A stretch of 57,594 nt of DNA from an uncultured Prolixibacteraceae bacterium (lineage in GTDB: Bacteria; Bacteroidota; Bacteroidia; Bacteroidales; FEN-979). A model generated the notes under the pieces. It was not told the origin of the DNA, did no database searches, and saw only the letters and a list, made by a program, of their open reading frames with translations. Below, piece after piece: positions 1 to 57,594 of this stretch. Every line of letters begins with the position of its first letter. Positions within the stretch are counted from its first letter, which is position 1. Both the position numbers and the translations under genes were made by a program. Where the stretch lies: positions 1 through 57,594 of the forward strand of contig CAYHCQ010000004.1 in the NCBI GenBank assembly GCA_964355115.1, read 5' to 3'.

Positions 1-500
1 TCTCGAAAACCAACGGCGGCATTCCTTACCGTGTATTTATTGATAGGCAGGAATCCTGCATACTGGATGATTTCCGGGTCGTAAAAAAACCTGATCTTGG
101 GACTAATGGCTCCGATTGTGGGATCCGATTGCATTTTTTCGACCAGTGGTTCAAGAAAGCCCTTGTCAACAATTGTGTCGTTGTTAAGCAGCAGCACATA
201 ATCGCCCCGGGCCCGCATGATTCCCTGGTTGTTGCCGCCGGCAAAACCCCAGTTTACATGGCTGGCATAGAAGGTAACATTGGGAAATCGTTGTTTGATC
301 ATTGAGGGATCGTCGTTCGGAGATTTATTGTCGACAATGATGACTTCAATATTGGGATAGGTAACCTTATTGAGTGATTCTATAAAATCGCAGGTAACTT
401 CCGGGTGATCGTAGTTTACGGCAATAATTGAAACAAGCGGGTACTGCCTGGCTTTAGGCAGGGAACTTTTACCCTTGTAAACATTGTAAGTTTCTGCCAT
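1..500 (-). CDS. Family 2 glycosyltransferase, N-terminal 166 aa only (3' end cut by window edge)
   Basis: Own translation of the minus strand from the ATG (complement of 498-500): MAETYNVYKGKSSLPKARQYPLVSIIAVNYDHPEVTCDF...IEVIIVDNKSPNDD...GFAGGNNQG...YVLLLNNDT. The frame is open to position 1, so it is absent from the ORF track. It is clearly paralogous to the next gene. Confidence 0.8.
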   Translation of the reverse strand, partial: MAETYNVYKGKSSLPKARQYPLVSIIAVNYDHPEVTCDFIESLNKVTYPNIEVIIVDNKSPNDDPSMIKQRFPNVTFYASHVNWGFAGGNNQGIMRARGDYVLLLNNDTIVDKGFLEPLVEKMQSDPTIGAISPKIRFFYDPEIIQYAGFLPINKYTVRNAAVGFR

Positions 501-516
501 GGGGACTAAGGCGCTG

Positions 517-1461
517 TTATTGTTTCAGATATGGATGTCCGTATATTTTCTTGTTGAAGATGTTTTTAACATGCCATCCGATGGCCCTTTGATAAGCACG
601 GGCCAGATCGAACCTGCCCTGAAGTACAAAGTGGGTTGCATTTTTCGGGATTGCGATCAGGCATTGGAAAAGGATGCTGATAATATACCGGAATCCGAAT
701 ACATTCCTGCGCATATAGAGCAGCCGGCTACGGTTAAGATAGTAGGTCTTGAGCGGGCTCATTTTGCCTGTTGAAACCGATTCCTTATGAAAAATGAGTG
801 AATTGTGAACGTAGTAAATCTTATATCCGGCCTTTCTCAGGCGAAAGCCCCAGTCCAGCTCCTCATAATAGAGAAAGAAGGCAGTCGACATAAGGCCTAT
901 CCTGCGGATGGCGCTCCGTGAAATAAGCATGGCAGCGCCATGGGCATAAGCTGTGATGGCATCAGTTTCATACTGGCCGGTATCAACTTCGGCAAAACCA
1001 ATGGATCTGCTTCTTACAGTATAGGAATTGATGGGTGTAAGCCCGGCATACTGAATGGTATCGGGATTGTGGAAATACCTGATCTTAGGGCTAACGGCTC
1101 CAACCGAAGGATCCGATCTCATCTTATCTACCAGTGGTTCGAGAAATCCTGTCGTCACTTCGGTATCGTTATTAATAAGCAGGATGTATTCCCCATGGGA
1201 AATTTCTATCCCCAGGTTGTTGGCTCCGGCAAATCCGAGGTTTTCACCGGCTTCCACCAGATTGATCTGCGGAAATTGTTCCTTTATGATTCTGGGATTG
1301 TCACCCGGTGCGCAGTTATCAACCACGATGACCTCAAGGGTGGGGTAGGAGCATTTGAACAGGGTGGAAAGCATTTCGCAGGTAACCTCAGAATGCCCGT
1401 AGTTAACGGTTACCACGGAAACGAGCGGCAAGTCATCACAATAGGTTGATCTCTTATCCAC
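517..1461 (-). CDS. Family 2 glycosyltransferase
   Basis: 314 aa. GT2 signature VSVVTVNYG...VIVVDNCAPGD...GFAGANNLG...YILLINNDT. The start codon is GTG (complement of 1459-1461). Confidence 0.9.
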   Translation of the reverse strand: MDKRSTYCDDLPLVSVVTVNYGHSEVTCEMLSTLFKCSYPTLEVIVVDNCAPGDNPRIIKEQFPQINLVEAGENLGFAGANNLGIEISHGEYILLINNDTEVTTGFLEPLVDKMRSDPSVGAVSPKIRYFHNPDTIQYAGLTPINSYTVRSRSIGFAEVDTGQYETDAITAYAHGAAMLISRSAIRRIGLMSTAFFLYYEELDWGFRLRKAGYKIYYVHNSLIFHKESVSTGKMSPLKTYYLNRSRLLYMRRNVFGFRYIISILFQCLIAIPKNATHFVLQGRFDLARAYQRAIGWHVKNIFNKKIYGHPYLKQ

Positions 1462-1639
1462 CTTCTATATTTCTTTTACTGAAACACTTATGTTTGAAAG
1501 CAAGATCAGGTTTCCTCAACATTATTGTTGCCTGGTTTTTTATTTCTGTATTGAAAATATGCAGAAATAAAACCCAGCGGAACAAATAATATCAACCCAA
1601 CGACCATATGAAAAATGACAAACTGCATATAATTGGCTT

Positions 1640-3118
1640 TTATTCTTGATTTATAATTAATAAAGGGTTTTGGGCCAAAAGTTTCTTCTCCATCTCGGGT
1701 GACATAAATACAAAGGCCATACAAGTATACATAATTATCCCTGTCGGAAATTGACCAAAAATTGCATTTCCGTAACTGGCAGCTATGACTCCAAACACTC
1801 CACATAGCAAGGCGGCGATTTTTCCCCGAAATTCAGGATCCTTAAGAACAAACATAACAATAAATGATCCCTTTCCAATAAAATACCCGAGAATTAATAA
1901 ATGGATGTATAGTCCGATTATGCCATTTTCAGCCCAAATTAGCACATACCAACTATCGGTTGCAACATTTGCAAGAAACGACTCAGAAGCATAGAGTTTC
2001 GCCCTTGAGCCGGCATGTCCAACACCTACACCAAAAGGCTTATTTCGCAAATAATTCTCAAACAATTTCTGATTCTGGACCCGGACCATATATGATGCGT
2101 CATCTTCAGGAGTAAAAGCAGAACGCATACGATAAATCTGATAATTGGAGTTCCCAATATAGGTGTATCTGAAAAAGCCATAGACACTAGCGATTATGAC
2201 CGTTCCAATAATGATAGCTTTTATATTTTTATTAAGAATAATATATAGGAAAGCTCCTCCAATTGGAACAAACAATGCTCCACGTGTTCCAGAAACAGCC
2301 ATACCATAAAATCCGAATAGCATAACAAGAGCCCAATAAATTTTTGATTTCCAGCGTTTAGTATTGAGCATGATGATAGCGGCAACGATTCCAATATGAC
2401 TTAAGGCTGCACCAAACTGACCTGCGTCAGAATAAAATGAAAAAGCTCTAAGTCGTCCTAAAATGATATGTGTAAGGCTACCTCCTGTGTCGAGCCATCG
2501 CTGCTCCCATGGATCAGGACCAATCAGGATTTGCTGAGCCGCTTTAATTGCTGCCAATATTGAAATAATACTCCAAACCCGTAAAAAAATTTGTAAATGT
2601 CTCGGCTCATTATAAATTAAGAAGAGAAGAGGAAGTATTAATGCCATGTACATACCGATTCCCCTCATTGCAGAAAACCAGGCCATTTTACTGTAGGCCT
2701 CCGGGTTAAAAAACCCAAAGACAATAAATATGAACCAGATGAGTGCCAGATAAATCAATTCATTATTCACTAGGCGCAAATCTGCCCGTTTATAAAAGAA
2801 ATGAAAGAACACAGAAATGTATATCGAAAGTAGGGTAATATCCATAAGGTACCCCAGTTTTATCGGTATATACCGCGTGATACCAATGATAAAAAAATTG
2901 AGAATCAGCGCGAATGTCAAACCAATTTCAGGATTCTGAACAAGCCGATAAAAGCTGAAGAATGCAATGGGAATTCCAAAAAGAATAAAGGCGATAGCAA
3001 ACCCTCCTTTTGCCAGAGCAAAACCAGTTACGATCGATAGAATTGCAATTGTCCCGAAAATAGCTGGGTTTTTTAAGTACTCTGCACCTGAAGGCCGGTA
3101 AAAAGGGTTTGTGCTCAC
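1640..3118 (-). CDS. O-antigen polymerase/ligase-like (Wzy-type) polytopic membrane protein
   Basis: 492 aa, about 10-12 hydrophobic helices, with a large loop (GTRGALFVPIGGAF region). Sits between GT and flippase genes. GTG start overlaps the upstream stop (GTGA). Confidence 0.7.
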   Translation of the reverse strand: MSTNPFYRPSGAEYLKNPAIFGTIAILSIVTGFALAKGGFAIAFILFGIPIAFFSFYRLVQNPEIGLTFALILNFFIIGITRYIPIKLGYLMDITLLSIYISVFFHFFYKRADLRLVNNELIYLALIWFIFIVFGFFNPEAYSKMAWFSAMRGIGMYMALILPLLFLIYNEPRHLQIFLRVWSIISILAAIKAAQQILIGPDPWEQRWLDTGGSLTHIILGRLRAFSFYSDAGQFGAALSHIGIVAAIIMLNTKRWKSKIYWALVMLFGFYGMAVSGTRGALFVPIGGAFLYIILNKNIKAIIIGTVIIASVYGFFRYTYIGNSNYQIYRMRSAFTPEDDASYMVRVQNQKLFENYLRNKPFGVGVGHAGSRAKLYASESFLANVATDSWYVLIWAENGIIGLYIHLLILGYFIGKGSFIVMFVLKDPEFRGKIAALLCGVFGVIAASYGNAIFGQFPTGIIMYTCMAFVFMSPEMEKKLLAQNPLLIINQE

Positions 3119-4518
3119 CGGTATAGTTTTTTTGATTTGAAATTTTCTAAAATTAAACCAATTGCATTTTTGTAAACACTAAATCCTGATGTAAATATGG
3201 TGATAAAAGATATTTTCACCTCCCTGTACATATAATAGTATCCTATGATAATTCCTACGACGGCGAAAAGACATGAGACGGTTGCAACATAAAACAGCAA
3301 TGTGGCAACCGGCATGGCGGGAAAGACATAATGGAATCCAAATATGACAATGATATCTCCAACTATATTAAATGATGTCATGAAAATAAGTTTGATCAGA
3401 TTCATTTGTGGTTTGTTTAAACTGTCCAGAGATATTCCAGTAAACCGATCAAGGGGGAGTAAAACAGAATACACAATAAATGGCAGCATAATAAGGGAGA
3501 GGGCGTCAAGCGAAGCGAGGTAGTTTGCACCTCCCAGAAAAATGATAAAGTGTTTTTTCAAAAAGAAACTGATAATTGCGATCACAATAAATAGGTATAT
3601 TATAGCTCCTGTATAGGAATAGAAAATTCGCTTAAATTCAGGAATATTATTTTCAATACTCGCCCTGGAAAGTTTCGGGTAGGCTGTTGTTGCAAAACTA
3701 ATCAAAGGAATTTCAATCAATTCGATGAATTTCAGTGGAATAGCATATAAGGCAACCCCGGTTGGTCCGCAATAACCACTGAATGAAATTATAAAACTGT
3801 CAGCCCCTTTTAACAGACTGCTTCCAACCCTGGTAAACATTGAATATCTTCCGAAAGCAAGAAGAGTATTGATGCATTTTTTATTGTAATGTTTAATGTA
3901 CTCCATTCCCGTCCATTGTTTCATAATACAAAGCAGGGATGTCGCCAAATTGGTTAAAATGTAGATAATCACTACATCAAAAACGTGGATTGTTTTTAAA
4001 AGATATGAGAAAATAATGATTAACAGGAAAGAGCAAAGATTAAAAAAACGTATCCAGAAGATTCTTTTAAACTGCAAGTCAGATTGCAGAATTGACCAAG
4101 CATAATTCCATGGTAAATTTACCAGGGCCAATATAGGATACCAATAAAAAAACAGGTCATACCCACTCTTGGTAATCTGTTCACGGAAAGCCAGTAAGAC
4201 AATCCACAAAATCACACAAATGATCCCTAAGAGAACCAGCCCGAGTACCCAGCTTGATCCCAGAAAGCTCTTTTTCTCCTTTTCGTCTGGGGTTGTCAGA
4301 AATCGGACTAAAGCATCTCGGGTCAAGCCGAACCGTAACATATCGATCAAAGAAGCTGGAGCAGTAAACAGGACCCACTTACCGAATTCAGGAACGGGAA
4401 GCATCCTGAGTAGGATCATAAAAGAGAGTAATCCCATAACAGCTGTGGAGAAATTTGCTGCCAGGGATAAGAAATTATGGTCATTTAGTATTTTTCTTAA
4501 ATATATTATAAAAAACAA
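3115..4518 (-). CDS. Polysaccharide flippase (Wzx / MOP superfamily)
   Basis: 467 aa, about 12 TM helices, typical Wzx N-terminus (...LLRMLPVPEFGKW). The apparent start is TTG, so the exact start is uncertain. Confidence 0.75.
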   Translation of the reverse strand: MFFIIYLRKILNDHNFLSLAANFSTAVMGLLSFMILLRMLPVPEFGKWVLFTAPASLIDMLRFGLTRDALVRFLTTPDEKEKKSFLGSSWVLGLVLLGIICVILWIVLLAFREQITKSGYDLFFYWYPILALVNLPWNYAWSILQSDLQFKRIFWIRFFNLCSFLLIIIFSYLLKTIHVFDVVIIYILTNLATSLLCIMKQWTGMEYIKHYNKKCINTLLAFGRYSMFTRVGSSLLKGADSFIISFSGYCGPTGVALYAIPLKFIELIEIPLISFATTAYPKLSRASIENNIPEFKRIFYSYTGAIIYLFIVIAIISFFLKKHFIIFLGGANYLASLDALSLIMLPFIVYSVLLPLDRFTGISLDSLNKPQMNLIKLIFMTSFNIVGDIIVIFGFHYVFPAMPVATLLFYVATVSCLFAVVGIIIGYYYMYREVKISFITIFTSGFSVYKNAIGLILENFKSKKLYR

Positions 4519-4541
4519 AGTCAGAAGAATTTTAAAAAACT

Positions 4542-7217
4542 TTATACCGAGTTTGTATCCCTGAATTGAAATAAAAATATCCGCTTCATCGTCCGGTAAA
4601 ACTGTGATCTGAATTTAGGGATTTCTCCGAAAATAATATCCAGATAGATCGGGTCTATTCCATTAAGTACAATTAGTTTTTTATTAGCAAAAATCGATTT
4701 GAAAAGATCCAGGGCATTGGAATCTGCTTCAGTCCAAGACCTGTTTGCCCTTGTCACTAAAAGCGCAAGATCGAATTGCTGAATAAACTCCAGCGAATAA
4801 CTGTTATTAATCAATGACGGAATTTCGACTATAACGTAGTTATATGCCTCAGGATCAATATAATTGTTTTCCGCTAAAATATCCTGTAGCCCTTTGGCTT
4901 CATAAAACGTTTCCTTTACAGTATAGGGAATCTCCTCATCTGAAGGCGGAATTAATTCTTTATAAGTCTGGTAATTAAGGTTGTTGTTGAAATTTTTATT
5001 GTGATTTAAAAAAAGCACCGAATCTCCATAAGATTTCAATTTTCGTGAAATTTCTCTCACTATGGTTGTTTTGCCCTCTGCGTTCCTAGTGCTGATAACA
5101 AGCACCATCACAGGCTTATTCACCTTATTAGGGGCATTTTCAAACAAAGCTAATTTAATATTTTGCGTAAGTATTTCTACCAGTCTGGGCAAGATGAAAC
5201 CAACATCTACCGAATAAATTTGTTTAGAGATCTTCGGATATACTCCGGCTAGTTTAAGCTTAATAAGTTGTTCCGCTTTTTCAGGAGTTTTGATTGAGGT
5301 ATCGAAAAATTCAAGTGCTATGAAAATAATTAAAATCAGGAAAAATCCGAGAATACCAGAGATGAGCACAAAAAGAAGAGAATTTGACCTGATAGGGTTA
5401 ACCGGATAGTATGGGGGGTCAACGACTTTGATATTGGTCGAAAGTTCATCATCTTGCTGACGAAGTTTCGCGAGGTTGAGGTCATGTAATAGTTGTAGAA
5501 ATTCGTTTTCTGTTACACCGATTAGCCGTTCGATTCTTTTTATTTCTGCACCTAATGGAGCGAAAATTTCATATAATTTCTGGAAATGTAGTTTCCGATC
5601 AGAAAGGACTCGCATTGCAGCCCTGCTTTCTTCGAATGCGATCACATTTGTAAGCCAAGCATTGAGTACATCCTTGAGAGGCAGGCCCTCAACACTATTA
5701 TTTATAAGATATAATCTATCAATGTTTGCCTTAATATCTCGTTTGAGGCGATCAATCCTTTGTTGTTCTGCTGCCAGTTGATTTATGGTGGCAGAATCGT
5801 TTGCCTTGTCAATTTCAAGGTTGGCTATTTGCATCATTGCTTCGCCAAGTTCGCCCCTTAATCTGAGTATTGCGCTTGTATTTATAGAAAGTTTTGCATG
5901 AGCTTCCAGTTTTCGTTCAATCAATTTAATTGCTGCATCTGCTGCTGCCAGTGCGATTTGCTTGTTTTGATAAGCTACATCCAATTCTTCTTTTGTGATA
6001 GAAATAACTTTGGTTTGTTCGTAATAGTTAATGATTTTATTTCGTTCATTGAAAATGAGGAGGTCTTGTTCTGCTTTCTTCAACCTTTCTGTCGCATCCT
6101 GAACCTGACGCTTAAAGTATTGAATGACCGCATCTGTCTGATTTTGCCTTAGAATCTTATAATTGCTTATAAATATCTTGGTTAAGAAAACAAGCGTTTG
6201 CTGACATATCCCAGGATCGGGGTTTTTATAGGTCAATTGGATCAGGTCGCTATTCTGGATTCTTTTAACACCGATCGCTTGAAGTGCGGATATACTGTAA
6301 TATCTGTCATTCACTGAATTCCAGAGGTTATATATGAAATTGTTGTCATTTTGTCTGCCATATGCCAATAAGCGTTTAACTAGTTTGTCGAACATTGATG
6401 TGTCGATAGTGACCCTTGGGTTAGATCTTAAAGTATCTGAGAAGGATACATAATCGGCAATAGATGAAGCTGTATCAATTAAACGATTATCAACAGCAGG
6501 AGATGGTTCAGGGACTTCATCAAAGTTGTTATTTTCTGGTTGTATGGTAGGGTCTATATAACTATTAAGAGCAAGCTTTTGACCAATATCGATCCTAACA
6601 TCTGATAGCCTATTTATCCGCATAAATTTTGAAATAGAAAGCCCATTCGATTTTGCGATAGAATAGACCGTTTCTCCGGGTCTTACGACATGATATTTTT
6701 TACCTCCGGATATCCTGGTCGCCTTTTGTGTCTTTACTGGTAAAACTGCTGAGAAATCTCCATCATTTTCAGACTCATCCAATTGCTCCCCGGATGATAT
6801 TCCTGCATGGCTTTTTGATTTGATTCCTCGTTTCGCTTTCCTTACAATATCCATGATGTCTGCAGGGACTTTAGCCTGAAGATCATCAAAATTCTCTTTA
6901 GAAATAAATTGCTTGTTGTAATTATTTAACAGAAGGTGCTGGGCAAGCAATGAAACTGAGACCTCTTCAAGTGTTTGTCTCGACCGGATGAGGTTGATTA
7001 GGTTATCATAAATTGAAGTATTGACAATGGCATTGGCAGTAGCTTGCTGCTGTACTGTATAACCAGTATAAACCCCTGTATATATGGTGGTTTCAGACTG
7101 ATAGCTCCATTGGTTTTTACGTGTAACAAAAAACACGACCGTGGCAATCAAAATAGGGACCAAAATGATCAGCAGCAAGTGTCTGGACAATAATTTTATG
7201 AAGTAAACAATCTTCAT
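4542..7217 (-). CDS. Polysaccharide co-polymerase (Wzz/GumC-like) with C-terminal BY-kinase-like P-loop domain and an inserted LysM domain
   Basis: 891 aa. Contains an N-terminal TM, long coiled-coil periplasmic region and second TM (LLFVLISGILGFFLILIIFIAL). The P-loop is VISTRNAEGKTT (about 5062-5095). The LysM motif is KYHVVRPGETVYSIAKSNGLSISKFMRINRLSDVRIDIGQKLAL (about 6567-6698). Confidence 0.75.
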   Translation of the reverse strand: MKIVYFIKLLSRHLLLIILVPILIATVVFFVTRKNQWSYQSETTIYTGVYTGYTVQQQATANAIVNTSIYDNLINLIRSRQTLEEVSVSLLAQHLLLNNYNKQFISKENFDDLQAKVPADIMDIVRKAKRGIKSKSHAGISSGEQLDESENDGDFSAVLPVKTQKATRISGGKKYHVVRPGETVYSIAKSNGLSISKFMRINRLSDVRIDIGQKLALNSYIDPTIQPENNNFDEVPEPSPAVDNRLIDTASSIADYVSFSDTLRSNPRVTIDTSMFDKLVKRLLAYGRQNDNNFIYNLWNSVNDRYYSISALQAIGVKRIQNSDLIQLTYKNPDPGICQQTLVFLTKIFISNYKILRQNQTDAVIQYFKRQVQDATERLKKAEQDLLIFNERNKIINYYEQTKVISITKEELDVAYQNKQIALAAADAAIKLIERKLEAHAKLSINTSAILRLRGELGEAMMQIANLEIDKANDSATINQLAAEQQRIDRLKRDIKANIDRLYLINNSVEGLPLKDVLNAWLTNVIAFEESRAAMRVLSDRKLHFQKLYEIFAPLGAEIKRIERLIGVTENEFLQLLHDLNLAKLRQQDDELSTNIKVVDPPYYPVNPIRSNSLLFVLISGILGFFLILIIFIALEFFDTSIKTPEKAEQLIKLKLAGVYPKISKQIYSVDVGFILPRLVEILTQNIKLALFENAPNKVNKPVMVLVISTRNAEGKTTIVREISRKLKSYGDSVLFLNHNKNFNNNLNYQTYKELIPPSDEEIPYTVKETFYEAKGLQDILAENNYIDPEAYNYVIVEIPSLINNSYSLEFIQQFDLALLVTRANRSWTEADSNALDLFKSIFANKKLIVLNGIDPIYLDIIFGEIPKFRSQFYRTMKRIFLFQFRDTNSV

Positions 7218-8029
7218 TATTCTATGTATATAACATTAAATTTAATTCCACAAATCTCTTGCAACAATGAGTATGCATTATATAGCTCTATTCTTGCATC
7301 TTCAAAATCATATACCGCTCTTCTATACATTTCGTTAATACGGGCAACTTCATAAAGAGTTGTCTGGCCATTCAAAAACTCTTTTTCAGCCATATCCTTT
7401 TGTAATGAATTTGTAATCACATTTTCATTTGAAATTTTCAATTTCCTTTGACTGACAATTAGTTGATTATATAGCAAGACCATGACTTTTCTGATTTCAA
7501 GGATGAGGTTCTCCTTAATGGCCATGGATTTCTCTATTTCTTTGGTTACGGTTTTGACACGGTTTCTCCTATCCCAAAAGTCATCCATAGGAATTCTAAT
7601 ACTCACACTACCGAGTGCCCGATAACTATCCTGATAAGTAGAAATAGGATACGTAGGAACTCCACCGATCATTTGGTTATATGTATATGCATCCCAGACA
7701 TCTGTTTGAAGCAGTCCATCAATATAGAAATTTTGCATCCATTCGCGCTTTGCAGTTATTGTTTTATATTTCCATATGGCGATATCCGCATCTTGAGACT
7801 TCAGCGAAGGTGCATATTGAATTGCTGAATCAATCAAGTCTTCAAGGGGTGGGATTCTCTGAATTATATCATCTGTCAATGGGTTAATCGCATCGTTGGT
7901 GTTTTTTGTAGTTCCCATGTCATCCTGTCCTTTGCATAGTGAAGGGAAGATCATTAGCCATAGAATCAGTAACCCAATTGGATTTATGGCCAGATGTATT
8001 TTGGTGACCATCGAATTTTGCTTAAACAT
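7217..8029 (-). CDS. Secreted half-size TolC/OEP-like protein (tentative)
   Basis: 270 aa with a signal-like N-terminus. The OEP-like repeat start is LEDLIDSAIQYAPSLKSQDADIAIWKYK. The C-terminal OEP-like helix is FLNGQTTLYEVARINEMYRRAVYDFEDARIELYNAYSLLQEICG. It has a 1-nt TAATG overlap with the downstream gene. Confidence 0.5.
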   Translation of the reverse strand: MFKQNSMVTKIHLAINPIGLLILWLMIFPSLCKGQDDMGTTKNTNDAINPLTDDIIQRIPPLEDLIDSAIQYAPSLKSQDADIAIWKYKTITAKREWMQNFYIDGLLQTDVWDAYTYNQMIGGVPTYPISTYQDSYRALGSVSIRIPMDDFWDRRNRVKTVTKEIEKSMAIKENLILEIRKVMVLLYNQLIVSQRKLKISNENVITNSLQKDMAEKEFLNGQTTLYEVARINEMYRRAVYDFEDARIELYNAYSLLQEICGIKFNVIYIE

Positions 8030-9254
8030 TTTCTTTTTGAATGAAAACTGTAAGTGTTCTAAGAATCAGCTTAATATCACTCCAGAAGGAGTGGTGTTCA
8101 GCATAATAGTTATCGAGCGCAAACCGCTCCTCTTCCGACATCACTCCGTTGCGTCCGCGTTTTTCGACCTGCCATAAACCTGTAAGTCCGGCAGGAGCGC
8201 GGAACCGGCGGCTCCATTTCTTTTTGGTAAGCGCTTCAGCTTCGTTAAGCGGAAGTGGCCGGTTGCCAACAATAGACATATCGCCTTTCAGTATATTGAA
8301 CAACTGTGGGAGTTCGTCAATGCTTGATCTGCGAATTAGTTTGCCGACTTTGGTAATCCGTGGATCATCCACGATTTTAAGGAAAGCCTTTTTCGCATTT
8401 CTCCTTTTGTTGGCAAGGTTTTCACAAATCTCTTCACCGTCGAAATAAACCGCCGGCGAGCATTTCTGACCGGCAGGCAAGGCTGCGCAATCGCTACATT
8501 CTTCATCCACCGTATCGCTGATATACTGGTTCAGGTGGGCAACATCCTTGATTCTGTAATCCGCATCTGGATACATCGAACGGAACTTGTAAAAATTAAA
8601 AATCCTATAATTTGAACCCACCCGTTTTGAGATATAATAGACTTTTCCGCGCGACTCGAGCAGAATAGCAACAACCGTAATGAGCATTATCGGAGAGAGA
8701 ACGATCAGGGCACTACCTGCCATAAGGATGTCAAACACACGCTTTGCAAAGGGTGTATTGTAAGGGGTCATGTCCTCGTCCTGATAGGTATGGGGCTTTG
8801 GGACATACTCCGCCTTGAATTTCCGGAGGAAGGCGAGCCGGCTGTGAAAATTAGGTATGCTGATGTTTGACTGGTAAAAGTCATCCACCCCCATATGGTA
8901 GGCTTCGGTTTTTGCATCGGAATAACACAAAGGAGATATAACTACAAAGGGTGTCCTGGAATGGATGCTGTTCAGTTTTAGTTTTCTGTAAAAGGCCAGT
9001 GCATTGATGCCGGGAAGCATGAATTCACTGATAATCGCATCCAGCTGTCTCGTTTCGTCATAAATAACATCGAAACGGGTATCCTTGTCCATGTCGAAGA
9101 GGCGGAATGCATTATCCGTCAGCCAGTAAATTGCCTGAAGTCCGTTTTCCTTAACGGTCATATCAAAAAGGCCCGATTGGCTGAAAAGGTCAATCAGCGC
9201 TGGGTCATTTCCGATGTAAAGAACTTTAAGACGTTCGGTAGTGGGTTCAGTCAT
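8022..9254 (-). CDS. Undecaprenyl-phosphate sugar phosphotransferase (bacterial sugar transferase family) with N-terminal degenerate receiver-like domain
   Basis: 410 aa. The C-terminal half has FAKRVFDILMAGSALIVLSPIML...YKFRSM...DPRITKVGKLIRRSSIDELPQLFNILKGDMSIVGNRP. The N-terminal 140 aa or so has a CheY-like beta-alpha pattern but AIISEFMLPG in place of the phospho-Asp motif. Confidence 0.85.
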   Translation of the reverse strand: MTEPTTERLKVLYIGNDPALIDLFSQSGLFDMTVKENGLQAIYWLTDNAFRLFDMDKDTRFDVIYDETRQLDAIISEFMLPGINALAFYRKLKLNSIHSRTPFVVISPLCYSDAKTEAYHMGVDDFYQSNISIPNFHSRLAFLRKFKAEYVPKPHTYQDEDMTPYNTPFAKRVFDILMAGSALIVLSPIMLITVVAILLESRGKVYYISKRVGSNYRIFNFYKFRSMYPDADYRIKDVAHLNQYISDTVDEECSDCAALPAGQKCSPAVYFDGEEICENLANKRRNAKKAFLKIVDDPRITKVGKLIRRSSIDELPQLFNILKGDMSIVGNRPLPLNEAEALTKKKWSRRFRAPAGLTGLWQVEKRGRNGVMSEEERFALDNYYAEHHSFWSDIKLILRTLTVFIQKENV

Positions 9255-9260
9255 AAAGGG

Positions 9261-9659
9261 CTAGTTTCCTCTGCGTATTGAATAAAGTTCTTTCGATTCC
9301 ATACGTCTCTTGATGCGTACAATAAGTTCCTTGGGATTGAATGGCTTCAAAACGTAATCATCTGCCCCCATTTCAAAACACTTGATTTTATCGGCACTCT
9401 CTTCTTTTCCGGAAAGCATGATCAAAGGAATGTCCTCAAAAAAGCCGCTTTCACGTATTCTCCTGATAAATTCGAATCCGTTTAAAACAGGCATTTCAAC
9501 ATCGCATATAATCACGTCGGGAAGATTACCTGACTGAAGATAGAAAAGCGCGTCCATGCCGTTACTCATCGTAGTAACTTCAAAGTCTTTATTGAAGGTG
9601 TTTTCGATGATAAACCGGATACTCTTTTCATCGTCAATTGCGAGTATCTTTTTCTTCAT
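9261..9659 (-). CDS. Single-domain response regulator (CheY-like receiver)
   Basis: 132 aa. Motifs: ILAIDDEKS, DVIICDVEMPVLNG (phospho-Asp), IMLSGK, DDYVLKPF. Confidence 0.9.
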   Translation of the reverse strand: MKKKILAIDDEKSIRFIIENTFNKDFEVTTMSNGMDALFYLQSGNLPDVIICDVEMPVLNGFEFIRRIRESGFFEDIPLIMLSGKEESADKIKCFEMGADDYVLKPFNPKELIVRIKRRMESKELYSIRRGN

Positions 9660-9679
9660 GAAATCCTTATTTTGGTAAG

Positions 9680-9687
9680 CAAATATA
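9680..9687 (-). promoter_or_regulatory. Candidate Bacteroidota -7 promoter box (TATATTTG)
   Basis: The minus strand reads TATATTTG (TAnnTTTG consensus) about 20 nt upstream of the regulator ATG at 9659. No clear -33 TTTG was seen. Confidence 0.3.
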
Positions 9688-9772
9688 TTCTATTTTGCAG
9701 CTATTGCTAAAAATAGATATTAACAAAAAACGAAAGTTATTGACCAAAAACCTTTGTCTGTAGCCGGTTTCC

Positions 9773-11794
9773 TTATTTGGTATCAAACAAGTTCTTCAGT
9801 GAGGCGAGTTCATCACGCAGGCGCGCGGCTTCAAGAAAATCAAGGGTTTTCACTGCATCCTCCATGGATTTCCTTGTTTTAGTGATGAGTTTCTGAAGGT
9901 TCTCTTTGGAAAGGTATTGAACCACGGGGTCGGCAGCCACATCGATTGAATCTTTCTCAACATAGGCGGCAGAAACCTTTCGGTTACCATCTGCAGCAGC
10001 CGTCTGGCCCATTATATCGCGTGTTGTCTTTACAATCTGTGTTGGGATAATGTTATTGGTGATGTTATAGGTCATCTGCTTCTCCCGTCTCCTGTTGGTT
10101 TCGTCCATCATCCGCCGCATCGATTCGGTGATTTTATCAGCATACATAATAACACGGCTGTTGATATTCCGGGCAGCACGTCCTGCCGTTTGGGTAAGTG
10201 ACCTTTCCGACCGGAGAAATCCCTCCTTATCGGCATCAAGAATGGCGACCAGCGAGACTTCGGGGAGGTCGAGGCCTTCACGCAGAAGGTTAACCCCGAC
10301 GAGTACATCAAAGGTTCCCAGGCGCAGTTCACGCAGGATCTCCACGCGCTCCAGAGTCTCCACGTCAGAATGAATATAACGACAACGAATCTCCATCCTG
10401 GTAAAATACTTTGAAAGCTCTTCAGCCATGCGCTTTGTGAGGGTAGTTACAAGCACCCTTTCGTTTTTGTTGATCCTCATGTTAATTTCATCCAGAAGGT
10501 CATCGATCTGGTTAAGACTGGGCCGTACCTCCACCTGCGGATCGAGCAACCCTGTCGGACGGATCACCTGCTCAACAACCACACCCTGGCACTCCTGCAG
10601 TTCAAAATCGGCAGGCGTTGCACTGACATAGATTACCTGGGAAACTTTCGCTGCAAATTCGTCAAATTTCAGCGGACGGTTATCCATGGCTGAAGGGAGC
10701 CGGAAACCATACTCAACAAGCGTCTGTTTGCGTGATCTGTCGCCTCCGAACATAGCCCTGATCTGGGGAATTGATACATGACTTTCATCGATTACCATCA
10801 GAAAGTCATCCGGGAAATAGTCCATAAGGCAGAAAGGGCGGGAGCCGGGAGCCCTTCCGTCAAAATAGCGGGAGTAGTTTTCTATGCCTGAGCAATAGCC
10901 CAGTTCACGCATCATTTCGATATCGTAACTTACCCGGTCTTCGAGGCGTTTTGCCTCCATATCCTTGCCGTTTTCCCTGAAGTAGGCACCCTGCCTGATC
11001 ATATCATCCTGTATTTCCACAAGCGCCTCACGCATCTTATCCTGTGAAGTAACAAAGATGTTGGCAGGATACAGAGTCATCTGGTCCATAATGAGAATCT
11101 TACGTCCTGTTAGCGGATCGAAGGATTCGATACTTTCGACCTCATCACCAAAAAAAATAACGCGGACGGCCGTATCAAGATAGGCAGGAAATATATCCAC
11201 AGAATCGCCCCTGACCCGGAACTTACCCCGGTTAAAATCTCCCTCAGTCCTGGAATAGAGGCTATTGACAAGCGAATAGAGGAATTTCTTACGGTTCACC
11301 TTCTCATTTTGGCTGATACGGATAACATTTTCGCTGAAATCGTCGGGATTGCCTATGCCATATATGCATGAAACGGAGGCTACGACAATAATATCGCGCC
11401 GGCCGGAAAGAAGGGATGAGGAAGCACTCAGCCTGAGTTTCTCAATCTCTTCGTTGATTGACAGATCCTTTTCGATGTAGGTATTTGTTACCGGGATGTA
11501 GGCTTCGGGCTGGTAGTAGTCGTAATAGGAGACAAAGAACTCAACGGCATTATCAGGAAAAAACTGCTTGAACTCACCGTAAAGCTGCGCTGCAAGCGTT
11601 TTATTGTGGCTCAGCACAAGGGTTGGGCGCTGGAGCTCCTGCACCACATTGGCGATGGTGAAGGTTTTTCCGGATCCTGTAACGCCAAGCAAGACCTGCC
11701 CCGGATCGCCGCGGTTTATTCCCTCAACGAGCTGGAGGATGGCTTCCGGTTGATCGCCTGTAGGCACGAAATCTGATGTAATCCGGAAATCCAT
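9773..11794 (-). CDS. uvrB: Excinuclease ABC subunit B
   Basis: 673 aa. Contains GVTGSGKTFT Walker A, helicase motifs (VIDESH, VSATP, ...TAGRAARN) and a C-terminal UVR motif (LEAARLRDEL). Confidence 0.97.
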   Translation of the reverse strand: MDFRITSDFVPTGDQPEAILQLVEGINRGDPGQVLLGVTGSGKTFTIANVVQELQRPTLVLSHNKTLAAQLYGEFKQFFPDNAVEFFVSYYDYYQPEAYIPVTNTYIEKDLSINEEIEKLRLSASSSLLSGRRDIIVVASVSCIYGIGNPDDFSENVIRISQNEKVNRKKFLYSLVNSLYSRTEGDFNRGKFRVRGDSVDIFPAYLDTAVRVIFFGDEVESIESFDPLTGRKILIMDQMTLYPANIFVTSQDKMREALVEIQDDMIRQGAYFRENGKDMEAKRLEDRVSYDIEMMRELGYCSGIENYSRYFDGRAPGSRPFCLMDYFPDDFLMVIDESHVSIPQIRAMFGGDRSRKQTLVEYGFRLPSAMDNRPLKFDEFAAKVSQVIYVSATPADFELQECQGVVVEQVIRPTGLLDPQVEVRPSLNQIDDLLDEINMRINKNERVLVTTLTKRMAEELSKYFTRMEIRCRYIHSDVETLERVEILRELRLGTFDVLVGVNLLREGLDLPEVSLVAILDADKEGFLRSERSLTQTAGRAARNINSRVIMYADKITESMRRMMDETNRRREKQMTYNITNNIIPTQIVKTTRDIMGQTAAADGNRKVSAAYVEKDSIDVAADPVVQYLSKENLQKLITKTRKSMEDAVKTLDFLEAARLRDELASLKNLFDTK

Positions 11795-11799
11795 GGGCG

Positions 11800-12915
11800 C
11801 TATTTTGTATATACCAGAGTGGAAGAGATCGGATAGTGGTCAGAGAGCTCAACCTCTGTCTTTTTATATTCAATGGCCCTGAATGCTTCAGAATAAAGAA
11901 TATAGTCTATTCTGAATGACGGGTATTTTCCCGCATAGGTACTTCCGAAGAAGCCTGTTCCTGCAGCTACAAATGAGTCGGAAAGCAATGATGAAAACTG
12001 CCGGTATGTATAAGAGGAGGGAGAGTCGTTAAAATCTCCGGCAAGGATCACCGGAAATGGAGATTCCCGGATATCCCTTAACAGGCTTTCAACCTGTGTT
12101 GCCCTGAAAATAAAGGCCTTCCTGAGTTTCCACATCATTTTCTTCGAACCCACTTCGAGCGGTGTTTTTTCCAGTCCCGGCTCGGTGAGATGGGAATAGA
12201 AGGAGTAATCGTCGTCTCCGAATCGTATGGATTCAAGGTGGACATTATATATTCTTACCGTTGATCCGTTAATAATAACGTCGGTAAATATTGCATAGAG
12301 ACTTTTATCGGGCAGTTTATAGGTTCCTGTACGAACGATCGGGTATCTTGAAAAGGTAGCGATTGCATTAATTTTCTGCTTGTTCCAGAAATCCTGGTAA
12401 TTTTTATAGAAATAGTGCTCAATCCGGAGCGTTTTAGAAAACCGGTCAAGAGTTTTGCTGAAATCCTCGCCAATGGCGAAAAATTCCTGGATGCAGATAA
12501 TATCAGCATTGTCGGCAGAAAGAAATTCTGTAACCTTACTCCGTGTTTCACTTATTTTAGTTCCACGCTCCACTCCGTAAAGAGAGTGCACATTGAAACT
12601 GATCAGTTTAATTTTTTCACGGTTGCTTTCAGCGGGTTCTGAGAATCTGAACGGATAGACAGTTTGCAGTGATTTCCATCCGATCAGGATGACTGCGAGG
12701 GAGATTAAGACATACCTTTTCCAGATAACCAGCCAAAACAGAGTAAAAAACAGATTAAGCAGAAGAAAAACAGGGTATGCAAGGCCGAAGAAGGCCAGTA
12801 TCCATATCTTTCCGGGACTCACAAAACCGGCAGCATAGGAGAGGAGCAGGCAAACTGCAATAAGGAGGTTTGCAATAACCATCAGTATGACAAATAGTGA
12901 CCTGGACTTTTTCAT
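11800..12915 (-). CDS. Endonuclease/exonuclease/phosphatase (EEP) family membrane protein
   Basis: 371 aa with four N-terminal TM helices. The EEP domain shows LISFNVHS..., ICIQEF, GDFND and a C-terminal SDHYP motif. Confidence 0.8.
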   Translation of the reverse strand: MKKSRSLFVILMVIANLLIAVCLLLSYAAGFVSPGKIWILAFFGLAYPVFLLLNLFFTLFWLVIWKRYVLISLAVILIGWKSLQTVYPFRFSEPAESNREKIKLISFNVHSLYGVERGTKISETRSKVTEFLSADNADIICIQEFFAIGEDFSKTLDRFSKTLRIEHYFYKNYQDFWNKQKINAIATFSRYPIVRTGTYKLPDKSLYAIFTDVIINGSTVRIYNVHLESIRFGDDDYSFYSHLTEPGLEKTPLEVGSKKMMWKLRKAFIFRATQVESLLRDIRESPFPVILAGDFNDSPSSYTYRQFSSLLSDSFVAAGTGFFGSTYAGKYPSFRIDYILYSEAFRAIEYKKTEVELSDHYPISSTLVYTK

Positions 12916-12933
12916 CTGATACCTCTATGGGAA

Positions 12934-13881
12934 TTAACGTTTTCCGGAAGTCCGGAATAAAAATTCCTTTTCATCCTTTGTCAGACTGTCGTAACCCCCC
13001 TTGGAAATTTTTTCAAGGATTTCGTCAATCTTTTTTTGCTTCTCATTTTTCTGAAAATTATACTCATCGTCAGAAACCGGTCGCTTATAAGTATTGTAAT
13101 CTGCCTTCATCCGGGATTTTTTATTCCTGTTACCGAAAAAATCTTTAAACCCCTGAAAAGCGGTCCCGGTTTTTTGATACGATCCCGATACTAATTTACC
13201 GTTTTTCAAAATCATTGCATAAACAAAGCCAAACAGCGCACCCCCGATATGAGCGAGATGTCCGCCGGCATTTCCGGAAGGGATCATGAAAAAATCAAAG
13301 ATAAAGAGGAAAATGGCCAGGTATACAATCCTAACATTACCAAAAAACAGCAGGCGCATCGAATAACCGGGAACATAAAATGAGATGGCTGTAACAATGG
13401 CCATAACGGAAGCTGAGGCCCCCAGGGCAAATGAGACGGGGAGCATGGGAATAAAGACCGGAAAGAGGTTGAAGGCTGCAACATAGGCTAAACCCCCTGC
13501 AATCCCGCCAAGGAGGTAAACCGTGAGCAATTTTCCTTCGCTGATATATTCAAGGAATATTTTCCCGAACCAATAGAGCCAGAGCATGTTGAACATGATA
13601 TGCCAGACATCGGTATGGAGGAACATGTATGAAAGGATCGTCCATGGCCTTTCTGCAAGTGCAGGGATGTAGGCAGGAACTGCAAACATCTGGGTAATCC
13701 AGGCAATCGCTAATACTGATTCCGGGTTTCCTGAGAGAAAGACAAACACTTTTATTACCTGGATCAGCAGCCATACGGCCGCGTTGACAATAATGAGCAG
13801 GGAGAGGACTGAACCGCTCCGGAAGAACCGTTTTAACTCATCCATTGGATTTGGCGGCGGGTTGTAGCTGTAATTTGCCAT
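12934..13881 (-). CDS. Rhomboid family intramembrane serine protease
   Basis: 315 aa. Motifs: FLHTDVWHIMFNM, catalytic GASASVMA, HIGGALFG. Has a basic C-terminal tail. Confidence 0.85.
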   Translation of the reverse strand: MANYSYNPPPNPMDELKRFFRSGSVLSLLIIVNAAVWLLIQVIKVFVFLSGNPESVLAIAWITQMFAVPAYIPALAERPWTILSYMFLHTDVWHIMFNMLWLYWFGKIFLEYISEGKLLTVYLLGGIAGGLAYVAAFNLFPVFIPMLPVSFALGASASVMAIVTAISFYVPGYSMRLLFFGNVRIVYLAIFLFIFDFFMIPSGNAGGHLAHIGGALFGFVYAMILKNGKLVSGSYQKTGTAFQGFKDFFGNRNKKSRMKADYNTYKRPVSDDEYNFQKNEKQKKIDEILEKISKGGYDSLTKDEKEFLFRTSGKR

Positions 13882-13884
13882 AAG

Positions 13885-14715
13885 TTAAAGGACAGATTTC
13901 TTTCTCCAGTACAAGATAAGGAAGAAGCCAAATATCATACCTCCGAGATGGGCAAAATGAGCAACATTATCGGCAGGGTTATTTGATATGCCCGAAAAAA
14001 TCGCAACGGCTCCGTAACCGATAACAAGCCATTTGGCTTTGAGCGGAAACAGAAAATAGATATATACAAGCATATTGGGGAACATCATGCCGAATGCCAG
14101 AAGGATTCCATAAACTGCCCCTGAGGCTCCGATCGTTGGCGTACCTATCTGATCCTGATATAACTGAAGAATATTCTCTTTCGACAGAAGGATGTTGTGA
14201 TCGTTCAGCGGATTTGCATTCCAGTCGCTGAGGAAAGATTTCAGCTGTTCAAAGAGATCTCTGCTGTGGGGTGGATACTGGTTTACAAAAGAGACGAAGG
14301 AATCAATGCCGGGGCTGAGATTATAGGCTGCAACGGCCGTTTCAAGGGAGGAAAAGCTCCACCACTGAACAGCGGTCTGAACGATTGCGGCTCCAATCCC
14401 TGTTGCCATATAATAGGTAAGGAATCGTTTCGGGCCCCATACGTTTTCGAGCAGGTAGCCGAACATCCAGAGGGCAACCATATTCCAGAGCACATGAGGA
14501 AAATCGGCATGCAGGAACATATAAGTAACCAACTGGTATGGCTGGAAAAGGTCTGATTTGAAATAATGCAGGCCCATGAGTCTTACCAGATCGATTCCAA
14601 AGGCACTGTCGAGCGAAATGGTGGCGAGGTAGAACAACCCGTTTATTATCAGCAAGTTTTTTACTACCGGGGGAATGAGCTTAAGTCCGCCCGGGCTATA
14701 TTGTTGGTCTGTCAT
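13885..14715 (-). CDS. Rhomboid family intramembrane serine protease
   Basis: 276 aa. Motifs: FLHADFPHVLWNM, GASGAVYGIL, AHLGGMIFG. A roughly 90-aa insert lies between the core helices. Confidence 0.85.
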   Translation of the reverse strand: MTDQQYSPGGLKLIPPVVKNLLIINGLFYLATISLDSAFGIDLVRLMGLHYFKSDLFQPYQLVTYMFLHADFPHVLWNMVALWMFGYLLENVWGPKRFLTYYMATGIGAAIVQTAVQWWSFSSLETAVAAYNLSPGIDSFVSFVNQYPPHSRDLFEQLKSFLSDWNANPLNDHNILLSKENILQLYQDQIGTPTIGASGAVYGILLAFGMMFPNMLVYIYFLFPLKAKWLVIGYGAVAIFSGISNNPADNVAHFAHLGGMIFGFFLILYWRKKSVL

Positions 14716-14725
14716 GGGAAAAAGA

Positions 14726-16534
14726 TCACAAGAGTTTAAATTTTCGGTTTAGCTCATCTAAGGAAATGACTGTCAGTGTAGGTTTACCATCCGGAGACAA
14801 TTCGGGAACTTTGCATGCAAAAAGGTTTTCCACAATGGATTCGATTTCAGCCTGTAATAATTTTTTTCCTCTTCTTACGGCAAGTTTTTTTGCAAGGCTT
14901 TTGGCCAGTACCAGGTTCGGGTTCGATCTGTTTTCGCGATCGGGAGTTTTCAGAGATTCCACAAGCGACTCAAAAAGTTCATCCAGATTCGAGGTTTTAA
15001 CGGAAGCAGGAAGAGCGTGTACCACAAAACAGTTGTTGCCGAATTCGGCGATATCGAAGCCGATGGCAGTAAGGTGCGTAATCCATTCTCTCAACAGCTG
15101 AGCATCGTCCGGCGTGAGCTGAATTGTATGCGGGATCAGTTGCTTCTGGGAGGCAGATTGCGTTCCGGAAGGCTGATCGAGCATGCGTTCGTAGATGATC
15201 CGTTCGTGTGCATGCTGCTGGTCAATGATGACAATACCGGTTTTGGTGTGTGTTACGATAAATGAATTGTGCAACTGAAACGATTTTTTTTGCTCTTCCC
15301 GGGCAATTTCCATCAGTTCCGGTTCAGGTGCCGGCAGGGGTATCGGTTCATAAAGCTTCTGCCAGCCTTCTATTGACCCCTTGCTTCTGTCTGACAGAGG
15401 TATCTGGGTTTGAGGGGCAATCTTTTTCTCGAATGGATTATAATCAGGATTGATGGTAATGGAGGGAGGTCTCACATTATAATCTCTGGGTAAAGGAGGC
15501 AGGTCAAGGCTCTGTTCAGGATTAAAATCCAGGGTGGGGGCGATGCTGAACCTCCCTATCGACTGTTTCACGGCTGCCCGGAGGATAGCATAGATGCTTT
15601 TACTGTCCTGAAAATTGATCTCTGTTTTTGTGGGATGTATATTTACATCGATGGTTTTGGGATCAACTTCAAGATACAGAAAGTAGCTGGGAAATGAATC
15701 ACTTGGAATCAGTTCCCTGAAGGCTGTCTCAACGGCATGATGCAGGTAGGGGCTTTTCATGTATCGTCCGTTGGTAAAGAAATACTGTTCACCCCTGCTT
15801 TTTTTTGCGAATTCCGGTTTGCCGATAAACCCGGCGATATTTACGAGATCGGTCTGCTGTTCCACGGGGATCAAACGCTGGCCGTAGGTATTGCCATAAA
15901 GATTGATGATCCTTTGCTTCAGGTTCCCAGCGGGAAGCTGGAACATTACTTTATCCTGGTTGTAAAAGCTGAATGAAATATCCGGATTTACAAGTGCCAC
16001 CCTGAAAAACTCCTCGATGATATATTTCAGTTCCAGCGTATTGGATTTCAAAAAATTCCGCCGGGCAGGGACATTAAAGAAGAGGTTCTTAACGCTGATG
16101 GATGTTCCGCTGGGGCAGCTAACAGCCGATTGTCCTTTGAATTCACTCCCTTCGACACCTATCAGTGTACCGATCTCATCACCTGTTCGTTTACTGCGAA
16201 GCTCCACCTGTGCTACTGAGGCGATCGATGCCAGGGCTTCTCCTCTGAAACCAAGTGTTCTGATGGCAAATAGGTCATCTGCTGTCCTGATTTTCGAGGT
16301 GGCATGTCTTTCGAAGCACATACGGGCGTCACGTTCCGACATACCGCAACCATTATCGACAACCTGGATAAGCATTTTGCCTGACTCCTTTATGATCAGC
16401 TTTATTTCAGTAGCACCGGCATCAATGGTATTCTCAAGCAGTTCTTTAACGGCGGACGCGGGTCTTTGCACCACTTCTCCGGCAGAGATCTGGTTTGCAA
16501 CGGAATCCGGTAACAGCTGAATAATGTCAGACAT
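14726..16534 (-). CDS. mutL: DNA mismatch repair protein MutL
   Basis: Motifs: IQLLPDSVANQISAGEVVQRPASAVKELLENTIDAG, DNGCGM, GFRGEAL. Start set at the internal ATG (MSDIIQLL...) because the longer track ORF would read through a terminator hairpin. Confidence 0.95.
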   Translation of the reverse strand: MSDIIQLLPDSVANQISAGEVVQRPASAVKELLENTIDAGATEIKLIIKESGKMLIQVVDNGCGMSERDARMCFERHATSKIRTADDLFAIRTLGFRGEALASIASVAQVELRSKRTGDEIGTLIGVEGSEFKGQSAVSCPSGTSISVKNLFFNVPARRNFLKSNTLELKYIIEEFFRVALVNPDISFSFYNQDKVMFQLPAGNLKQRIINLYGNTYGQRLIPVEQQTDLVNIAGFIGKPEFAKKSRGEQYFFTNGRYMKSPYLHHAVETAFRELIPSDSFPSYFLYLEVDPKTIDVNIHPTKTEINFQDSKSIYAILRAAVKQSIGRFSIAPTLDFNPEQSLDLPPLPRDYNVRPPSITINPDYNPFEKKIAPQTQIPLSDRSKGSIEGWQKLYEPIPLPAPEPELMEIAREEQKKSFQLHNSFIVTHTKTGIVIIDQQHAHERIIYERMLDQPSGTQSASQKQLIPHTIQLTPDDAQLLREWITHLTAIGFDIAEFGNNCFVVHALPASVKTSNLDELFESLVESLKTPDRENRSNPNLVLAKSLAKKLAVRRGKKLLQAEIESIVENLFACKVPELSPDGKPTLTVISLDELNRKFKLL

Positions 16535-16538
16535 AATG

Positions 16539-16565
16539 AAAAAAGGAAGATCGCAAGACCTTCCT
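16539..16565 (-). terminator. Rho-independent terminator for the upstream membrane-protein gene
   Basis: The minus strand reads AGGAAGgTC-TTGC-GAtCTTCCT followed by TTTTTT. The T-tract ends 4 nt before the mutL ATG. Confidence 0.55.
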
Positions 16566-16664
16566 GGCATAAGACGCCAAATAAATCAGCTTTAATGACG
16601 AAATGTACTTTATTGTTGCTCAGAATTCAATTCTACTTCCGTAAACGGATTAAGAACTGATTGA

Positions 16665-17225
16665 TTAAAACCTGGCCTTGTCCAGGACGGGAAACCTCAT
16701 CTGCACGAGGTAGAACGACCCATAAAACACCGCACTAAAGAACATGGTCCCCAGAACGTCATTCATAAAGAATGAAATTCCGTAGGTGGTGTCGCGGAAA
16801 AATGCGAGGCCTGCTACATAGCATTCAATGAGGCCTGCAAATGACTGAGGATAGAACGGACTGGCCAGCCAGGAGGCAAAGTTGGTTATCAGGAAAAAGA
16901 TAACCGCCGATGAAACTGAGGCAAGCATGACCGATCCCACATTCACTTTCTTCCGGATCGACAAACCAATGATCACCGTGATGGCAAAACCAAGATAGAC
17001 AGCGGGTATATTCGCGTGAAGACCAATAACGAGATCGCTGATAAACATCGCGGCGATCGGAAGAACGAAAGCATATTGCTTTCTGTCGAAATAGGTACCG
17101 GCAAACAAAGCCATGGCTGCAATCGGCGTAAAGTTTGGCCAATGCGGCAGCAACCTTACCAAGGCTGCCATAAGGATAACTGAGAGAACAACAATAAATC
17201 TAGGAGTAATAGATTTATATTTCAT
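16665..17225 (-). CDS. Small polytopic membrane protein (DUF6580-like putative transporter component)
   Basis: Start set at the internal ATG (MKYKSITPRFIVVLSVILMAALVRLLPHWPNFTPIAAMALFAG...), giving 186 aa with about 5 TM helices. The family assignment is from memory only. Confidence 0.55.
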   Translation of the reverse strand: MKYKSITPRFIVVLSVILMAALVRLLPHWPNFTPIAAMALFAGTYFDRKQYAFVLPIAAMFISDLVIGLHANIPAVYLGFAITVIIGLSIRKKVNVGSVMLASVSSAVIFFLITNFASWLASPFYPQSFAGLIECYVAGLAFFRDTTYGISFFMNDVLGTMFFSAVFYGSFYLVQMRFPVLDKARF

Positions 17226-17301
17226 TATATATTTAGTTATGAACAGACAAAAATAAGAAATCATTTTAATTAAAGTCAAGTAAAATGAAAAAATGTTTTT
17301 A

Positions 17302-17309
17302 TATTTTTG
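17302..17309 (+). promoter_or_regulatory. Candidate -7 promoter box (TATTTTTG)
   Basis: A TAnnTTTG match 29 nt upstream of the ATG at 17338, in an AT-rich divergent intergenic region. Confidence 0.3.
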
Positions 17310-17337
17310 AACATCCTCAAAACCAATAGAAAATATA

Positions 17338-18981
17338 ATGATGGCAGCAAAGAAATTATTTCTTTTTCCAGTATTACTGGTACTTTTCAACACCGGATGC
17401 AAAATGAAACAGCCGATTGACACCCTTGTAACCCATGCAAAGATCTACTCCGTCGACTCCCTGAACCAGGTTTTCGAGGCCATGGCGGTGAAGGACGGCA
17501 AGATTCTGGAACTCGGAACGGGTTCCTCTCTTGCTGAGAAGTATCGGGCAGATACGATAATTGATGCACAGGGCAGAGCAATTTTCCCTGGATTTATTGA
17601 TGCTCATTGCCATTTCTATGGCATGGCACAAGGGCTACAGTTTGCAGATCTTACCGGGTCCGACTCTTTCGACGGGGTGCTTGAGCGCATAGCCAGGGCC
17701 GATTCGCTGCACGGGGATGGCTGGGTTGTAGGCCGGGGCTGGGATCATAACCTGTGGCAGAGCAAAGAATTTCCCGATAATACCAAGCTCAACGCATTGT
17801 ATCCAAACCGGCCGGTAATGCTGATCCGGATCGATGGCCACGTTGTACTCGCCAACCAGGAGGCCTTAAAGAGGGCTGGAATAGGAGTGAAGAATATCTA
17901 TTCGGCTGGAGAGGTTGAGATGAAGATGGGTAAATTAACCGGGATTCTTGGTGAGAATGCAGCCGATAAAATGCGCAGCTCGGTTCCACCTCCCGATGTG
18001 TTATCTATGGTGGCGCTGCTCAGGCGTGCCGAAAACCTTTGTCTCAAAGCAGGACTTACCTGCGTTGGAGATGCAGGATTGAATAAGAGCGAGATCATGC
18101 TTATCGATACGCTGCAAAGAGCTGAAAAACTCAGTCTGAATGTGTATGCAATGCTGAGTCCGACCGCTGAAAACATCAGCTATTTTGTGAAACACGGACC
18201 CTATGAGACCGACAGGCTTGTGGTCCGATCTCTTAAACTTTACGCTGACGGAAGTCTTGGGAGCAGGTCGGCCTTGCTTAAACAGCCTTACAATGACGAT
18301 CGCCTGAAAACCGGCATCCTGACAACACCGGTCGACACAATGCAGAAAATTTGCCAGATTGCCATTGACCGAGGTTACCAGGTAAACACCCATTGTATTG
18401 GTGACTCGGCCTGCCGGCTGGTATTAGACATTTATTCAAGATTCCTGAAGGGTCCTAATGACCGGAGGTGGCGGATAGAGCATGCCCAGGTTGTTGATCC
18501 TGCAGATTTTCATTTGTTTAAAGATAATTCGGTAATTCCTTCTGTGCAGGCTACACACGCTACTTCCGATATGTACTGGGCAGAGAAAAGAATCGGTCCC
18601 GCGAGAATAAAAGGGGCTTATGCATATAAGGATTTGCTGAACCAAAATAGCTGGATTGCAAATGGTACGGACTTCCCGATTGAGCAGATATCTCCTCTTC
18701 TTACCTTTTATGCCGCAGTTTCAAGGAAAGATCTCAAGGGTTTTCCTGCAGACGGATTTCAAGTGGAAAATGCGCTCACACGAGAGGAGGCGTTACGTTC
18801 AATCACAATATGGGCTGCCAGGGCAAACTTCCAGGAGCAGAAACTGGGGAGTCTCGAACCCGGCAAGAGCGCCGATTTTATTATACTGGATCAGGATATC
18901 ATGCAGATACCCATTACAAACATACCAACGGTCAAAGTACTTCGGACCTTCATCGCAGGTGAAAGAGTTTTCTCCAACTAA
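17338..18981 (+). CDS. Amidohydrolase family (YtcJ-like metal-dependent hydrolase), probable lipoprotein
   Basis: 547 aa. Has a lipobox-like LVLFNTGC, the metal-binding motif GFIDAHCHF, and later NTHCIGD and ...HAQV. Confidence 0.85.
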   Translation: MMAAKKLFLFPVLLVLFNTGCKMKQPIDTLVTHAKIYSVDSLNQVFEAMAVKDGKILELGTGSSLAEKYRADTIIDAQGRAIFPGFIDAHCHFYGMAQGLQFADLTGSDSFDGVLERIARADSLHGDGWVVGRGWDHNLWQSKEFPDNTKLNALYPNRPVMLIRIDGHVVLANQEALKRAGIGVKNIYSAGEVEMKMGKLTGILGENAADKMRSSVPPPDVLSMVALLRRAENLCLKAGLTCVGDAGLNKSEIMLIDTLQRAEKLSLNVYAMLSPTAENISYFVKHGPYETDRLVVRSLKLYADGSLGSRSALLKQPYNDDRLKTGILTTPVDTMQKICQIAIDRGYQVNTHCIGDSACRLVLDIYSRFLKGPNDRRWRIEHAQVVDPADFHLFKDNSVIPSVQATHATSDMYWAEKRIGPARIKGAYAYKDLLNQNSWIANGTDFPIEQISPLLTFYAAVSRKDLKGFPADGFQVENALTREEALRSITIWAARANFQEQKLGSLEPGKSADFIILDQDIMQIPITNIPTVKVLRTFIAGERVFSN

Positions 18982-19298
18982 TCTTCGCCTGAAAAAATAT
19001 TACCTGTTTTTGCGAAGCCTCTGAAAGAGCCGGCCGATGCTGTGTTTACCTGTGCCTGATCTTCAGCATTATTGCTGGTGGTGGCCACGCATCCTGTTTT
19101 AAAAATTTCGTTGATGTATTTGCTTTCCTTGCCGCTGCCAATGCCGGAGATCAAAACGGAATTTCCTTTTTCATAGGTATCAATTATGCGCAAGCCCACG
19201 GTAGGTGCTTATATGAAAATCCAGTCCCTGAGCATATCATCGTTTTCAACGGTTTCGCTAAGATCATCTTTCAAAGGCTGGGAGTCGATACCATGCAT

Positions 19299-19325
19299 AA
19301 AAAAAACTGTCAGATGACCTGACAG
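19299..19325 (-). terminator. Rho-independent terminator downstream of the 19349-19990 gene
   Basis: Perfect 7-bp stem CTGTCAG/CTGACAG (19307-19313 / 19319-19325) with a 5-nt loop, followed on the minus strand by a T8 tract (19299-19306). Confidence 0.6.
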
Positions 19326-19348
19326 CTTTTCCCGGACTTCAAAAGGCT

Positions 19349-19990
19349 CTATTTAAGCTGCTTGCAGACCAATTTCCCAACCTGTTTCCCGGCCATTTCA
19401 TAGCACTCCGCAATCCGGAGCGTTGCATCATAGGAGGTTTTATTAACCGAAACACCACCGACCGACATTTTCGGCTGGGCCTTGGGTTTGGCTCCTTCCA
19501 TTTCGATCGTTGCAATCACCTTATCCGGGGCAGAGGTTTCGACAAGGTCAATCTCCATATTAACAGATGCAGATTTTGCGGTTCCCATGACTACTGTTTC
19601 AACACCCTGCTCGACGAATACTATTCGCACAGCGAGGGTATATTTTGCCGAAGGATCTGATTTTCCGGAGAGACCGCAATCTCCAGCCTGATTGTTGAAA
19701 TCTTCTTCAAAGGCTGGTTGACATTTTTCTGCCTTTGCTGCATTCCAGCGGGAAACAAACTCATCGCCACTGCCCGGTGTTTTGGCATTTCTGTCGTCGG
19801 CAGTTTTTTTCAGGTATTCAGCTTCGGTTGCAAACTTTCCTACAGCCATTTTGCTGTAATTGTAAGTGATATTGATACGCTTTTCACCTTTTAAGGCACC
19901 AAGGCTGCCTGACTTGAGTTTCTGAGAGAATCCGTCACCTGCTGCGAGGAAAAGAACAGTTGCTGCCAGCAATATGGTTAACTTTTTCAT
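19349..19990 (-). CDS. Secreted hypothetical protein
   Basis: Start set at the internal ATG giving the signal peptide MKKLTILLAATVLFLAAGDGFSQ. No recognisable catalytic motif. Confidence 0.6.
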   Translation of the reverse strand: MKKLTILLAATVLFLAAGDGFSQKLKSGSLGALKGEKRINITYNYSKMAVGKFATEAEYLKKTADDRNAKTPGSGDEFVSRWNAAKAEKCQPAFEEDFNNQAGDCGLSGKSDPSAKYTLAVRIVFVEQGVETVVMGTAKSASVNMEIDLVETSAPDKVIATIEMEGAKPKAQPKMSVGGVSVNKTSYDATLRIAECYEMAGKQVGKLVCKQLK

Positions 19991-20078
19991 AGATTTGATT
20001 TTACTGGTTTTTACAATAATATTTATCACGACAAAATTACAATGAACAATTGCAAATTTAAAAAAAACGAAAAAAAAA

Positions 20079-21386
20079 TTACTTGTCCCGATTATCTATG
20101 AATTTCAGTGATTTGCGGCCTGATTCAGGAAATTGTATCCTGTTGATCTCTTCGGGAGATTTGAAATTAATCAGAGGCGCCACCCGCAATTTTGCCCGGA
20201 AATGGTCTTTGATATCTTTTTCCCGTTCTTCTGCAGGTTCCCTGGTGGCGACATGTATCAGGATCTCTTCGGTGCCTATTTCGTTGGTATAGACTTCGAC
20301 GATATAGCCGGAGATGAAGTCAATGTTATCAAGGATATCATACAAGGCAGGCGGGTAGAGAGTAGTCCCTTTGTACTTGATCATTTGGCTTTTCCTTCCC
20401 ACAACGGGTCCGAGGCGCATTGTGTTGCGGCCGCACCGGCAGGGTTCCATGTAGTGCGCACATACATCACCTGTGCGGAAACGAAGCAACGGCATTCCTT
20501 CAACACCAAGGGTGGTAACAGTGACCTCACCCAGTTCACCCTCATTAACAGGTTTGTCTTTATCATCGAGAAATTCGACAATGATCAGTTCAGGATGATG
20601 GTGGCCACCGATGCCCTCTGAACATTCGGCAAATGAGGTAGCCATTTCGGTGGATGCGTAGGTGGAATATAGTTTTAAAGGCCATTGTTCCAGAATTTTC
20701 CTGCCAAGGGTGTTGAGAGAAAAGTCTGGGTTACGAAGAGGTTCACCAATACAAATTGCCTTTTGCAGGCTGCTGGAGCGATAGTCGATATTATGCTGCT
20801 CTGCATATTCAATAACCTTTAGAATAAATGATGGTACTGCAACAATAGCGTTGGGTTTAATCCGCATGATGGTATCCCACTGCAGTTCCGGAATCCCGTT
20901 TCCGACGCGTACAATTCCTGCGCCAAGCATCCGGATGCCAAGGAAGTAGGCAAGTCCTGCCATAAACCTGCGGTCGAGGGTAATCATCAACTGGTAAATA
21001 TCCTCTGAGGAGCCACCTGCACAAACAAATGAGATGGCTTCGTTATAAGCCAGCCGATCCAGGTCCTTATCGGTCATTGAAAAGGTTACCGGATCACCGA
21101 GTGTTCCTGATGTTGTGATATAGTCGACAATTTTTCCCTGCGGAACGCAAAGGAAGTCATCATTGTGCTCTTGCAGGTCGCTTTTACCAGTTACAGGAAT
21201 GTTTACCAGGTCGTCGATTCCCCTTATTTTACCAGCATCTATTCGATTACGGCGAAACAGGGAGGAGTAGAACGGAGAATTTTTACTGAGAAATGGAAGC
21301 AATTCACGGAGTTTTTCATCCTGGAATGCCTTAATCTCCTTCGTTGACTGGCGCTCAATTTGTGGAACGAAGGTGGAATGGATCAT
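20079..21386 (-). CDS. Phenylacetate-CoA ligase-like adenylating enzyme (PaaK / F390 synthetase family)
   Basis: 435 aa. Motifs: ITTSGTLGDP (AMP-binding P-loop), YASTE, RFRTGD, and a C-terminal ACT-like tail as in PaaK. Confidence 0.85.
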   Translation of the reverse strand: MIHSTFVPQIERQSTKEIKAFQDEKLRELLPFLSKNSPFYSSLFRRNRIDAGKIRGIDDLVNIPVTGKSDLQEHNDDFLCVPQGKIVDYITTSGTLGDPVTFSMTDKDLDRLAYNEAISFVCAGGSSEDIYQLMITLDRRFMAGLAYFLGIRMLGAGIVRVGNGIPELQWDTIMRIKPNAIVAVPSFILKVIEYAEQHNIDYRSSSLQKAICIGEPLRNPDFSLNTLGRKILEQWPLKLYSTYASTEMATSFAECSEGIGGHHHPELIIVEFLDDKDKPVNEGELGEVTVTTLGVEGMPLLRFRTGDVCAHYMEPCRCGRNTMRLGPVVGRKSQMIKYKGTTLYPPALYDILDNIDFISGYIVEVYTNEIGTEEILIHVATREPAEEREKDIKDHFRAKLRVAPLINFKSPEEINRIQFPESGRKSLKFIDNRDK

Positions 21387-21403
21387 AAGAAAAAAACTTG
21401 GTG

Positions 21404-22123
21404 TTAGAACTTCAGTCCGACCAGAATACGGTAGGTGGAAACGTCGATGGTACGGTCATTGGGTTTCGTTTCGCTAACATTGTCGTAGGTCACATTCCCG
21501 AAATTATATTGTGCCGAAAAAACAGCAATTCTGTAGCGGAGGCTGATGCTGAACTCATTCTGAAGGTAGGTTACTCCGTACTTTGTCAATCGTTCATCGC
21601 TTATATTACCCCAGTCTCCGTAGTAATAGCAAAAGTTGGCATTCAGCTTATAACTCAGGTCTATCATGAGCTTGTCGATGGGGTTAATTGTGATAACAGG
21701 ACCGAATTTCTGTCCGCCAAAATAGTAATAATGTTCGGCAACATTTGTTTGGTCGCCGGTCGGATTTGTAGAATTAAAGGATACGGTAAGAAATGTCGCA
21801 TCGATCCCGGCACGGAGATGATTGTTTGCAAAGGCAGGTCCGATGTATATGAGATATCCGACATCCATACAGGCGCCGATCTTCGCGGGCAGGTATTCCA
21901 GTTCGACGACAGGAATTTCAGACTTATCAATAAAGGTTGTCCCTGTCGAAAATGAACCTGTCGGGAAAGAGGGTCCGAATTTCCAGTAAAACCCGCCGTG
22001 TATTGCGTTGGGTATAACCGGTTTCTGAACTTGCTGAGGCTGAGTCGCCTGCTGATCCTGGGCCTTTATAAAAATCGGAAGGCAGAGAAGGATTGCAAGG
22101 AGGATTGTTTGCGGGCTTTTCAT
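21404..22123 (-). CDS. Outer-membrane beta-barrel protein
   Basis: 239 aa. Has a signal peptide (LLCLPIFIKAQ), alternating aromatic/hydrophobic strands and a C-terminal beta-signal ending ...ILVGLKF. Confidence 0.65.
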   Translation of the reverse strand: MKSPQTILLAILLCLPIFIKAQDQQATQPQQVQKPVIPNAIHGGFYWKFGPSFPTGSFSTGTTFIDKSEIPVVELEYLPAKIGACMDVGYLIYIGPAFANNHLRAGIDATFLTVSFNSTNPTGDQTNVAEHYYYFGGQKFGPVITINPIDKLMIDLSYKLNANFCYYYGDWGNISDERLTKYGVTYLQNEFSISLRYRIAVFSAQYNFGNVTYDNVSETKPNDRTIDVSTYRILVGLKF

Positions 22124-22193
22124 AAAGTGAATATTAATGACTCTGGATTAGTAATTTCAAAATTACAAAAAAAACAATTGCTAAAGGAAGTTG

Positions 22194-23264
22194 TCAGGGT
22201 ACGAGGGTGCGCTGATAACGAAAATAATCCATATATGTTGGCAGGCCTTCTACGATTTGCCGTCGGTCCTCTTCACAAACCAAAAACGAATTTTTCCGGA
22301 AAGTTCCGTTGGATTCAAGAAAAGCCTCTATTTTCTCTAAAAGGGAGGAGGAACAGGGCAGTCCGATGGCGGTGTAGATACGCTTTATCTCCTCCGCCGG
22401 ATTGGCTTCAAGGTCTTCGAACCGAACGGAGGTATGACGACTTTTATCCAATGCTGCCAGGTCCTTTGTGATAGTGTTATGCATGGCCTCAATACCTGCA
22501 ACAACATCACCGGTCTTCGGTTTACAGAACAGATTATTGAGGGAATTCTGCTGCTGAACAATATCCCACATATTTATCGTTGATGGTACAACATCTAAAG
22601 GATTACGTCCTATGTGGATGAATCTTGCCTCCGGGAACAACTTGTCAAGTATCGGGATCCGCAGTGAATTGAAGGGATTTTTTGATACGATGGTTTTCCC
22701 GGTTTTAAAATAGAGTTTCCGGTAAAAGGTTGAAACAGCTTTTGACCAGTGTTCGATTTTCCCAGGGGGCGGCATGAAATCTCCCTCCCGAAGCAGGAAG
22801 TAGTTCCGATTTTTCGGAAACACAATATTTTCGAGGGGAGAGCAATCCGTGATCCGGTAAATAGCATATTCATCCTCCTGCGGCTCATCCATTCCAAGCT
22901 TCACCATATCCATAGGCCTGTGCTTCCCGACCATGGTTTTGAATATTGGTTTGTAGTAGTTATAGGAAACCAGGAAACTGTCAGGCACTGCAACCTGGAA
23001 GAGGGTGGGAGCAGCGAGGTTGGGATCGAGGCTCATCAGCTGATGCAGAAATGTTGATCCGGTGCGCCAGTGTCCGATAATAAATATGGGATCGGCGGGG
23101 ATTGGAGTTTTATCAATTGCGGATGAGTACCTGACCTTTTCAATCAGTGAGAAAAGCCCCGACCACAGTGAGCTTTGAATAAGAAACAGTATTCTGAGAA
23201 TTGCCTGTGGGTTTGAACTGATCCTGTTCCTCCTGATAAGACGAAACAACTGACCGGATTTCAT
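22194..23264 (-). CDS. Sulfotransferase family protein
   Basis: The 5'-PSB motif IIGHWRTGSTFLHQLM is present, plus a later RNPLDV... region. The track ORF starts at a TTG (23291). I prefer the ATG at 23264 (MKSGQLFRL...), so the start is uncertain. Confidence 0.8.
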   Translation of the reverse strand: MKSGQLFRLIRRNRISSNPQAILRILFLIQSSLWSGLFSLIEKVRYSSAIDKTPIPADPIFIIGHWRTGSTFLHQLMSLDPNLAAPTLFQVAVPDSFLVSYNYYKPIFKTMVGKHRPMDMVKLGMDEPQEDEYAIYRITDCSPLENIVFPKNRNYFLLREGDFMPPPGKIEHWSKAVSTFYRKLYFKTGKTIVSKNPFNSLRIPILDKLFPEARFIHIGRNPLDVVPSTINMWDIVQQQNSLNNLFCKPKTGDVVAGIEAMHNTITKDLAALDKSRHTSVRFEDLEANPAEEIKRIYTAIGLPCSSSLLEKIEAFLESNGTFRKNSFLVCEEDRRQIVEGLPTYMDYFRYQRTLVP

Positions 23265-23297
23265 CCCGGCTGTCAGGTAGGAGTTTTTCAAGGGTGC

Positions 23298-23588
23298 TCA
23301 GGTATTATTGATCGCTTTGGCTCTTTCTTCGGTTATAAACCCTGCAATGCTGTTTACGGAACGAATGACTTCGCGAGCCAGATTCTGGTCAGCAATGCGT
23401 ATGCCATATTCACGCTGGATGGCCATAATGATTTCGATTGCATCTACCGAATCGAGGGTAAGTGCGTTGTCACCGCCGAAAAGCGGTTTCTCATCATCCA
23501 CCTCTGCTGGGTTCACTTCGGTAATACCCAAAGTGCTCATTATAAGATTTTTAATCTCGAGTTTTAATTCATCGGAAGGTATCGGCAT
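23298..23588 (-). CDS. Acyl carrier protein
   Basis: 96 aa. Phosphopantetheine attachment motif LTLDSVDAIEIIM. Confidence 0.85.
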   Translation of the reverse strand: MPIPSDELKLEIKNLIMSTLGITEVNPAEVDDEKPLFGGDNALTLDSVDAIEIIMAIQREYGIRIADQNLAREVIRSVNSIAGFITEERAKAINNT

Positions 23589-23611
23589 AATCGTTTCTGC
23601 TAAATGGTAAT

Positions 23612-24616
23612 TTACTTAATTGTTGCGGCGAGCCGTTTAAAAAATTGCTCCTCCACGTCTGCCCGTTCGGTTAACATTTCGCTAAGATGTTTCAGTTTTT
23701 CAGGTCCCAGATCACGGTTCTTCCCGATCCGGGCAGTAAAGAGTGATATCTCGCGCCACCCGTCACCTATTTCCATCAATTCACGGGAGAGGATTTTCAA
23801 CTCCGGCTTATTGATGATATCTGAGGCCTGTTGAAGGAAAGTGGCGTACATAAAACGGAATCCGGCGCCACCTGTGCCCTGATCTTCGAGCAGGATGTTG
23901 ATCTTCATGATCTCGTGCGACAGGTGTTCCGTATCTCTTGCTAATTTAGGCCAATCCATCACTTTTTTCGAAAAGGTACGGATACCTTTGACACCTAAAA
24001 AAGGGATGGGTATTTTAAGCATATTGAAGCAGGATTTCTTTATCCCCTTCCTGATGGCTGTGTCGTAATCGATATAAACGGGAACATACCTGGGATAAAA
24101 GATAAATCCTTTTGGCGACATGTTGCCCCCGGCGAATCGCCCTTTTTCCAGGGATGCTGCTTCGAGGGTAACAGTGGTGGGGAAATATGCATCGCTGATG
24201 GTGTATGTCGATCCTACCTTGCCGAGTACAGTAATGTAGTGAACATTAATATGCACTCTCTCCCAGGAGGGAAGATAATCCATGTAGAAGAAATCGACCT
24301 GGCAACCAACGGGAATCCCCTTTTCAAGCAGGTCGTCGAGGGCCTTCATCCCATCGGCAGGCTTTTTAAAATCCCTCGTCTCAAAGCGGACTCCGGTACG
24401 TTTTGCAATGTTTCTGCGTATCTGTCCCGGTTTGTTCCTCACGATAAAGGTGGGAAAGGTGAAGGCCTTCATTTTATGAAAATAGCCGAAGAAAATACCA
24501 CTGGCAATTCCAAACACGAGAGGTTCCGAGATTTCCAGTCCGGCATGGTTAAGCAGTCCGGTTACAGTACCTGACTCGCAATGGGCGCCCATTTTATGTT
24601 TGAAATTATCCACCAT
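23612..24616 (-). CDS. BtrH N-terminal domain-like (papain-fold) protein, putative ACP-dependent acyl/aminoacyl transferase
   Basis: 334 aa. The N-terminus KMGAHCESGTVTGLLNHAGLEISEPLVFGIASG resembles the BtrH_N Cys-nucleophile region. Assignment is from memory of that family. Confidence 0.55.
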   Translation of the reverse strand: MVDNFKHKMGAHCESGTVTGLLNHAGLEISEPLVFGIASGIFFGYFHKMKAFTFPTFIVRNKPGQIRRNIAKRTGVRFETRDFKKPADGMKALDDLLEKGIPVGCQVDFFYMDYLPSWERVHINVHYITVLGKVGSTYTISDAYFPTTVTLEAASLEKGRFAGGNMSPKGFIFYPRYVPVYIDYDTAIRKGIKKSCFNMLKIPIPFLGVKGIRTFSKKVMDWPKLARDTEHLSHEIMKINILLEDQGTGGAGFRFMYATFLQQASDIINKPELKILSRELMEIGDGWREISLFTARIGKNRDLGPEKLKHLSEMLTERADVEEQFFKRLAATIK

Positions 24617-25050
24617 TATTCTGTCCTCTCCTCTGTATTAACAGGTTCTGCCTGATTTTCAGCTTTTGCGTTCAACAGTTGAAGCATATCTGCGGTAGTG
24701 ACATTGAACACTGCGGAATACCTGCCCAACTCGGCAACCGTCATGGTTCCAAAATATCGCATTTCCATGTGCCTCTGAACTTTCGATGTGCGGATTCCGG
24801 TTCTTGCCGAAAGTTCTGAAATGCTTAGGTCCTCCAGTACCATATAATACTTCACCGGGCTGATCGACCCGTCGATTACCTGACCGCGCAGGCTATCTTC
24901 AAGGTTTCGCCGTTTAAAAAAATAATCGTCCAGATAATTGGCTGAAATATAGGATCCTGTCTGCATGGGGCCATAGGTACCATCCTCTTTTTCAACATAA
25001 ACGATCACCTGCTGTTCAGGGCAATCCACGAATCCATCTTTTTCTTTCAT
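24616..25050 (-). CDS. Hypothetical protein with HTH-like segment
   Basis: 144 aa. LSISELSARTGIRTSKVQRHM looks like an XRE-type helix-turn-helix. It has a 1-nt TAATG overlap with the downstream gene. Confidence 0.45.
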   Translation of the reverse strand: MKEKDGFVDCPEQQVIVYVEKEDGTYGPMQTGSYISANYLDDYFFKRRNLEDSLRGQVIDGSISPVKYYMVLEDLSISELSARTGIRTSKVQRHMEMRYFGTMTVAELGRYSAVFNVTTADMLQLLNAKAENQAEPVNTEERTE

Positions 25051-25071
25051 GTATCCGGGTTAAGGAATTAT

Positions 25072-26262
25072 TTACTGTTTCCTGTTTGCAAAAATAACAA
25101 TGCTGACCATCATAGCAAAAACAAAAAAGGAAAGAAGCAGTAATGACCTTGGAAGAATGGTAAGAACGGTGCCTTCCCGAATAAAAATATCCAGGTAATT
25201 ATCAATTCCCCAACGAATTGGAGAAAGATAACTCAGGTATTGAATAAACTCAGGCATGATGTGAATGGGCAGAAAGGTACCACTGATAATACCCAGGAGA
25301 ACAACCATCACCGAACCGAACAATGCAGCCTGGTTGTGGGTTGATGAAACTGCGCCCACAATGGTGCCGAAACCTATGGCAGCAAACGAAGCAGCAACCG
25401 TTGCCAGGGCAATGGCTCCCCAGGAACTTCCCAACTCAAGTCCGGGCAGGCCAAAAAATGTTGGAAATGCCCAGCAACCGACAAGGAGCATGACGATGAA
25501 CTGGAGAAGGCAAACCAGAAGGTAAAGCGATATTTTCCCCGAAAGAATTGTAAGGACTCCAACCGGGAGTGTTCTCAACCGCTGGTAACCACCCTCGTTT
25601 TTTTCGCTGATAAGGCTGCCGGAAAGAGGAATTACAATAAAGAACATGGCAAACAGGATGAACCCGGGCACATTGTTCTGGATTGGACTCGGGTTTGATG
25701 CAGATTTATCATTTACTGCGAATGCTTCCTGCACTGGCAGAAGGTTTTTCAGGGTATTGCTGATCATTGTTTCGATAACGGGCTTCATATCACCGGCTGT
25801 GGCTGCAAGCAAATCTTCAATTGCGCTACGGCTTTGTGTGCCCCGGATGATGTAGGTCAGTGAATTTACAAGGGCCCTACGGTAAGCTGGCTGCAGTGCA
25901 GGGTCGACCATGATGACAATGGCTGAATCAGTGGGTTTTAAGATGATTCCGAATTTGAAATTTCCGGCTGCAAGTTGTCGCTGCACCTCTTCAATGGTAA
26001 CCTGTTTGCCTTCAACCGACCTCACTGTCAGGAACATGCCCGATGAATCCAGGTTGTTGGCCAGGCTGGCAGAAAAAGGTGAGTTCAGACCATCCGCAAA
26101 TAAAACTGGCATTACCGCTCCCTGGTTTTTCAGTGCGTTTTCCTGGGCAAGGGTGACCACCAGGATCAGGAGTACGGGCATAAGAAACAGGATTGCGAGT
26201 CCGGGCAGGTCGCGTATCAGTAGCAGAATCTCCTTTTGAAGGGTGGCCAAAAACTTATGCAT
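25072..26262 (-). CDS. ABC-2 type transporter permease
   Basis: 396 aa. One N-terminal TM, a large extracytoplasmic loop, then 5 clustered TM helices, which is the ABC-2 topology. Confidence 0.7.
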   Translation of the reverse strand: MHKFLATLQKEILLLIRDLPGLAILFLMPVLLILVVTLAQENALKNQGAVMPVLFADGLNSPFSASLANNLDSSGMFLTVRSVEGKQVTIEEVQRQLAAGNFKFGIILKPTDSAIVIMVDPALQPAYRRALVNSLTYIIRGTQSRSAIEDLLAATAGDMKPVIETMISNTLKNLLPVQEAFAVNDKSASNPSPIQNNVPGFILFAMFFIVIPLSGSLISEKNEGGYQRLRTLPVGVLTILSGKISLYLLVCLLQFIVMLLVGCWAFPTFFGLPGLELGSSWGAIALATVAASFAAIGFGTIVGAVSSTHNQAALFGSVMVVLLGIISGTFLPIHIMPEFIQYLSYLSPIRWGIDNYLDIFIREGTVLTILPRSLLLLSFFVFAMMVSIVIFANRKQ

Positions 26263-27373
26263 GTCCCGGTAATGTTATCGGCATAGCCTCAATCAGGCAG
26301 ATGGGCGCAATTGTCCGGATGATCCTGTTTATCCGGAAACCTGACCGGGAAAGCAGGGATTCAAATTCTTTGCGGGTTCGTTCTTTACCACCCTGCATGC
26401 AGGCAAGCATCTGAATGTCGAGGAGGGGGGCAAGGGAAGGGGTATTAACTGTTTCAACAACCATGTCGATGATAAGAATCCGCGCCTCTGGTTTAATGGC
26501 TTGACTTACAACCTTTAACATCCTGATACAATCCTCATCATTCCAGTTGTGAATGATATTTTTGAGGATGTAAAGGTCACCTTCAGCCGGTATTCCGGAG
26601 AAGAAATCCCCCGTCCTGATTTCAACCCTGGAACTCACATCGAAAGCTGCCAGCATTTTCATGGTCTTAACAACTGCTTCGGGCAGATCGAAGAGTATGC
26701 CGCGGGCCGCGGGGATGCGGGTTATAATGTTGGCCAGCAAAAATCCCTCTCCGCCACCGAGATCGACGATGGTTTTATAGGGTGTAAAATCGTATGAATT
26801 TAACACCGGTGCCAGCCCAAGGTCCGACAGGTTTGACATGGATCTGTCGAACAAGACGTACTCCTCGGGATGTTGCTGCAGGTAGTCATAGATCGGCAAT
26901 CCGTAACGGTCGGCAAATGGGTCGTTGCCTGACTTTACCGCGACCATCAGGTTGCTCATCAGGTTCCAGTTTACCGGACCCAGGTGGTGAAGCAGGGTGT
27001 GCCGGAGTGAGCCAGGGGTATCCAGAAGTCCCGTTGCCATAGGGGTAAGCCGGAAATGGCGCTCTTTGAGTTCCCTGAATATTCCCTGGCTTGAGAGCGC
27101 CCTTAGAACCCGGTATAAGGCGGCAGAGTCAGCGCCCACCTCTTTGGCGATTTCGGCGACGGATTTGGGTCCATTTTTCAACGCTCCTGCAATGTCGAGA
27201 CTGGCGGCGACATAAAGAGACGGTAACAGCCAGAAATTCTGAAACTGTTCGTAAAGGACAACATTTCCCGGGAACAGCCGCCTATTCAGCGACAGCAACG
27301 CATTCCGAAACAGGTTAACGCCCTTGACGAGCCAAACGGGAGGAAGCTTCGGAAGTTTTGCAGGCCTGTTCAT
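26255..27373 (-). CDS. SAM-dependent O-methyltransferase (dimerisation domain + Methyltransf_2 type)
   Basis: SAM motif I is IVDLGGGEGFLL, followed by DLPEAV, GDFF, YILKNIIHNW. Start set to the ATG at 27373 (the track uses a GTG two codons upstream). Confidence 0.85.
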   Translation of the reverse strand: MNRPAKLPKLPPVWLVKGVNLFRNALLSLNRRLFPGNVVLYEQFQNFWLLPSLYVAASLDIAGALKNGPKSVAEIAKEVGADSAALYRVLRALSSQGIFRELKERHFRLTPMATGLLDTPGSLRHTLLHHLGPVNWNLMSNLMVAVKSGNDPFADRYGLPIYDYLQQHPEEYVLFDRSMSNLSDLGLAPVLNSYDFTPYKTIVDLGGGEGFLLANIITRIPAARGILFDLPEAVVKTMKMLAAFDVSSRVEIRTGDFFSGIPAEGDLYILKNIIHNWNDEDCIRMLKVVSQAIKPEARILIIDMVVETVNTPSLAPLLDIQMLACMQGGKERTRKEFESLLSRSGFRINRIIRTIAPICLIEAMPITLPGHA

Positions 27374-27437
27374 GCACACAATTTACTTCGCGAAAATACG
27401 AAGGATAATTGAAAAAAGAGGGGTATCTGATGAAGGA

Positions 27438-29246
27438 TTAGCCGTTGGTTAAACAGGCTTCCGGTACCGGAAGTTCTTTAAGCTCTGTTTCCAGCAGTTG
27501 GAGGTCTGCCAGAAACTTCGAACGCGATGTTCCGAATTTCTCCTTAACACCGTTAAACATTGACTTATAATAGGTCACTCCCTGATTCAGGTTATCGCGG
27601 AATGTGATAAAATATTCAGATTGTTTATCGGTATATGGCCGGTCCGTATCCTTAAGTTTTTTGCGCAAATAATCAATGTAGAGCTGCAATTCCTTGATAA
27701 ACATGTTGGGCCTGTCGGTACGTTTGATAACATTGATCCTGCCATAGATATGATCGACGATCTGCCTGAGCGACATTACCTCACCGAAATAGGCCATGTT
27801 CGGACCAGGGCAGATGGAAACGCCCTCTTTTTCGATTCTGGTATCCAGGTTATTCACCAGAAGGGCAGAGGTGCCAAGTCCGACGCATATGCATGATTTT
27901 TCCACGATACCGTTATAGGCTTCCCTGTGTTCCCCGGGAGGAAGTCCCAAAGAATCCAGTTCCTTTATCTTCAGGCGCTGGTATTTCCTCGATGCGATAC
28001 AAATCGGTTTTTCGGTAAACTCGTGACTGAGTGCTGCAATGGTTTTTGAGCAGGGATTTCCGGGTTTGCCTTCTTCGATATATACCTCTTTTTCAATATC
28101 CTTGGTGTTACCGCGCAGGTTATTGAAAGGTACTCCGAGAGGCGAGATATCACTCAGGTAAAGATCTTCTTCTGTTGCATTCTTCAGAAGGTTAAGCGTG
28201 TGGTCATCAACATTGACCACTTCAGGCACCAGGAGAAAAGGCGTTCCCCAACCTACCGAATCAAGCTGGTAATGTTCGGCCATAAAGTTGTGCTCGGTTG
28301 ATGTTCCAACGCCACCCTGGGCAGTAATCTTAATGGTCATTGGTTGTTCAGGAGCCGGACGGCCTTTAAGTCTGAGGCCAGACACAAATATGGCATGGGT
28401 CTCTTTAATGAGTGATTGGCGGTTGATTTTGAACTCTTCCAGAATCGGTCCGAGAAGGTAGCCGGCAGAGGGGAAGGCATGACCTCCACAGTTCAAACCA
28501 GATTCAACCCGGTATTCCGAAACCCACAGTCCTTTTTTAGCCAGGTATTTGCCCTGGATCAATGCAGACCTGTAATCGCTGACCTTCAGCGTAATTTTTT
28601 TCTTCAGGTGCATCTTTGCATCCGGGTAAAACTCCTCAAAACTCTCAAGGTAACTATAGAGCCGGGGATTCATGCCAGCGGAAAGTACGACAGAAGACTG
28701 CAGCCGGCTCCTGGCAAATCCGCGAAGGGCCGCGTGTGCATCATTATATTCAACAGACAGCTGAGTATTCCCGATATAATTTTCCTTGTCCACCTTAGTC
28801 ATGATATTCACATCGATGTTACCCATCGACAGATTTTCATGAATCCAATCCTTCACATCTTTGATATTCCAGTTCTTTTTCATCTCTTCAAACTTTAATT
28901 TGAGCTGAGAAGAATCCGGTAACATCTCCATATATTTATGGAATTCGCTGCTTTTCTGCTGAAATGTGGCCTTTACCTCTTCAAATTTATCTTTCGCAAT
29001 TTTATCAACAAGGTTAAGGTAAGCGGTAATGCGCTTGGCCCTGAAATCATCAATTTTTTCGGAAATCTCCTGAAATGGAATGTCGAATTTCTCACTATAG
29101 AACTCCCGCATTTTCTCCATCAGCATATCGTCGAGGAGCGATATCACTGAAGAGATGCCAAGGTGCGCAACTTTTGCCGGGGTATCAATTGAATACCCGA
29201 TACCCAGAACCGGTATGTGAAAGGAATGCGGAGTCAGGTTATTCAT
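27438..29246 (-). CDS. Conserved hypothetical 602-aa protein, possibly FMN/TIM-barrel oxidoreductase-like
   Basis: There is no signal peptide. The motifs ESGLNCGGHAF and ITAQGGVGTSTEH loosely recall the FabK/nitronate-monooxygenase EAGGH and AGGI motifs. This is a weak, unaided comparison. Confidence 0.4.
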   Translation of the reverse strand: MNNLTPHSFHIPVLGIGYSIDTPAKVAHLGISSVISLLDDMLMEKMREFYSEKFDIPFQEISEKIDDFRAKRITAYLNLVDKIAKDKFEEVKATFQQKSSEFHKYMEMLPDSSQLKLKFEEMKKNWNIKDVKDWIHENLSMGNIDVNIMTKVDKENYIGNTQLSVEYNDAHAALRGFARSRLQSSVVLSAGMNPRLYSYLESFEEFYPDAKMHLKKKITLKVSDYRSALIQGKYLAKKGLWVSEYRVESGLNCGGHAFPSAGYLLGPILEEFKINRQSLIKETHAIFVSGLRLKGRPAPEQPMTIKITAQGGVGTSTEHNFMAEHYQLDSVGWGTPFLLVPEVVNVDDHTLNLLKNATEEDLYLSDISPLGVPFNNLRGNTKDIEKEVYIEEGKPGNPCSKTIAALSHEFTEKPICIASRKYQRLKIKELDSLGLPPGEHREAYNGIVEKSCICVGLGTSALLVNNLDTRIEKEGVSICPGPNMAYFGEVMSLRQIVDHIYGRINVIKRTDRPNMFIKELQLYIDYLRKKLKDTDRPYTDKQSEYFITFRDNLNQGVTYYKSMFNGVKEKFGTSRSKFLADLQLLETELKELPVPEACLTNG

Positions 29247-29299
29247 GATTCGGATTTAGCGGATTATAAGCAATCAGTTGCAAAGATACAACAAAATCA

Positions 29300-31681
29300 T
29301 CAGAATTGAATCCGCCATGTACCCATTGGAAAAAATCCCATTGTAAAGAAATCCCTGATCTCTCCTGTCTGTGGGTTGATGCGCTGAAGGCTGATGTTGG
29401 TATAGCTTGTCCGGTACTGCAGGTCGAGCATGAATTCGATGTTGTAGGAAGGCAGGTTTCTCTTAACCCCGAACCGGAACGACACCCTTTTGTATTCGGG
29501 AAACCGCGGCTCATAAGCTTGATCCCAGTCGTACATTACTTCGCCCGAAGCAACTGTTGCATCAACATCGTACGGTATGTAAGGGCTACCTCCTGCCAAA
29601 GTTGCCCTGAGGCCGAACGACATAACGCCCCACCTCTTTTTACCCATTACGAATTCGTATCCGCCCACGGCATTAAGTGCATAGTTAACGTTGAATGCCG
29701 AGTTCCGGGGTATTTCATCGTAGGCTGAATAGGTTGAATTGAACAGGGAGGCAGTAAGCAAAAAGTAGTAATTTTTTTGCATAAATCGCTCAAAGGTGAA
29801 TTCCAGTCCATAGTTCTGTCCGGTGCCAAGGTTGATCAGGCTGTCGGAATATTGCCGGTTGACAAAAAATGAATGTCCCTCATTACTTAGTGCGTATTGA
29901 GGTATCGAGGCCTTGACAGGGATGTCGTAAAGAAACTGGTAGTATGCTTCGGTACGGAATCGCAGATTGCGTGTCAGCAGATAGTTCCATCCCAAGGCAC
30001 ATTGAGCATTCCGGGAGTAGCCCAGGTTGATATTCGGCTGTGTGACAGCTCCATCCGGCTGGTGTGCAAGAATGAAGTAGATCACCCTTGGTTGCATCTG
30101 ACTGTAAAGGCCGGCTCCGAAACTGAGGGTATGTTCATCAGTAACAAACCAGTCGAGACCAAGCCTTGGCTCCAGGGCCCAGGAGTTGTTCAGTGTCAGG
30201 AAAGAGCTGTAGAAACCTGCATTGGAGGTGAATTTCGCGCCGAAACGGTGCTGCCATTGCACAAATCCTCTGAAGAAATGCATCGATTCGTGGCTGCCTG
30301 TATTCACAAGGAAGCTGCTTTTATACATCATGCTGTCGGCGAATGACATATGATAGTAATCCCAGTTAAATCCTGCTTCCAGAGAATTTTCTGCAGAGAA
30401 TTTCTTTATCAGATGGCTCGACAGGGCATATTTTACTTCAGTAGAGAGTTCACCTGCCCATGGGGACGGTGTCTGAACAATATTTGAAAAGGTGTCAATT
30501 TTTGTAAACACCTTAGAGCCCACTACATACAACATGTTTTTCCATCGAAGAGAGGGATTGAGGAATATCTGGTGGGTGATTCCCAGCACACCCAGATCGG
30601 AGCCATTTGATAAGTCTTCACCATAATCGGGAAAGGTCCATTCCGACTGATCGTTACGGCTGTCATACAATTCTATATAACTGGTTCCCTCGATGGCGGT
30701 GACTGTGAAAGTACCGGATTTTCTGGTAGGTATTGTAATTTTCAGGTTAACGTCCTGATACTTGGGAACAATCCCTGTATTGACCCCGAGGAGGTTCAGG
30801 AACTGGAGAGGGGAGTATCGGAATGAAAATAGGTAAGATGCCTGAGATTTTTTCGAAAACGGCCCTTCTGTACCGAATTCGAGTCCGTTCCATCCGACCT
30901 GGAACCAGTATTCATGTTGTTCGTTGTTTCCATTGCGCAACCGCATATCGAAAATTCCTGCCAGCGTGTTGCCGTATTGCGCAGGGAAGGCACCGGTAAA
31001 AAAATCGGAATTTGCCAGGAGGTTATTATTCAGCACGGTAACCGGACCACCCGTGGTTCCGACGGCAGCAAAATGGTTGGGATTCGGGATTTCCATCTCA
31101 TCGATGCGCCACTGCATGCCCATTGGAGAGTTGCCACGCACGATGATGTCGTTGCGGTTATCAATTCCGGAGGTAACGCCGGCAAAGTTGGCAGCCATCC
31201 TAGCGGGATCGTTGTAGCTGCCGGCAAACCTGAAGGTTTCGTCAACACTGAACGACCTGACGCTAACGGTGGCCATTTTATTGATGGCTTCGTATTTCCT
31301 GTAATCCGATTTTATCTCTACTTCCCCTGCGGTAACAACCATCTCCTGTAGGTACACTGTAAGAGAAGATTCCCTTCCGCTGCTTACGATTACCGGGTCG
31401 GAAACATAGGGTGCATAACCAACATATGTTACCTTCAGTTCATATTTCCCGATGGGGATATTTTCGAGTCTGAACGTTCCGTCAGTGTTGGTGGAGGTAC
31501 CTGCCGAAACCGGGGAGTTAATGACAATGATGGTAGCGCCGGGCATCGGTGAGAGCGTTTGTTTGTCAAGCACTGTTCCGCGGATGGATGAGAAGATTAC
31601 CTGCTGAGCCACGAGTGAACAGGCTAAAGAAGTCGCTAAAAGGAGAAGCAGGGTTCGTTGAAGAAAAAACCTGGTGGGCAT
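29300..31681 (-). CDS. TonB-dependent receptor-like outer-membrane protein with CarboxypepD_reg N-terminal domain
   Basis: 793 aa with a signal peptide. The regulatory domain is IRGTVLDKQTLSPMPGATIIV...GTFRLENIPIGKYELKVTYVGY, followed by a plug-like region and a long beta-barrel ending ...GTWRIQF. Confidence 0.8.
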   Translation of the reverse strand: MPTRFFLQRTLLLLLATSLACSLVAQQVIFSSIRGTVLDKQTLSPMPGATIIVINSPVSAGTSTNTDGTFRLENIPIGKYELKVTYVGYAPYVSDPVIVSSGRESSLTVYLQEMVVTAGEVEIKSDYRKYEAINKMATVSVRSFSVDETFRFAGSYNDPARMAANFAGVTSGIDNRNDIIVRGNSPMGMQWRIDEMEIPNPNHFAAVGTTGGPVTVLNNNLLANSDFFTGAFPAQYGNTLAGIFDMRLRNGNNEQHEYWFQVGWNGLEFGTEGPFSKKSQASYLFSFRYSPLQFLNLLGVNTGIVPKYQDVNLKITIPTRKSGTFTVTAIEGTSYIELYDSRNDQSEWTFPDYGEDLSNGSDLGVLGITHQIFLNPSLRWKNMLYVVGSKVFTKIDTFSNIVQTPSPWAGELSTEVKYALSSHLIKKFSAENSLEAGFNWDYYHMSFADSMMYKSSFLVNTGSHESMHFFRGFVQWQHRFGAKFTSNAGFYSSFLTLNNSWALEPRLGLDWFVTDEHTLSFGAGLYSQMQPRVIYFILAHQPDGAVTQPNINLGYSRNAQCALGWNYLLTRNLRFRTEAYYQFLYDIPVKASIPQYALSNEGHSFFVNRQYSDSLINLGTGQNYGLEFTFERFMQKNYYFLLTASLFNSTYSAYDEIPRNSAFNVNYALNAVGGYEFVMGKKRWGVMSFGLRATLAGGSPYIPYDVDATVASGEVMYDWDQAYEPRFPEYKRVSFRFGVKRNLPSYNIEFMLDLQYRTSYTNISLQRINPQTGEIRDFFTMGFFPMGTWRIQF

Positions 31682-31702
31682 GCTGTAAAGATAGGAAGAA
31701 AA

Positions 31703-32089
31703 TTATTCTTCCATCATGCGTTCAACCTCTGCAGGTGCAAGACGCTGCCATTTAGGTGAGATGAATTTCTCACCATCCCAGTCAAAGGTTACAAGGTCGA
31801 AGGTTTCTTCATAGAAGGCAAGTTTGCTTCCCATGTCGGGTGTATGTTCCACGAAAATAAAGTCGTTGTGATTACACTTCTCTCCCAGCAGAATCTGCGT
31901 CGCCAGCGGGGCGCACCACTCTGTTACCGGCGTACCGGGATTTTGCCTGTATAATTCAGTCGCAATGGCAAGGAGTTTGCCGTCTTTCCGTTCAACTGTT
32001 TTCAACCCGCAGCGTGAAGGGCTTTCCCATATACCCAGGTAGTCGAAGTAGCGGTCCATGAAGTTGTTGAATTCGGGGTTGGTTTCCAT
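31703..32089 (-). CDS. Hypothetical cytoplasmic protein
   Basis: 128 aa, acidic, no motif recognised. Coding is inferred from tight spacing within the operon. Confidence 0.45.
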   Translation of the reverse strand: METNPEFNNFMDRYFDYLGIWESPSRCGLKTVERKDGKLLAIATELYRQNPGTPVTEWCAPLATQILLGEKCNHNDFIFVEHTPDMGSKLAFYEETFDLVTFDWDGEKFISPKWQRLAPAEVERMMEE

Positions 32090-32120
32090 AGGAAATGGTA
32101 AGATCTAAAATGGCAAAATT

Positions 32121-33392
32121 TTATGCGACTTTGATGACTTTTTTCCCGAAGCTTTCGTTAGCGATGTCGCGTCGGCGTGGGGTATAAGTCCCATCGGCTA
32201 CCTCGCGGGAAACTACCCGGTTGATGAGGTTGAACATCTTCATGGTTTGGGGTTCGTCCTTGTAGAAGGTATCCCAGGCATACTGGTATAACTCCTGCAA
32301 TCTTTCGGCCGACATATGTTTCGGGTGGTAAACAACCTTTCCGGCATTGTAATGGTTCCAGTCGGTATCAAAAATACGTCCCTGCTTAAGGAGATCGCTG
32401 TAGGCCTTGGTATGCGGGAATGGCGCCAGTACGGTAAACTCGGCAAGGTCAAGTTCGATTTCGAGGAGAAAATCAACGAGTCGTTTGATATCATCTTCGG
32501 TCTGGTTATCGAGGCCAAGCAAAATCGTTCCTTCAACTGCAATACCGTAATTATGATATTGCTTTATGCGGTTTTTTATGTAGTCGGATGTATCGAAAAC
32601 AGCCTGGTACACATACCATGCTCCGGCCTGGGCGGCAAGATCGAGCACCTCATCCTTGTCTTCGATGGTGTGACTTACCCACTTCTTCTTCAGGGGTATC
32701 ATGGCCTTAAAGAGGTCCTTTTCCCATTGTGTATCGAGTGCCAGTGAGTTGTCCACTATGAAGAGGCGGTTGTTGTCCATTTGCGAGAGTTCTTCCACCA
32801 CTCTGTCGATCGGCCGGGGGCGGAAGCCACGGCCACCCAGGTAACGAACAGCGCAGGGATAGCAATCGTAGATGCAGCCCCGCGATGCATGGAACAGGTC
32901 AACCATCCTGAATCCTTTGTGGTAGTATAGATCTTTCTTGAGGATATCCCTTCTGGCAGGACCGATCAGGTTCATGTCGGGAGGCTTTGTGAGGTAGTTG
33001 TATACCTTCTTCAGGTCGTTCTTTTTGAAGTCGTCGAAAACCTGATGAAGCCGTCCTTCAACTTCACCCAGGAACACTGAATCGGCGTGCTGCATTGCCT
33101 CTTCAGCATGTAACATTGTGGAGATACCCCCGAAGATGACCTTCTTCCCGAGTTTCCGGTACTGGTCGGCAATCTCCCAGCCTCTTTTTACCTGGGTTGT
33201 AAGCATTGTGGAGATCCCTACGAAATCGCAGTTGTCGTCGATCACAAGATCTTCAACGTTTTCGTCGGTAAAATCGACCTCAATATCGGATGGGATTTCG
33301 GCCGCCATAACCACCGGTCCGTGGGGCGGGAGGTAAAAGGTGGTTTGTCCTTCAAGTTTTTCCCAGCGCGGGTATATCAGTTTAAATTTCAT
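32121..33392 (-). CDS. Cobalamin-binding-domain radical SAM protein (class B rSAM)
   Basis: 423 aa. N-terminal B12-domain-like CDFVGISTMLTTQ...KKVIFGGI, plus the 4Fe-4S motif SRGCIYDCYPC (CX3CX2C). Confidence 0.85.
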   Translation of the reverse strand: MKFKLIYPRWEKLEGQTTFYLPPHGPVVMAAEIPSDIEVDFTDENVEDLVIDDNCDFVGISTMLTTQVKRGWEIADQYRKLGKKVIFGGISTMLHAEEAMQHADSVFLGEVEGRLHQVFDDFKKNDLKKVYNYLTKPPDMNLIGPARRDILKKDLYYHKGFRMVDLFHASRGCIYDCYPCAVRYLGGRGFRPRPIDRVVEELSQMDNNRLFIVDNSLALDTQWEKDLFKAMIPLKKKWVSHTIEDKDEVLDLAAQAGAWYVYQAVFDTSDYIKNRIKQYHNYGIAVEGTILLGLDNQTEDDIKRLVDFLLEIELDLAEFTVLAPFPHTKAYSDLLKQGRIFDTDWNHYNAGKVVYHPKHMSAERLQELYQYAWDTFYKDEPQTMKMFNLINRVVSREVADGTYTPRRRDIANESFGKKVIKVA

Positions 33393-35101
33393 TGTTCGTT
33401 TATTTGCATTTCAATATTACAATCAGCCAGTCTCCGGATTATGGCCTCCTTTTCTGACCATCGCGGGATCACTTTTTGCAGAGCGAGACGATAATTCCCG
33501 GCTGCTGCAGCCCAATCCTCCGTCAGGAAATAGTAATCTCCCGTCAGGGCATATACTTCAAAACTTTCGGTGTTTGAAGCCTTGAATTCATCCAGGAAAG
33601 AACCCGTGATGGTTCCGGTTTGCCTCTTTTTCAAGGCAGATGTCAAAGTTTTCCGCATCTGTTTAAAATGCAGGAATTGGTTAAATTCTGCCGAGTTCAG
33701 GAACGGATCGGGTGGGATCATACGACCGGTTTCCGTAATCTCCGTTTTCTGCTGAAGCGCGGCAAAGTTATTAAAAATTTTACACAGGTCGTAACATGCA
33801 TACGATCCGATTTGCCAGGGGCCGGCAGAGACCCACACAAGCCGCTCCGATGGCTGGAATATTACCGAATGGTGGGCGATCAGCTGATTAATGGCCTTTT
33901 CATTGCCCATCCCGATGGAGGCCTCGTTCAGTCCCTTCTGGTCGCGCAACACCGCGGCAAAGGTGGATACATCGAGCGGGGTACTGTTTGTAATCTTTTG
34001 CCTGAGTCTTTTCTGCCTGTAAACCGATGCATTTTCCAATTTGTTGCTGATGTTCAGCTGGTCATCCTCAAAAACCTGCGACTGGAAATGGTTGGCACAG
34101 GTAATATTATCGGAAACCGGCATGACCAGGGCAATCTTGAAAGGCGATTTCTCAATGATGGCAGCTTTGTTGTCGGCAGCCGAGCCAACCATTATCGATT
34201 CAGAAACGAATGTCTCCCTTTTTTGTGCAATAGCCCAGGCTTCGCTGATGTTTCCGGCATACTGAAGGATCTCGCGGGCAAGTATCGAGATCGGGGTCCG
34301 GGCAGAGTAGGGAGTTTCAGATTTTGCGGCATTGATGGTGACGGTAAGACCTTTCATGTTCATTCCTGAAACGGTTCCGATCATCCCGCCCCAGGTTACC
34401 ATCATGAAAGGAATCCCGGATTCAGGTTTTTCGAAGCAGACTATTTTGTTCTCTGCAAACTCGTCACCGGCAAAGAAATCGAAATTCCGGCCGATGATCA
34501 GCGAGCCATCTTTTGTATCGCCTCCCCAGGCCCCGAAACTGGTACACCCAACGAGGGCAAAGTCCTGCAGCGCATGACCGATGTCGTGAGCAGAATGGTA
34601 ATTGAGCATTCGCTGGTAGGGATTACCAATAAAGGAGAACTTGTCGGAGGCTGATAGTGATATCCCGTAAATTTCGAGCTTATACTCTTCAGGGATGTTT
34701 TTATCAAGGTCGCGGTTGAACCAGAAGATGAAATATTTAAGGAAGCGAAGGTAAAAATCCGAGGGGACCATCTCGCGGATCCGGTCAGTAAAAGCCTGTT
34801 CCTGCTTCTCTATAAGGAGTTCCGAGAGTTTACCGTTGATCACTCCCCGGTCAAAGGGCTTGCCTTCGAGGTACATTTCCCAGAGTCCGGAATTGCCCTG
34901 CTGGAGCCAGTTTCTCCCCACTGAGCGGAAGCCCGGAGAAACGGTCGTCACTTTCAGCCCGGCTGCACTGATATCAGGAGGTTTGGGCAGCGCGATCCGT
35001 GTAGCGAAGAAAAACCATATGACCAGGATCAGGATCAAACCGACGACAGCTCCAAGCGATATCAGGAATCGCTTTACCCACCTCAGTTTTCGCTCAGCCA
35101 T
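33389..35101 (-). CDS. Membrane-anchored peptidase C45 / acyl-CoA:6-APA acyltransferase-like Ntn hydrolase with C-terminal TPR-like tail
   Basis: 570 aa with an N-terminal TM. The Ntn-type nucleophile context LVGCTSFGAWGGDTKDGSLIIGRNFDF is present. Confidence 0.65.
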   Translation of the reverse strand: MAERKLRWVKRFLISLGAVVGLILILVIWFFFATRIALPKPPDISAAGLKVTTVSPGFRSVGRNWLQQGNSGLWEMYLEGKPFDRGVINGKLSELLIEKQEQAFTDRIREMVPSDFYLRFLKYFIFWFNRDLDKNIPEEYKLEIYGISLSASDKFSFIGNPYQRMLNYHSAHDIGHALQDFALVGCTSFGAWGGDTKDGSLIIGRNFDFFAGDEFAENKIVCFEKPESGIPFMMVTWGGMIGTVSGMNMKGLTVTINAAKSETPYSARTPISILAREILQYAGNISEAWAIAQKRETFVSESIMVGSAADNKAAIIEKSPFKIALVMPVSDNITCANHFQSQVFEDDQLNISNKLENASVYRQKRLRQKITNSTPLDVSTFAAVLRDQKGLNEASIGMGNEKAINQLIAHHSVIFQPSERLVWVSAGPWQIGSYACYDLCKIFNNFAALQQKTEITETGRMIPPDPFLNSAEFNQFLHFKQMRKTLTSALKKRQTGTITGSFLDEFKASNTESFEVYALTGDYYFLTEDWAAAAGNYRLALQKVIPRWSEKEAIIRRLADCNIEMQINEQ

Positions 35102-36590
35102 TTTTAATTTTCTTTAACAGTGAATCAATCCCCAGAATCTCGCCACAGGTCATCACGGCGCCAATTGTTACTCCGAGAACTCCATGAAGGTTGATATTCT
35201 GTCCGGTAAAATAGAAATTAGGTATTTTCGTCCTGGGTGTCAAGGTGGTCATCAGTGTGTCCCGGTAATCTTTTATTATTCCGTACAGCGAACCATCAGG
35301 TGTTCCGGTATAATCGCGGTAGGTTAGGGGGGTGGAGATATCCATATGATCTATGGCGCCTTTCAGGGCAGGAAATGATCTTTCTGCGGCCTGAAGCAGT
35401 TTTTCTGCCTTGAGCTGCTTAAGATCGAGGTAATCGTTGCCTCTTTTACCAACCGTGGTATGCTCCCAGTTCAGGTAATCATGATAGTTGTCATAGGCAA
35501 GAACGGTTGCAGTGTCTGCAAACTCCTGGTTTTTTGTATCACACTGAGTTGAAAGAAAAAACATAGAACCCGGGCTCCCAACGGCTGCATGTCGCCAGAC
35601 ATCGGTTCCTTCGTGCACATGGTAGTTCCTGTTGAAGTAGGGGAAAACCCCTGGTTTAAGAGACAGGTGAAGAATAAAAGAGCCGGGTGTATTCCCGAGC
35701 GAACTGAGCCGCCTGCGATATGAGGAGCGCACCATGTCCTCCTTCATCATTTGCATGGTTTTCTGCGGATGAATCCCCGAGATAACAATGGAGGAGAGGA
35801 ACATCTCCCCATCATGTGTTTCGATCTGAAATTTTTGCCGGATCTTCCTGATGTTGGCCACCTTTTTGCCGTTAAGAAGGGTCCCGCCCCGGGCCTCCAT
35901 GTTTTTTACCAGAAGTTCGGCAATCTGAGAACTTCCACCAACAACACGATAGGCACCCGAAATAAATGAGTGGTTGATCATTGCGGCCATATGCAGGGGA
36001 GTGGCCTCGCTGCCTGCATAAAGATAATTATTTCCGGCAAGAATTGCAGACAGGGGGATACCAGACTTTGCTGACTTCACAGAACCTGCCAGCGACAGGT
36101 AATAATCCATCGCTCCGGCAGACCTGTACTGTTCCTCATCGTTCGTTCCCGGGACTTCAAGATTGTACAGCAGGGAGGATTCTGTAATGACCCGTAACTT
36201 TTCCATGTATGACTCCAACACCTCATAACAGCCAGGAAAGAAAGGAATAAGCTGATCCGTAAAGTTACCGGTATTCTGGGCCAGCGGAAATTCATCATCT
36301 CCAAAGCGGATCATGTCAAACCCATCAAGATCAAGTTGTTTCAGGGGAATAGCACCCGAAAGACCGAGATATTTCCAGTAGCGGTTGAGCGGCTGACCCT
36401 CACCTAGACTGCCGATGTAATGAACCCCTGTATCGAATGAGTGGCCATGCCGAACGAAAGATTGCAGATTTCCACCGGGTATTTGTTGCTTTTCGAGCAC
36501 ACACACACTAAAACCCTCTCTGCTCAGGATATTCCCGCAAATCAAACCGCCGAGACCACTTCCGATGATGAGGATATCAATATTCTTCAT
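35094..36590 (-). CDS. FAD-dependent oxidoreductase, phytoene desaturase (CrtI)-like
   Basis: 498 aa. Dinucleotide fold DILIIGSGLGGLICGNILSREGFSVCVLEK, with a C-terminal FYFTGQN... motif typical of CrtI-like amine-oxidase-fold enzymes. Confidence 0.85.
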   Translation of the reverse strand: MKNIDILIIGSGLGGLICGNILSREGFSVCVLEKQQIPGGNLQSFVRHGHSFDTGVHYIGSLGEGQPLNRYWKYLGLSGAIPLKQLDLDGFDMIRFGDDEFPLAQNTGNFTDQLIPFFPGCYEVLESYMEKLRVITESSLLYNLEVPGTNDEEQYRSAGAMDYYLSLAGSVKSAKSGIPLSAILAGNNYLYAGSEATPLHMAAMINHSFISGAYRVVGGSSQIAELLVKNMEARGGTLLNGKKVANIRKIRQKFQIETHDGEMFLSSIVISGIHPQKTMQMMKEDMVRSSYRRRLSSLGNTPGSFILHLSLKPGVFPYFNRNYHVHEGTDVWRHAAVGSPGSMFFLSTQCDTKNQEFADTATVLAYDNYHDYLNWEHTTVGKRGNDYLDLKQLKAEKLLQAAERSFPALKGAIDHMDISTPLTYRDYTGTPDGSLYGIIKDYRDTLMTTLTPRTKIPNFYFTGQNINLHGVLGVTIGAVMTCGEILGIDSLLKKIKNG

Positions 36591-39500
36591 ACAGCGGCAA
36601 TGTTTATTCGGGGAACAAGGCTCACACCATGCGGCCGGGTGATCACAAAAAGGTTATTTGAGGTATGCCTTTTATTGTCGATCACCATCATCTCCATTCC
36701 GTATTCACCGGCAATTGCACGTATGGCTTCTGCCGAAGTGAACCAGAGTCGCTTATCAACATTCATGGTTTTATTGAAGCCGATGCGGGTCGACATGAAT
36801 TCGGTGAAACGCGATCTTTCATGTCGTTTTTCAAGTTCTGCATTGGCCTCCCTGACCAGGATCACCCCACCATCATTGAGGTTCTCCATACAGCGACGAA
36901 GCAGGTGCTCCTGCTTAGCCGGGGCTAGATAATGCAGGACATCACTGAGAAGAAAACCATCCTGTCTTGTGATATCATATTCGGCAGCATCGGCGCAGGT
37001 GAAGGTAACCCTGCCAGACCTGTCGTAACAGTTTTCGGCCACCCTGATCTTCTCAGCGTCAAAGTCAACACCGGTAATTACCCGGTCGGGGGAGGTAAAG
37101 GAGAGCATATAGGAGATATATCCGTAACCACAACCGAGATCAAGAATTTCGCCACTTTTGGGCAACAGGTCACAGTAAATCTTGTAATTATCTTCAAGTC
37201 TGAGTTTCGTTTTCAGATACCATTCGATGATCGGACCTTTATAGAGGTAGTTCAGCACAAGTCTGCGGCGGTAATAATCCGGCGAGCCCTTCTCTGATCT
37301 GTACCTTGCGAATTCCCGGATATAGAGTCTCCGGAATTGCTTCGAGCGTTCGCTGTAGCCGTCACCAAAGGCAGGGTCATTCCATGCAACACGCGGCAGA
37401 ACGTGCATGAAGAGTCCGTTGGGTCGTCCCCAGAAAACACCTTTGGGAAGAAAATCTCCAGAACCAAAAACAACGATGGGAATGATGTCGATTTTCAGTT
37501 TTTCGGCAAGGTAAAAAGCACCACGGTGAAAACGCTGGATTGAGTGGTCAGCAGATCGATGTCCTTCGGGAAATATGAGGATGGAGAACCCTTCGTTGAC
37601 CTTGCATTGCAGTTCGCTGATGATATTGTCAATTCCATTCTCCACATTGGAAAAGTTGGCCAGGTGGGCGATGGGACCAAAAATGGGGGACTTGTGAACC
37701 CAGGTCGTTGTAAGGATAATGATTTTCGGATGGAGCCTCAGGTATGCCGGGGTTTCTATAAGTGACTGATGGTTGCTTATAATGATACCCGGTTTCGAAA
37801 AGTCCTCCCCCTGAGGATTGTCGAACCTCCTGTCACTGGCAAATGTAAAAGCAATGTATGCCTTCGAAAGTTTGGAGAATATCCAGTGAAACCAAATCTC
37901 TTTCCGCTTTTTGGGCACAGGTAAAAATAGATGCATGATCCATCCAATGATCATCAGAAGGATGGCAATCGCCACGATGTTCCCCCAGGTGACGAACGTT
38001 TTGAAGAGGATCCATGCCGTAATCGGGAATTTTCCTTTTTGTGTACGGTGAGCAATAAGTGCGTTGAACAGGAATGGAATAATTACAAAGGTCAGGATTA
38101 CGACTGAAACGATGCCAACCAAAGCGATGAGAGCAATGGAATGCAGGGCAGGATGGCGGGCCATGAAGAGCGCCCCGACGCCAAGGAGGGTGGTGGCTGA
38201 TGAGAGGATTATTGCAACCTTATAGCCGTTGGCATCGTGGCGTCCATATTTGAAATCATGCTGGAGCCCGCGCATCATCAGGATACTGTAATCGACACCA
38301 AGTCCGAAAATGAAGCTGGAGATGATTATGTTAAAGATGTTGAACCGTGTGCCCGTCAGTCCCATGAAACCGAGGGTAATCATCCAGCTCAGGAACATTG
38401 GCAGGGCCGTGATGATCCCAAGTTCGATCCGTCCGAAGGAGATGATCAGGAGGAGGGAAACAAAGATCATGGAGAGCATGACAAGCCTGTCGAAATCTTG
38501 TTTAACCGATGCAACAAACCTTTCGGTGAGAAGCTGTTTATCGAACATCACAACTTCAGGTCCGGCCCTGAACCCGGCGTATAGCAGCGATTTGCTTTCC
38601 TCCCTTACTTTAAGGATTGATGAAACCATCGATACACCCGGCTTTACTGTTAGCCAGTCGGCCAGAAGCGGGTTGGAAAGGATTCCCGGGTCGAGTGGTG
38701 AAAGGGGGGTGAATTTGTCATTCAACAAGCCAAGGAATCCATCAAATGCATTGTCACTGAAATGTAAGGCTGATGCATTCTCCCGGATGAGTTTTTCAAC
38801 AACCCGCTTTTTTTCGGGTGTCCAGTAAGAGTTCCATCGGGCAATCCTGAGTTGCTGCAGCGAGTCTGACAACAGGAAAGGTCCGGCATTTGAGACCTTT
38901 TCGATCAGGCCGGCATGGGTCATTTTATCAATCCAGCCATTCAGCCGTTCATGGTTCTGAAGCGCCTCCTCATGATTTTTACCGGTTGATACAAGATATA
39001 CGTTTTTAAGCCTGACATTGGTTATCCGGTCGAGGCTGGTTTCCGCCTTCAACAATTCAGGGGTGACAAAACTCAGGGCCGACATGCTTTTTTCAAAGTC
39101 TGCCCTTCCGGCAAAGAAGGCGCTGATCAGGAGGATTACGATCAGTACCGAAGCAATATAGATGTTTTTCTCAAAGCGAATTGCGGCGAACCGGTCGACC
39201 CAGGTCGTTCTTTCGCTTCGCATCCGTTTATCTGACTTTTCTGATAATAGCTGCGGAAGGATGACCAACGCAAAGATGGCCGCGCCGACCACACTCAGGG
39301 CGGCAAACCATCCCAGGTCGTGAAGTACCGATGAATCAAGAAAGGTCAGGCAGAGAAAAGCTCCAGCTGATGTCAGACTGCAGATGACTATGGTTTGTGA
39401 CATTTCACGAAGTACGGCCACGATGTTGCCTTTACTCCTGAACTGGTTTATAATGTATAGTGCGTAATCGACAATCAGTCCGAGAATTACCGATCCTATG

Positions 39501-40486
39501 CCAAGCGAAATGGCAGATACACTGCCTTTGGTGATGAACAGGATGGCCAGGGCCAGTCCGCCTCCAAAGAGTGCCGGCAGCAGACCGAACAAAGGGACAC
39601 GGACGCTGCGGAAATAGAATCCCAGGAGCAGAAATATCAGGAAAAAGGCAATTCCAAGGGTAAGCGCAATGTCCGTTTTCAGTTGCGTCGCGTTGCATAC
39701 TGCCACTGCGACAGATCCGAAATATTCAGCATTTATCCTGCCATATCCCGATTCAGAAAGTTGGCTGATCGACCGATCAAGTCCTTCAATGAGTTTCGAA
39801 TTCAGGGAGGTTTCGTTCACCGGGTTTGATGGAGAGATAAATATCAGCAGGTGCTTCAGGTCCCGGGTGAAGACACATCCGTTATATATGGTGAAATTGT
39901 CACCAGCCTGAAGAGATGTGAGTTTTTTGTAAGCAATGCCGGCTATGCCCAACGGATCCTGCAATATCCTGTTTCTGAGAACAAGACTACCCGGCGAAAG
40001 CAGCATCCGGTAGTTTCGTTGCATTGATTGCTTCACTGTTTGAGCAGTGGTAAGGCTGTCGATGACCCTGTAATCGTCATCTTTGAGAAAAGCAGGCAGG
40101 TGGCCTGTAATCATCTTCACCATCGTATTCATTGTAGTATCTGAAGCCTGGAAGGCGATGGCCCGAATATAATTCGAATCAAACTGCCTGGTCAGGGAGT
40201 CAACCAGTCTATTTCCGAATTCCAACAGCGAGTCTGGCTCGGCTTTTTCAGAAGAATCTGTCTGTGAAATGGTAACGATAAGTTTATCTGTCATCTTCAG
40301 GTTGCGGACAACGAATCCTGAGCGGTCGGAGGCCTCATCGTCCGGTAAACTCTTCAGAATATCCTCCTCAAACCGTATCCGGGAAGCAAAAAAAAGAATA
40401 AAAGCCACGGATGACATCAGAAACAGGTAAAATAAAAACCTGTGTTCAGAAAACAATTTATATAGTCTTATGAAGAAATTCGACAT
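36587..40486 (-). CDS. Tri-domain fusion: MMPL/RND-type exporter + PlsC-type acyltransferase + class I SAM methyltransferase
   Basis: 1299 aa, one uninterrupted ORF. Two 5-6 TM bundles form the MMPL part (about 38000-40486). The acyltransferase part has IIISNHQSLIET and IFPEGHRS (about 37300-37900). The methyltransferase motif I is ILDLGCGYGYISYML (about 36587-37250). Confidence 0.8.
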   Translation of the reverse strand: MSNFFIRLYKLFSEHRFLFYLFLMSSVAFILFFASRIRFEEDILKSLPDDEASDRSGFVVRNLKMTDKLIVTISQTDSSEKAEPDSLLEFGNRLVDSLTRQFDSNYIRAIAFQASDTTMNTMVKMITGHLPAFLKDDDYRVIDSLTTAQTVKQSMQRNYRMLLSPGSLVLRNRILQDPLGIAGIAYKKLTSLQAGDNFTIYNGCVFTRDLKHLLIFISPSNPVNETSLNSKLIEGLDRSISQLSESGYGRINAEYFGSVAVAVCNATQLKTDIALTLGIAFFLIFLLLGFYFRSVRVPLFGLLPALFGGGLALAILFITKGSVSAISLGIGSVILGLIVDYALYIINQFRSKGNIVAVLREMSQTIVICSLTSAGAFLCLTFLDSSVLHDLGWFAALSVVGAAIFALVILPQLLSEKSDKRMRSERTTWVDRFAAIRFEKNIYIASVLIVILLISAFFAGRADFEKSMSALSFVTPELLKAETSLDRITNVRLKNVYLVSTGKNHEEALQNHERLNGWIDKMTHAGLIEKVSNAGPFLLSDSLQQLRIARWNSYWTPEKKRVVEKLIRENASALHFSDNAFDGFLGLLNDKFTPLSPLDPGILSNPLLADWLTVKPGVSMVSSILKVREESKSLLYAGFRAGPEVVMFDKQLLTERFVASVKQDFDRLVMLSMIFVSLLLIISFGRIELGIITALPMFLSWMITLGFMGLTGTRFNIFNIIISSFIFGLGVDYSILMMRGLQHDFKYGRHDANGYKVAIILSSATTLLGVGALFMARHPALHSIALIALVGIVSVVILTFVIIPFLFNALIAHRTQKGKFPITAWILFKTFVTWGNIVAIAILLMIIGWIMHLFLPVPKKRKEIWFHWIFSKLSKAYIAFTFASDRRFDNPQGEDFSKPGIIISNHQSLIETPAYLRLHPKIIILTTTWVHKSPIFGPIAHLANFSNVENGIDNIISELQCKVNEGFSILIFPEGHRSADHSIQRFHRGAFYLAEKLKIDIIPIVVFGSGDFLPKGVFWGRPNGLFMHVLPRVAWNDPAFGDGYSERSKQFRRLYIREFARYRSEKGSPDYYRRRLVLNYLYKGPIIEWYLKTKLRLEDNYKIYCDLLPKSGEILDLGCGYGYISYMLSFTSPDRVITGVDFDAEKIRVAENCYDRSGRVTFTCADAAEYDITRQDGFLLSDVLHYLAPAKQEHLLRRCMENLNDGGVILVREANAELEKRHERSRFTEFMSTRIGFNKTMNVDKRLWFTSAEAIRAIAGEYGMEMMVIDNKRHTSNNLFVITRPHGVSLVPRINIAAV

Positions 40487-40506
40487 AAATGGTTACAGAT
40501 TCATGC

Positions 40507-41727
40507 TTAACCCGTGCTTTCTGAAATTTCAATATTTGCTCCGGGTTTTGTTTTCCTGAAGATTGAGAGCAGAACATAGGTAATCAGTCCTGATACACCG
40601 CCCATTACCAGTCCGAAGACAATGCTTCCAATCACATACTGCAGCAGATTGCTTTTGAACCACTCGAAATCGATCTCTGATGTGAATGGTGCTGATGCAG
40701 AGTTAGTACCGAGTATTAGTCCTCCGGTATAATAACTGGCAAACAGAATAATTGGCAGCATCGGAGGCAAACTGATATTGGAGAAGGCAACAGTAATGAA
40801 CCTGTTCAGCCTGAAGAGGTAAGCAACTCCGAAAGCAGCCATCAGTTGCCAGCCCCAGATGGGAACGACTCCTAAAAACAATCCGGTACCAACTGATAGG
40901 GCAAGCCGCGCATTGCTGTCGGTGCTGTCGAGGACATATTTTTTAATTACCTCCCTGACCGATTTTTTCCGTAGGTTTTTAAAGAACAGGAAGGGTCGCA
41001 CCCAAAGCAGGGCCATGAAGACAAGGATACTGTTCATCACGCTGACTCTTGAGAAATCGCGGAATTTCCTGAAATGCGAAATCCGGATATCCTTTGGAGC
41101 ATAATATACCTTGACCGGAACCGAAAGAATTTTCACCCCGGCCCATGCAAGTCTGACCAATACTTCAACTTCAAACTCATACTTTTTGGTATACAGCCTT
41201 CCAAGGTCCCGCACATAATTTAGCGGGTAGAGCCGATAGCCGGTCTGAACATCAGGAACGGTCTGCCCGGTTTCAACTTTAAACCAGAAGATCGAGAACC
41301 TATGGCCGAAACTGCTTGTGCCGGGAACTGCCTCCTGTTCCATATTCCGAGCCCCGATAATCATGGAATCGGGGTTGGCTTCAACCCGTTCAAGGAATGC
41401 AGGAATATCGGACGGAAAATGCTGGCCGTCGCTGTCGAGTGTCACAGCGTAACGGAATCCCTTTTCGATGGCATACCTGAATCCCTGCCTCAGTGCCCAT
41501 CCCTTGCCGGTATTCTCCGGCACATCGATGCGATGAACCTGAGGCCAATCCAGAAGTATAGAAGAGGTATGGTCTGTTGACCCGTCGTTAACCACTATCA
41601 CATCGCGGCAATACACCAGGGTATCCCGAATTACATCACCAAGCGTGTTGTCATTGTTGTAAGTAGCAATGATAACACAACATCTGAGGTCAGCCATTTT
41701 ATCCGGGAAGGTGAAATTTTCGGGCAT
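40507..41727 (-). CDS. Family 2 glycosyltransferase fused to DUF2062-like membrane domain
   Basis: 406 aa. Motifs CCVIIATYNN, VIVVNDGSTD, TLDSDGQH, then 4 or more TM helices. An alternative start is the ATG at 41697. Confidence 0.8.
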   Translation of the reverse strand: MPENFTFPDKMADLRCCVIIATYNNDNTLGDVIRDTLVYCRDVIVVNDGSTDHTSSILLDWPQVHRIDVPENTGKGWALRQGFRYAIEKGFRYAVTLDSDGQHFPSDIPAFLERVEANPDSMIIGARNMEQEAVPGTSSFGHRFSIFWFKVETGQTVPDVQTGYRLYPLNYVRDLGRLYTKKYEFEVEVLVRLAWAGVKILSVPVKVYYAPKDIRISHFRKFRDFSRVSVMNSILVFMALLWVRPFLFFKNLRKKSVREVIKKYVLDSTDSNARLALSVGTGLFLGVVPIWGWQLMAAFGVAYLFRLNRFITVAFSNISLPPMLPIILFASYYTGGLILGTNSASAPFTSEIDFEWFKSNLLQYVIGSIVFGLVMGGVSGLITYVLLSIFRKTKPGANIEISESTG

Positions 41728-41764
41728 GATTGTGTGTGCATTTAACCGGGCCAGGATGCGCGAA

Positions 41765-41772
41765 CAAAAGTA
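41765..41772 (-). promoter_or_regulatory. Candidate -7 promoter box (TACTTTTG) for the leftward operon
   Basis: TAnnTTTG match on the minus strand, 38 nt upstream of the ATG at 41727. Confidence 0.35.
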
Positions 41773-41795
41773 GTAAAATTAGTAGCGGATTTAAG

Positions 41796-41803
41796 TAAAT
41801 TTG
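41796..41803 (+). promoter_or_regulatory. Candidate -7 promoter box (TAAATTTG) for the rightward rSAM pair
   Basis: TAnnTTTG match on the plus strand ending 4 nt before the ATG at 41808. This would give a nearly leaderless mRNA. Confidence 0.3.
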
Positions 41804-41807
41804 TACC

Positions 41808-43148
41808 ATGAAGATACTTCTGATAAATCCTCCCCGGTCGCCGGAAAACAACATACTTAAATTTGCCCCAGAAGATGCCAAACCCTTTATCCATAAGAAA
41901 CTTATCGGTCCGCCACTCGGTTTGCTTACTATTGCTGCCGCGGTAAAGGATCATGAAGTGGTGGTTTTCGACACCAAGGGGGAGTACGACCTCGAGCCAG
42001 CTACACCGCCATTGGCAGAGCTTGTGAGGCTGTTGTTATCCAGACACCAACCCGATGTGGTAGGCGTTACCACGATAACCTCGGAGTTTGACTTTTCGGT
42101 TGAGATCCTCCAGGTAGTTAAACAGACTGACCCGGGTATACTTACCGTTGCGGGCGGACTTCACGCAACCCTTTGTCCGAAGGATTTTACCGATATTTCG
42201 ATCGACATAGTGATCCCCGGACAGTGCCCTCATATTTTCCGCGATGTTATAAATGCCCGGGAGAGAGGGTTGCCCTACAATGCGATTCCCGGGCTTTACC
42301 TGAATGGACCCGGCGGGTTGAAAAAGACAACCGGCGCACCCCGTCACTGGGATTTCACCGATGCCGATTACCTTATGCCCGACCGCAGCCACCTCGCCCG
42401 CTGGATCGACACTTACAAAGTTGGCAACAGTCCTTACCCCAGTACTTATATATATACTTCACTGGGTTGTCCTTACAAATGTACTTTTTGTTCGATCTGG
42501 AGTCAGTTTAAAGGGAAATATTACCAGCGCACAATCGAAAGCCTGATCACGGAACTTAAATCCGTTGATGAATACCCAGTGGTACGCTTCGCCGATGCCA
42601 ACACAGTAGTTGATGAGCAGTTCATGCTCGGACTTTTCCGCCGGATTGAAGAGGAGGGTATCCGCAAGACCTTCATTATGGACATCCGGGCTGATATTGC
42701 TGCAAGCCGGCCGGATATTATTGAAAGACTGGCCAGAGGCGGGTTGAAGGTAGTCATCTGTGGTTTTGAATCCTTCAGGGATGAAGAGCTGAAGCGGTAC
42801 AATAAGGAATCCCCCGCTGCCGATAACCAGACGGCAGTTCAGGTATTTGAGGCGAACGGGATCATGGTGCGTGGCAATTATGTGATCCCGAACGACTATA
42901 CGGATGCAGATTTCAGGGCATTGGCCGAATATTCCGACAGAAACCGGGTGGTATATGCCGGTTATACTGTTTTAACCCCTATGCCGGGAACTGTGTTTCA
43001 TAAGCAGGTAAGAGCTGATATAGTGGACTTTAACTACAGGAAATACAATTTCTTTAACTCTGTAATGAAAACCACGCTTCCTCACGATGAGTTTCATACA
43101 AGGGTAGGGGAGCTCTGGCTGATAAAGAAGGGGAAGGACGTTATTTAA
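41808..43148 (+). CDS. Cobalamin-binding-domain radical SAM protein
   Basis: 446 aa. Motifs: MKILLINPP..., PDVVGVTTITSEF, and 4Fe-4S motif LGCPYKCTFC. Confidence 0.85.
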   Translation: MKILLINPPRSPENNILKFAPEDAKPFIHKKLIGPPLGLLTIAAAVKDHEVVVFDTKGEYDLEPATPPLAELVRLLLSRHQPDVVGVTTITSEFDFSVEILQVVKQTDPGILTVAGGLHATLCPKDFTDISIDIVIPGQCPHIFRDVINARERGLPYNAIPGLYLNGPGGLKKTTGAPRHWDFTDADYLMPDRSHLARWIDTYKVGNSPYPSTYIYTSLGCPYKCTFCSIWSQFKGKYYQRTIESLITELKSVDEYPVVRFADANTVVDEQFMLGLFRRIEEEGIRKTFIMDIRADIAASRPDIIERLARGGLKVVICGFESFRDEELKRYNKESPAADNQTAVQVFEANGIMVRGNYVIPNDYTDADFRALAEYSDRNRVVYAGYTVLTPMPGTVFHKQVRADIVDFNYRKYNFFNSVMKTTLPHDEFHTRVGELWLIKKGKDVI

Positions 43149-43183
43149 TTGATAAATGATAATTGACAATTGACAATGGATAA
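43149..43183. repeat. Tandem heptad repeat (5 units, TTGAYAA type) filling the rSAM-rSAM junction
   Basis: Reads TTGATAA ATGATAA TTGACAA TTGACAA TGGATAA. It starts immediately after the TAA stop (43146-43148) and contains the next ATG (43176). Confidence 0.85.
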
Positions 43184-44618
43184 TAGCCGGTTGAGGAGGG
43201 TGCTTCTGGTGAATACCAATGTGGAGAGGGTGCCGTATCCTGTTCCACCGCTGGGGCTTTGTATGTTGGCTGAAAGCCTGAAGGGGCTGTATGATGTAAG
43301 AATTTACGACGGTGTTTTCGATGAAGGGTGCAACCTGTTATCAGCCGTTGAATCGTTTAATCCGGACTTTATCGGCTTCAGCATCCGCAACATCGATGAT
43401 GTGGTTGCTGACCGTGAAATTTATTATATCGACGGAATCCTAAAACAGTTCATCCGGCCGGTAAAAAGCATCGCCCGGGTGCCTGTTATCCTTGGCGGAA
43501 GCGGTTTCAGCGTATTTCCCGAAGAGTTGATGGAACTAACGGGTGCCGATTACGGCATCGTTGGAGAGGGTGAATACGTTTTTCCATTACTGCTCGAATA
43601 TATCATTGCAGGTAAATCTGTTGCTGATCTCCCCAATGTGATTACCTCATCTGCCCTGGTTGTTCAGAAAGGCGAGCGTTCTTTGACCAGAACAATGGCC
43701 GGATCGGGTTTTTCGGAGATTGACAGAAAGATAGATTTCAATCCCTACCTGGCCAAAGGGGTATATTCCATTCAGACAAAGCGGGGTTGTTCGCATGGTT
43801 GTATCTACTGTACATATCCGGTTATTGAAGGACGGAAATTCCGCACTCGGCAGGCTTCGGAAATCGCTGATGAAATTGAGCAGGTTAATGGGCGGCTCGG
43901 TTACATTACCTTTGAATTTGTCGATTCCACTTTCAACGATCCGCGGGGGCATGCCGAGGCAATATGCAGGGAGATCATCAGCCGGAAATTGAAGGTACGG
44001 CTCCGCACCATGGGAATGAATCCACGTCATTGCAGCGAAGAGCTTTTCGACCTGATGATCAGGGCGGGATTTGTACAGATTGACGCAACACCCGATACCG
44101 CATCTCCGCGGATGTTAAGGAGCCTTGACAAGGGATTCCGGCTTGAAGAGATCCGGACGATGGCCACTTTGATCAGGAAGTTCAACCTTCCCACGATGTG
44201 GTTTTTTCTTTTCGGCGGACCGGGTGAAAATCCTTCCACCTTTAGAGAAACCGTTGATTTCATCCGTGCCTGTGTTAACCCGGAGGATCTTGTATACATG
44301 GCTAGCGGTTTACGGATTTATCCGCAAACGCCGTTATATCGTACAGCCTTGATTGAGGGCATGGTCAGTCCAGGCGAATCCATCCTCTATCCACCAGTAT
44401 ATTATTATTCGAAAGAGATGGGGAAAGAGGACCTGGATGCGTCAATTCAGGAGACCGCCCGTTTGTTGCACAACTGTATTCCGGCCCTTGAAACCTCACC
44501 ATCTCCTGAAATGATAAAGGAAGCCGCCGCCCTAAGGCAGGCAGAAAACCTGACGGAACCGATGTTCAGGACCCTGCTCAGAATCCGTAAAAGATGGCGG
44601 GATGCCGGGTTGGTTTAA
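43176..44618 (+). CDS. Cobalamin-binding-domain radical SAM protein
   Basis: Start set to the ATG at 43176 (MDNSRLRRVLLVNTN...); the track uses a TTG at 43170. Motifs: PDFIGFSIRNID, and 4Fe-4S motif RGCSHGCIYC. Confidence 0.85.
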   Translation: MDNSRLRRVLLVNTNVERVPYPVPPLGLCMLAESLKGLYDVRIYDGVFDEGCNLLSAVESFNPDFIGFSIRNIDDVVADREIYYIDGILKQFIRPVKSIARVPVILGGSGFSVFPEELMELTGADYGIVGEGEYVFPLLLEYIIAGKSVADLPNVITSSALVVQKGERSLTRTMAGSGFSEIDRKIDFNPYLAKGVYSIQTKRGCSHGCIYCTYPVIEGRKFRTRQASEIADEIEQVNGRLGYITFEFVDSTFNDPRGHAEAICREIISRKLKVRLRTMGMNPRHCSEELFDLMIRAGFVQIDATPDTASPRMLRSLDKGFRLEEIRTMATLIRKFNLPTMWFFLFGGPGENPSTFRETVDFIRACVNPEDLVYMASGLRIYPQTPLYRTALIEGMVSPGESILYPPVYYYSKEMGKEDLDASIQETARLLHNCIPALETSPSPEMIKEAAALRQAENLTEPMFRTLLRIRKRWRDAGLV

Positions 44619-45520
44619 ACAATTTTGGAATCGAGCGCCAGGAACCTGAATTTTCCTTCAACGAACCTGGCATTTTTTACCAGTCCTTTTGACGGGCCAC
44701 ATTCAATAAAGGTTTCAATCCCTTTTTCAAGCATGCAAGTCAGCGTTTTGAACCAATTGAGGGGGTGATACAGGTTATTTGTTAGTTCCTGCCTTATCTC
44801 ATGGGCATTACCAAGTTCCTGAGCATTGATAAGTGAAAGAAGAGGGCATGAAGGTGGGGAAAATGATATCCGGCTTACAGATTTTTCAAATTCAAGCGCT
44901 GCATCGCGCAGAAAAGCTGCATGGTAAGGGGTATTGACATTCAGTTGCCGGGTATGCAATGCGCCTTCCTCCCTGGCTGCTTCAAGTGCCCGCAAAACCT
45001 GGGTATAATCGCCGGAAATCACAAATGCAAACGGACTGTTTTGGTTGGTTATCTCGAGTTCATCGCCTGATTGTGCCACAATTCTGTCAATGTCTTGCCT
45101 GTTGAGCCCGATCAGCGTGCCCATGCTGTAACTTCTGCCGCGGGTCACATTTACTATGGCTTCATAGGCACTTCTTATGAGCCTGAGTCCGCTTGCAAAG
45201 TCAATCACGCCGGCATCGCAGAGGGCAGCATAAACCCCCATGCTGTAACCCGCTGTACAGACAGGTTTTATTCCAGACTCCCGCAGGGTTTGTGATGCTG
45301 CACAACTGTATATGTAGGTAATAAACTGGGTTAGGAGTTCACTATCAAGAAAATTACATTTCTCAAAACTGAAACCAGCCAATGCCGGTTCCGGCCCCGT
45401 TGAAGCGGTGAGAAGCAACTTGTTAAAATGCTCTGTAAACCCTGCTATCCGAGTGCCGGGATGATCGGTATAATCGTTGGCAAAAGCCGGGAAGATAAAT
45501 GCTAAACTGCTATCAGGCAA
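44615..45520 (-). CDS. ACP S-malonyltransferase-like acyltransferase (FabD family, divergent)
   Basis: 301 aa. LAFIFPAF (compare FabD FVFPGQG) and nucleophile elbow AGYSMGVYAAL (FabD has GHSLGEY). Apparent TTG start. It overlaps the convergent rSAM gene by 4 nt. Confidence 0.7.
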   Translation of the reverse strand: MPDSSLAFIFPAFANDYTDHPGTRIAGFTEHFNKLLLTASTGPEPALAGFSFEKCNFLDSELLTQFITYIYSCAASQTLRESGIKPVCTAGYSMGVYAALCDAGVIDFASGLRLIRSAYEAIVNVTRGRSYSMGTLIGLNRQDIDRIVAQSGDELEITNQNSPFAFVISGDYTQVLRALEAAREEGALHTRQLNVNTPYHAAFLRDAALEFEKSVSRISFSPPSCPLLSLINAQELGNAHEIRQELTNNLYHPLNWFKTLTCMLEKGIETFIECGPSKGLVKNARFVEGKFRFLALDSKIV

Positions 45521-45534
45521 GGGAGTAAAATGAT

Positions 45535-45843
45535 TTATTTTTCAAGTTCCAGCAGCCGGTTTTCGTGTTCAATGATCAGCAACTGCATATCAATCAGTTC
45601 TCCGATTGTGGCTACAGGATTTTTAACTGCATATTTGCCGATTACCTTCAGCTCAATATTCAGGTTGTATTTTTTCTTGAATATCTCAATCAGTTCCAGG
45701 AACATCAGCGAATCCCCGTCGAGGTCTTTGATGATGTTTGTATTATCGTTTATCTGTGATGTATCGACTTCACACTCCTCAGCAAAAAAACTGTATACCG
45801 TCTCCCTGACCTCGTTCTTTGTATTTTCGGTGATTTTGGCCAT
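45535..45843 (-). CDS. Acyl carrier protein
   Basis: 102 aa. Motif DLDGDSLMFLELIE. Confidence 0.85.
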   Translation of the reverse strand: MAKITENTKNEVRETVYSFFAEECEVDTSQINDNTNIIKDLDGDSLMFLELIEIFKKKYNLNIELKVIGKYAVKNPVATIGELIDMQLLIIEHENRLLELEK

Positions 45844-45875
45844 CTTGTATTGAATTTCTGCAAAAATAATATTTT

Positions 45876-47102
45876 TTAGAGAAAATCAGGCCGGATTTTT
45901 TTGAATACCAGGGTTGCGTTATGACCACCAAATCCGAATGAGTTTGAAAGCGCTACCCCGATCTGGCTTTCCCTTGCAATATTAGCGATATAATCAAGAT
46001 CCAGGTCCGGATCCGGGGTATCATAGTTTATTGTAGGCGGTAAAACACCCTTTTCCAGGCTGAGCACAGTAATGATGCCCTCGATGGCCCCGGCAGCGCC
46101 AATGGTATGCCCAAGCATCGATTTGGAGGAAGAGACCGGAATTCCGTATGCCAGATCCCCGAATACGCGTTTAATCGCCATTGTTTCATAGCGGTCATTC
46201 AATTCCGTAGATGTTCCGTGAGCATTGATATAACCAACCTCTTCCTTTTTTACACCGGAATTAAACAGCGCTTTTTCTATTGTCCGGGCCATGCCAGCCC
46301 CGTCCTGCATCGGGGCCATGATGTTGTAACCTTCACTGGTAAGCGCATACCCGGCCACCTCTGCATGTATGCCGGCCGTTCGGGCAAGTGCATGGTCGAG
46401 CGATTCAAGAATCAACACCCCGGCACCTTCGCCGATCACAAATCCGTCGCGGTCTTTCGAGAATGGTTTGCTTGCCTTCCCGGGGGGATCGTTGGCAACA
46501 GAGAGTGCATAAAGCGCATTGAATCCCCTGATCTCTTCCGGGTTAATAATCGAGTCGGCACCTCCAACGATCACGATATCAGACTGATTGTTCCTGATCA
46601 TGTCGGCGCCCATTGCAATTGCATAAGCAGATGAAGCACAGGCAGTGTTGATCGCAAAGTTGGGTCCAAGCAGCTGGTATTCGAGAGATATCCATGCAGG
46701 CATGGAGTTGGTCATCGATTTAAAGACCGTATTTTGAGGTGTGGTATCCTGCTCAACACTTGAATTCCCTGTATTCACAACACCAAGGATCACGCTGCAA
46801 CGTGTTTTGTCGCACGTTTCAAAGTCGATACCGGCATCGGCTACAGCCATTTTGGCTGCAGCTATACACATCCGGGTGACCCGTGTCATCTGCCCCGCAG
46901 CCCGTTTCTTAACAAAGGTCCGGGCAAATTCATCAAATTCCGGAGAAACTTCAGCAGCTATCTGTGTCTGATTTTCTGAAGGGTCGAACCGTGTTATCCT
47001 TTTGACACCGCTCTTGCCGGCGATCAGATTTTTCCAGTTTGTTTCCAAATCCAGGCCCAGGGAGGTGACCATGCCCATCCCGGTAACAACAACTCTCCTC
47101 AT
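45876..47102 (-). CDS. Beta-ketoacyl-ACP synthase (FabF/FabB-like, Cys-His-His)
   Basis: Start set at MRRVVVTGMGMVT. Active-site motifs NTACASS, NAHGTSTELND and LGHTIGAAG. Confidence 0.9.
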   Translation of the reverse strand: MRRVVVTGMGMVTSLGLDLETNWKNLIAGKSGVKRITRFDPSENQTQIAAEVSPEFDEFARTFVKKRAAGQMTRVTRMCIAAAKMAVADAGIDFETCDKTRCSVILGVVNTGNSSVEQDTTPQNTVFKSMTNSMPAWISLEYQLLGPNFAINTACASSAYAIAMGADMIRNNQSDIVIVGGADSIINPEEIRGFNALYALSVANDPPGKASKPFSKDRDGFVIGEGAGVLILESLDHALARTAGIHAEVAGYALTSEGYNIMAPMQDGAGMARTIEKALFNSGVKKEEVGYINAHGTSTELNDRYETMAIKRVFGDLAYGIPVSSSKSMLGHTIGAAGAIEGIITVLSLEKGVLPPTINYDTPDPDLDLDYIANIARESQIGVALSNSFGFGGHNATLVFKKIRPDFL

Positions 47103-47113
47103 TGGAAATTTTC

Positions 47114-47506
47114 CTATTTGTTCAGATTTGCCGACCACCTGCAGATCATATCAACTTCGGCCTTGGTGGGTATGGCATCAGGATTCTTTTTGCGCCAGCT
47201 CTTGGTGGGCATGGCTCCCTTGGTAAGTTCTTTGCACATATCCTTTGCTTTATCAGCTTGCTTTTCGGCCGAATATTCATTCCATTTCGAAAAATTCAGC
47301 TTCATCCGGGCCATCGAACTGCCATCATCGGCATGACAGTCCATGCATGCACGCTGAACCAGCTTCAGCACACTGTCGGGAAGGGCGGTTCCGGGAGCGA
47401 TGGCAGATTTTTCATCCGATCCTCTTGCTTGCCGGGGTGTGAATAGCATAGAGCAGGCAGCGACCGTAAAAATAACAACTGCAGCGATTGTGACTATTTT
47501 TTTCAT
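47114..47506 (-). CDS. Secreted/anchored haem-binding domain protein (CXXCH)
   Basis: Start set at MKKIVTIAAVVIFTVAACS. It has a single c-type haem motif ACMDCHADDGS, about 130 aa, resembling the Haem_bd family. Confidence 0.6.
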   Translation of the reverse strand: MKKIVTIAAVVIFTVAACSMLFTPRQARGSDEKSAIAPGTALPDSVLKLVQRACMDCHADDGSSMARMKLNFSKWNEYSAEKQADKAKDMCKELTKGAMPTKSWRKKNPDAIPTKAEVDMICRWSANLNK

Positions 47507-47557
47507 GATTGTCGTATGTTTATACAAAAATAGTAAAAATAAACTTCAATACCTGAA

Positions 47558-50134
47558 TTAATCAAAGGGTCCTTTTTCGAGTCCGAAATACTCCTTTATT
47601 GCATCATTCATCTCGCCAACAGGCAGGTGGGCGAGTGCGGTATATCGTTTTGATGCATTCAGGTAGGTGAACCTCAGGTGTTCAGCAATTTCGTCAGAAT
47701 TTTCGGGAAGTCTTACCTCTTCATTTTCCAGCGGATAATCGTAGAAGCCAGAATTTGTCTTCATTCCGAGCCTCCCGACTGCGCAAAGCGATTCCAGTTT
47801 CCCGATAAATGGGGTAAAGTATTCGCGATGGGGATAATCTGCTGTATAATTCTCTACGGCAGCCAGCATAGTATCATTCCCTACACTGTCGCAGAAATCA
47901 AATACTCCGAACGGAAAGATCCGCTCCTTTACAACCTGGTCCATCTGTGCAAAGGTGCACCTCCCTTCGGCAACGATTCGGTATGCTTCGTTCTGAAAAT
48001 CAAGGAATAACCGATTCAAAACAAAGCTGTTTGGCTCGTCGAACTCAAGGTACTTTCTTTGAATGGATTCAAGAAACTGGCGGACAAACACTTTGGTAGT
48101 ATCAGACGTGGAGGATGTAGTTGTAAATTCCACGATGTTTTTCAATTGTACCGGGTAGAAAAAGTGCAACCCGACAAATTTTTCACGACGGGCCGAGGCA
48201 GGGGAGAGGAGAGAGGGATGAATGGAGGAGGAGTTTGATGCGAAGATGCAATCTCCGTGAACAAGTGTGTCAAGCTCCGAAAAGAGTTTCTTCTTCAGTT
48301 CAGGGCTTTCCGGGATTGCTTCTATAACCAGGTTGCAATCTGCAAGCGATTCAGGATCAGATGATATTACAGTCTGCCCGAGGATGTCAAACGCCTCTCT
48401 TTCGATAATGCCTGCATCCAAGGAGCGGTTGATCTTTCTTTTGACCTGCTTCATCATTTTATCCGGGTCAGCAGCCGGACTCACCAGCCAAACCAGTTTA
48501 AAACCGAAACCCACAAGGTAGTAGAAGATGCTTGTGCCCATCTTGCCTTCGCCGATGATGCCAATGGTAAGGATGCAGGATGCAGGATGCAGGATGCTAA
48601 CTGATAATTTTTTCCAGGGACCTTTATCCTGGCCCATAACCAGTTTCCGGTATTCATCCATATTCTTTTGGTGCTCTCTGATATGCCGGTTGTAGCCAAG
48701 CATGGAGAGCATGAACCCGAGCCCTTTGTCGATGGCGATCTGTTTTGTGCGGATGAGCCGCATGATGAATGAGAATAATTTTTTCCTCTCCGGATCGCGG
48801 GTAAGCACAAACTCTTTAAAGGTGATCCATGATAGCCGTGCTTTCATCAAGGGAGAGATATCTCCTCCGGGACGGGTGAATGCCCCGTTGATGAAGAGGG
48901 CCTCTGCTTTTTTCCGGATCGTGTCGAAGGAGTATAGCCTGGCGATCGTCTCCATGTAACCGTCGAACAGGTCGATCTGCGACATGTTCATGTAGTGAAC
49001 TGTAGGGAAGTGGCCAACACCCAGTTCCGGATCACAATAGGTAAGCCGGCCCTCGTCCCTGAATTTCCTGTGGACCTCTGTTCCCGGCGGGGCATTCAGC
49101 AGGTGAAGATTTACATGCGGAAGGTTATATTTCAGGGTGAAGTCAAAGATCCGGTCAAACTCCTCGAGGGTGTCGTTATCGAATCCGACGACAAAACTTG
49201 CGTTGATATGAATTCCGGCAGCATGGATTTTACGGATTGCCTCCTCATAGATTGATCCGCCCCGGTTATGATGTTTCTGCGATTCGTCAAGGCTCGCAGG
49301 GTTCAGCGATTCAAATCCGACAAGGATGTTGAAGCAGCCTGCATCGGCCATCAGTTTAAGCAGTTCATCGTCGGTGGCAACATCCAGACTGCACATGCAT
49401 CCCCAGGAGATTTTGAGGGGAATGATCGCCCGCATCAGCTCTTTAGCGTACTTTTTATTAATGGTAAGGTTATCGTCGACAAAAAAGAAATATTTCGAGG
49501 GTGCGGCTTTTATCTCTTCAACAACATTTACAATCTCGCGGTAACGCATCTTGCGGCCGAAATTCTTCGAAACCAGGCAGAAATCGCAGTTGAACGGACA
49601 CCCCCGGGAAACCTGGATGGCAACCTGGAAGATTCGTTTCATGTTTACCAGGTCCCAGCGCGGTGGCTTCTGCGTTTTGTATTCCACGTAACCTTCCGAT
49701 TCATAAACCGGTTTCATGCAGCCATTTTCAAAATCTGCCAGACACTTTTCCCATTTGCCTTCCGCTTCGCCCGCAACCACAGAATCTCCGTGCTTCAGCG
49801 CCTCCTCCTGCTGGAACGTCGCATAAGGTCCGCCGAAAACAACTTTCACCCCCATAGCACGATACCGGTCACCAAGTGCAAACGCACGTTTGGCAGTAGC
49901 AGCCAGCGTAGTGATACCAACAATATCGGGACGGATATTCCGCGGAATCTCTTCGATCTCCTCATCGTAAATACGGATGTCGTAGTGGTCCGGCGTCAGC
50001 GCTGCAATGGTAGGCAGAGCCAGTGGCACCATCAGCCTGCGCTTTCCGAACATCTTCGCCATCTCGCTGTGAGCAGGATAGTTAACAAATTTTTGCCGCG
50101 GCGAAAGCAGAAATAATATGTATCTATTTTTCAC
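47558..50134 (-). CDS. Fusion protein: cobalamin-binding-domain radical SAM (N-terminal) + 3-hydroxyacyl-CoA dehydrogenase (C-terminal)
   Basis: 858 aa with a GTG start. The rSAM part has PDIVGITTLAATA and SRGCPFNCDFC. The HADH part has IGIIGEGKMG, VIEAIPESPELKKKLF, ASNSSSI, GLHFFYPV and SFVLNRL. The junction lies at about 48571-48598. Confidence 0.85.
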   Translation of the reverse strand: MKNRYILFLLSPRQKFVNYPAHSEMAKMFGKRRLMVPLALPTIAALTPDHYDIRIYDEEIEEIPRNIRPDIVGITTLAATAKRAFALGDRYRAMGVKVVFGGPYATFQQEEALKHGDSVVAGEAEGKWEKCLADFENGCMKPVYESEGYVEYKTQKPPRWDLVNMKRIFQVAIQVSRGCPFNCDFCLVSKNFGRKMRYREIVNVVEEIKAAPSKYFFFVDDNLTINKKYAKELMRAIIPLKISWGCMCSLDVATDDELLKLMADAGCFNILVGFESLNPASLDESQKHHNRGGSIYEEAIRKIHAAGIHINASFVVGFDNDTLEEFDRIFDFTLKYNLPHVNLHLLNAPPGTEVHRKFRDEGRLTYCDPELGVGHFPTVHYMNMSQIDLFDGYMETIARLYSFDTIRKKAEALFINGAFTRPGGDISPLMKARLSWITFKEFVLTRDPERKKLFSFIMRLIRTKQIAIDKGLGFMLSMLGYNRHIREHQKNMDEYRKLVMGQDKGPWKKLSVSILHPASCILTIGIIGEGKMGTSIFYYLVGFGFKLVWLVSPAADPDKMMKQVKRKINRSLDAGIIEREAFDILGQTVISSDPESLADCNLVIEAIPESPELKKKLFSELDTLVHGDCIFASNSSSIHPSLLSPASARREKFVGLHFFYPVQLKNIVEFTTTSSTSDTTKVFVRQFLESIQRKYLEFDEPNSFVLNRLFLDFQNEAYRIVAEGRCTFAQMDQVVKERIFPFGVFDFCDSVGNDTMLAAVENYTADYPHREYFTPFIGKLESLCAVGRLGMKTNSGFYDYPLENEEVRLPENSDEIAEHLRFTYLNASKRYTALAHLPVGEMNDAIKEYFGLEKGPFD
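48571..48598. repeat. In-frame tandem heptad repeat (GGATGCA x3 + GGATGCT) at the rSAM/HADH domain junction
   Basis: Read directly: ggatgca ggatgca ggatgca ggatgct. On the coding strand it translates as SILHPASCIL, immediately before the HADH Rossmann motif TIGIIGEGKMG. Confidence 0.9.
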
Positions 50135-50172
50135 TTTTCACTCTTAACTCTTAACTCTTCACTTTTCACTCA
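50131..50172. repeat. Tandem heptad repeat (6 units, T[CA]ACT[CT]T type) spanning the KASIII / rSAM-HADH junction
   Basis: Reads tcacttt tcactct taactct taactct tcacttt tcactca. It covers the GTG start (50132-50134), the 24-nt spacer and the TGA stop (50159-50161). Confidence 0.85.
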
Positions 50173-51268
50173 GCACATATCCGGCTTGCATGAATTTACT
50201 TACCTCCGTTACAAAACTGAGTACAATATCACCGGGCTGAAGTACCTCTTCATGCATGATTTTATCGAGGCAGAGCAGGGCCATAGGCGGACCGATATAG
50301 CCCATCGTTGCCATCTTTGAATAAAGCGTTTCGCGCGGGATGCCAAGTTCGGTGCACTCGTCCATCACCAGTTCTGAAATATGCTTCGATGGAAAATTGA
50401 CCTGGAAATACCTGAGTTTGCTGAAATCCACGGGATGAAGTGCAACCATCCGCTTCAAACCATTAAGGAAGACAGAGCCATCGGGTTCATGAAAGTTGGC
50501 TCTCAGTTCCTCCTGGAACATCTGGGCCAGGTGATGATAACCCTTTTCAAACTCCTCCTTCGGGTTCATCCAGTAGGCCGGGCGTTTGTTGCCCATGGCA
50601 GAGGGCTTGTTGCCCCCGGTGGATTCGATGTAGGCATAATCTACGAACAGCCCTTTTCCCTCATCTCCGGCTGCCTGCAGAACCAGGGCGGCCGCTCCAT
50701 CGCTGAGGAAATAGCGGAGAAAAAGTTCTTCCTTAGTCACCAGCGCCTGGTTGTAGTATTCGGCAACCAATTCGGAGGATGACATGCTTGAGGAGATCAC
50801 AAGGGCTTTTTTATACCGCCCGGAACGGATCATGTCCGAGGCGATCATAAGCGCTTTATAAGCCGATGTGCAGTTGGCATGCACCGAAATTTCGGCACAG
50901 CGTTCGATTCCCAACCCTTCCTGGATGCGGACTGAGGCGGTAGGCATCTGGTCCTGGTGGGCGCTGCCGTAAACGATCAGGTCGATCTCCGACGGCTTCA
51001 TCCCTGCATCAGCAAGTGCAACCTGAGCGGCCTTCACCGACATTGTTACATTGTCCTCAGTAAATTGTCGTGTAACCGGATCCAGGGCAAAATGGTAGAA
51101 CTCCACTTCAAGGAGTTCGGCCATAAGAATTTTTATCCTTTTCAGCCATTTTTGGATCTTATCAGGGGCGTTCGTTAACTCCCCGAGGTAGTAATCCACA
51201 TCTGCTGCCGGGATGGCTTTGCCGGGTAAAAACGATCCGCTTCCTGCAATTTTCACACTGGCCATCAT
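50159..51268 (-). CDS. KASIII (FabH)-like thiolase-fold enzyme, atypical
   Basis: 369 aa. FabH-like N-terminus (VKIAGSGSFLPGK) and Cys context SVHANCTSAYKAL. The region aligning to FabH GNTSAAS reads GYIGPPM (eye alignment only). Confidence 0.7.
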   Translation of the reverse strand: MMASVKIAGSGSFLPGKAIPAADVDYYLGELTNAPDKIQKWLKRIKILMAELLEVEFYHFALDPVTRQFTEDNVTMSVKAAQVALADAGMKPSEIDLIVYGSAHQDQMPTASVRIQEGLGIERCAEISVHANCTSAYKALMIASDMIRSGRYKKALVISSSMSSSELVAEYYNQALVTKEELFLRYFLSDGAAALVLQAAGDEGKGLFVDYAYIESTGGNKPSAMGNKRPAYWMNPKEEFEKGYHHLAQMFQEELRANFHEPDGSVFLNGLKRMVALHPVDFSKLRYFQVNFPSKHISELVMDECTELGIPRETLYSKMATMGYIGPPMALLCLDKIMHEEVLQPGDIVLSFVTEVSKFMQAGYVLSEK

Positions 51269-51951
51269 GCAAAATATTTTTTAATGTACAAGGCTGTTTT
51301 CTCCTTGTGAAAATCGGCAATAACCGACTTTGCAAATTTGATGGCAGATTTCACGACTTCCCTTTTGGGCAATATCTTCTGAACAAATTTCATTTCAAGC
51401 GCTTCAGCCGCCGAAAATGTATTTGCCTTCAGCACCAGTTCAAGTGCGCGGCTGCGGCCGATAAGGGCCGACATTTTTACTATCCCTCCAAGGCCCGGCA
51501 CCAGGTTAAAAGAGGTTTCCGGAAGGCCGAAAACGGCATCTTCGCCACAAAACCTGAAATGGCTGAAGAGGGTAAGTTCCAGTGCCGATCCAAGGCATAC
51601 ACCCCGGATGGCTGAGATTACCGGTATTTCAAACCGGTCCAGTTTCAGGAAGGTCTCATAATTTGCAGTGAGAACAGCTGGCACCCCGGTAACTACTCCA
51701 TTGGCCACCACAGAACCCGACCTGATCTCCTCCAGAAGTGCCGGAAGTCCGGCTCCGGATGAAAAATGGCGGCCGTGTCCGCTGATAACAAGAGCCATGA
51801 ATGCAGGGTTGTTCCCGATCAATTCCACAGCCTCCCTAAACTCCCTGAAGAATTCCAGGGTCATGCTGTTCGACGGCGGCTGATTAAGCACCAGCTGGCC
51901 GATACCATCAGATAAGCTCAGATCGAAGGTCGTAAAGCCGGGGAGGGTCAT
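51265..51951 (-). CDS. Enoyl-CoA hydratase/isomerase (crotonase) family protein
   Basis: 228 aa. Crotonase oxyanion-type segments GHGRHFSSGAG and AIRGVCLGSALEL. It has 4-nt overlaps on both sides. Confidence 0.8.
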   Translation of the reverse strand: MTLPGFTTFDLSLSDGIGQLVLNQPPSNSMTLEFFREFREAVELIGNNPAFMALVISGHGRHFSSGAGLPALLEEIRSGSVVANGVVTGVPAVLTANYETFLKLDRFEIPVISAIRGVCLGSALELTLFSHFRFCGEDAVFGLPETSFNLVPGLGGIVKMSALIGRSRALELVLKANTFSAAEALEMKFVQKILPKREVVKSAIKFAKSVIADFHKEKTALYIKKYFA

Positions 51952-52694
51952 AGGCCTTTGTTGCGTTGTGATTCTGCCAGAGCAAGTTCGCAGAAGAGTC
52001 TAGTCTCCTCCTTCATTGCCTCTTCGGCCGGTAGTGTCCGGGCATTGCGCAGCGCCTTCATCACGGCATGTATTACAGGCAGAGGACGGTCCAGGGTCAT
52101 TTTCTGCAACAGCGAAAAGGAAAAGTCGAATAGTTTTGCCCTGGGCACGATATAATCTACAAGTTTCATCTCCAGCGCATCCTCTGCATTTATCATATCG
52201 CCGGCCATGATCATCTTTAGCGAATTCTGAAATCCGGCAAGTTCGGTAGCCCTCACAGTACCGCCCAGACCGGGAAGGATGCCATGGTTGATCTCAGGAA
52301 AGGCAAAGAGCGAATTTTCGGTACAGACCCTGATGTGAGAGGCAAGAGCGATCTCTAGTCCACCGCCGAAACAGATGCCCTGGATCGCGGAAACTACAGG
52401 TATATTAAGGTTCTCCAGGTGGCTTAATACAGCTTTTCCACCTTCCATTTTCGCTGCAAGATCCTCCTTCTCCCTGATCATTTTAAAGAGATTTTCCAGC
52501 TTTCCCCCACCCGAAAAATGCTTTCCGGCGCCACAAATCAATATTCCCTTCAGGTAGTCGTAGGAGGTCCACTTCCGGATCACTTCCAGCGGAAGGAACT
52601 CAGGATTTTCCAGATAATTCTCCGGCGGGTTGTCGAGAGTAATGATCCCGATGTCCTTGCGAATTTCCCAGCTTATCTTATCACTTTTTTCCAT
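51948..52694 (-). CDS. Enoyl-CoA hydratase/isomerase (crotonase) family protein
   Basis: 248 aa. Motifs GAGKHFSGGG, AIQGICFGGGLEIAL and FPEINHGILPGLGGT. Confidence 0.85.
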   Translation of the reverse strand: MEKSDKISWEIRKDIGIITLDNPPENYLENPEFLPLEVIRKWTSYDYLKGILICGAGKHFSGGGKLENLFKMIREKEDLAAKMEGGKAVLSHLENLNIPVVSAIQGICFGGGLEIALASHIRVCTENSLFAFPEINHGILPGLGGTVRATELAGFQNSLKMIMAGDMINAEDALEMKLVDYIVPRAKLFDFSFSLLQKMTLDRPLPVIHAVMKALRNARTLPAEEAMKEETRLFCELALAESQRNKGL

Positions 52695-52722
52695 AAATCT
52701 GCTTCCTACTTAATATTGCCTG

Positions 52723-53106
52723 TCAGTTGAGGATATTCATCTCGGCAGGGACATCACACGGCATCCGTGAGGTGTCTACGAACACTGTTTTAACTGTTGC
52801 CCTTGCTGCCGGCAAACCGGTTGTTTTGTTGAACAGCTTCTGTTCAAAAACCAGGTACGGGGCCGACCGTTTTGTCCGGGTAACCACCTCGATCTCGTCG
52901 AACAGCCTTATTTCGCGCTGGTAGCGTATATGAACATCCACCACAACGAGAAACAGACCGTTTTGGGTAAAAAACTCAAGCAGTCCGGCATCCCTGAACA
53001 ACTCCCAGCGTGCCTGTTCAATGTAGTTCAGGTAGACCGCGTTGTTGACGTGTCCGTATGAGTCGAGCTCATTCCCGCGGGCCGTTATTTTACTCCGATG
53101 AATCAT
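52723..53106 (-). CDS. Hotdog-fold acyl-CoA/ACP thioesterase (4HBT/YbgC-like)
   Basis: Start set at MIHRSKITARGNELDSYGHVNNAVYLNYIEQARW, which overlaps the upstream stop as ATGA. Confidence 0.8.
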   Translation of the reverse strand: MIHRSKITARGNELDSYGHVNNAVYLNYIEQARWELFRDAGLLEFFTQNGLFLVVVDVHIRYQREIRLFDEIEVVTRTKRSAPYLVFEQKLFNKTTGLPAARATVKTVFVDTSRMPCDVPAEMNILN

Positions 53107-53498
53107 TCGGCGACCAATTTTCCCTTGAATTTCAGAAATGTTGTGTCGTTCGCCGAAAGGGTTGCCTGAACGGAGTAACACCCTTCTTCCGGCTGCTTTA
53201 CAACCAGGTCGAGGGTGATCCCGGGGTATTCCAGCGGGCTGATCATAGACAAAAACTTTATGTTATCCGATTCAGTCAGCTTCAGTTTTTTTCCCGTTAT
53301 TGAATTCAGGGCCTCCACGATCATCTGGACCTGGCACACGCCGGGAACCACCGGGTTTCCGGGGAAATGTCCGCCGAAGATGGGATGACCGGGATCCAGC
53401 ACAAGTCCGGCAGTGTAATGCTTCAACACCACTCCCTGCGGATTGATTTCGTCGCGACCGTCGAGGGTTTTAATAGTATAAAACGTATTTAGTAACAT
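53103..53498 (-). CDS. FabZ/FabA-like 3-hydroxyacyl-ACP dehydratase
   Basis: Start set at the internal ATG (MLLNTFYTIK...). Catalytic motif HPIFGGHFPGNPVVPGVCQVQM. Confidence 0.85.
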   Translation of the reverse strand: MLLNTFYTIKTLDGRDEINPQGVVLKHYTAGLVLDPGHPIFGGHFPGNPVVPGVCQVQMIVEALNSITGKKLKLTESDNIKFLSMISPLEYPGITLDLVVKQPEEGCYSVQATLSANDTTFLKFKGKLVAE

Positions 53499-53569
53499 GA
53501 TTAAATTTTCACCTGTCAGATTAACCGTCAAAAATACAAAATGTAAAGGAATACCGGGTTGCCTAATTG

Positions 53570-54202
53570 CTATTGGCTGATCCACCCGAGTTTAATGATC
53601 AGACCTATCCCCGGATTGTAGAGGCGGATTTTCTGGACGAAGGTGCCTGTGGGATATTCAAATTCGATGCGGTATTTGTCCCAGGGATTGGTTCCCCCGG
53701 CGATTTCGGTCACATAACTGGTTTTCGGGTCAATGTAATAATAGCAGTTGCTTTTGCTCACATAAAGTACCGGTGCGCCGTTTTTTTTATCGGTAAACTG
53801 CACCAGATCATCTGTTGAAAAACTGTAAAACATCAGCGCCCGGAGATCTGCCTCAATGATTTTCAGGAGCGCTTTTTTTTGCATCGGGGTAAAAATGTAG
53901 TGGGAGATAAACCTGCCTCGCAAAAACTCCACATCGAAGATCGTCATCCCGATGTCGTTGGCAAAAACAATCCGGTATGAGGTATCTGCACTTTTTTTGA
54001 TCATTGTATAGCCGGTGAGATGAAATTCCCGGATGTCCATGGTTGTACGGAAGAGTGATTTTTCGAACATCCCCATGAATGGCGATTCCCACGACGACCT
54101 GGCAAGAGTTGCATTATTTCCTCTTAACAGGGTGCTTTTGTCGACCGGGGAGCAGCCCCACAGCAACGCCAGGAGAAGACTAAGGAATAAGGAACTTCTC
54201 AT
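53570..54202 (-). CDS. Lipoprotein of unknown function (position equivalent to the small lipoprotein of aryl-polyene clusters)
   Basis: 210 aa with lipobox LLLALLWGCS. No catalytic motif was seen. Confidence 0.55.
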   Translation of the reverse strand: MRSSLFLSLLLALLWGCSPVDKSTLLRGNNATLARSSWESPFMGMFEKSLFRTTMDIREFHLTGYTMIKKSADTSYRIVFANDIGMTIFDVEFLRGRFISHYIFTPMQKKALLKIIEADLRALMFYSFSTDDLVQFTDKKNGAPVLYVSKSNCYYYIDPKTSYVTEIAGGTNPWDKYRIEFEYPTGTFVQKIRLYNPGIGLIIKLGWISQ

Positions 54203-54824
54203 CAGCGATGGGTTGGTTGATTTTTTTTGCCCTGAACTCGATCCGGGTATAGTCGCCTGAGGCTTCGCGCATCACAAGCCTTTCAACGGAGTAGTCGTTT
54301 TTGTTGAAATAGAGGATTATTTCGCTCAGCGACTCCCTGATTTTTGAATTCTGAGGGATGAGTTTGACAGCATACCAGCTCCTTGCATCGGAATAACTGG
54401 CCTGGAATTTTTTTGGGTCCGCCAGCAGTGTTCCCTGCACCGCCCCGAGGATGATACCATTGATCTCCCGGAAAATCTTGTTCGACTGAACATTCACCTG
54501 TTTTTCTGTATTGTCGTCCTTCACCAGCATCTGCTCGCTGTTGATGACGATGAGGTAGGGGAAAGGCTCGGTATACTCCCAGCGTAGCTTTTTCTCTTTT
54601 TTAAAGTAGAATTTGCCTTTCGATGTGATCTTCTCCGACAGTACGCTCATCTCTTTCTCCTGAACGAAGTCACTTTCGATGGTGTTTGTCCGTTTGGCCG
54701 TCTCCTGCACCTTCTGCCTGATCATCTCTGCCTCTTTCGGAGGAATCTGCTGCTGTTGCTGGGCCATGCCTGCAAAGCATAGCAAGATCATCAGCAAAAA
54801 GGGAAATAGTGTTTTGTTATTCAT
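54180..54824 (-). CDS. LolA-like outer-membrane lipoprotein carrier family protein
   Basis: 214 aa with a signal peptide. The pattern SDFVQEKEMSVLSEKITSKGKFYFKKEKKLRWEYTEPFPYLIVINSEQMLV is typical of LolA-like proteins. Confidence 0.65.
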   Translation of the reverse strand: MNNKTLFPFLLMILLCFAGMAQQQQQIPPKEAEMIRQKVQETAKRTNTIESDFVQEKEMSVLSEKITSKGKFYFKKEKKLRWEYTEPFPYLIVINSEQMLVKDDNTEKQVNVQSNKIFREINGIILGAVQGTLLADPKKFQASYSDARSWYAVKLIPQNSKIRESLSEIILYFNKNDYSVERLVMREASGDYTRIEFRAKKINQPIADEKFLIP

Positions 54825-55632
54825 ACGCCGGCAAATTTACCAGTTTTTCCAATGGTACAACCTCCAGTCCCTGCTGACGGATGCTGATGAGCACCCGGTC
54901 GAGAATTTCCGCCGTCACCCGCTGCGTATCGTGCATCAGGATGATATCACCGGACTTAAGTTTGTCGGTGATGCGAAGGTATAGCCGCTCCGGATCGCTG
55001 ATGGCTGTATCAAGCGACCATCGGCTCCAGGCGATGACCGCGTAACCTGTTCTCCGCAATCCGCCACTCACCATGGGGTTGATAACGCCATACGGCGGAC
55101 GGAAGAATTTAACATTTTTCCCGGTAACCGACCGGATCAATGATTCGGTTTTCAGCAGGTCGCGGTGAATCAGGAATGGCGGCCAGAAATCCCACAGTTT
55201 AGTATGGGAATAGGAATGGTTGCCCAGGATATGTCCTTCGGCATTGATTCTCTTTATCAGCTCTTCATTTCCGGGTATTTTACGGCCGATCAGGAAGAAT
55301 GTGGCAGGAACGCCGTGTTTTCTGAGCACTTCGAGGATCGCCGGGGTAGTGTCAGGGTCGGGACCATCGTCGAAAGTGATGGAAATATTTTTGTCATCCC
55401 TGCTGCCCCGGCATATCACAGGATGGTGAAACTGCGAACAGGGCATGAACGAGAGAATTACCGGAACGATGAGGTAGGTCAATACCAGCGGGATATAAAA
55501 CCATGCCTGATATTTAAAGAAAAAGCCGGTTATCCCACCTTCACAGGGGCAGATTAGAAATCTTACCAGGTTGAACGTAAGTAAAATCAGGAAAAAGAGG
55601 AGGGTGGCCGTCCTGAAATTTACTCTTTTCAT
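54817..55632 (-). CDS. Polysaccharide deacetylase (NodB homology domain) with N-terminal TM segments
   Basis: 271 aa. NodB motifs ISITFDDGPDPD, GNHSYSH, FFRPPYG and ILMHD. Confidence 0.85.
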   Translation of the reverse strand: MKRVNFRTATLLFFLILLTFNLVRFLICPCEGGITGFFFKYQAWFYIPLVLTYLIVPVILSFMPCSQFHHPVICRGSRDDKNISITFDDGPDPDTTPAILEVLRKHGVPATFFLIGRKIPGNEELIKRINAEGHILGNHSYSHTKLWDFWPPFLIHRDLLKTESLIRSVTGKNVKFFRPPYGVINPMVSGGLRRTGYAVIAWSRWSLDTAISDPERLYLRITDKLKSGDIILMHDTQRVTAEILDRVLISIRQQGLEVVPLEKLVNLPAYE

Positions 55633-56726
55633 ACAGTGCCTGTGAGTGTAAAGGTATGTTCCAGGTTGCGGTAATGGTTCCAGATCAGGATATTTTTTAA
55701 AGGTCTGATGAATGATCCGCGGTAACGAGCCATTTCAGGAACCAGGGCATGGCGGAAGATCATGGAGGCCAGCCAGAGTGCAAAAATACCGGATGTGTGG
55801 AATTCACCGGAAAGATGCTTGAAGGCTGCGATATCTGAACCCTGAGGCAGGGTATCCATTGCTTCATGGTAAATTATATCACCTGATGGATCGCCGTTCA
55901 CTCCGAGGATGAAAAGATCGATATCGTTTACCGACAGACAATTGGCTTCAAGAAAACAGGTGATCTTGTGTAGGATCTCTTCCTTCCCGTTCGGTTTGTA
56001 TAGGGTGGTTACATCCCTGAGTGAGGCGATGGAGTGATCTGTTTTGCTTTCGGACAGCAGGAAAAATCCGGCACCTTCGCCGGCAATACTACCTCTGGTC
56101 GTATCTGCGTAAAGATCAGTAATCCCTGATGGATTCTTTTTCCAGTGGCCCAGACGCTGGGTAATGCGGAAAGCATTCGCAGTGAGTTCGTCCATTCCGC
56201 CAGCCAGAACGGTCCTTGCTTCGCCCGAACGGAGCCGGATCAATGAATCGATGAGGGCAGTCTCAAATGAAAATCCACGGTGACAATAGGTAAAGTTATA
56301 TGCGTGGCATTTGAGCAGCAGGGCAATCTGGCCGCTCACCGTGTTGTGTGTCGACTGGATAAACGAGGTAGGGGTGAGGAGTTCTTCGTTGTTTCGGATG
56401 AGCGTGGCCAGGAATTTCTCGGTATCCTCGAGGCAGCTCATCCCGGTGCCAGTTATGATTGCATCCGGCAATTCATACCCTGCATCCAGCATCCTGCAAC
56501 CTGCATCTTCAAGACAGATCTTCGCCGCCGAAATCCCCATCTTGATGATACGGCTCATCCGGCGAACCATGTCGCCTGCCACATAATCCTTATAATTGGG
56601 CTCCTGGATCTTGAAAAACTCGGGACCGGGAGGTACGATCTCATCCGGAAAACGTGAACTGTCGAGCGTTTTCTGCGCCGAAACCAGGCCGAGACCGTTG
56701 ATATATGCAGGTTTTTGTGAAATCAA
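55629..56726 (-). CDS. Beta-ketoacyl synthase-like protein lacking the active-site Cys context (chain-length-factor-like partner)
   Basis: 365 aa, thiolase-fold-like (INGLGLVSAQ..., ...ITGTGMSCLED...). There are no TACSSS, HGTGT or GHT motifs. The start is TTG, with an in-frame TAA 3 codons upstream. Confidence 0.65.
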   Translation of the reverse strand: MISQKPAYINGLGLVSAQKTLDSSRFPDEIVPPGPEFFKIQEPNYKDYVAGDMVRRMSRIIKMGISAAKICLEDAGCRMLDAGYELPDAIITGTGMSCLEDTEKFLATLIRNNEELLTPTSFIQSTHNTVSGQIALLLKCHAYNFTYCHRGFSFETALIDSLIRLRSGEARTVLAGGMDELTANAFRITQRLGHWKKNPSGITDLYADTTRGSIAGEGAGFFLLSESKTDHSIASLRDVTTLYKPNGKEEILHKITCFLEANCLSVNDIDLFILGVNGDPSGDIIYHEAMDTLPQGSDIAAFKHLSGEFHTSGIFALWLASMIFRHALVPEMARYRGSFIRPLKNILIWNHYRNLEHTFTLTGTV

Positions 56727-56743
56727 GACTATTTACGATTGAG

Positions 56744-56841
56744 TTGATAATTGATAATTGATAATTGACAATTGATAATGGACAATTGACAGTTGATAAT
56801 TAATTAACTCTTGACTCTTGACTCTTCACTTTTAACTCTTC
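56744..56841. repeat. 98-nt tract with strict 7-nt periodicity (9 TTGAYAA-type units then 5 ACTYTTN units) in the KS / CLF-like junction
   Basis: Reads ttgataa x3, ttgacaa, ttgataa, tggacaa, ttgacag, ttgataa, ttaatta, actcttg x2, actcttc, actttta, actcttc. The last units overlap the KS stop codon (56832-56834). Confidence 0.9.
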
Positions 56842-57594
56842 AAAATTATCGTCGAATTGTTGCCTCCAAACCCAAAAGAATTAGAGAGAACTGTATCAAC
56901 CGGCATCCGGAGCAACCCGGTCACCGGCCGGATATTCAGTTCCTTCATAGGAGTTGTCCAGTTCAGGTTGGGGAAGAGGCAGCTGTTCTGCATCGAGAGC
57001 AGAGAAATCACCGCCTCGATTGCCCCCGCTGCGCCCAGTGTATGACCTGTAAAAGCTTTGGTGGAGCTGAATGGGGGGACATTTTCCCCGAAAACCTTCT
57101 CGATGGCAACCCCTTCCGAGAGGTCATTGTTTTGCGTCCCGGTCCCGTGAACATTGATATAGCTGATCTGATCACACCTTAACCCGCTCATGGCCAAGGC
57201 TGCCTGCATGGCCAGTGTGGCCCCGGTCCCTTCGGGTGAAGAGGCGGTCTGGTGATAGGCATCGTTGGCGTTTCCGGAGCCGATAAGTTCGGCCAGCGGT
57301 TGTTTCCCGCTTTTTTCGATCATCTCCTCCGATTCCAGCACAACAAAGGCGGCTCCTTCGCCGATGGTAAGTCCGGCCCGATTTTCGTCGAACGGTTTAC
57401 AGCCTTCGCGGTCAAGTATCATAAGAGTATTAAAACCGTTGACAGTGAACCTGGTGGCAGAGTCTGTTCCGCCTGCAACCACACGGTCGATCATCCCGGC
57501 TTTGATCATCTGGGCCCCCAGCATCATGGCATTGGCCGATGAACTGCAGGCGGTGCTGATCGTGGTCATGAAATCCCTGATCCCTGTGTAGTCG
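56832..57594 (-). CDS. Beta-ketoacyl-ACP synthase (Cys-His-His), 5' end beyond window
   Basis: The frame stays open upstream of the track Met (my reading: ...DYTGIRDFMTTISTACSSS...). Motifs TACSSS, NVHGTGTQNND and TGHTLGAAG. Confidence 0.9.
   Translation of the reverse strand, partial: DYTGIRDFMTTISTACSSSANAMMLGAQMIKAGMIDRVVAGGTDSATRFTVNGFNTLMILDREGCKPFDENRAGLTIGEGAAFVVLESEEMIEKSGKQPLAELIGSGNANDAYHQTASSPEGTGATLAMQAALAMSGLRCDQISYINVHGTGTQNNDLSEGVAIEKVFGENVPPFSSTKAFTGHTLGAAGAIEAVISLLSMQNSCLFPNLNWTTPMKELNIRPVTGLLRMPVDTVLSNSFGFGGNNSTIILKS

What the first reader, a model, noticed from the sequence alone, without database searches (positions are those of the whole stretch)
20079..57594. Aryl-polyene/flexirubin-type lipid cluster merged with a radical-SAM-rich tailoring set: candidate for an undescribed outer-membrane lipid pathway
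The right half (about 36587-41727 and 52723-57594) has the gene set known from aryl-polyene and flexirubin clusters. That set is KS plus a Cys-less KS partner, FabZ-like DH, hotdog TE, NodB deacetylase, LolA-like, small lipoprotein, MMPL exporter, PlsC-type acyltransferase, methyltransferase and GT2-DUF2062. Interleaved in the same tightly overlapping operons are genes I do not associate with those clusters. These are four cobalamin-domain rSAM enzymes, an HADH domain, KASIII-like plus two crotonases, and a second AT-ACP-KS set. They also include a CXXCH protein, CrtI-like flavoenzyme, C45 Ntn acyltransferase, O-methyltransferase, sulfotransferase, PaaK-like ligase and BtrH-like protein. No ammonia-lyase, DarA/DarB-like pair or FabG-type ketoreductase is visible in the window, though the cluster continues past 57594. 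Class B rSAMs are known lipid-tail modifiers (hopanoid methylases HpnP/HpnR, GDGT ring synthases GrsA/B, tetraether synthase Tes). The product could therefore be a C-methylated, cyclised or cross-linked, possibly sulfated, polyene-type lipid.
Basis: partly seen in the sequence, partly recalled or inferred. Interest (0 to 1): 0.9.

Follow-up and report, generated by a model that had tools for sequence, protein, structure and literature searches.

The report
Radical-SAM-rich flexirubin-type lipid gene cluster
This is a real, widely conserved variant of the flexirubin/aryl-polyene pigment-lipid gene cluster from uncultured Bacteroidota, in which the usual resorcinol-making genes are missing and a 12-kb block of fatty-acid-type and cobalamin radical-SAM enzymes of unknown product has been inserted.

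Summary
The gene association is not chance. The same order recurs in relatives (L002, L163, L167/L168, the P0002 contig) and in 14 metagenome loci.

About half of the "unexpected" genes are canonical flexirubin parts:
- The PaaK-like ligase is FlxY, the BtrH-like protein is DarH and the small lipoprotein is LolB2.
- The CrtI-like, C45, ABC-2 and O-methyltransferase genes also occur in rSAM-free flexirubin loci.
- The "missing" ammonia-lyase (FlxA) and FabG-type reductase (FlxB) lie just beyond the contig end in relative L166.

What is new is a sharply defined variant ("class A"):
- DarA/DarB are absent.
- A ~12-kb module sits between the ApeI-like dehydratase and GT2-DUF2062. It runs TE, two crotonases, a divergent StlD/DarB-fold ketosynthase, rSAM4-HADH, a haem protein, KS, ACP, AT, rSAM3 and rSAM2.
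- rSAM1 and a second DarG/DarH-ACP-sulfotransferase set are added.
- Relatives carry a fifth, TIGR04072 ("ladderane-type") rSAM upstream.

My best inference is that the module builds or replaces the non-polyene partner without oxygen. I found no paper describing such a cluster. Verdict: new variant of a known kind, interest about 0.6.

The parts
20079..21386 (-). FlxY, a PaaK-type aryl acid adenylating/CoA ligase; last gene of the cluster
   Evidence: NCBIfam NF053551 FlxY_rubin 710.8 bits against a cut-off of 520; Pfam AMP-binding. 63-71% identical orthologues in L163, L132, L133 and L138.
21404..22123 (-). Small predicted outer-membrane beta-barrel, no family
   Evidence: No Pfam or NCBIfam hit. 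Has a signal peptide and a C-terminal ...LVGLKF. 54% orthologue at the same place in L163.
22194..23291 (-). PAPS-type sulfotransferase
   Evidence: Pfam Sulfotransfer_3 at 1.5e-29. Conserved next to ACP and DarH in L163 (50%) and L144 (46%).
23298..23588 (-). ACP1
   Evidence: PP-binding domain; DSV motif; 83% identical in L163.
23612..24616 (-). DarH-type BtrH-like acyltransferase; a second or third copy relative to the dar-operon copy seen upstream in relatives
   Evidence: NF053550 DarH_acyl 334.1 bits against a cut-off of 300; BtrH_N + DUF4872.
24616..25050 (-). DarG-like small protein
   Evidence: Weak match to DarG_fam: 48.2 bits against a cut-off of 70. 61% orthologue in L163.
25072..26262 (-). 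ABC-2 permease
   Evidence: Pfam ABC2_membrane_3.
26255..27379 (-). Phenol-type O-methyltransferase
   Evidence: Methyltransf_2 at 6.9e-47 plus the Dimerisation domain.
27438..29246 (-). 602-aa orphan protein; an accessory gene, absent from the otherwise syntenic L163
   Evidence: No family in Pfam, NCBIfam or PDB. The AF2 model is unusable, pLDDT 36.6. Absent in L163.
29300..31681 (-). CarboxypepD_reg-domain outer-membrane beta-barrel protein
   Evidence: Pfam; signal peptide and C-terminal ...WRIQF; 69% orthologue in L163.
31703..32089 (-). 128-aa conserved unknown protein, always found next to rSAM1
   Evidence: No family hit. Adjacent to the rSAM1 orthologue in L004, L163, L164 and L165.
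32121..33392 (-). rSAM1, a B12-binding radical SAM enzyme
   Evidence: Pfam; CIYDCYPC motif. Its 90%-identity cluster has 317 members. 91% identical in L163, 74% in L004, 69% in L144.
33389..35101 (-). C45 (AAT) Ntn-type acyltransferase/hydrolase
   Evidence: PF03417; NF040521 214.8 bits against a cut-off of 85. Also present in rSAM-free loci L133, L138 and L150.
35094..36590 (-). CrtI-like FAD amine-oxidase-family enzyme
   Evidence: Pfam. It follows the MMPL fusion in class B loci as well.
36587..40486 (-). MMPL/RND exporter + PlsC acyltransferase + SAM methyltransferase fusion
   Evidence: Pfam. Full-length orthologues in class A and class B loci.
40507..41727 (-). GT2 + DUF2062 glycosyltransferase
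   Evidence: Pfam.
41808..43148 (+). rSAM2, a B12-binding radical SAM enzyme; module X
   Evidence: Pfam. Best NCBIfam hit is HpnR, 128.8 bits, far below its cut-off of 650. 67-71% orthologues in L002 and L103.
43170..44618 (+). rSAM3, a TIGR04072-like 'lipid biosynthesis' B12 radical SAM enzyme; module X
   Evidence: TIGR04072 322.4 bits against a cut-off of 360. Closest solved structure is TsrM, 124.9 bits. Missing in the P0002 contig.
44615..45520 (-). FabD-like acyltransferase; module X
   Evidence: TIGR00128 fabD 141 bits; GYSMG and PYHAAF motifs.
45535..45843 (-). ACP2; module X
   Evidence: PP-binding domain. 70-89% identical across class A loci.
45876..47138 (-). FabF-like elongating ketosynthase with an intact Cys-His-His triad; module X
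   Evidence: TIGR03150 465.8 bits; ACASS, HGTST and GH motifs.
47114..47527 (-). Secreted CXXCH haem-binding protein; module X
   Evidence: PF14376; CMDCH motif and signal peptide. Conserved position in relatives.
47558..50134 (-). rSAM4 (B12 radical SAM) fused to a 3-hydroxyacyl-CoA dehydrogenase; module X
   Evidence: Pfam. Fused in P0002-P0014 and split in L002 and L167. The linker in the window is a 7-nt x4 repeat. The rSAM part is 72-87% identical in more than 100 clusters.
50159..51268 (-). Divergent StlD/DarB-fold KASIII-like enzyme; module X
   Evidence: Best NCBIfam family is StlD/DarB, 108.7 bits against a cut-off of 450. Best PDB fold is StlD, TM 0.79. Cys133 is kept; the canonical His is Asn291 and the canonical Asn is Tyr324.
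51265..52694 (-). Two crotonase-family genes (51265-51951 and 51948-52694); module X
   Evidence: ECH_1 domain. Both retain the two catalytic Glu positions.
52723..53181 (-). 4HBT hot-dog thioesterase; first gene of module X
   Evidence: Pfam.
53103..53585 (-). ApeI/FabA-like dehydratase; core
   Evidence: Pfam.
53570..54202 (-). LolB2 lipoprotein; core
   Evidence: NF053540 89.4 bits against a cut-off of 60.
54180..55632 (-). LolA-like carrier (54180-54824) and NodB deacetylase (54817-55632); core
   Evidence: Pfam.
55629..57594 (-). Chain-length-factor-like Cys-less KS (55629-56726) and its KS partner (56832 to the contig end)
   Evidence: Pfam; motifs.

Best explanation
The region is the larger part of a ~55-kb flexirubin-type aryl-polyene biosynthesis and outer-membrane export cluster. 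It belongs to an uncultured Bacteroidota (probably Bacteroidales) lineage and represents a distinct, conserved variant that I call class A.

Shown:
- The polyene and export machinery is the canonical one: FlxY, KS/CLF, ApeI-like DH, NodB, LolA, LolB2, GT2-DUF2062, the MMPL-PlsC-MT fusion, CrtI-like, C45 and DarG/DarH.
- Relatives add FlxA, FlxB, a second KS/CLF pair and the tail of the dar operon just beyond the contig end.
- Class A differs from canonical flexirubin loci in three ways. It lacks DarA/DarB. It carries a ~12-kb module X, inserted exactly between the ApeI-like DH and GT2-DUF2062. It carries rSAM1 plus an extra DarG/DarH-ACP-sulfotransferase-O-methyltransferase set.

Inferred, about 0.35:
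- Module X is a self-contained line that makes the non-polyene partner normally supplied by DarAB.
- AT/ACP2/KS build beta-ketoacyl-ACP2. The HADH and crotonases interconvert the beta-keto, beta-hydroxy and enoyl forms.
- The StlD/DarB-fold enzyme joins two such chains head to head.
- The cobalamin rSAM enzymes carry out oxygen-independent oxidation/aromatisation and/or C-methylation.
- A DarH-type acyltransferase then esterifies the polyenoyl-ACP to that partner.
- The O-methyltransferase and sulfotransferase decorate a phenol, and the Lol-like/MMPL set places the product in the outer membrane.
For: Family thresholds passed:
- FlxY, DarH and LolB2 pass their curated NCBIfam cut-offs.
- In L166, FlxA, FlxB and a true TIGR04072 rSAM pass theirs.

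Synteny of the whole cluster:
- L002, L167/L168 and the P0002 contig cover the right and centre.
- L163/L164 cover the left half.

Class split among 36 classifiable metagenome loci:
- 14 class A loci (CLF at least 50% identical) all carry module X between DH and GT2.
- 14 class B loci (CLF 36-48% identical) go straight from DH to GT2.
- DarA and DarB were found only in rSAM-free loci, four of them class B; DarB scores 599 bits against a cut-off of 550.

Linkage survives rearrangement: in L004 the order is CrtI, C45, rSAM1, unk128, TE, ECH, ECH, KASIII, rSAM4.

Evidence on the individual enzymes:
- The KASIII-like protein is closest to StlD/DarB by profile, by the only full-length PDB alignment and by predicted fold (TM 0.79).
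- rSAM4 and the HADH are fused in some lineages and adjacent in others, which argues for functional coupling.
- Module X proteins are 72-89% identical across class A, against 32-60% for core proteins.
- KS, AT, both ACPs and both crotonases keep their catalytic motifs.
Against: - No product is known, and nothing here tests chemistry.
- The KASIII-like enzyme scores far below the DarB cut-off (82.7 against 550). It has Asn and Tyr at the canonical His and Asn positions, so a StlD/DarB-type reaction is not assured.
- A DarA/DarB pair elsewhere in these genomes is not excluded; only the cluster regions were seen.
- FlxA, FlxB and the fifth rSAM are inferred for this organism from relatives, because the contig ends.
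- Some class A loci lack rSAM4 (L103) or rSAM3 (the P0002 contig), so not every rSAM is essential.
- That the hosts are anaerobes is an inference from five oxygen-sensitive enzyme types and from MAG labels.
Confidence: 0.45

Rival explanations
1. The rSAM enzymes and module X tailor the aryl-polyene chain itself, by C-methylation, cyclisation or cross-linking, and do not build a separate moiety. The extra AT-ACP-KS would extend or branch the same chain.
For: - Class B rSAM enzymes are known modifiers of lipid tails (HpnP/HpnR, GrsA/B, Tes; general knowledge and PMC13459092).
- The best NCBIfam hit for rSAM2 is HpnR.
- Module X sits inside the polyene operon, directly after the dehydratase.
Against: - The module brings its own AT, ACP, KS, thioesterase and a StlD/DarB-fold enzyme. 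That is more than tailoring needs.
- It appears exactly in the loci that lack DarAB, which suggests substitution.
- All rSAM family scores are far below the cut-offs of characterised families.
Confidence: 0.25
2. Module X plus the TIGR04072-type rSAMs form a 'ladderane-type'/anaerobic unusual fatty-acid pathway of the kind proposed for Kuenenia and Desulfotalea. It makes a separate membrane lipid and merely shares the APE-type export machinery and operon.
For: - rSAM3 is TIGR04072-like (322 bits), and the upstream rSAM of relatives is a true member (399.6 bits against a cut-off of 360).
- Geobacter and other Desulfobacterota loci combine GT2-DUF2062, ACP, rSAMs, AT, a TIGR04072-like rSAM, KS, NodB and LolA (L029, L039).
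- The proposed ladderane clusters also hold ACP, FabZ, FabF, a non-canonical FabF, a phytoene-desaturase-like gene and a B12-rSAM (PMC2649909, PMC4790861, PMC10139942).
Against: - Identities to those loci are only 26-42%.
- The function of the ladderane clusters is itself unproven (PMC10139942).
- In every class A locus seen, module X lay next to at least part of the flexirubin-type gene set.
Confidence: 0.15
3. The KS, ACP, KASIII-like and two crotonase genes form a beta-branching (HMG-CoA-synthase) cassette that adds a methyl branch to the polyene.
For: The gene types (KS, ACP, a thiolase-fold enzyme, two ECH) superficially match HCS cassettes.
Against: - The KS keeps its Cys-His-His triad; it is not a decarboxylating Cys-to-Ser KS.
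- The thiolase-fold enzyme matches StlD/DarB and FabH. HMG-CoA synthase matches only the N-terminal ~100 residues, at 32-43 bits.
- Both crotonases keep both hydratase Glu residues.
Confidence: 0.03
4. Two unrelated loci, a polyene cluster and an rSAM/tailoring locus, abut by chance on this contig.
For: None beyond the mosaic appearance.
Against: - The same order is found in 14 metagenome loci and several genome contigs.
- The genes stay linked after rearrangement (L004, L144).
- Junctions overlap or are very short.
Confidence: 0.02

Closest known systems
Flexirubin biosynthetic gene clusters of Chitinophaga pinensis and Flavobacterium johnsoniae (Schoner et al. 2014, PMC3992019), together with the dar operon (Azoarcus arcuflavin, PMC3949708)
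   Same: - FlxY, DarH and LolB2 are present in the window above curated thresholds.
- The KS/CLF pair, DH, NodB, LolA, GT2-DUF2062, exporter/acyltransferase/methyltransferase, CrtI-like and C45 genes are also present.
- Relatives carry FlxA, FlxB and the tail of the dar operon: DarG, DarH, ABC ATPase and permease, TE, KS, a hypothetical and an ACP.
   Different: - No DarA/DarB.
- Four cobalamin rSAM genes in the window, and five in relatives.
- A 12-kb FAS-like module is inserted between DH and GT2-DUF2062.
- There are extra DarG/DarH-ACP sets, a sulfotransferase and two outer-membrane barrels.
- The 2014 paper does not mention radical SAM enzymes in the canonical clusters.
Aryl-polyene (APE) clusters of Proteobacteria (ApeA-R; my own knowledge of Cimermancic 2014 and later work)
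   Same: Type II KS/CLF, ACPs, ApeI/ApeP-type dehydratases, thioesterase, LolA-like, MMPL and GT2-DUF2062; outer-membrane destination.
   Different: APE clusters have no FlxA/FlxY start, no DarG/DarH, no rSAM enzymes and no second FAS-like module.
Putative 'ladderane' lipid clusters of anammox bacteria and the syntenic clusters of Desulfotalea (Rattray 2009, PMC2649909; Javidpour 2016, PMC4790861; Dietl 2023, PMC10139942); NCBIfam TIGR04072
   Same: ACP, FabZ-type DH, FabF plus a non-canonical FabF, a phytoene-desaturase-like flavoenzyme, a polysaccharide deacetylase and B12-rSAM enzymes. rSAM3 is TIGR04072-like, and the relatives' upstream rSAM is a member.
   Different: - rSAM3 falls below the family cut-off (322 against 360).
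- Bacteroidota are not known to make ladderanes.
- This cluster has a tyrosine-derived aryl starter system and flexirubin-specific proteins.
- The function of the ladderane clusters is itself unproven.
StlD/DarB ketosynthase-cyclases (PDB 5gk0/5gk2)
   Same: Best profile family, the only full-length PDB sequence alignment, and the best predicted-fold match (TM 0.79). The nucleophilic Cys is kept.
   Different: 20-24% identity. 108.7 bits against a cut-off of 450. Asn291 and Tyr324 stand in place of the canonical His and Asn, with an invariant His296 five residues further on.
Characterised cobalamin rSAM lipid modifiers (HpnP/HpnR, GrsA/B, Tes) and BchE, TsrM, AprD4
   Same: B12-binding domain plus a CxxxCxxC radical SAM core; located in a lipid cluster.
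   Different: Every match is far below the family cut-offs. Examples are HpnR 128.8 against 650 and BchE 104 against 481. The best solved relatives score 29-125 bits.

Membership tests
Flexirubin-type aryl-polyene cluster | Aryl starter activation by FlxY (4-coumarate-type ligase) | tested here: met
   NF053551 710.8 bits against a cut-off of 520 for 20079-21386.
Flexirubin-type aryl-polyene cluster | Tyrosine ammonia-lyase FlxA and SDR ketoreductase FlxB | tested here: inconclusive
   Absent from the window, but the contig ends inside the cluster. In syntenic relative L166, FlxA scores 822 (cut-off 700) and FlxB 397 (cut-off 340), upstream of the equivalent point.
Flexirubin-type aryl-polyene cluster | Type II KS with a Cys-less chain-length-factor partner, dehydratase and ACP | tested here: met
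   56832-57569 has the Cys; 55629-56726 lacks it; ApeI/FabA-like DH at 53103-53585.
Flexirubin-type aryl-polyene cluster | Dialkylresorcinol synthesis by DarA + DarB | tested here: not met
   DarA was not found. True DarB (599 bits in L124) matches only 50159-51268, at 24% identity. That protein scores 82.7 against the DarB cut-off of 550. Neither gene is present in the class A relatives covering the whole cluster. A copy elsewhere in the genome cannot be excluded.
Flexirubin-type aryl-polyene cluster | DarG/DarH (BtrH-like acyltransferase) and LolB2 | tested here: met
   DarH 334.1 against 300 and LolB2 89.4 against 60. DarG is weak only, 48.2 against 70.
APE/flexirubin outer-membrane export set | LolA-like, MMPL exporter, PlsC-type acyltransferase, GT2-DUF2062, NodB | tested here: met
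   Pfam.
Cobalamin-dependent (class B) radical SAM enzymes | N-terminal B12-binding domain plus a CxxxCxxC radical SAM core | tested here: met
   All four proteins hit PF02310 and PF04055 and each has one CxxxCxxC motif. Cofactor use itself cannot be tested here.
TIGR04072 'lipid biosynthesis B12-binding/radical SAM protein' (ladderane-cluster type) | Score above the curated cut-off of 360 bits | tested here: not met
   rSAM3 (43170-44618) scores 322.4 bits. The upstream rSAM of relative L166 passes at 399.6, but that gene lies beyond this contig.
Ladderane biosynthesis | Production of cyclobutane-ring lipids | not testable with these tools
   There are no chemical data, and the link between those clusters and ladderanes is itself unproven (PMC10139942).
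Beta-branching HCS cassette | Decarboxylating KS (Cys to Ser), HMG-CoA-synthase homologue, ECH1/ECH2 pair | tested here: not met
   The KS has Cys-His-His. The thiolase-fold enzyme is StlD/DarB/FabH-like. Both ECH keep the hydratase Glu residues.
StlD/DarB family beta-ketosynthase | Score above the cut-off (450) and a Cys-His-Asn catalytic set | tested here: not met
   108.7 bits. Cys is kept, but the His position holds Asn291 and the Asn position holds Tyr324; both are invariant in 22 homologues. The fold resemblance holds.

The most novel reading that the evidence does not exclude
Class A clusters encode an oxygen-independent route to a new kind of outer-membrane lipid in anaerobic Bacteroidota. 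A StlD/DarB-fold enzyme and up to five cobalamin rSAM enzymes, including true TIGR04072 'ladderane-type' members, would build a cyclised and/or C-methylated fatty-acid-derived moiety that is esterified to a sulfated or O-methylated aryl polyene. If so, these abundant clusters would give an entry point outside anammox bacteria to the unsolved chemistry of TIGR04072-type rSAM enzymes acting on ketoacyl-derived lipids.
Probability: 0.2. Interest if true: 0.85.

Novelty: new variant of a known kind. Interest (0 to 1): 0.6.

Why it matters
Flexirubins are treated as markers of aerobic Bacteroidota, and their non-polyene half is made by DarAB. This study finds a widespread, strongly conserved sister architecture in uncultured Bacteroidota/Bacteroidales. 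More than 100 distinct 90%-identity clusters of the signature enzymes exist. The architecture drops DarAB and gains a FAS-like module with three to five cobalamin rSAM enzymes.

[quoted passage not shown] This cluster would add a large, phylogenetically separate set of candidates. It also links the flexirubin/APE family to the TIGR04072 'ladderane-type' clusters.

Finally, it gives a concrete, testable prediction: DarAB and module X should be mutually exclusive.

Tried and rejected
- **Genome-collection scan with an rSAM4 alignment.** It missed the 72-87% orthologues, so it gave little taxonomic information. Only L004 was useful.
- **Beta-branching cassette idea.** Rejected on active-site grounds.
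- **Exact look-up of the window's NodB.** It found only a 3.8-kb contig, and the window turned out to be a complete NCBI contig. I therefore reached the region beyond 57594 by walking along relatives.
- **The 602-aa orphan protein (27438-29246).** No Pfam, NCBIfam or PDB match. The single-sequence AF2 model had pLDDT 36.6, so I ran no fold search.
- **Rfam scan.** It found nothing, including no cobalamin riboswitch.
- **Sigma-70 promoter and terminator scan at the cluster end.** Results were at shuffle level and are not informative for Bacteroidota.
- **Literature searches.** Five searches for rSAM-bearing flexirubin or aryl-polyene clusters found no description.
- **PDB searches with the four rSAMs.** They gave only remote hits, too distant to assign a reaction.
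- **Host identification.** I could not name a cultured host. UvrB relatives are all MAGs labelled Bacteroidota or Bacteroidales.

Full report
**Observation**

I listed ORFs and scanned every gene of 20079-57594 and the flanking 20 kb against Pfam and NCBIfam.
- There is a KS with its Cys (56832 to the contig end) and a Cys-less partner (55629-56726; motifs).
- The core also holds NodB, LolA, a lipoprotein, an ApeI/FabA-like dehydratase and a hot-dog thioesterase.
- A 1299-aa MMPL+PlsC+methyltransferase fusion and GT2-DUF2062 follow.
- Four proteins carry a B12-binding domain, a Radical_SAM domain and one CxxxCxxC motif each. One of them is fused to a 3-hydroxyacyl-CoA dehydrogenase.
- The remaining genes are a KASIII-like gene, two crotonases, an AT-ACP-KS trio, a secreted CMDCH haem protein, a CrtI-like flavoenzyme, a C45 protein, an O-methyltransferase, a sulfotransferase, an AMP-ligase and a BtrH-like protein.

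Upstream of 20 kb lie housekeeping genes (UvrB, MutL, rhomboids) and a polysaccharide locus. The left border of the cluster is therefore near 20079. The window is a whole 57,594-bp NCBI contig, so the right border is a contig end.

**Which parts are ordinary**

NCBIfam now holds flexirubin-specific models.
- The 'PaaK-like ligase' is FlxY (710.8 bits, cut-off 520).
- The 'BtrH-like protein' is DarH (334.1, cut-off 300).
- The small lipoprotein is LolB2 (89.4, cut-off 60).
- The 144-aa neighbour of DarH is weakly DarG-like.

I fetched 80 metagenome loci around relatives of the chain-length factor and mapped all window proteins onto them. The CrtI-like, C45, FlxY, ABC-2, O-methyltransferase genes and the MMPL fusion also occur in loci that have no rSAM genes. 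Those loci carry a bona fide DarB (599 bits, cut-off 550) or close homologues of FlxA and FlxB. These genes are therefore canonical flexirubin-cluster content, not additions.

**What lies beyond the contig end**

I walked along relatives to see it.
- The closest relative has a UvrB 91% identical to the window's and lies on a 158-kb contig (L167/L168).
- A more distant relative is L166.

Together they show this upstream order:
- a CrtI-like gene on the opposite strand
- FlxA tyrosine ammonia-lyase (822 bits, cut-off 700)
- FlxB reductase (397, cut-off 340)
- KS and ACP
- a fifth cobalamin rSAM that passes TIGR04072 (399.6, cut-off 360) and is fused to a lipid-A-type acyltransferase in L166
- an ApeP-like dehydratase
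- one or two DarG/DarH pairs
- ABC ATPase and permease, a thioesterase, KS, a hypothetical protein and ACP
- KS/CLF, then the KS/CLF pair with which the window ends

This matches the tail of the dar operon described for Azoarcus (PMC3949708), except that DarA and DarB are missing. DarA/DarB are probably truly absent from the cluster.

**The variant**

Of 36 classifiable metagenome loci, 14 have a CLF at least 50% identical to the window's. All 14 carry the same insertion between the ApeI-like dehydratase and GT2-DUF2062. Another 14, with a CLF 36-48% identical, go directly from dehydratase to GT2-DUF2062.

The insertion (module X, window 41808-53181) holds:
- a thioesterase
- two crotonases
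- the KASIII-like gene
- rSAM4 with the HADH
- the haem protein
- KS, ACP2 and AT
- on the opposite strand, rSAM3 and rSAM2

The left half, from CrtI-like through FlxY, includes rSAM1 and its 128-aa neighbour, an outer-membrane barrel, the O-methyltransferase, the ABC-2 permease and the DarG/DarH, ACP and sulfotransferase genes. It is syntenic in L163/L164.

Linkage survives rearrangement.
- In L004 the order is CrtI, C45, rSAM1, the 128-aa gene, then thioesterase, crotonases, KASIII-like and rSAM4.
- In L144, DarG, DarH, ACP, sulfotransferase and rSAM1 sit together.

DarA and DarB were found only in rSAM-free loci: L113, L124, L125, L128 and (DarB only) L150, four of them class B.

Module X proteins are much more conserved among class A loci than the polyene core. 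ACP2 averages 83% identity, KASIII-like 76%, KS 75% and crotonase b 72%. By contrast CLF averages 50%, NodB 48%, DH 41% and LolB2 37%.

The signature enzymes are abundant. The top 120 hits for rSAM4 and for the KASIII-like protein are all at least 72% identical and come from MAGs labelled Bacteroidota or Bacteroidales. The 90%-identity cluster of rSAM1 has 317 members.

Not every rSAM is universal. L103 has the HADH without rSAM4, and the P0002 contig has one rSAM where the window has rSAM2 and rSAM3.

**Anatomy of module X**

- The FabF-like KS keeps Cys-His-His.
- The AT keeps GYSMG and the His motif.
- Both ACPs keep the Ser motif.
- Both crotonases keep both hydratase Glu residues.

These findings reject a beta-branching cassette.

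The KASIII-like protein is closest to the StlD/DarB family on three counts:
- by profile, at 108.7 bits, far below the cut-off of 450
- by the only full-length PDB sequence alignment
- by predicted fold: AF2 pLDDT 80, with StlD the top hit at TM 0.79, ahead of AbyA1, FabH, CorB/MxnB and OleA

Aligned with true DarB, it keeps the nucleophilic Cys. It has Asn291 at the His position and Tyr324 at the Asn position, both invariant in 22 homologues. An invariant His296 lies five residues further on.

rSAM4 and the HADH are fused in at least 14 protein clusters and are adjacent, overlapping genes in others. This argues that they work together.

The four rSAM proteins are remote from every curated family and every solved structure.
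- rSAM2: best hit HpnR, 128.8 bits against 650.
- rSAM3: TIGR04072, 322.4 against 360.
- rSAM4: BchE, 104 against 481.
- rSAM1: best hit 57.6 bits.
- The closest solved structures are TsrM and AprD4.

No specific reaction can be assigned to any of them.

**Mechanism**

Shown: this is a flexirubin-type aryl-polyene and export cluster, and module X plus the extra rSAM genes belong to it.

Inferred: module X appears exactly where DarAB are lacking. It contains a StlD/DarB-fold enzyme together with enzymes that generate beta-ketoacyl, beta-hydroxyacyl and enoyl thioesters on a dedicated ACP. These are the substrate types of the DarB reaction, as described in the papers read. I therefore think it most likely that the module makes the non-polyene partner, with the cobalamin rSAM enzymes supplying oxygen-independent oxidation or C-methylation.

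DarH-type enzymes would join acyl-ACPs to the partner. The phenol-type O-methyltransferase and the sulfotransferase would decorate a hydroxyl. The Lol-like, MMPL and barrel proteins would move the product to the outer membrane.

I give about 0.85 to the cluster identity and about 0.35 to this specific role of module X.

The rivals are:
- a separate 'ladderane-type' fatty-acid pathway sharing the export set

Desulfobacterota loci recovered in the genome scan combine GT2-DUF2062, ACP, rSAMs, AT, a TIGR04072-like rSAM, KS, NodB and LolA at 26-42% identity (L029, L039). The proposed ladderane clusters hold ACP, FabZ, FabF, a non-canonical FabF, a phytoene-desaturase-like gene and a B12-rSAM. There is thus a broader superfamily of APE-like clusters with cobalamin rSAM enzymes, none characterised. 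Genome-mining surveys report 'ladderane' calls outside anammox bacteria without explanation (PMC9902471).

**Novelty**

I found no paper describing rSAM-bearing flexirubin or aryl-polyene clusters. The 2014 flexirubin paper does not mention such enzymes.

The kind of system, an aryl-polyene/flexirubin outer-membrane lipid cluster, is known. The DarAB-less, module X-bearing, multi-rSAM architecture is a new variant. Standard mining tools would flag it but not explain it.

Half of the supposed anomalies are canonical, and the chemistry remains inference.

Noticed in passing
window 43146-43184, 48570-48597, 50130-50171, 56744-56840: Tandem 7-nt repeats sit at gene junctions inside the cluster.
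- TAATTGA x5.6 lies between rSAM2 and rSAM3.
- TTCACTC x6 lies between the KASIII-like gene and rSAM4.
- TTGATAA x8.3 and ACTCTTG x4.9 lie between the last KS and the CLF.
- A perfect AGGATGC x4 forms the linker that fuses rSAM4 to the HADH.

The closest relative (L167/L168) has short spacers and split genes instead. L002 has a different heptamer-periodic spacer at the KASIII/rSAM4 junction. No heptamer arrays were found in the first 43 kb of the window. The cause is unknown; candidates are slipped-strand expansion, regulation, or assembly.
   Followed up: partly
window 56479-56507; L086 10218-10245; L166 19417-19444; L167 3615-3646: A 28-nt stretch with 7-nt periodicity (GGATGCA-like) lies about 220 nt into the chain-length-factor gene, at the same position in several relatives. 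Its reverse complement is the repeat unit of the rSAM4-HADH linker in the window.
   Followed up: no
window 27438-29246: A 602-aa cytoplasmic-looking protein inside the operon has no Pfam, NCBIfam or PDB match. It is absent from the otherwise syntenic L163. The AF2 single-sequence model failed.
   Followed up: partly
window 31703-32089: A 128-aa protein with no family match is always found immediately downstream of rSAM1 (L004, L163, L164, L165). It may be a partner or substrate-handling protein.
   Followed up: no
window 517-9254: A polysaccharide locus (GT2, Wzy-like, MatE-like, Wzz/LysM, outer-membrane efflux protein, Bac_transf) has clearly lower G+C than the rest of the contig: 0.37 at 2-8 kb against about 0.46-0.49. 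This suggests separate acquisition.
   Followed up: no
window 12934-14715: Two adjacent rhomboid-family genes sit between an EEP-family nuclease/phosphatase gene and MutL. One of them carries a DUF6576 tail.
   Followed up: no
L166 6751-9084; L168 1-842: The upstream TIGR04072 rSAM of class A relatives is fused to a lipid-A-biosynthesis-type acyltransferase in L166 (777 aa). It is a standalone 452-aa protein in the closest relative.
   Followed up: partly
L168 1265-4223; L103 2-1843: DarG/DarH pairs are duplicated in tandem in some class A relatives. Together with the copy in the left half, this gives up to three DarH-type acyltransferases per cluster.
   Followed up: no
window 41728-41807: The 80-nt divergent spacer between GT2-DUF2062 and rSAM2 contains TAAATTTG, a match to the Bacteroidota TAnnTTTG promoter element, four bases before the rSAM2 ATG. 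This is a consensus match only.
   Followed up: no

What the first reader, a model, noticed from the sequence alone, without database searches (positions are those of the whole stretch)
47558..50134. Single ORF fusing a cobalamin-type radical SAM enzyme to a 3-hydroxyacyl-CoA dehydrogenase
The N-terminal 520 aa or so carry the B12-domain-like segment and CX3CX2C (SRGCPFNCDFC). The C-terminal 320 aa or so carry a complete HADH signature (IGIIGEGKMG, VIEAIPES, ASNSSSI, GLHFFYP, NRL). I know of no described rSAM-HADH fusion. No FabG-type ketoreductase is seen in the window, so this HADH domain may be the cluster's beta-keto/beta-hydroxy redox step, physically coupled to radical chemistry on the same acyl chain.
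Basis: partly seen in the sequence, partly recalled or inferred. Interest (0 to 1): 0.75.

Follow-up and report, generated by a model that had tools for sequence, protein, structure and literature searches.

The report
Repeat-linked radical-SAM/dehydrogenase gene fusion
Two neighbouring genes of a flexirubin-type pigment/lipid cluster in an uncultured Bacteroidales bacterium, a B12-type radical SAM enzyme and a 3-hydroxyacyl-CoA dehydrogenase, have recently been joined into one protein by reading through a short 7-base repeat, which shows the two enzymes work together but is a lineage-specific variant, not a new kind of enzyme.

Summary
ORF 47558-50134 (-) encodes 858 aa with four Pfam domains above threshold: B12-binding, Radical_SAM (CX3CX2C), 3HCDH_N and 3HCDH. 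A second assembly record has the same junction, so it is not an assembly artefact.

It is a recent, lineage-specific fusion of two genes that are adjacent in all 13 orthologous loci examined. About 14 protein clusters are fused, and roughly 100 of the top 120 homologues are rSAM-only. The closest relatives (L001, L084) are split. Fused forms are scattered through the rSAM tree. No fused protein is among the top 150 of 1.84 billion 50%-identity representatives.

The linker is a perfect, stop-free heptamer array (GCATCCT x4, 48570-48597). It is one of many 7/8-nt arrays at gene boundaries in these clusters. AlphaFold models it as a disordered tether.

The cluster is flexirubin-type: FlxY, DarH and LolB2 pass curated cutoffs. 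It lacks the canonical SDR reductase FlxB. Instead it carries HADH, two ECH genes, a DarB-like ketosynthase and four B12-rSAMs.

Function is inferred. HADH probably interconverts 3-oxo and 3-hydroxy groups on a pantetheine-linked acyl chain, and the rSAM probably does a radical step on the same chain. The chemistry is unresolved.

The parts
47558..50134 (-). Fused ORF, 858 aa: B12-type radical SAM half, repeat-encoded linker, HADH half
   Evidence: identical junction in a second assembly record, L003
49757..49990 (-). B12-binding-like Rossmann domain (aa 49-126)
   Evidence: Pfam PF02310, 37.9 bits against cutoff 32.1; confidently modelled
49139..49618 (-). Radical SAM core (aa 173-332); the CX3CX2C motif C179/C183/C186 lies at 49577-49600
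   Evidence: Pfam PF04055, 74.4 bits; the three cysteines are invariant in 56 homologues
48570..48597 (-). Perfect heptamer tandem repeat GCATCCT x4, encoding most of the interdomain linker (..S-ILHPASCIL-T..); stop-free in all three frames
   Evidence: TRF: 100% match, 4.0 copies; sequence; pLDDT below 50 at aa 513-519; frame simulation
48050..48568 (-). HADH NAD(P)-binding domain (aa 523-695), with GxGxxG = GEGKMG
   Evidence: Pfam PF02737, 125.7 bits; full-length alignment to 3-hydroxybutyryl-CoA dehydrogenase 9fbd
47735..48025 (-). HADH C-terminal domain (aa 704-800)
   Evidence: Pfam PF00725, 59.3 bits; equivalents of Ser137, His158, Glu170 and Asn208 are conserved
47561..47734 (-). Conserved C-terminal extension of about 58 aa, specific to this HADH subfamily
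   Evidence: Invariant residues in alignment A1; stand-alone HADH representatives cover query 521-858; helical in the model
50130..50171 (-). Heptamer array (GAGTKAA x6) spanning the stop of the DarB-like gene and the GTG start of the fused gene
50159..51268 (-). KSIII-like ketosynthase whose best match is the StlD/DarB family (below cutoff); immediately upstream
   Evidence: NCBIfam NF005293, 108.7 bits against cutoff 450; DarB, 82.7 against 550; 75-85% conserved across loci
51265..52694 (-). Two enoyl-CoA hydratase/crotonase genes (51265-51951 and 51948-52694)
   Evidence: Pfam ECH_1, 110 and 122 bits; NCBIfam
52723..53585 (-). 4HBT/YbgC-type thioesterase (52723-53181) and FabA/ApeI-like dehydratase (53103-53585)
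47114..47527 (-). Small Haem_bd protein with a CxxCH motif, conserved directly downstream of HADH in every locus
   Evidence: Pfam PF14376; synteny
44615..47138 (-). FabF-like KS (45876-47138), ACP (45535-45843) and FabD-like acyltransferase (44615-45520)
41808..44618 (+). Two further B12-rSAM genes: 41808-43148 (best match HpnR) and 43170-44618 (TIGR04072 'lipid biosynthesis B12/rSAM', 322 bits against cutoff 360). Heptamer array 43146-43184 lies between them
20079..24616 (-). Flexirubin marker genes: FlxY acyl-CoA ligase (20079-21386) and DarH acyltransferase (23612-24616)
   Evidence: NCBIfam above the curated cutoffs: 710.8 against 520 and 334.1 against 300
53570..54202 (-). Flexirubin LolB2
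   Evidence: NCBIfam NF053540, 89.4 bits against cutoff 60

Best explanation
This is a genuine but recent, lineage-specific fusion of two genes that are always adjacent in a flexirubin-type (aryl-polyene/dialkylresorcinol-like) cluster variant of uncultured, probably anaerobic, Bacteroidales. In split relatives the rSAM gene ends ...GPWKK* and the HADH start codon overlaps or closely follows it. In this lineage that ATG and the stop codon were lost. A stop-free heptamer array (GCATCCT x4), one of the 7/8-nt repeat spacers that populate gene boundaries in these clusters, now lies in frame between the halves. It forms a flexible tether of about 8-15 residues. The product is a bifunctional enzyme.

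Inferred function: both halves act on the same pantetheine-thioester-linked acyl intermediate, made or used by the adjacent DarB-like and FabF-like ketosynthases. The HADH half interconverts 3-oxoacyl and (S)-3-hydroxyacyl using NAD(P)(H), with the two crotonases as its stereochemically matched dehydratase/hydratase partners. Together they stand in for the SDR reductase (FlxB) that canonical flexirubin clusters have and this one lacks. The rSAM half performs a radical step on a neighbouring carbon: C-methylation, or BchE/AprD4-like oxidation or dehydration next to the C3 oxygen.

My preferred concrete version runs as follows. The rSAM functionalises C3 of an acyl thioester. HADH oxidises the 3-hydroxy product to 3-oxoacyl, and ECH dehydrates it to 2-enoyl. 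That yields the two substrate types a DarB-type cyclising ketosynthase needs.

Shown: the ORF, the domains, intact catalytic residues, the repeat linker, the adjacency, recurrent fusion and fission, the cluster type, and the absence of an SDR. Inferred: substrate, reaction direction, rSAM chemistry and cobalamin use.
For: ORF and domains.
HADH catalytic Ser/His/Glu/Asn and GxGxxG are conserved. The HADH fold has TMt 0.82-0.86 to (S)-3-hydroxybutyryl-CoA dehydrogenases.
rSAM cysteines are invariant.
Same junction in a second assembly record. The P0002-type fused protein is on at least 18 contigs.
Split relatives have an overlapping or closely adjacent HADH gene: L001, L005-L010, L084, L085.
ATG to CTG, TAA to TTA, and +37 nt including the 28-nt array.
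Other repeat arrays sit at the same boundary in L002, L007, L008, L009 and L084. 35 of 54 tandem arrays in 254 kb of orthologous loci have period 7 or 8, mostly at ORF ends.
Fused forms are scattered among split ones in the rSAM tree.
The linker has pLDDT below 50. pTM is 0.60 for the whole protein and 0.86 for the rSAM half alone.
The sub-operon DH-TE-ECH-ECH-DarB-like-rSAM-HADH-HaemBD-KS-ACP-AT is conserved in all loci with flanks.
FlxY, DarH and LolB2 are above the curated cutoffs.
The canonical cluster uses the SDR FlxB and has no rSAM, ECH or HADH. There is no SDR in the window or in ten loci.
Structural relatives CysS and TokK were solved with pantetheinylated substrates.
BchE, the best-scoring rSAM family, oxidises a methylene beta to an ester carbonyl to a ketone (abstract of PMC13598231).
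Against: There are no experimental data for any member.
The rSAM half is far below every curated family cutoff (BchE 104 against 481, HpnJ 101 against 578, AprD4 56 against 500), so its chemistry cannot be transferred.
The DarB-like gene is also far below its cutoff, and no DarA was recognised.
HADH enzymes usually use CoA rather than ACP substrates, and a housekeeping FabG could supply the polyene ketoreduction in trans.
Most lineages manage with two separate proteins, so fusion is not required for function.
The Asp that binds the NAD ribose in classical HADH is a Ser here; the significance is unknown.
The cluster is cut off at the window's end, so an SDR further upstream cannot be excluded for this genome. 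None lies within 10 kb of the rSAM gene in the relatives.
Confidence: 0.6

Rival explanations
1. One reading: HADH is the ketoreductase of the polyene (type II PKS/FAS-like) elongation cycle. It replaces the missing SDR FlxB/ApeQ and reduces each 3-oxoacyl-ACP, while the fused rSAM modifies the growing chain.
For: There is no SDR in the window or within 10 kb in ten relatives. The canonical flexirubin cluster has the SDR FlxB for this step. KS/CLF, ACP, AT and a hot-dog dehydratase are all present. From my own knowledge, HADH-family enzymes acting on ACP-bound substrates are known (FkbK/ZmaG in hydroxymalonyl-ACP formation).
Against: Established stereochemistry argues against it. HADH makes (3S)-hydroxyacyl, whereas FabZ/ApeI-type hot-dog dehydratases use (3R). 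The stereochemically matched partners of HADH are the two crotonases. The tightest, invariant linkage is to the DarB-like KS and the ECH genes rather than to the KS/CLF pairs, which are absent upstream in the L086 lineage. Housekeeping FabG could act in trans.
Confidence: 0.3
2. Sequencing or assembly artefact: a frameshift or collapsed repeat falsely merges two separate genes.
For: The junction is a short tandem repeat, a classic site of assembly and polishing errors. L003 has only 3.4x coverage. The closest relatives are split.
Against: Separate assembly records agree base for base at the junction. The ancestral HADH start (ATG to CTG) and the rSAM stop (TAA to TTA) are both gone, so a separate HADH would have no start codon in 2 of the 3 frame states. 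Fused orthologues without repeats were assembled on at least 18 contigs from many samples.
Confidence: 0.03
3. Slipped-strand switch: the heptamer tract varies in copy number within populations. It toggles the locus between a fused enzyme (1, 4 or 7 copies), two separate proteins (2, 5 or 8 copies, with an ATG-initiated HADH) and rSAM-only with HADH off (0, 3 or 6 copies), so that the product is phase-variable.
For: Simulation gives exactly these three states. The array is 100% perfect. The same boundary carries long arrays in relatives, up to about 22 heptamers and (CAAT)x10.
Against: Four units is a short tract. The one other assembly also has 4 copies. Two metagenome scans found no variants. 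The alternative-frame ATG is a by-product of the conserved MDEYR codons. Most arrays are intergenic, where copy number does not change the frame.
Confidence: 0.08
4. AprD4/AprD3-like logic: the rSAM half does not use cobalamin and is a radical dehydratase or oxidase that generates a ketone on the substrate. The fused NAD(P)H-dependent dehydrogenase then reduces that ketone, giving net deoxygenation or redox isomerisation.
For: AprD4 is the best solved relative both by sequence (E=3.6e-15) and by fold (TMt 0.72). From my own knowledge, AprD4 works with the NADPH-dependent reductase AprD3 and has a B12-like domain that binds no cobalamin.
Against: Identity is only 20%. The AprD4 family model scores 56 bits against a cutoff of 500, below the BchE, HpnJ, ApyD and PhpK models. 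AprD3 is not an HADH-family enzyme, and the substrate class (aminoglycoside) is unrelated.
Confidence: 0.12

Closest known systems
Flexirubin biosynthetic gene cluster (flx/dar genes of Chitinophaga pinensis and Flavobacterium johnsoniae; Schoener et al. 2014, PMC3992019)
   Same: FlxY-type acyl-CoA ligase, DarH acyltransferase and LolB2 pass NCBIfam's curated cutoffs. KS/CLF pairs, ACP, hot-dog dehydratase, thioesterase, LolA, polysaccharide deacetylase, GT2/DUF2062, MMPL exporter/acyltransferase and a FlxV-like FAD enzyme are all present.
   Different: There is no FlxB-type SDR, no recognised DarA, and no TAL in the window. The DarB homologue is far below its cutoff. The cluster adds four B12-rSAM genes, an HADH, two crotonases and a haem-binding protein, none of which appear in the published cluster tables. 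The hosts are uncultured Bacteroidales from anoxic lakes and peat rather than aerobic Flavobacteriia or Chitinophagia.
Class B (B12-binding-domain) radical SAM enzymes: BchE, HpnJ, AprD4, CysS, TokK, TsrM, OxsB
   Same: An N-terminal Rossmann B12-like domain followed by a radical SAM barrel with CX3CX2C. CysS and TokK act on pantetheine-linked substrates, the same handle that HADH recognises.
   Different: No curated family cutoff is reached; the best is BchE at 104 against 481. Identity to any solved structure is 20% or less. None of these enzymes is known to be fused to, or obligatorily paired with, an HADH.
3-hydroxyacyl/3-hydroxybutyryl-CoA dehydrogenases (Hbd, human HADH, and the HADH domains of FadB/FadJ)
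   Same: Full-length alignment, about 30% identity, the same fold (TMt 0.82-0.86), and the Ser/His/Glu/Asn catalytic set with GxGxxG. In FadB, HADH is likewise fused to a pathway partner (a crotonase).
   Different: It is below all equivalog cutoffs (159 against 408). The NAD-ribose Asp is replaced by Ser. It carries a conserved C-terminal extension of about 58 aa. Its fusion partner is a radical SAM enzyme rather than a crotonase.
Anammox 'ladderane-type' lipid clusters (Rattray et al. 2009, PMC2649909; TIGR04072)
   Same: FAS-II-like genes together with B12-rSAM enzymes, a phytoene-desaturase-like FAD enzyme, a deacetylase, LolA and an exporter. One window rSAM scores 322 bits on TIGR04072.
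   Different: That score is below the cutoff of 360. Flexirubin markers are present. The paper mentions neither hydroxyacyl-CoA dehydrogenase nor enoyl-CoA hydratase. The organism is Bacteroidales, not an anammox planctomycete.
Intergenic heptanucleotide direct repeats (TAACTGA arrays of Beggiatoaceae, Cyanobacteria and some Bacteroidetes; MacGregor 2015, PMC4679880)
   Same: Short arrays of 7-nt units sit at gene boundaries just upstream of start codons, often overlapping the upstream stop codon.
   Different: The unit sequences differ (GAGTKAA, TTGATAA, GCATCCT, ATTCGTT and others) and change between close relatives. Here one stop-free array has been captured as a coding linker.

Membership tests
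Radical SAM superfamily, class B (B12-binding domain) | Radical SAM core domain with a CX3CX2C [4Fe-4S] motif | tested here: met
   PF04055 scores 74.4 bits against cutoff 29.5. C179, C183 and C186 are invariant in 56 homologues.
Radical SAM superfamily, class B (B12-binding domain) | N-terminal B12-binding Rossmann-like domain | tested here: met
   PF02310 scores 37.9 bits against cutoff 32.1. The modelled fold matches AprD4, MgmA, CysS, OxsB and TsrM.
Radical SAM superfamily, class B (B12-binding domain) | Actual cobalamin binding and dependence | not testable with these tools
   From my own knowledge, the nearest solved relative, AprD4, has the domain but does not use cobalamin, so the fold alone does not decide this.
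Any named B12-rSAM equivalog (BchE, HpnJ, AprD4, PhpK, ApyD) | NCBIfam curated whole-protein cutoff | tested here: not met
   BchE 104.1 against 481; HpnJ 100.7 against 578; ApyD 84.3 against 750; PhpK 82 against 600; AprD4 55.7 against 500.
3-hydroxyacyl-CoA dehydrogenase (3HCDH) family | 3HCDH_N and 3HCDH C-terminal domains | tested here: met
   125.7 bits and 59.3 bits, against cutoffs of about 22. TMt is 0.82-0.86 to Hbd structures.
3-hydroxyacyl-CoA dehydrogenase (3HCDH) family | Catalytic His-Glu pair plus the Ser and Asn, and the GxGxxG dinucleotide motif | tested here: met
   GLHFFYP, IVEF, ASNSSSI, LNRL and GEGKMG align with human His158, Glu170, Ser137 and Asn208. All are invariant among the 14 fused proteins.
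3-hydroxyacyl-CoA dehydrogenase (3HCDH) family | Membership of a named equivalog (Hbd, PaaH, FadB) | tested here: not met
   The best score is 159.1 bits against cutoff 408.
3-hydroxyacyl-CoA dehydrogenase (3HCDH) family | Activity on 3-hydroxyacyl/3-oxoacyl thioesters, carrier (CoA or ACP) and cofactor preference | not testable with these tools
   Ser replaces the NAD-ribose Asp. This is a hint only.
Flexirubin-type biosynthetic cluster | FlxY acyl-CoA ligase, DarH acyltransferase and LolB2 | tested here: met
   710.8 against 520; 334.1 against 300; 89.4 against 60.
Flexirubin-type biosynthetic cluster | DarB dialkylresorcinol ketosynthase | tested here: not met
   The StlD/DarB family scores 108.7 against 450 and DarB 82.7 against 550. 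It is a relative, not a member by the curated score.
Flexirubin-type biosynthetic cluster | SDR ketoreductase (FlxB) and DarA | tested here: not met
   No SDR was found by Pfam or by tblastn. No protein matched a DarA model in the NCBIfam scans, though I could not confirm that such a model exists in the library.
Ladderane-type lipid cluster (TIGR04072 rSAM) | TIGR04072 curated cutoff for the cluster's B12-rSAM | tested here: not met
   The neighbouring rSAM at 43170-44618 scores 322.4 against 360. TIGR04072 is not among the 25 best families listed for the fused rSAM, the weakest of which scores 55.7 bits.
Phase-variable (contingency) simple-sequence-repeat locus | A repeat inside the coding path whose unit length is not a multiple of 3, so that copy number sets the reading frame | tested here: met
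   7-nt unit x4; the simulation gives three frame states.
Phase-variable (contingency) simple-sequence-repeat locus | Observed copy-number polymorphism among reads or strains | tested here: inconclusive
   The only other assembly has 4 copies. Two metagenome scans returned nothing. No read data were available.

The most novel reading that the evidence does not exclude
The invariant DarB-like KS / B12-rSAM / HADH / 2x ECH module is an oxygen-independent route that turns a saturated acyl thioester into the ring-forming substrates of a resorcinol/cyclohexanedione-type condensation. A BchE-like radical SAM enzyme functionalises the beta-carbon. The tethered HADH oxidises the 3-hydroxy intermediate to 3-oxoacyl, and a crotonase supplies the 2-enoyl partner. 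This would be the first radical-SAM 'anaerobic beta-oxidation' of a fatty acyl chain, and an anaerobe-specific version of flexirubin/dialkylresorcinol biosynthesis. Repeat-driven fusion and fission (possibly phase-variable) would tune how tightly the two steps are coupled.
Probability: 0.15. Interest if true: 0.75.

Novelty: new variant of a known kind. Interest (0 to 1): 0.45.

Why it matters
The fusion acts as a Rosetta-stone signal. It says that an uncharacterised, very highly conserved B12-type radical SAM enzyme (70-87% identity across Bacteroidales) works directly with a 3-hydroxyacyl dehydrogenase inside a flexirubin-like pathway that lacks the usual ketoreductase.

A 2026 review states that radical SAM chemistry on 'ketoacyl' (fatty-acid-type) lipids is so far proposed only for ladderanes and jawsamycin (PMC13459092). 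This module is therefore a concrete, expressible candidate for a third case. The naturally fused protein is a convenient single-polypeptide target for biochemistry.

The way the fusion arose is a clear example of how intergenic heptamer repeats can create new multidomain proteins. These repeats are a known but unexplained feature of some bacterial genomes.

None of this is a new kind of system. The two domains, the cluster type and neighbour-gene fusion are all familiar.

Tried and rejected
1. Ladderane/anammox-type cluster. This was my first impression from Pfam. I rejected it as the label because flexirubin-specific families pass their curated cutoffs, TIGR04072 is not reached, and the hosts are Bacteroidales.

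2. Assembly artefact. Rejected on the basis of separate assembly records, the lost start and stop codons, and recurrent fusions elsewhere.

3. Single ancient fusion. Rejected because fused proteins are scattered among split ones in the rSAM-half NJ tree, and the linkers are unrelated between subgroups. The tree has no bootstrap support, so the number of events (at least 5) is approximate.

4. L005 and L006 looked fused by tblastn frame, but they have an in-frame TGA and a new ATG, so they are split.

5. P0125 (366 aa, 'HADH-only' in the P0002 cluster) is just a fragment of a fused gene starting at an internal Met. It is not evidence for a split form.

6. The heptamer-like array at 56479-56507, with the same unit as the linker in the opposite orientation, is degenerate periodicity inside a conserved CLF coding motif that recurs about 215 nt into the homologous genes. 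I treat it as chance.

7. Looking for repeat-number variants: two metagenome scans found nothing.

8. Extending beyond the window's end by exact look-up of the CLF protein failed.

9. More distant rSAM homologues (40-44% identity) have no adjacent HADH and no lipid context, so they give no functional lead.

10. A beta-branching cassette (HMGS + ECH1 + ECH2) was considered for the KSIII-like gene plus the two ECH genes. HMG-CoA synthase models score far below the DarB/FabH models, so I did not pursue it.

11. Four literature searches for the pairing or fusion returned nothing relevant.

12. The full-length Foldseek search was dominated by the HADH half, so I modelled the rSAM half separately.

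Full report
**1. The observation**

The ORF listing returns a single ORF at 47558..50134 on the minus strand. Pfam places four domains above their gathering thresholds:
- B12-binding, aa 49-126
- Radical_SAM, aa 173-332, with CPFNCDFC
- 3HCDH_N, aa 523-695
- 3HCDH, aa 704-800

NCBIfam agrees on both halves, but no equivalog cutoff is reached. The best HADH model scores 159 bits against a cutoff of 408, and the best rSAM model (BchE) scores 104 against 481. Gene callers start the protein at Met25 (834 aa; P0001 and P0121). Residues 5-24 are conserved in 56 homologues and model as a confident strand, so the GTG start is the likelier one.

**2. Is the fusion real?**

Yes. L003 is a separate assembly record (ENA ERZ4201063). 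It matches the window over 5,143 nt with five substitutions and no indel, so its junction is identical. The window's own protein is on record from both NCBI and Logan. Thirteen further protein clusters at 62-73% identity have the same four-domain architecture. One of them (P0123) sits on at least 18 contigs from many samples.

**3. How the fusion arose**

In the closest rSAM relative, L001 (87% identity), the two genes are separate and overlap by 13 nt...GGACCATGGAAAAAGTAA, where the rSAM ends GPWKK* and HADH starts MEKVIGIVGEGKMG in another frame. In the window three things have changed:
- That ATG is now CTG.
- The TAA is now TTA.
- 37 extra nucleotides (1 mod 3) lie between the conserved Trp and the GEGKMG motif.

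Twenty-eight of the 37 are a perfect tandem array, GCATCCT x4 (48570-48597). The unit has no stop codon in any frame and encodes ILHPASCIL.

The window's closest DNA relative is L084 (83% nt identity, and in the same 90%-identity protein cluster as the window's protein). It ends its rSAM at GPWKKLSI*, exactly where the array begins in the window. It then carries a different 8-mer array and a separate HADH start. Other lineages have other arrays at this same boundary:
- degenerate CATCCNN units in L002 (fused) and L009 (split)
- 8-mers plus (CAAT)x10 in L007
- 8-mers plus about 22 ATTCGTT units in L008

So repeat arrays are born and replaced at this boundary, and here one of them is read in frame.

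**4. Fused versus split across the family**

All 13 orthologous loci examined have HADH directly after the rSAM. The census is:
- Fused: the window, L003, L002, L004, L086/L087.
- Split: L001, L005, L006, L007, L008, L009, L010, L084, L085.

Of the 120 best database hits, 14 are fused and the remaining 106 carry only the rSAM domains, most of them about 510-520 aa. In an NJ tree of the rSAM halves, fused proteins are scattered among split ones (WIN with P0015, P0002 with P0016, and so on). Together with the unrelated linkers, this indicates at least five fusion or fission events. The exhaustive search of 1.84 billion 50%-identity representatives lists no fused protein among its top 150; every hit is rSAM-only or HADH-only. 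More distant rSAM homologues (40-44% identity) have no adjacent HADH. The architecture is therefore rare, young and confined to one Bacteroidota orthologue group. The gene pair itself is invariant in that group.

**5. The linker and the repeat phenomenon**

AlphaFold2 models both halves confidently (mean pLDDT 87). Residues 513-519 fall below 50. pTM is 0.60 for the whole protein and 0.86 for the rSAM half alone. The domains are well defined, but the tether is flexible and no fixed interface is predicted.

Heptamer arrays are not special to this junction. Seven of the nine TRF arrays in the window have period 7, and all seven lie in the cluster core. Most are at gene boundaries: 43146-43184, 50130-50171 (which contains the upstream stop and this gene's GTG) and 56744-56840. 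Across 254 kb of orthologous loci, 35 of 54 arrays have period 7 or 8, mostly within 20 nt of an ORF end. Such intergenic heptamer repeats upstream of start codons have been described in Beggiatoaceae, Cyanobacteria and a few Bacteroidetes, without an established function (PMC4679880).

Simulating copy number gives three states:
- 1, 4 or 7 copies: a fused protein.
- 2, 5 or 8 copies: two proteins, with an ATG-initiated HADH.
- 0, 3 or 6 copies: rSAM only, because HADH has no start codon.

I found no copy-number variants, so a phase-variable switch remains a low-probability possibility.

**6. What the cluster is**

Pfam first suggested an aryl-polyene or 'ladderane'-like cluster. NCBIfam settles the question, because three proteins exceed the curated cutoffs of flexirubin-pathway families:
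- FlxY ligase: 711 bits, cutoff 520
- DarH acyltransferase: 334 bits, cutoff 300
- LolB2: 89 bits, cutoff 60

The gene immediately upstream of the fusion best matches the StlD/DarB family of cyclising ketosynthases, though far below the cutoff (109 against 450). One neighbouring rSAM nearly reaches TIGR04072 (322 against 360).

The published flexirubin cluster uses an SDR (FlxB) and a retinol-reductase-like FAD enzyme (FlxV). Its text and gene tables list no radical SAM, B12, enoyl-hydratase or HADH gene. The window keeps a FlxV-like gene but has no SDR at all. Pfam on every ORF of at least 150 aa finds none, and E. coli FabG has no tblastn hit at E<=1 in the window or in ten related loci.

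The order DH-TE-ECH-ECH-DarB-like-rSAM-HADH-HaemBD-FabF-ACP-AT-rSAM(s)-GT2-MMPL is conserved in every locus with enough flank. The rSAM (70-86%), DarB-like KS (75-85%) and FabF-like KS (72-82%) are the most conserved members, and HADH (45-66%) evolves faster. The hosts are uncultured Bacteroidales, Prolixibacteraceae and other Bacteroidota MAGs from lakes, peat and permafrost.

**7. The two halves**

HADH half. It aligns end to end with 3-hydroxybutyryl-CoA dehydrogenases (9fbd, E=3e-37). It keeps the GxGxxG motif and the Ser/His/Glu/Asn catalytic set. It superposes on Hbd structures with TMt 0.82-0.86. Ser replaces the Asp that binds the NAD ribose, and there is a conserved C-terminal extension of about 58 aa that is shared with stand-alone members of the subfamily.

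rSAM half. It has only remote solved relatives. AprD4 is best both by sequence (E=4e-15) and by fold (TMt 0.72, 20% identity). MgmA, CysS, OxsB, TsrM and TokK follow, and CysS and TokK were crystallised with pantetheinylated substrates. Its chemistry cannot be assigned by homology. From my own knowledge, AprD4 shows that the B12-like domain does not guarantee cobalamin use.

**8. Mechanism**

Shown: a bifunctional polypeptide with intact catalytic motifs in both halves; a flexible repeat-derived tether; invariant adjacency; recurrent fusion; a flexirubin-type context; and no SDR.

Inferred: both halves act on one pantetheine-linked acyl intermediate. HADH and the two crotonases form a stereochemically matched (S)-specific set (established beta-oxidation enzymology). 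The hot-dog dehydratase would need (R)-hydroxyacyl, which argues mildly against HADH being the polyene-cycle KR. It favours a role with the neighbouring ECH genes and the DarB-like ketosynthase.

By published precedent, DarB-type enzymes condense a beta-ketoacyl thioester with a 2-enoyl thioester (Fuchs et al. 2013, as cited in PMC3992019; the substrate details are from my own knowledge). HADH and ECH would make exactly those two species from a 3-hydroxyacyl thioester.

The best-scoring rSAM family, BchE, oxidises a methylene beta to an ester carbonyl to a ketone (PMC13598231 abstract). A BchE-like functionalisation of C3, followed by HADH, would explain why these two genes in particular keep fusing.

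I rank this version first among the specific chemistries, at roughly 0.25-0.3. C-methylation by the rSAM is compatible with either.

**9. Novelty and score**

Both domain families, the cluster class, neighbour-gene fusion and intergenic heptamer repeats are all known. Fused proteins already sit in public databases under automatic names. What is undescribed, as far as six full-text searches show, is twofold: the obligate rSAM-HADH pairing inside an SDR-less flexirubin-type cluster of anaerobic Bacteroidales, and the repeat-derived linker.

I rate it a new variant of a known kind, with interest 0.45. It is still worthwhile as a biochemical lead.

Noticed in passing
window 43146-43184, 50130-50171, 56744-56801, 56807-56840; also L007 9884-9986, 11533-11700 and 17411-17495; L008 1552-1791, 7320-7353 and 7504-7549; L004 8433-8488 and 9585-9671: Gene boundaries in this cluster and its relatives are filled with tandem arrays of 7-nt (sometimes 8- or 4-nt) units. 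The units differ between close relatives; examples are GAGTKAA, TTGATAA, ATTCGTT x22 and (CAAT)x10. Stop and start codons are often embedded in the arrays. 35 of 54 arrays in 254 kb have period 7 or 8. This resembles the unexplained intergenic heptamer repeats reported by MacGregor 2015.
   Followed up: partly
window 36587-40486 (-): A 1,299-aa three-part fusion of an MMPL-type exporter, a lysophospholipid-type acyltransferase and a SAM methyltransferase. It is conserved at the same length (1,298-1,299 aa) in related loci.
   Followed up: no
window 47114-47527 (-): A small (137 aa) protein with an N-terminal hydrophobic segment and a CxxCH haem-binding motif (Pfam Haem_bd). It lies directly downstream of HADH in every orthologous locus. 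It could be an electron-transfer partner for the radical SAM enzymes, but its role is unknown.
   Followed up: partly
window 32121-33392 (-), 41808-43148 (+), 43170-44618 (+), plus the fused gene: The cluster holds four B12-type radical SAM genes. The fused one is closest to 32121-33392 (31% identity). 43170-44618 nearly reaches TIGR04072, the 'lipid biosynthesis B12/rSAM' ladderane-cluster type (322 bits against cutoff 360). 41808-43148 best matches the hopanoid C-3 methylase HpnR (129 against 650).
   Followed up: partly
window 19349-31681 (-): The distal part of the cluster combines flexirubin markers (FlxY, DarH) with a sulfotransferase (22194-23291), an O-methyltransferase (26255-27379), an ABC-2 permease, a CarboxypepD_reg outer-membrane protein and three ORFs with no family hit (19349-20029, 21404-22123, 27438-29246). 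This suggests a sulfated or methylated product unlike classical flexirubin.
   Followed up: no
L002 about 11530-11570 and L009 about 11510-11550: The rSAM/HADH junction in these two lineages also contains a G/C-rich palindrome (CCCCTCCCC..AAAGG..GGGGAG) upstream of the degenerate heptamers. It is translated as linker in L002 and lies at the rSAM 3' end in L009.
   Followed up: no
L010 88-1275: The rSAM orthologue in this MAG lacks about 100 residues (query aa 293-392) relative to all the others. It could be a deletion, a pseudogene or a misassembly.
   Followed up: no
L086/L087 1-6544: In the P0002 lineage the conserved module starts at the ApeI-like dehydratase. Upstream are a sigma-54 two-component system and a gas-vesicle gene instead of the KS/CLF, deacetylase, LolA and LolB2 genes. 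The core module is therefore separable from the polyene/export genes.
   Followed up: no
window 56479-56507 (-), and equivalent positions about 215 nt into the CLF-like genes of L001, L004 and L009: There is weak 7-nt periodicity inside the CLF coding sequence (..EDAGCRMLDAG..). In the window its unit equals the linker unit in the opposite orientation. This is probably a coding-motif coincidence.
   Followed up: partly

What the first reader, a model, noticed from the sequence alone, without database searches (positions are those of the whole stretch)
48571..48598. Heptanucleotide tandem repeat sits in frame exactly at the fusion junction: possible read-through spacer or slipped-strand switch
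GGATGCA GGATGCA GGATGCA GGATGCT (28 nt) encodes SILHPASCIL, directly before the HADH Rossmann motif. Three other gene junctions in this cluster are filled by non-coding heptad arrays, so this looks like a former intergenic spacer now translated. Because 7 is not a multiple of 3, gain or loss of one unit would shift the frame and uncouple or abolish the downstream HADH domain. That is the classic geometry of a contingency (phase-variable) repeat. It is equally the kind of place where an assembler could collapse a repeat and create a false fusion.
Basis: seen in the sequence. Interest (0 to 1): 0.7.

Follow-up and report, generated by a model that had tools for sequence, protein, structure and literature searches.

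The report
Heptad repeat translated as fusion linker
A perfect four-copy, 7-base repeat in a Bacteroidales lipid-synthesis gene cluster is real and is translated as the floppy tether that joins a radical-SAM enzyme to a dehydrogenase; it descends from a repeat-encoded tail that this dehydrogenase carries in many relatives, and nothing found here shows that it acts as an on/off switch.

Summary
It is a perfect 4 x 7-nt array at 48570-48597, with sense unit GCATCCT on the minus strand. It lies in frame inside an 858-aa ORF (47558-50134, minus) and encodes SILHPASCIL between a B12-binding radical-SAM domain and a 3-hydroxyacyl-CoA dehydrogenase (HADH) domain.

The fusion is not an assembly artefact. 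Three assemblies from at least two samples carry the identical junction.

The closest relatives keep two separate genes. One (L002) has a non-coding 8-mer array at the same site. In an unbootstrapped NJ tree, fused forms sit in at least five separate places among about 50 Bacteroidales relatives.

The array is not best read as a captured non-coding spacer. It matches, in register ([H/N]-P-x-S-x-I-x-x before IGIIGEG), a repeat-encoded N-terminal tail found on many stand-alone HADHs. That tail has a clear 7-residue periodicity and cannot contain a stop codon in any frame.

AlphaFold gives two confident domains joined by a low-confidence linker (residues 508-518).

A gain or loss of one unit would truncate the protein. 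No copy-number variant was found. The tract has only 4 units, and homologous tails are invariant within clusters at 90% identity or more. Phase variation is therefore possible but unsupported.

Verdict: a new member of a known kind, of moderate interest.

The parts
48570..48597 (-). Perfect heptanucleotide array, 4 x GCATCCT on the sense strand, translated as (S)ILHPASCIL.
   Evidence: TRF gives period 7, 4.0 copies and 100% matches. Sequence read. Zero matches expected by chance.
47558..50134 (-). Fused ORF of 858 aa: B12-binding radical-SAM domain plus 3-hydroxyacyl-CoA dehydrogenase domain. The probable start is GTG at 50134.
   Evidence: ORF list and translation. Pfam domains. The N-terminus VKNRYILFLLSPRQKF... 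is homologous to the N-termini of relatives. The same ORF is present in L001 and L004.
48608..50134 (-). Radical-SAM part (residues 1-509, ending ...GPWKK). Stand-alone relatives end at or a few residues after GPWKK.
   Evidence: P0015 ends ...GPWKK*, P0122 ends ...GPWKKLSI*, P0016 ends ...GPWKKKVTG*.
48569..48607 (-). Linker, residues 510-522 (LSVSILHPASCIL). Residues 513-522 are encoded by the array.
   Evidence: AlphaFold2 pLDDT is below 50 for residues 508-518, and beta-strand 1 of the Rossmann fold starts at 523. The PDB alignment to 3-hydroxybutyryl-CoA dehydrogenase 9fbd starts at T523, which matches chain residue 5.
47558..48568 (-). HADH part (residues 523-858 plus stop). There is no canonical in-frame start codon between the rSAM end and the Rossmann motif.
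   Evidence: Pfam 3HCDH_N and 3HCDH. The motifs that hold the catalytic residues of the human enzyme (recalled from memory) are conserved against 9fbd: NSSS, GLHFF, VEF and LNRL. Start-codon scan.
50130..50171 (-). Stop-rich heptad array (AGTGAAA/AGAGTTA, 6 units) between the KASIII-like gene and the fused gene. It contains the upstream stop (TGA, 50161-50159) and the GTG start (50134).
   Evidence: TRF. Sequence. ORF coordinates.
43146..43184 (+). Heptad array (TAATTGA, 5.6 units) filling the junction between two B12-rSAM genes.
   Evidence: TRF. Sequence. Pfam of the flanking genes.
56744..56840 (-). Two adjacent heptad arrays (TTATCAA type, 8.3 units; AAGAGTC type, 4.9 units) between the KS gene and the KS-like gene.
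   Evidence: TRF. Sequence.
56479..56507 (-). Imperfect heptad array (sense GATGCAG GTTGCAG GATGCTG GATGCAG) inside the KS-like gene. It corresponds to a 7-aa (21-nt) insertion in a variable loop. The unit is the reverse complement of the junction unit.
   Evidence: TRF. Pattern search. Alignment to homologues shows a 7-residue gap in most of them.

Best explanation
The 28-nt tract is a short heptanucleotide simple-sequence repeat that is translated as most of a 13-residue flexible linker in a genuine gene fusion.

In the ancestral arrangement, a B12-binding radical-SAM gene and a 3-hydroxyacyl-CoA dehydrogenase gene were adjacent and tightly coupled. Both belong to a type-II fatty-acid/polyketide-like (aryl-polyene/flexirubin-like) lipid cluster of uncultured Bacteroidales.

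In many members of the family the HADH gene begins with a tail encoded by ATCCNNN/CATCCNN heptads. This unit cannot form a stop codon in any sense frame. Three units encode seven residues, for example IRNPESG or ILHPASC.

In the window's lineage three things were lost: the rSAM stop codon, the spacer and the HADH start codon. The rSAM frame now runs straight through this tail into the Rossmann fold.

The units are now perfect copies, which points to recent slippage or homogenisation (inferred). Because 7 = 1 mod 3 and the unit is stop-free, a change of one or two units could have brought the two frames into register (inferred).

Today the tract most likely behaves as an ordinary linker. It remains a potential indel hotspot, but there is no evidence that it is used as a switch.
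For: SHOWN: THE ARRAY AND THE FUSION.
- The array is perfect and in frame.
- Both domains are intact (Pfam). The motifs that hold the catalytic residues of known HADHs are conserved in the PDB alignment, which starts at T523.
- AF2 gives mean pLDDT 86.6. The only low-confidence segments are 179-191 and 508-518, and the latter is the linker. pTM is 0.59, consistent with tethered domains.
- The junction is identical in L001 (ENA ERZ4201063; 99.90% identical to the window, 5 mismatches in 5143 nt) and in L004 (Logan assembly of SRR24858484; 100% identical).

SHOWN: RELATIVES.
- In L003 the two genes are separate and overlap by 13 nt (ccATGGAAAAAGTAA).
- In L002 the rSAM ends KKLSI-TGA. An 8-mer array (GATTTGAA...) follows, then a separate HADH.
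- Of 53 distinct junction sequences, 9 are fused and 44 are split.
- Fused forms fall in at least 5 separate places on an NJ tree of the rSAM domain. The window is sister to the split L002 and L003.

SHOWN: THE HEPTAD-ENCODED TAIL.
- CATCCNN arrays lie directly 5' of IGIIGEG in L026 (GGCATCC x4.7, translated MHPASGIRHPASDIQT), L029, L039, L005, L008, L024 and L031.
- The register H/N-P-x-S-x-I-x-x is shared by the window, L026, L029, P0144, L005 and L024.
- Tail lengths of 120 stand-alone HADHs peak at 6-7 residues (38 proteins), 13 (28) and 20 (8). Only 1 falls in 14-19.
- Residue identity at lag 7 is 15%, against 4-8% at other lags. The observed count is 80 against 35.6 +/- 5.4 in shuffles, reached by 0 of 2000 shuffles.
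- The stop-free property follows from the unit's codons: CAT CCN NCA TCC NNC ATC CNN. Variants with 0-8 units never terminate inside the array.

KNOWN PRECEDENT. Heptamer direct repeats just upstream of start codons occur in Beggiatoaceae, Cyanobacteria and some Bacteroidetes. Their stop-free orientation occurs inside ORFs at the periphery of proteins (PMC4679880).
Against: - The closest relative (L002) has, at this site, a non-coding 8-mer array and only a degenerate tail (MSRPFSSGIGA). The exact path from split to fused cannot be reconstructed, so capture of spacer DNA is not excluded.
- The register argument rests on short peptides. The DNA of P0144, the best match (RILHPAS), was not available.
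- Sequences in the tail survey are not phylogenetically independent. The NJ tree has no support values.
- There is no protein-level evidence that the 858-aa product is made.
- Stability evidence is thin: three consensus assemblies of essentially one population (99.9-100% identity) and no read-level data.
Confidence: 0.7

Rival explanations
1. Contingency (phase-variable) locus. Slipped-strand gain or loss of a heptad toggles the population between three states: fused (4 units), uncoupled (5 units, with the HADH re-initiated from the ATG at -96) and HADH-null (3 units). This would change the lipid product.
For: - The geometry is right. The tract is perfect, 7 is not a multiple of 3, and the tract lies inside an ORF.
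- A 5-unit allele opens the HADH frame 282 nt upstream with an ATG at -96. A 3-unit allele leaves no start.
- Arrays at this junction differ strongly between species, for example L017 against L101 at about 89.5% identity.
- Perfect arrays with different variable bases (window GCATCCT, L026 GCATCCG, L008 GCATCCA) imply ongoing unit turnover.
- The cluster probably makes an envelope lipid. It encodes LolA-like, MMPL and GT2 proteins.
Against: - All three assemblies have 4 units.
- Predicted proteins for the 1-, 2-, 3-, 5-, 6- and 7-unit alleles are absent from about 15 billion proteins.
- The junction pattern is absent from JGI metagenomes.
- Four units is far below documented phase-variable heptanucleotide tracts, which have 13-38 copies at H. 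influenzae hmw (PMC2651432).
- Repeat-encoded HADH tails are identical in all members of clusters at 90% identity or more, while downstream residues vary.
- An 8 x 8-mer junction array shows no indel between L098 and L099 at 92.5% identity.
- The 7-residue quantisation of tails indicates that only frame-keeping changes persist.
Confidence: 0.1
2. Captured intergenic spacer. A non-coding heptad array that once separated the two genes lost its flanking stop and start codons and became coding.
For: - L002 has a non-coding array exactly at this position after KKLS.
- Many relatives have long non-coding arrays here: L017, L019, L029, L039, L041, L098 and L101.
- In L005 the fused linker contains sequence (CCCCTCCCC...GGGGAG, then heptads) that looks like former spacer or tail DNA.
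Against: - The non-coding arrays at this junction are stop-rich (TGA, TAA or TAG in the unit). They lie upstream of the HADH start.
- CATCCNN arrays lie downstream of the start and are translated in split relatives.
- The window peptide matches that translated tail in register.
Confidence: 0.12
3. Assembly or sequencing artefact. A longer or different tract was collapsed, producing a false in-frame fusion.
For: Repeats can be collapsed by assemblers. L001 has low coverage (3.4x, from the contig name).
Against: - The 28-nt tract is identical in three assemblies made with different pipelines: the NCBI MAG, a Logan assembly and an ENA SPAdes-style contig.
- 28 nt is shorter than k = 31, so no k-mer lies wholly inside the array (inference; Logan's k value is from my own knowledge).
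- Much longer arrays (100-130 nt) are assembled intact in related MAGs.
- The fused architecture exists independently in other lineages with non-repeat linkers.
Confidence: 0.03
4. The ORF is continuous, but the HADH is made separately by internal initiation within or near the array. The array would then act as an unstructured translation leader.
For: - Bacteroidota generally do not rely on Shine-Dalgarno sequences (own knowledge).
- The region is unstructured as RNA (z = +0.57).
Against: - There is no ATG, GTG or TTG in frame between the rSAM end and the Rossmann motif.
- The first ATG is inside GEGKMG, and starting there would delete beta-strand 1 and the glycine motif.
Confidence: 0.05

Closest known systems
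Heptamer direct repeats (TAACTGA type) of Beggiatoaceae, Cyanobacteria and some Bacteroidetes (MacGregor 2015, PMC4679880). More generally, 'long simple sequence repeats' in which 7-nt units predominate (Mrazek 2007, as cited there) and cyanobacterial STRR repeats (own knowledge).
   Same: - Tandem 7-nt units occur as several arrays per locus, mostly at gene junctions right next to start codons.
- The stop-containing orientation is confined to intergenic DNA.
- The stop-free orientation is tolerated inside ORFs at domain peripheries or variable loops.
- Related genomes differ by 7-nt increments or lack the arrays altogether.
   Different: - The unit is different (GCATCCT, not TAACTGA). The single adjacent TAACTGA at 48598-48604 is at chance level.
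- Many different units coexist in one cluster.
- Here the coding array is a family-wide N-terminal tail and serves as an inter-domain linker of a fusion. That paper did not describe this.
Gene fusion and fission caused by microsatellite indels in the Mycobacterium tuberculosis complex (Sreenu et al. 2006, PMC1501019).
   Same: Simple-sequence repeats at ORF boundaries convert two adjacent ORFs into one, or the reverse, through frame shifts. Tracts with few units can be polymorphic between genomes.
   Different: Those cases are mostly mono- to hexanucleotide tracts compared between near-identical genomes. Here no polymorphic pair differing only in unit number was found, so the role of slippage in making the fusion is inferred.
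Phase-variable heptanucleotide tracts of Haemophilus influenzae hmw1A/hmw2A (Dawid 1999 and Power 2009, PMC2651432).
   Same: A 7-nt unit, and in one strain a tract inside the ORF where unit changes shift the frame.
   Different: Those tracts have 13-38 copies and show documented inter-strain variation. This tract has 4 copies and no observed variation. Those genes encode surface adhesins of a pathogen; this one encodes a biosynthetic enzyme.
Rosetta-stone fusions of adjacent operon genes, for example multifunctional FadB-type proteins that contain an HADH domain.
   Same: Neighbouring, functionally linked genes are merged into one polypeptide with a short flexible linker. Fused and split forms coexist among relatives.
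   Different: The partner is a B12-binding radical-SAM domain. At the 50%-identity level none of the best 150 representatives spans both domains, so this fusion is a minority, recurrent state within one family.

Membership tests
Simple-sequence contingency locus (phase-variable SSR) | Uninterrupted tandem repeat located in an ORF or promoter | tested here: met
   4.0 perfect copies inside the ORF.
Simple-sequence contingency locus (phase-variable SSR) | Unit length is not a multiple of 3, so unit gain or loss switches the reading frame | tested here: met
   Alleles with 3 and 5 units give 548- and 547-aa truncated products. Alleles with 1, 4 and 7 units stay fused.
Simple-sequence contingency locus (phase-variable SSR) | Different unit numbers among close strains or assemblies | tested here: not met
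   The window, L001 and L004 all have 4 units. Variant proteins are not in the collection. No other matching contig was found. The sample is very small: one population at 99.9-100% identity.
Simple-sequence contingency locus (phase-variable SSR) | Length heterogeneity among reads of one population | not testable with these tools
   No read data are available. Candidate runs are SRR24858484 and the reads behind ERZ4201063.
Simple-sequence contingency locus (phase-variable SSR) | Tract length in the range known to be hypermutable | tested here: not met
   4 units, against 13-38 units in documented heptanucleotide examples (PMC2651432).
Heptanucleotide tandem arrays (LSSR / STRR / TAACTGA-like) | Tandem direct repeats with 7-nt units, several per locus, mainly at gene junctions next to start codons | tested here: met
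   The window has six arrays between 43 and 57 kb, and three junctions are filled by them. Homologous junctions in many related MAGs also carry arrays.
Heptanucleotide tandem arrays (LSSR / STRR / TAACTGA-like) | Only the stop-free orientation occurs within ORFs, at the periphery of domains | tested here: met
   CATCCNN has no possible stop codon in any sense frame. It lies between domains, outside the fold. The array in the KS-like gene lies in a variable loop.
Heptanucleotide tandem arrays (LSSR / STRR / TAACTGA-like) | The specific TAACTGA unit repeated in tandem | tested here: not met
   The window has only 3 single copies of TAACTGA, against 6.05 expected by chance. The copy adjacent to the array is not repeated.
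Gene fusion of adjacent operon genes | The two parts are separate adjacent genes in relatives | tested here: met
   L002, L003 and 42 other distinct junctions are split.
Gene fusion of adjacent operon genes | One uninterrupted ORF, reproduced in independent assemblies | tested here: met
Gene fusion of adjacent operon genes | Both domains intact | tested here: met
   Pfam. Motifs that hold the catalytic residues are conserved in the PDB alignment. AF2 gives high pLDDT in both domains.
Gene fusion of adjacent operon genes | A single polypeptide is actually produced | not testable with these tools
   Needs proteomics or expression experiments.

The most novel reading that the evidence does not exclude
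Stop-free heptad arrays (CATCCNN) at the 5' end of the HADH gene act as 'frame adaptors'.

Each unit shifts the frame by +1 and no frame contains a stop. Any upstream ORF that loses its stop codon could therefore be brought into register by a slip of one or two units.

This would make the junction a hotspot for reversible fusion and fission. In living populations the tract might still toggle between three states: fused (4 units), uncoupled (5 units) and HADH-null (3 units). That would tune the product of an envelope-lipid cluster.

Together with the stop-rich arrays that supply stop and start codons at other junctions, this would amount to repeat-based, evolvable punctuation of an operon.
Probability: 0.1. 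Interest if true: 0.65.

Novelty: new member of a known kind. Interest (0 to 1): 0.35.

Why it matters
The case shows concretely how a short non-triplet repeat can end up as protein sequence. The unit cannot encode a stop codon, it sits at a domain boundary, and it now serves as the tether of a bifunctional enzyme.

Comparison with relatives suggests that this radical-SAM/dehydrogenase junction has been fused several times. It also shows that 7-8-nt arrays punctuate many gene junctions of one lipid cluster across dozens of uncultured Bacteroidales.

This is useful for annotation. Public gene calls start the fused gene 24 conserved residues too late, and tails such as HPASGIR are repeat-encoded rather than conserved motifs.

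It is also useful for thinking about how gene fusions arise. It does not, on present evidence, reveal a new regulatory mechanism.

Tried and rejected
- **Unit-number variants as proteins.** I looked up predicted proteins for alleles with 1, 2, 3, 5, 6 and 7 units, plus a stand-alone HADH from the 5-unit allele. None is in the collection.
- **Junction DNA in metagenomes.** An exact junction pattern in JGI metagenome contigs gave no match. A protein-based scan of the same collection found no relative closer than L002.
- **TAACTGA link.** A TAACTGA lies directly next to the array on the plus strand (48598-48604). This suggested a link to the Beggiatoa/cyanobacterial repeat family. It is a single copy, and the window holds 3 copies against 6 expected by chance, so I rejected it.
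- **RNA element.** Folding 121 nt around the junction gives z = +0.57. Rfam finds nothing in the whole window.
- **P0273.** This 332-aa HADH sits in a cluster of 352-aa proteins and looked like a possible frameshift variant at a tail array. Its contigs have the same junction as L104, so the difference is only a GTG versus ATG gene call.
- **P0144.** Its peptide is the best match to the window tail (RILHPAS). No DNA was available, so its heptads could not be read.
- **Representative search at 50% identity.** I ran it to count fused architectures. None of the best 150 hits spans both domains. This shows only that the fusion is a minority state.
Full report
**1. The observation**

Tandem Repeats Finder reports a period-7 array at 48570-48597 with 4.0 copies and 100% identity. 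A 20-nt core of the array is expected 0.00 times in dinucleotide-preserving shuffles.

The gene is on the minus strand. ORF 47558..50134 (858 aa) reads ...QDKGPWKK LSV SILHPASCIL TIGIIGEGKMG.... Pfam finds B12-binding plus Radical_SAM at residues 49-332, and 3HCDH_N/3HCDH at residues 523-800. The repeat is therefore in frame, on the sense strand as GCATCCT x4, immediately before the Rossmann motif.

- 43146-43184 (TAATTGA);
- 50130-50171 (sense AGTGAAA/AGAGTTA);
- 56744-56840 (two arrays).

An imperfect array of the reverse-complement unit lies inside the KS-like gene at 56479-56507.

**2. Context**

The surrounding genes on the minus strand encode:
- KS and a KS-like (chain-length-factor-like) protein;
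- a polysaccharide deacetylase and a LolA-like protein;
- a FabA/ApeI-like dehydratase and a 4HBT thioesterase;
- two enoyl-CoA hydratases and a KASIII-like enzyme;
- the rSAM-HADH fusion and a Haem_bd protein;
- KS, ACP and an acyltransferase.

Two further B12-rSAM genes lie on the plus strand. Beyond them are a GT2-DUF2062 gene and a 1299-aa MMPL/acyltransferase/methyltransferase ORF. This is a type-II FAS/PKS-like, aryl-polyene/flexirubin-like lipid cluster. That assignment is an inference from domain content, and the product is unknown. Homologous loci come from uncultured Bacteroidales/Prolixibacteraceae MAGs, mostly from lakes, sediments and peat.

**3. Is the fusion real?**

The identical 48-nt junction (AAAAAATTATCAGTTAGCATCCTGCATCCTGCATCCTGCATCCTTACC) is present in two further assemblies:
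- L001, an ENA assembly (ERZ4201063), is 99.90% identical to the window over 5143 nt, with 5 mismatches.
- L004, a Logan assembly of SRR24858484, is 100% identical over 8333 nt.

The tract (28 nt) is shorter than typical assembly k-mers, so it cannot form a de Bruijn loop (inference). Arrays of 100-130 nt are assembled intact in related MAGs.

Full-length fused homologues with unrelated, non-repetitive linkers exist in other lineages (P0002-P0014, 62-73% identity).

The HADH part aligns with solved 3-hydroxybutyryl-CoA dehydrogenases from T523 onward (9fbd, E = 3e-37). The motifs NSSS, GLHFF, VEF and LNRL are conserved against 9fbd. From memory, these motifs hold the Ser, His, Glu and Asn catalytic residues of the human enzyme.

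AlphaFold2 on a 62-sequence alignment gives mean pLDDT 86.6. Only two segments fall below 50, residues 179-191 and 508-518, and the second is the linker. The first Rossmann strand is at 523-527. pTM is 0.59, consistent with two tethered domains.

There is no ATG, GTG or TTG in frame between the rSAM end and the Rossmann motif. The HADH therefore depends on the fusion for its translation.

**4. What relatives have at this junction**

The closest rSAM relatives are not fused.
- L002 (rSAM about 91-93% identical) ends ...GPWKKLSI-TGA. A roughly 45-nt 8-mer array follows (GATTTGAA GATTTGAA GATGTGGA GATGTGAA AATATGAA), then a separate HADH (MSRPFSSGIGA-IGVIGEG).
- L003 (about 87-88% identical) has the two genes overlapping by 13 nt, with no array.

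Across 53 distinct junction sequences from GTDB genomes and JGI metagenomes, 9 are fused and 44 are split. The distance from the rSAM stop to the HADH start ranges from -80 to +337 nt.

On a neighbour-joining tree of the rSAM domain, fused forms occupy at least five separate positions (no support values):
- the window clade;
- L006;
- L005;
- L009 + L010;
- L011.

At the 50%-identity level, none of the best 150 representatives spans both domains. Fusion is thus a recurrent, minority, derived state.

**5. Two kinds of array**

Many split junctions contain long arrays just after the rSAM stop. Examples are L017 (8-mers, GTGAACA and AATC), L019 (8-mers plus TTCGTTA x17), L029, L039, L041, L098/L099 and L101. 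Their units contain stop codons.

A second kind lies directly 5' of the IGIIGEG codons. These are heptads of the form CATCCNN:
- L026: GGCATCC x4.7, perfect;
- L029: GGCATCC/GGCGTCC;
- L039: GGAATCC x3;
- L005: AACATCC AGCATCC GGCATCC ATCATCC GTAATCC;
- also L008, L024 and L031.

In split genes the HADH start codon lies upstream of these heptads, so they are translated. Examples are MHPASGIRHPASDIQT-...RHPASGIRN- and MTNDENIHPVSSGIRNPESGIRI-. The unit's codons in the three frames are CAT, CCN, NCA, TCC, NNC, ATC and CNN. None can be a stop.

The window peptide (S-I-L-H-P-A-S-C-I-L-T) has the same register as these tails: H or N at position -8 from the first residue of (I/V)GIIGEG, then P-x-S-x-I-x-x. 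It closely resembles P0144 (MSQIPNPESRILHPASRIRK-), a stand-alone HADH.

**6. Repeat-encoded tails are a family feature**

Among 120 stand-alone HADH homologues, the length of the tail before the glycine motif peaks at 6-7 residues (38 proteins), 13 (28) and 20 (8). Only one protein falls between 14 and 19.

Residue identity at lag 7 is 15%, against 4-8% at other lags. The observed count is 80 matches against 35.6 +/- 5.4 in within-tail shuffles, reached by 0 of 2000 shuffles. Seven residues correspond to three heptads. This is the signature expected if unit number changes over evolutionary time but only frame-keeping changes survive.

The sequences are not phylogenetically independent, so the statistic is descriptive.

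**7. Is it a switch?**

- Alleles with 1, 4 and 7 units are fused.
- A 3-unit allele gives a 548-aa rSAM with a 30-residue out-of-frame tail and no start for the HADH.
- A 5-unit allele gives a 547-aa rSAM and opens the HADH frame 282 nt upstream, with an ATG at -96.

No variation was found:
- Three assemblies have 4 units.
- None of seven predicted variant proteins is in a collection of about 15 billion proteins.
- No other contig with this junction exists in the JGI collection.

Other points also argue against a switch:
- In relatives, repeat-encoded tails are identical in all members of clusters at 90% identity or more, while nearby residues vary.
- An 8 x 8-mer junction array shows no indel between L098 and L099 at 92.5% nucleotide identity.
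- Documented phase-variable heptanucleotide tracts have 13-38 copies (PMC2651432).

On the other side, arrays are remodelled between L017 and L101 at about 89.5% identity. Perfect arrays with different variable bases in different lineages imply continuing slippage. I put active phase variation at about 0.1.

**8. Mechanism proposed**

Shown:
- The tract is a translated, low-confidence (flexible) linker in a real fusion.
- The ancestral state is two coupled genes.
- A stop-free heptad-encoded tail is common on this HADH.

Inferred:
- The window lineage lost the rSAM stop, the spacer and the HADH start. The rSAM (...KKLS) now reads into the tail.
- The units were recently homogenised or expanded by slippage.
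- A change of unit number may have set the frame, because each unit shifts it by +1 and no frame has a stop.

**9. Comparison with known systems**

The closest descriptions are the following.
- Heptamer direct repeats next to start codons in Beggiatoaceae, Cyanobacteria and a few Bacteroidetes. Their stop-free orientation is tolerated inside ORFs at the periphery of proteins. The same paper cites the general finding that 7-nt units dominate long simple-sequence repeats in bacteria (PMC4679880).
- Microsatellite-indel gene fusion and fission in the M. tuberculosis complex (PMC1501019).

The present case differs in three ways: the unit, the taxon, and the fact that the coding array is a family-wide tail now used as an inter-domain linker. 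I file it as a new member of a known kind.

**10. Limits**

- The evidence comes from consensus assemblies only. The three window-type assemblies are essentially one population.
- The NJ tree has no bootstrap support.
- No DNA was available for the best peptide match (P0144).
- There is no expression or protein data.
- The product and the role of the rSAM-HADH pair are unknown.

Noticed in passing
window 50130-50171 (minus strand): The AGTGAAA/AGAGTTA array holds both the stop codon of the KASIII-like gene (TGA, 50161-50159) and the only plausible start of the fused gene (GTG, 50134). Public gene calls (P0001 and P0121, 834 aa) start at the ATG 24 codons downstream. This cuts off an N-terminus (KNRYILFLLSPRQKFVNYPAHSE) that is conserved in relatives.
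   Followed up: partly
window 56479-56507 (KS-like gene 55629..56726, minus strand): An imperfect heptad array (GATGCAG GTTGCAG GATGCTG GATGCAG) encodes DAGCRMLDAG. It corresponds to a 7-residue (21-nt) insertion in a loop where most homologues have a gap and others carry different insertions. L009 and L011 have arrays at the same site. Its unit is the reverse complement of the junction unit, so the two tracts, 7.9 kb apart on the same presumptive transcript, are complementary. The significance is unknown.
   Followed up: partly
window 43146-57594, and loci L005, L008, L011, L017-L020, L026-L031, L039, L040 and L043: 7-8-nt tandem arrays fill homologous gene junctions of this lipid cluster in many Bacteroidales MAGs, especially the KASIII-to-rSAM, rSAM-to-HADH and rSAM-to-rSAM junctions. 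The unit differs in almost every genome, and some relatives have none (L003, L006, L010, L012-L016, L021, L023). In the window, six arrays lie between 43 and 57 kb. Nothing comparable lies in 1-43 kb. Whether the arrays are specific to this cluster or occur genome-wide could not be tested.
   Followed up: partly
L005 9527-9639; L031 10512-10629: The 37-residue fused linker of L005 begins with a C-rich/G-rich inverted repeat (CCCCTCCCC...GGAAGGGGAG, translated PSPNPSPERKG). A near-identical element in L031 forms the C-terminal extension of a stand-alone rSAM, just before its stop codon. This appears to be another case of junction DNA absorbed into coding sequence.
   Followed up: no
window 36587-40486 (minus strand): A 1299-aa ORF combines MMPL transporter, acyltransferase and methyltransferase domains. 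It is another multi-domain fusion in the same cluster.
   Followed up: no
window 41808-57569: The cluster combines aryl-polyene/flexirubin-like genes (KS, KS-like, ACP, ApeI-like dehydratase, 4HBT thioesterase, LolA-like, GT2-DUF2062) with three B12-binding radical-SAM proteins, two enoyl-CoA hydratases, a KASIII-like enzyme and a Haem_bd protein. Synteny is conserved in many uncultured Bacteroidales. The product is unknown. No Rfam family, including the cobalamin riboswitch, was found in the window.
   Followed up: partly
L001 versus window 47567-47883: All five differences between the ENA contig and the window lie within 320 nt at the 3' end of the HADH domain. Four of them change residues: V to G, N to K, L to V and D to E. 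The contig has low coverage (3.4x), so the differences could be errors, or a small recombination patch or strain difference.
   Followed up: no
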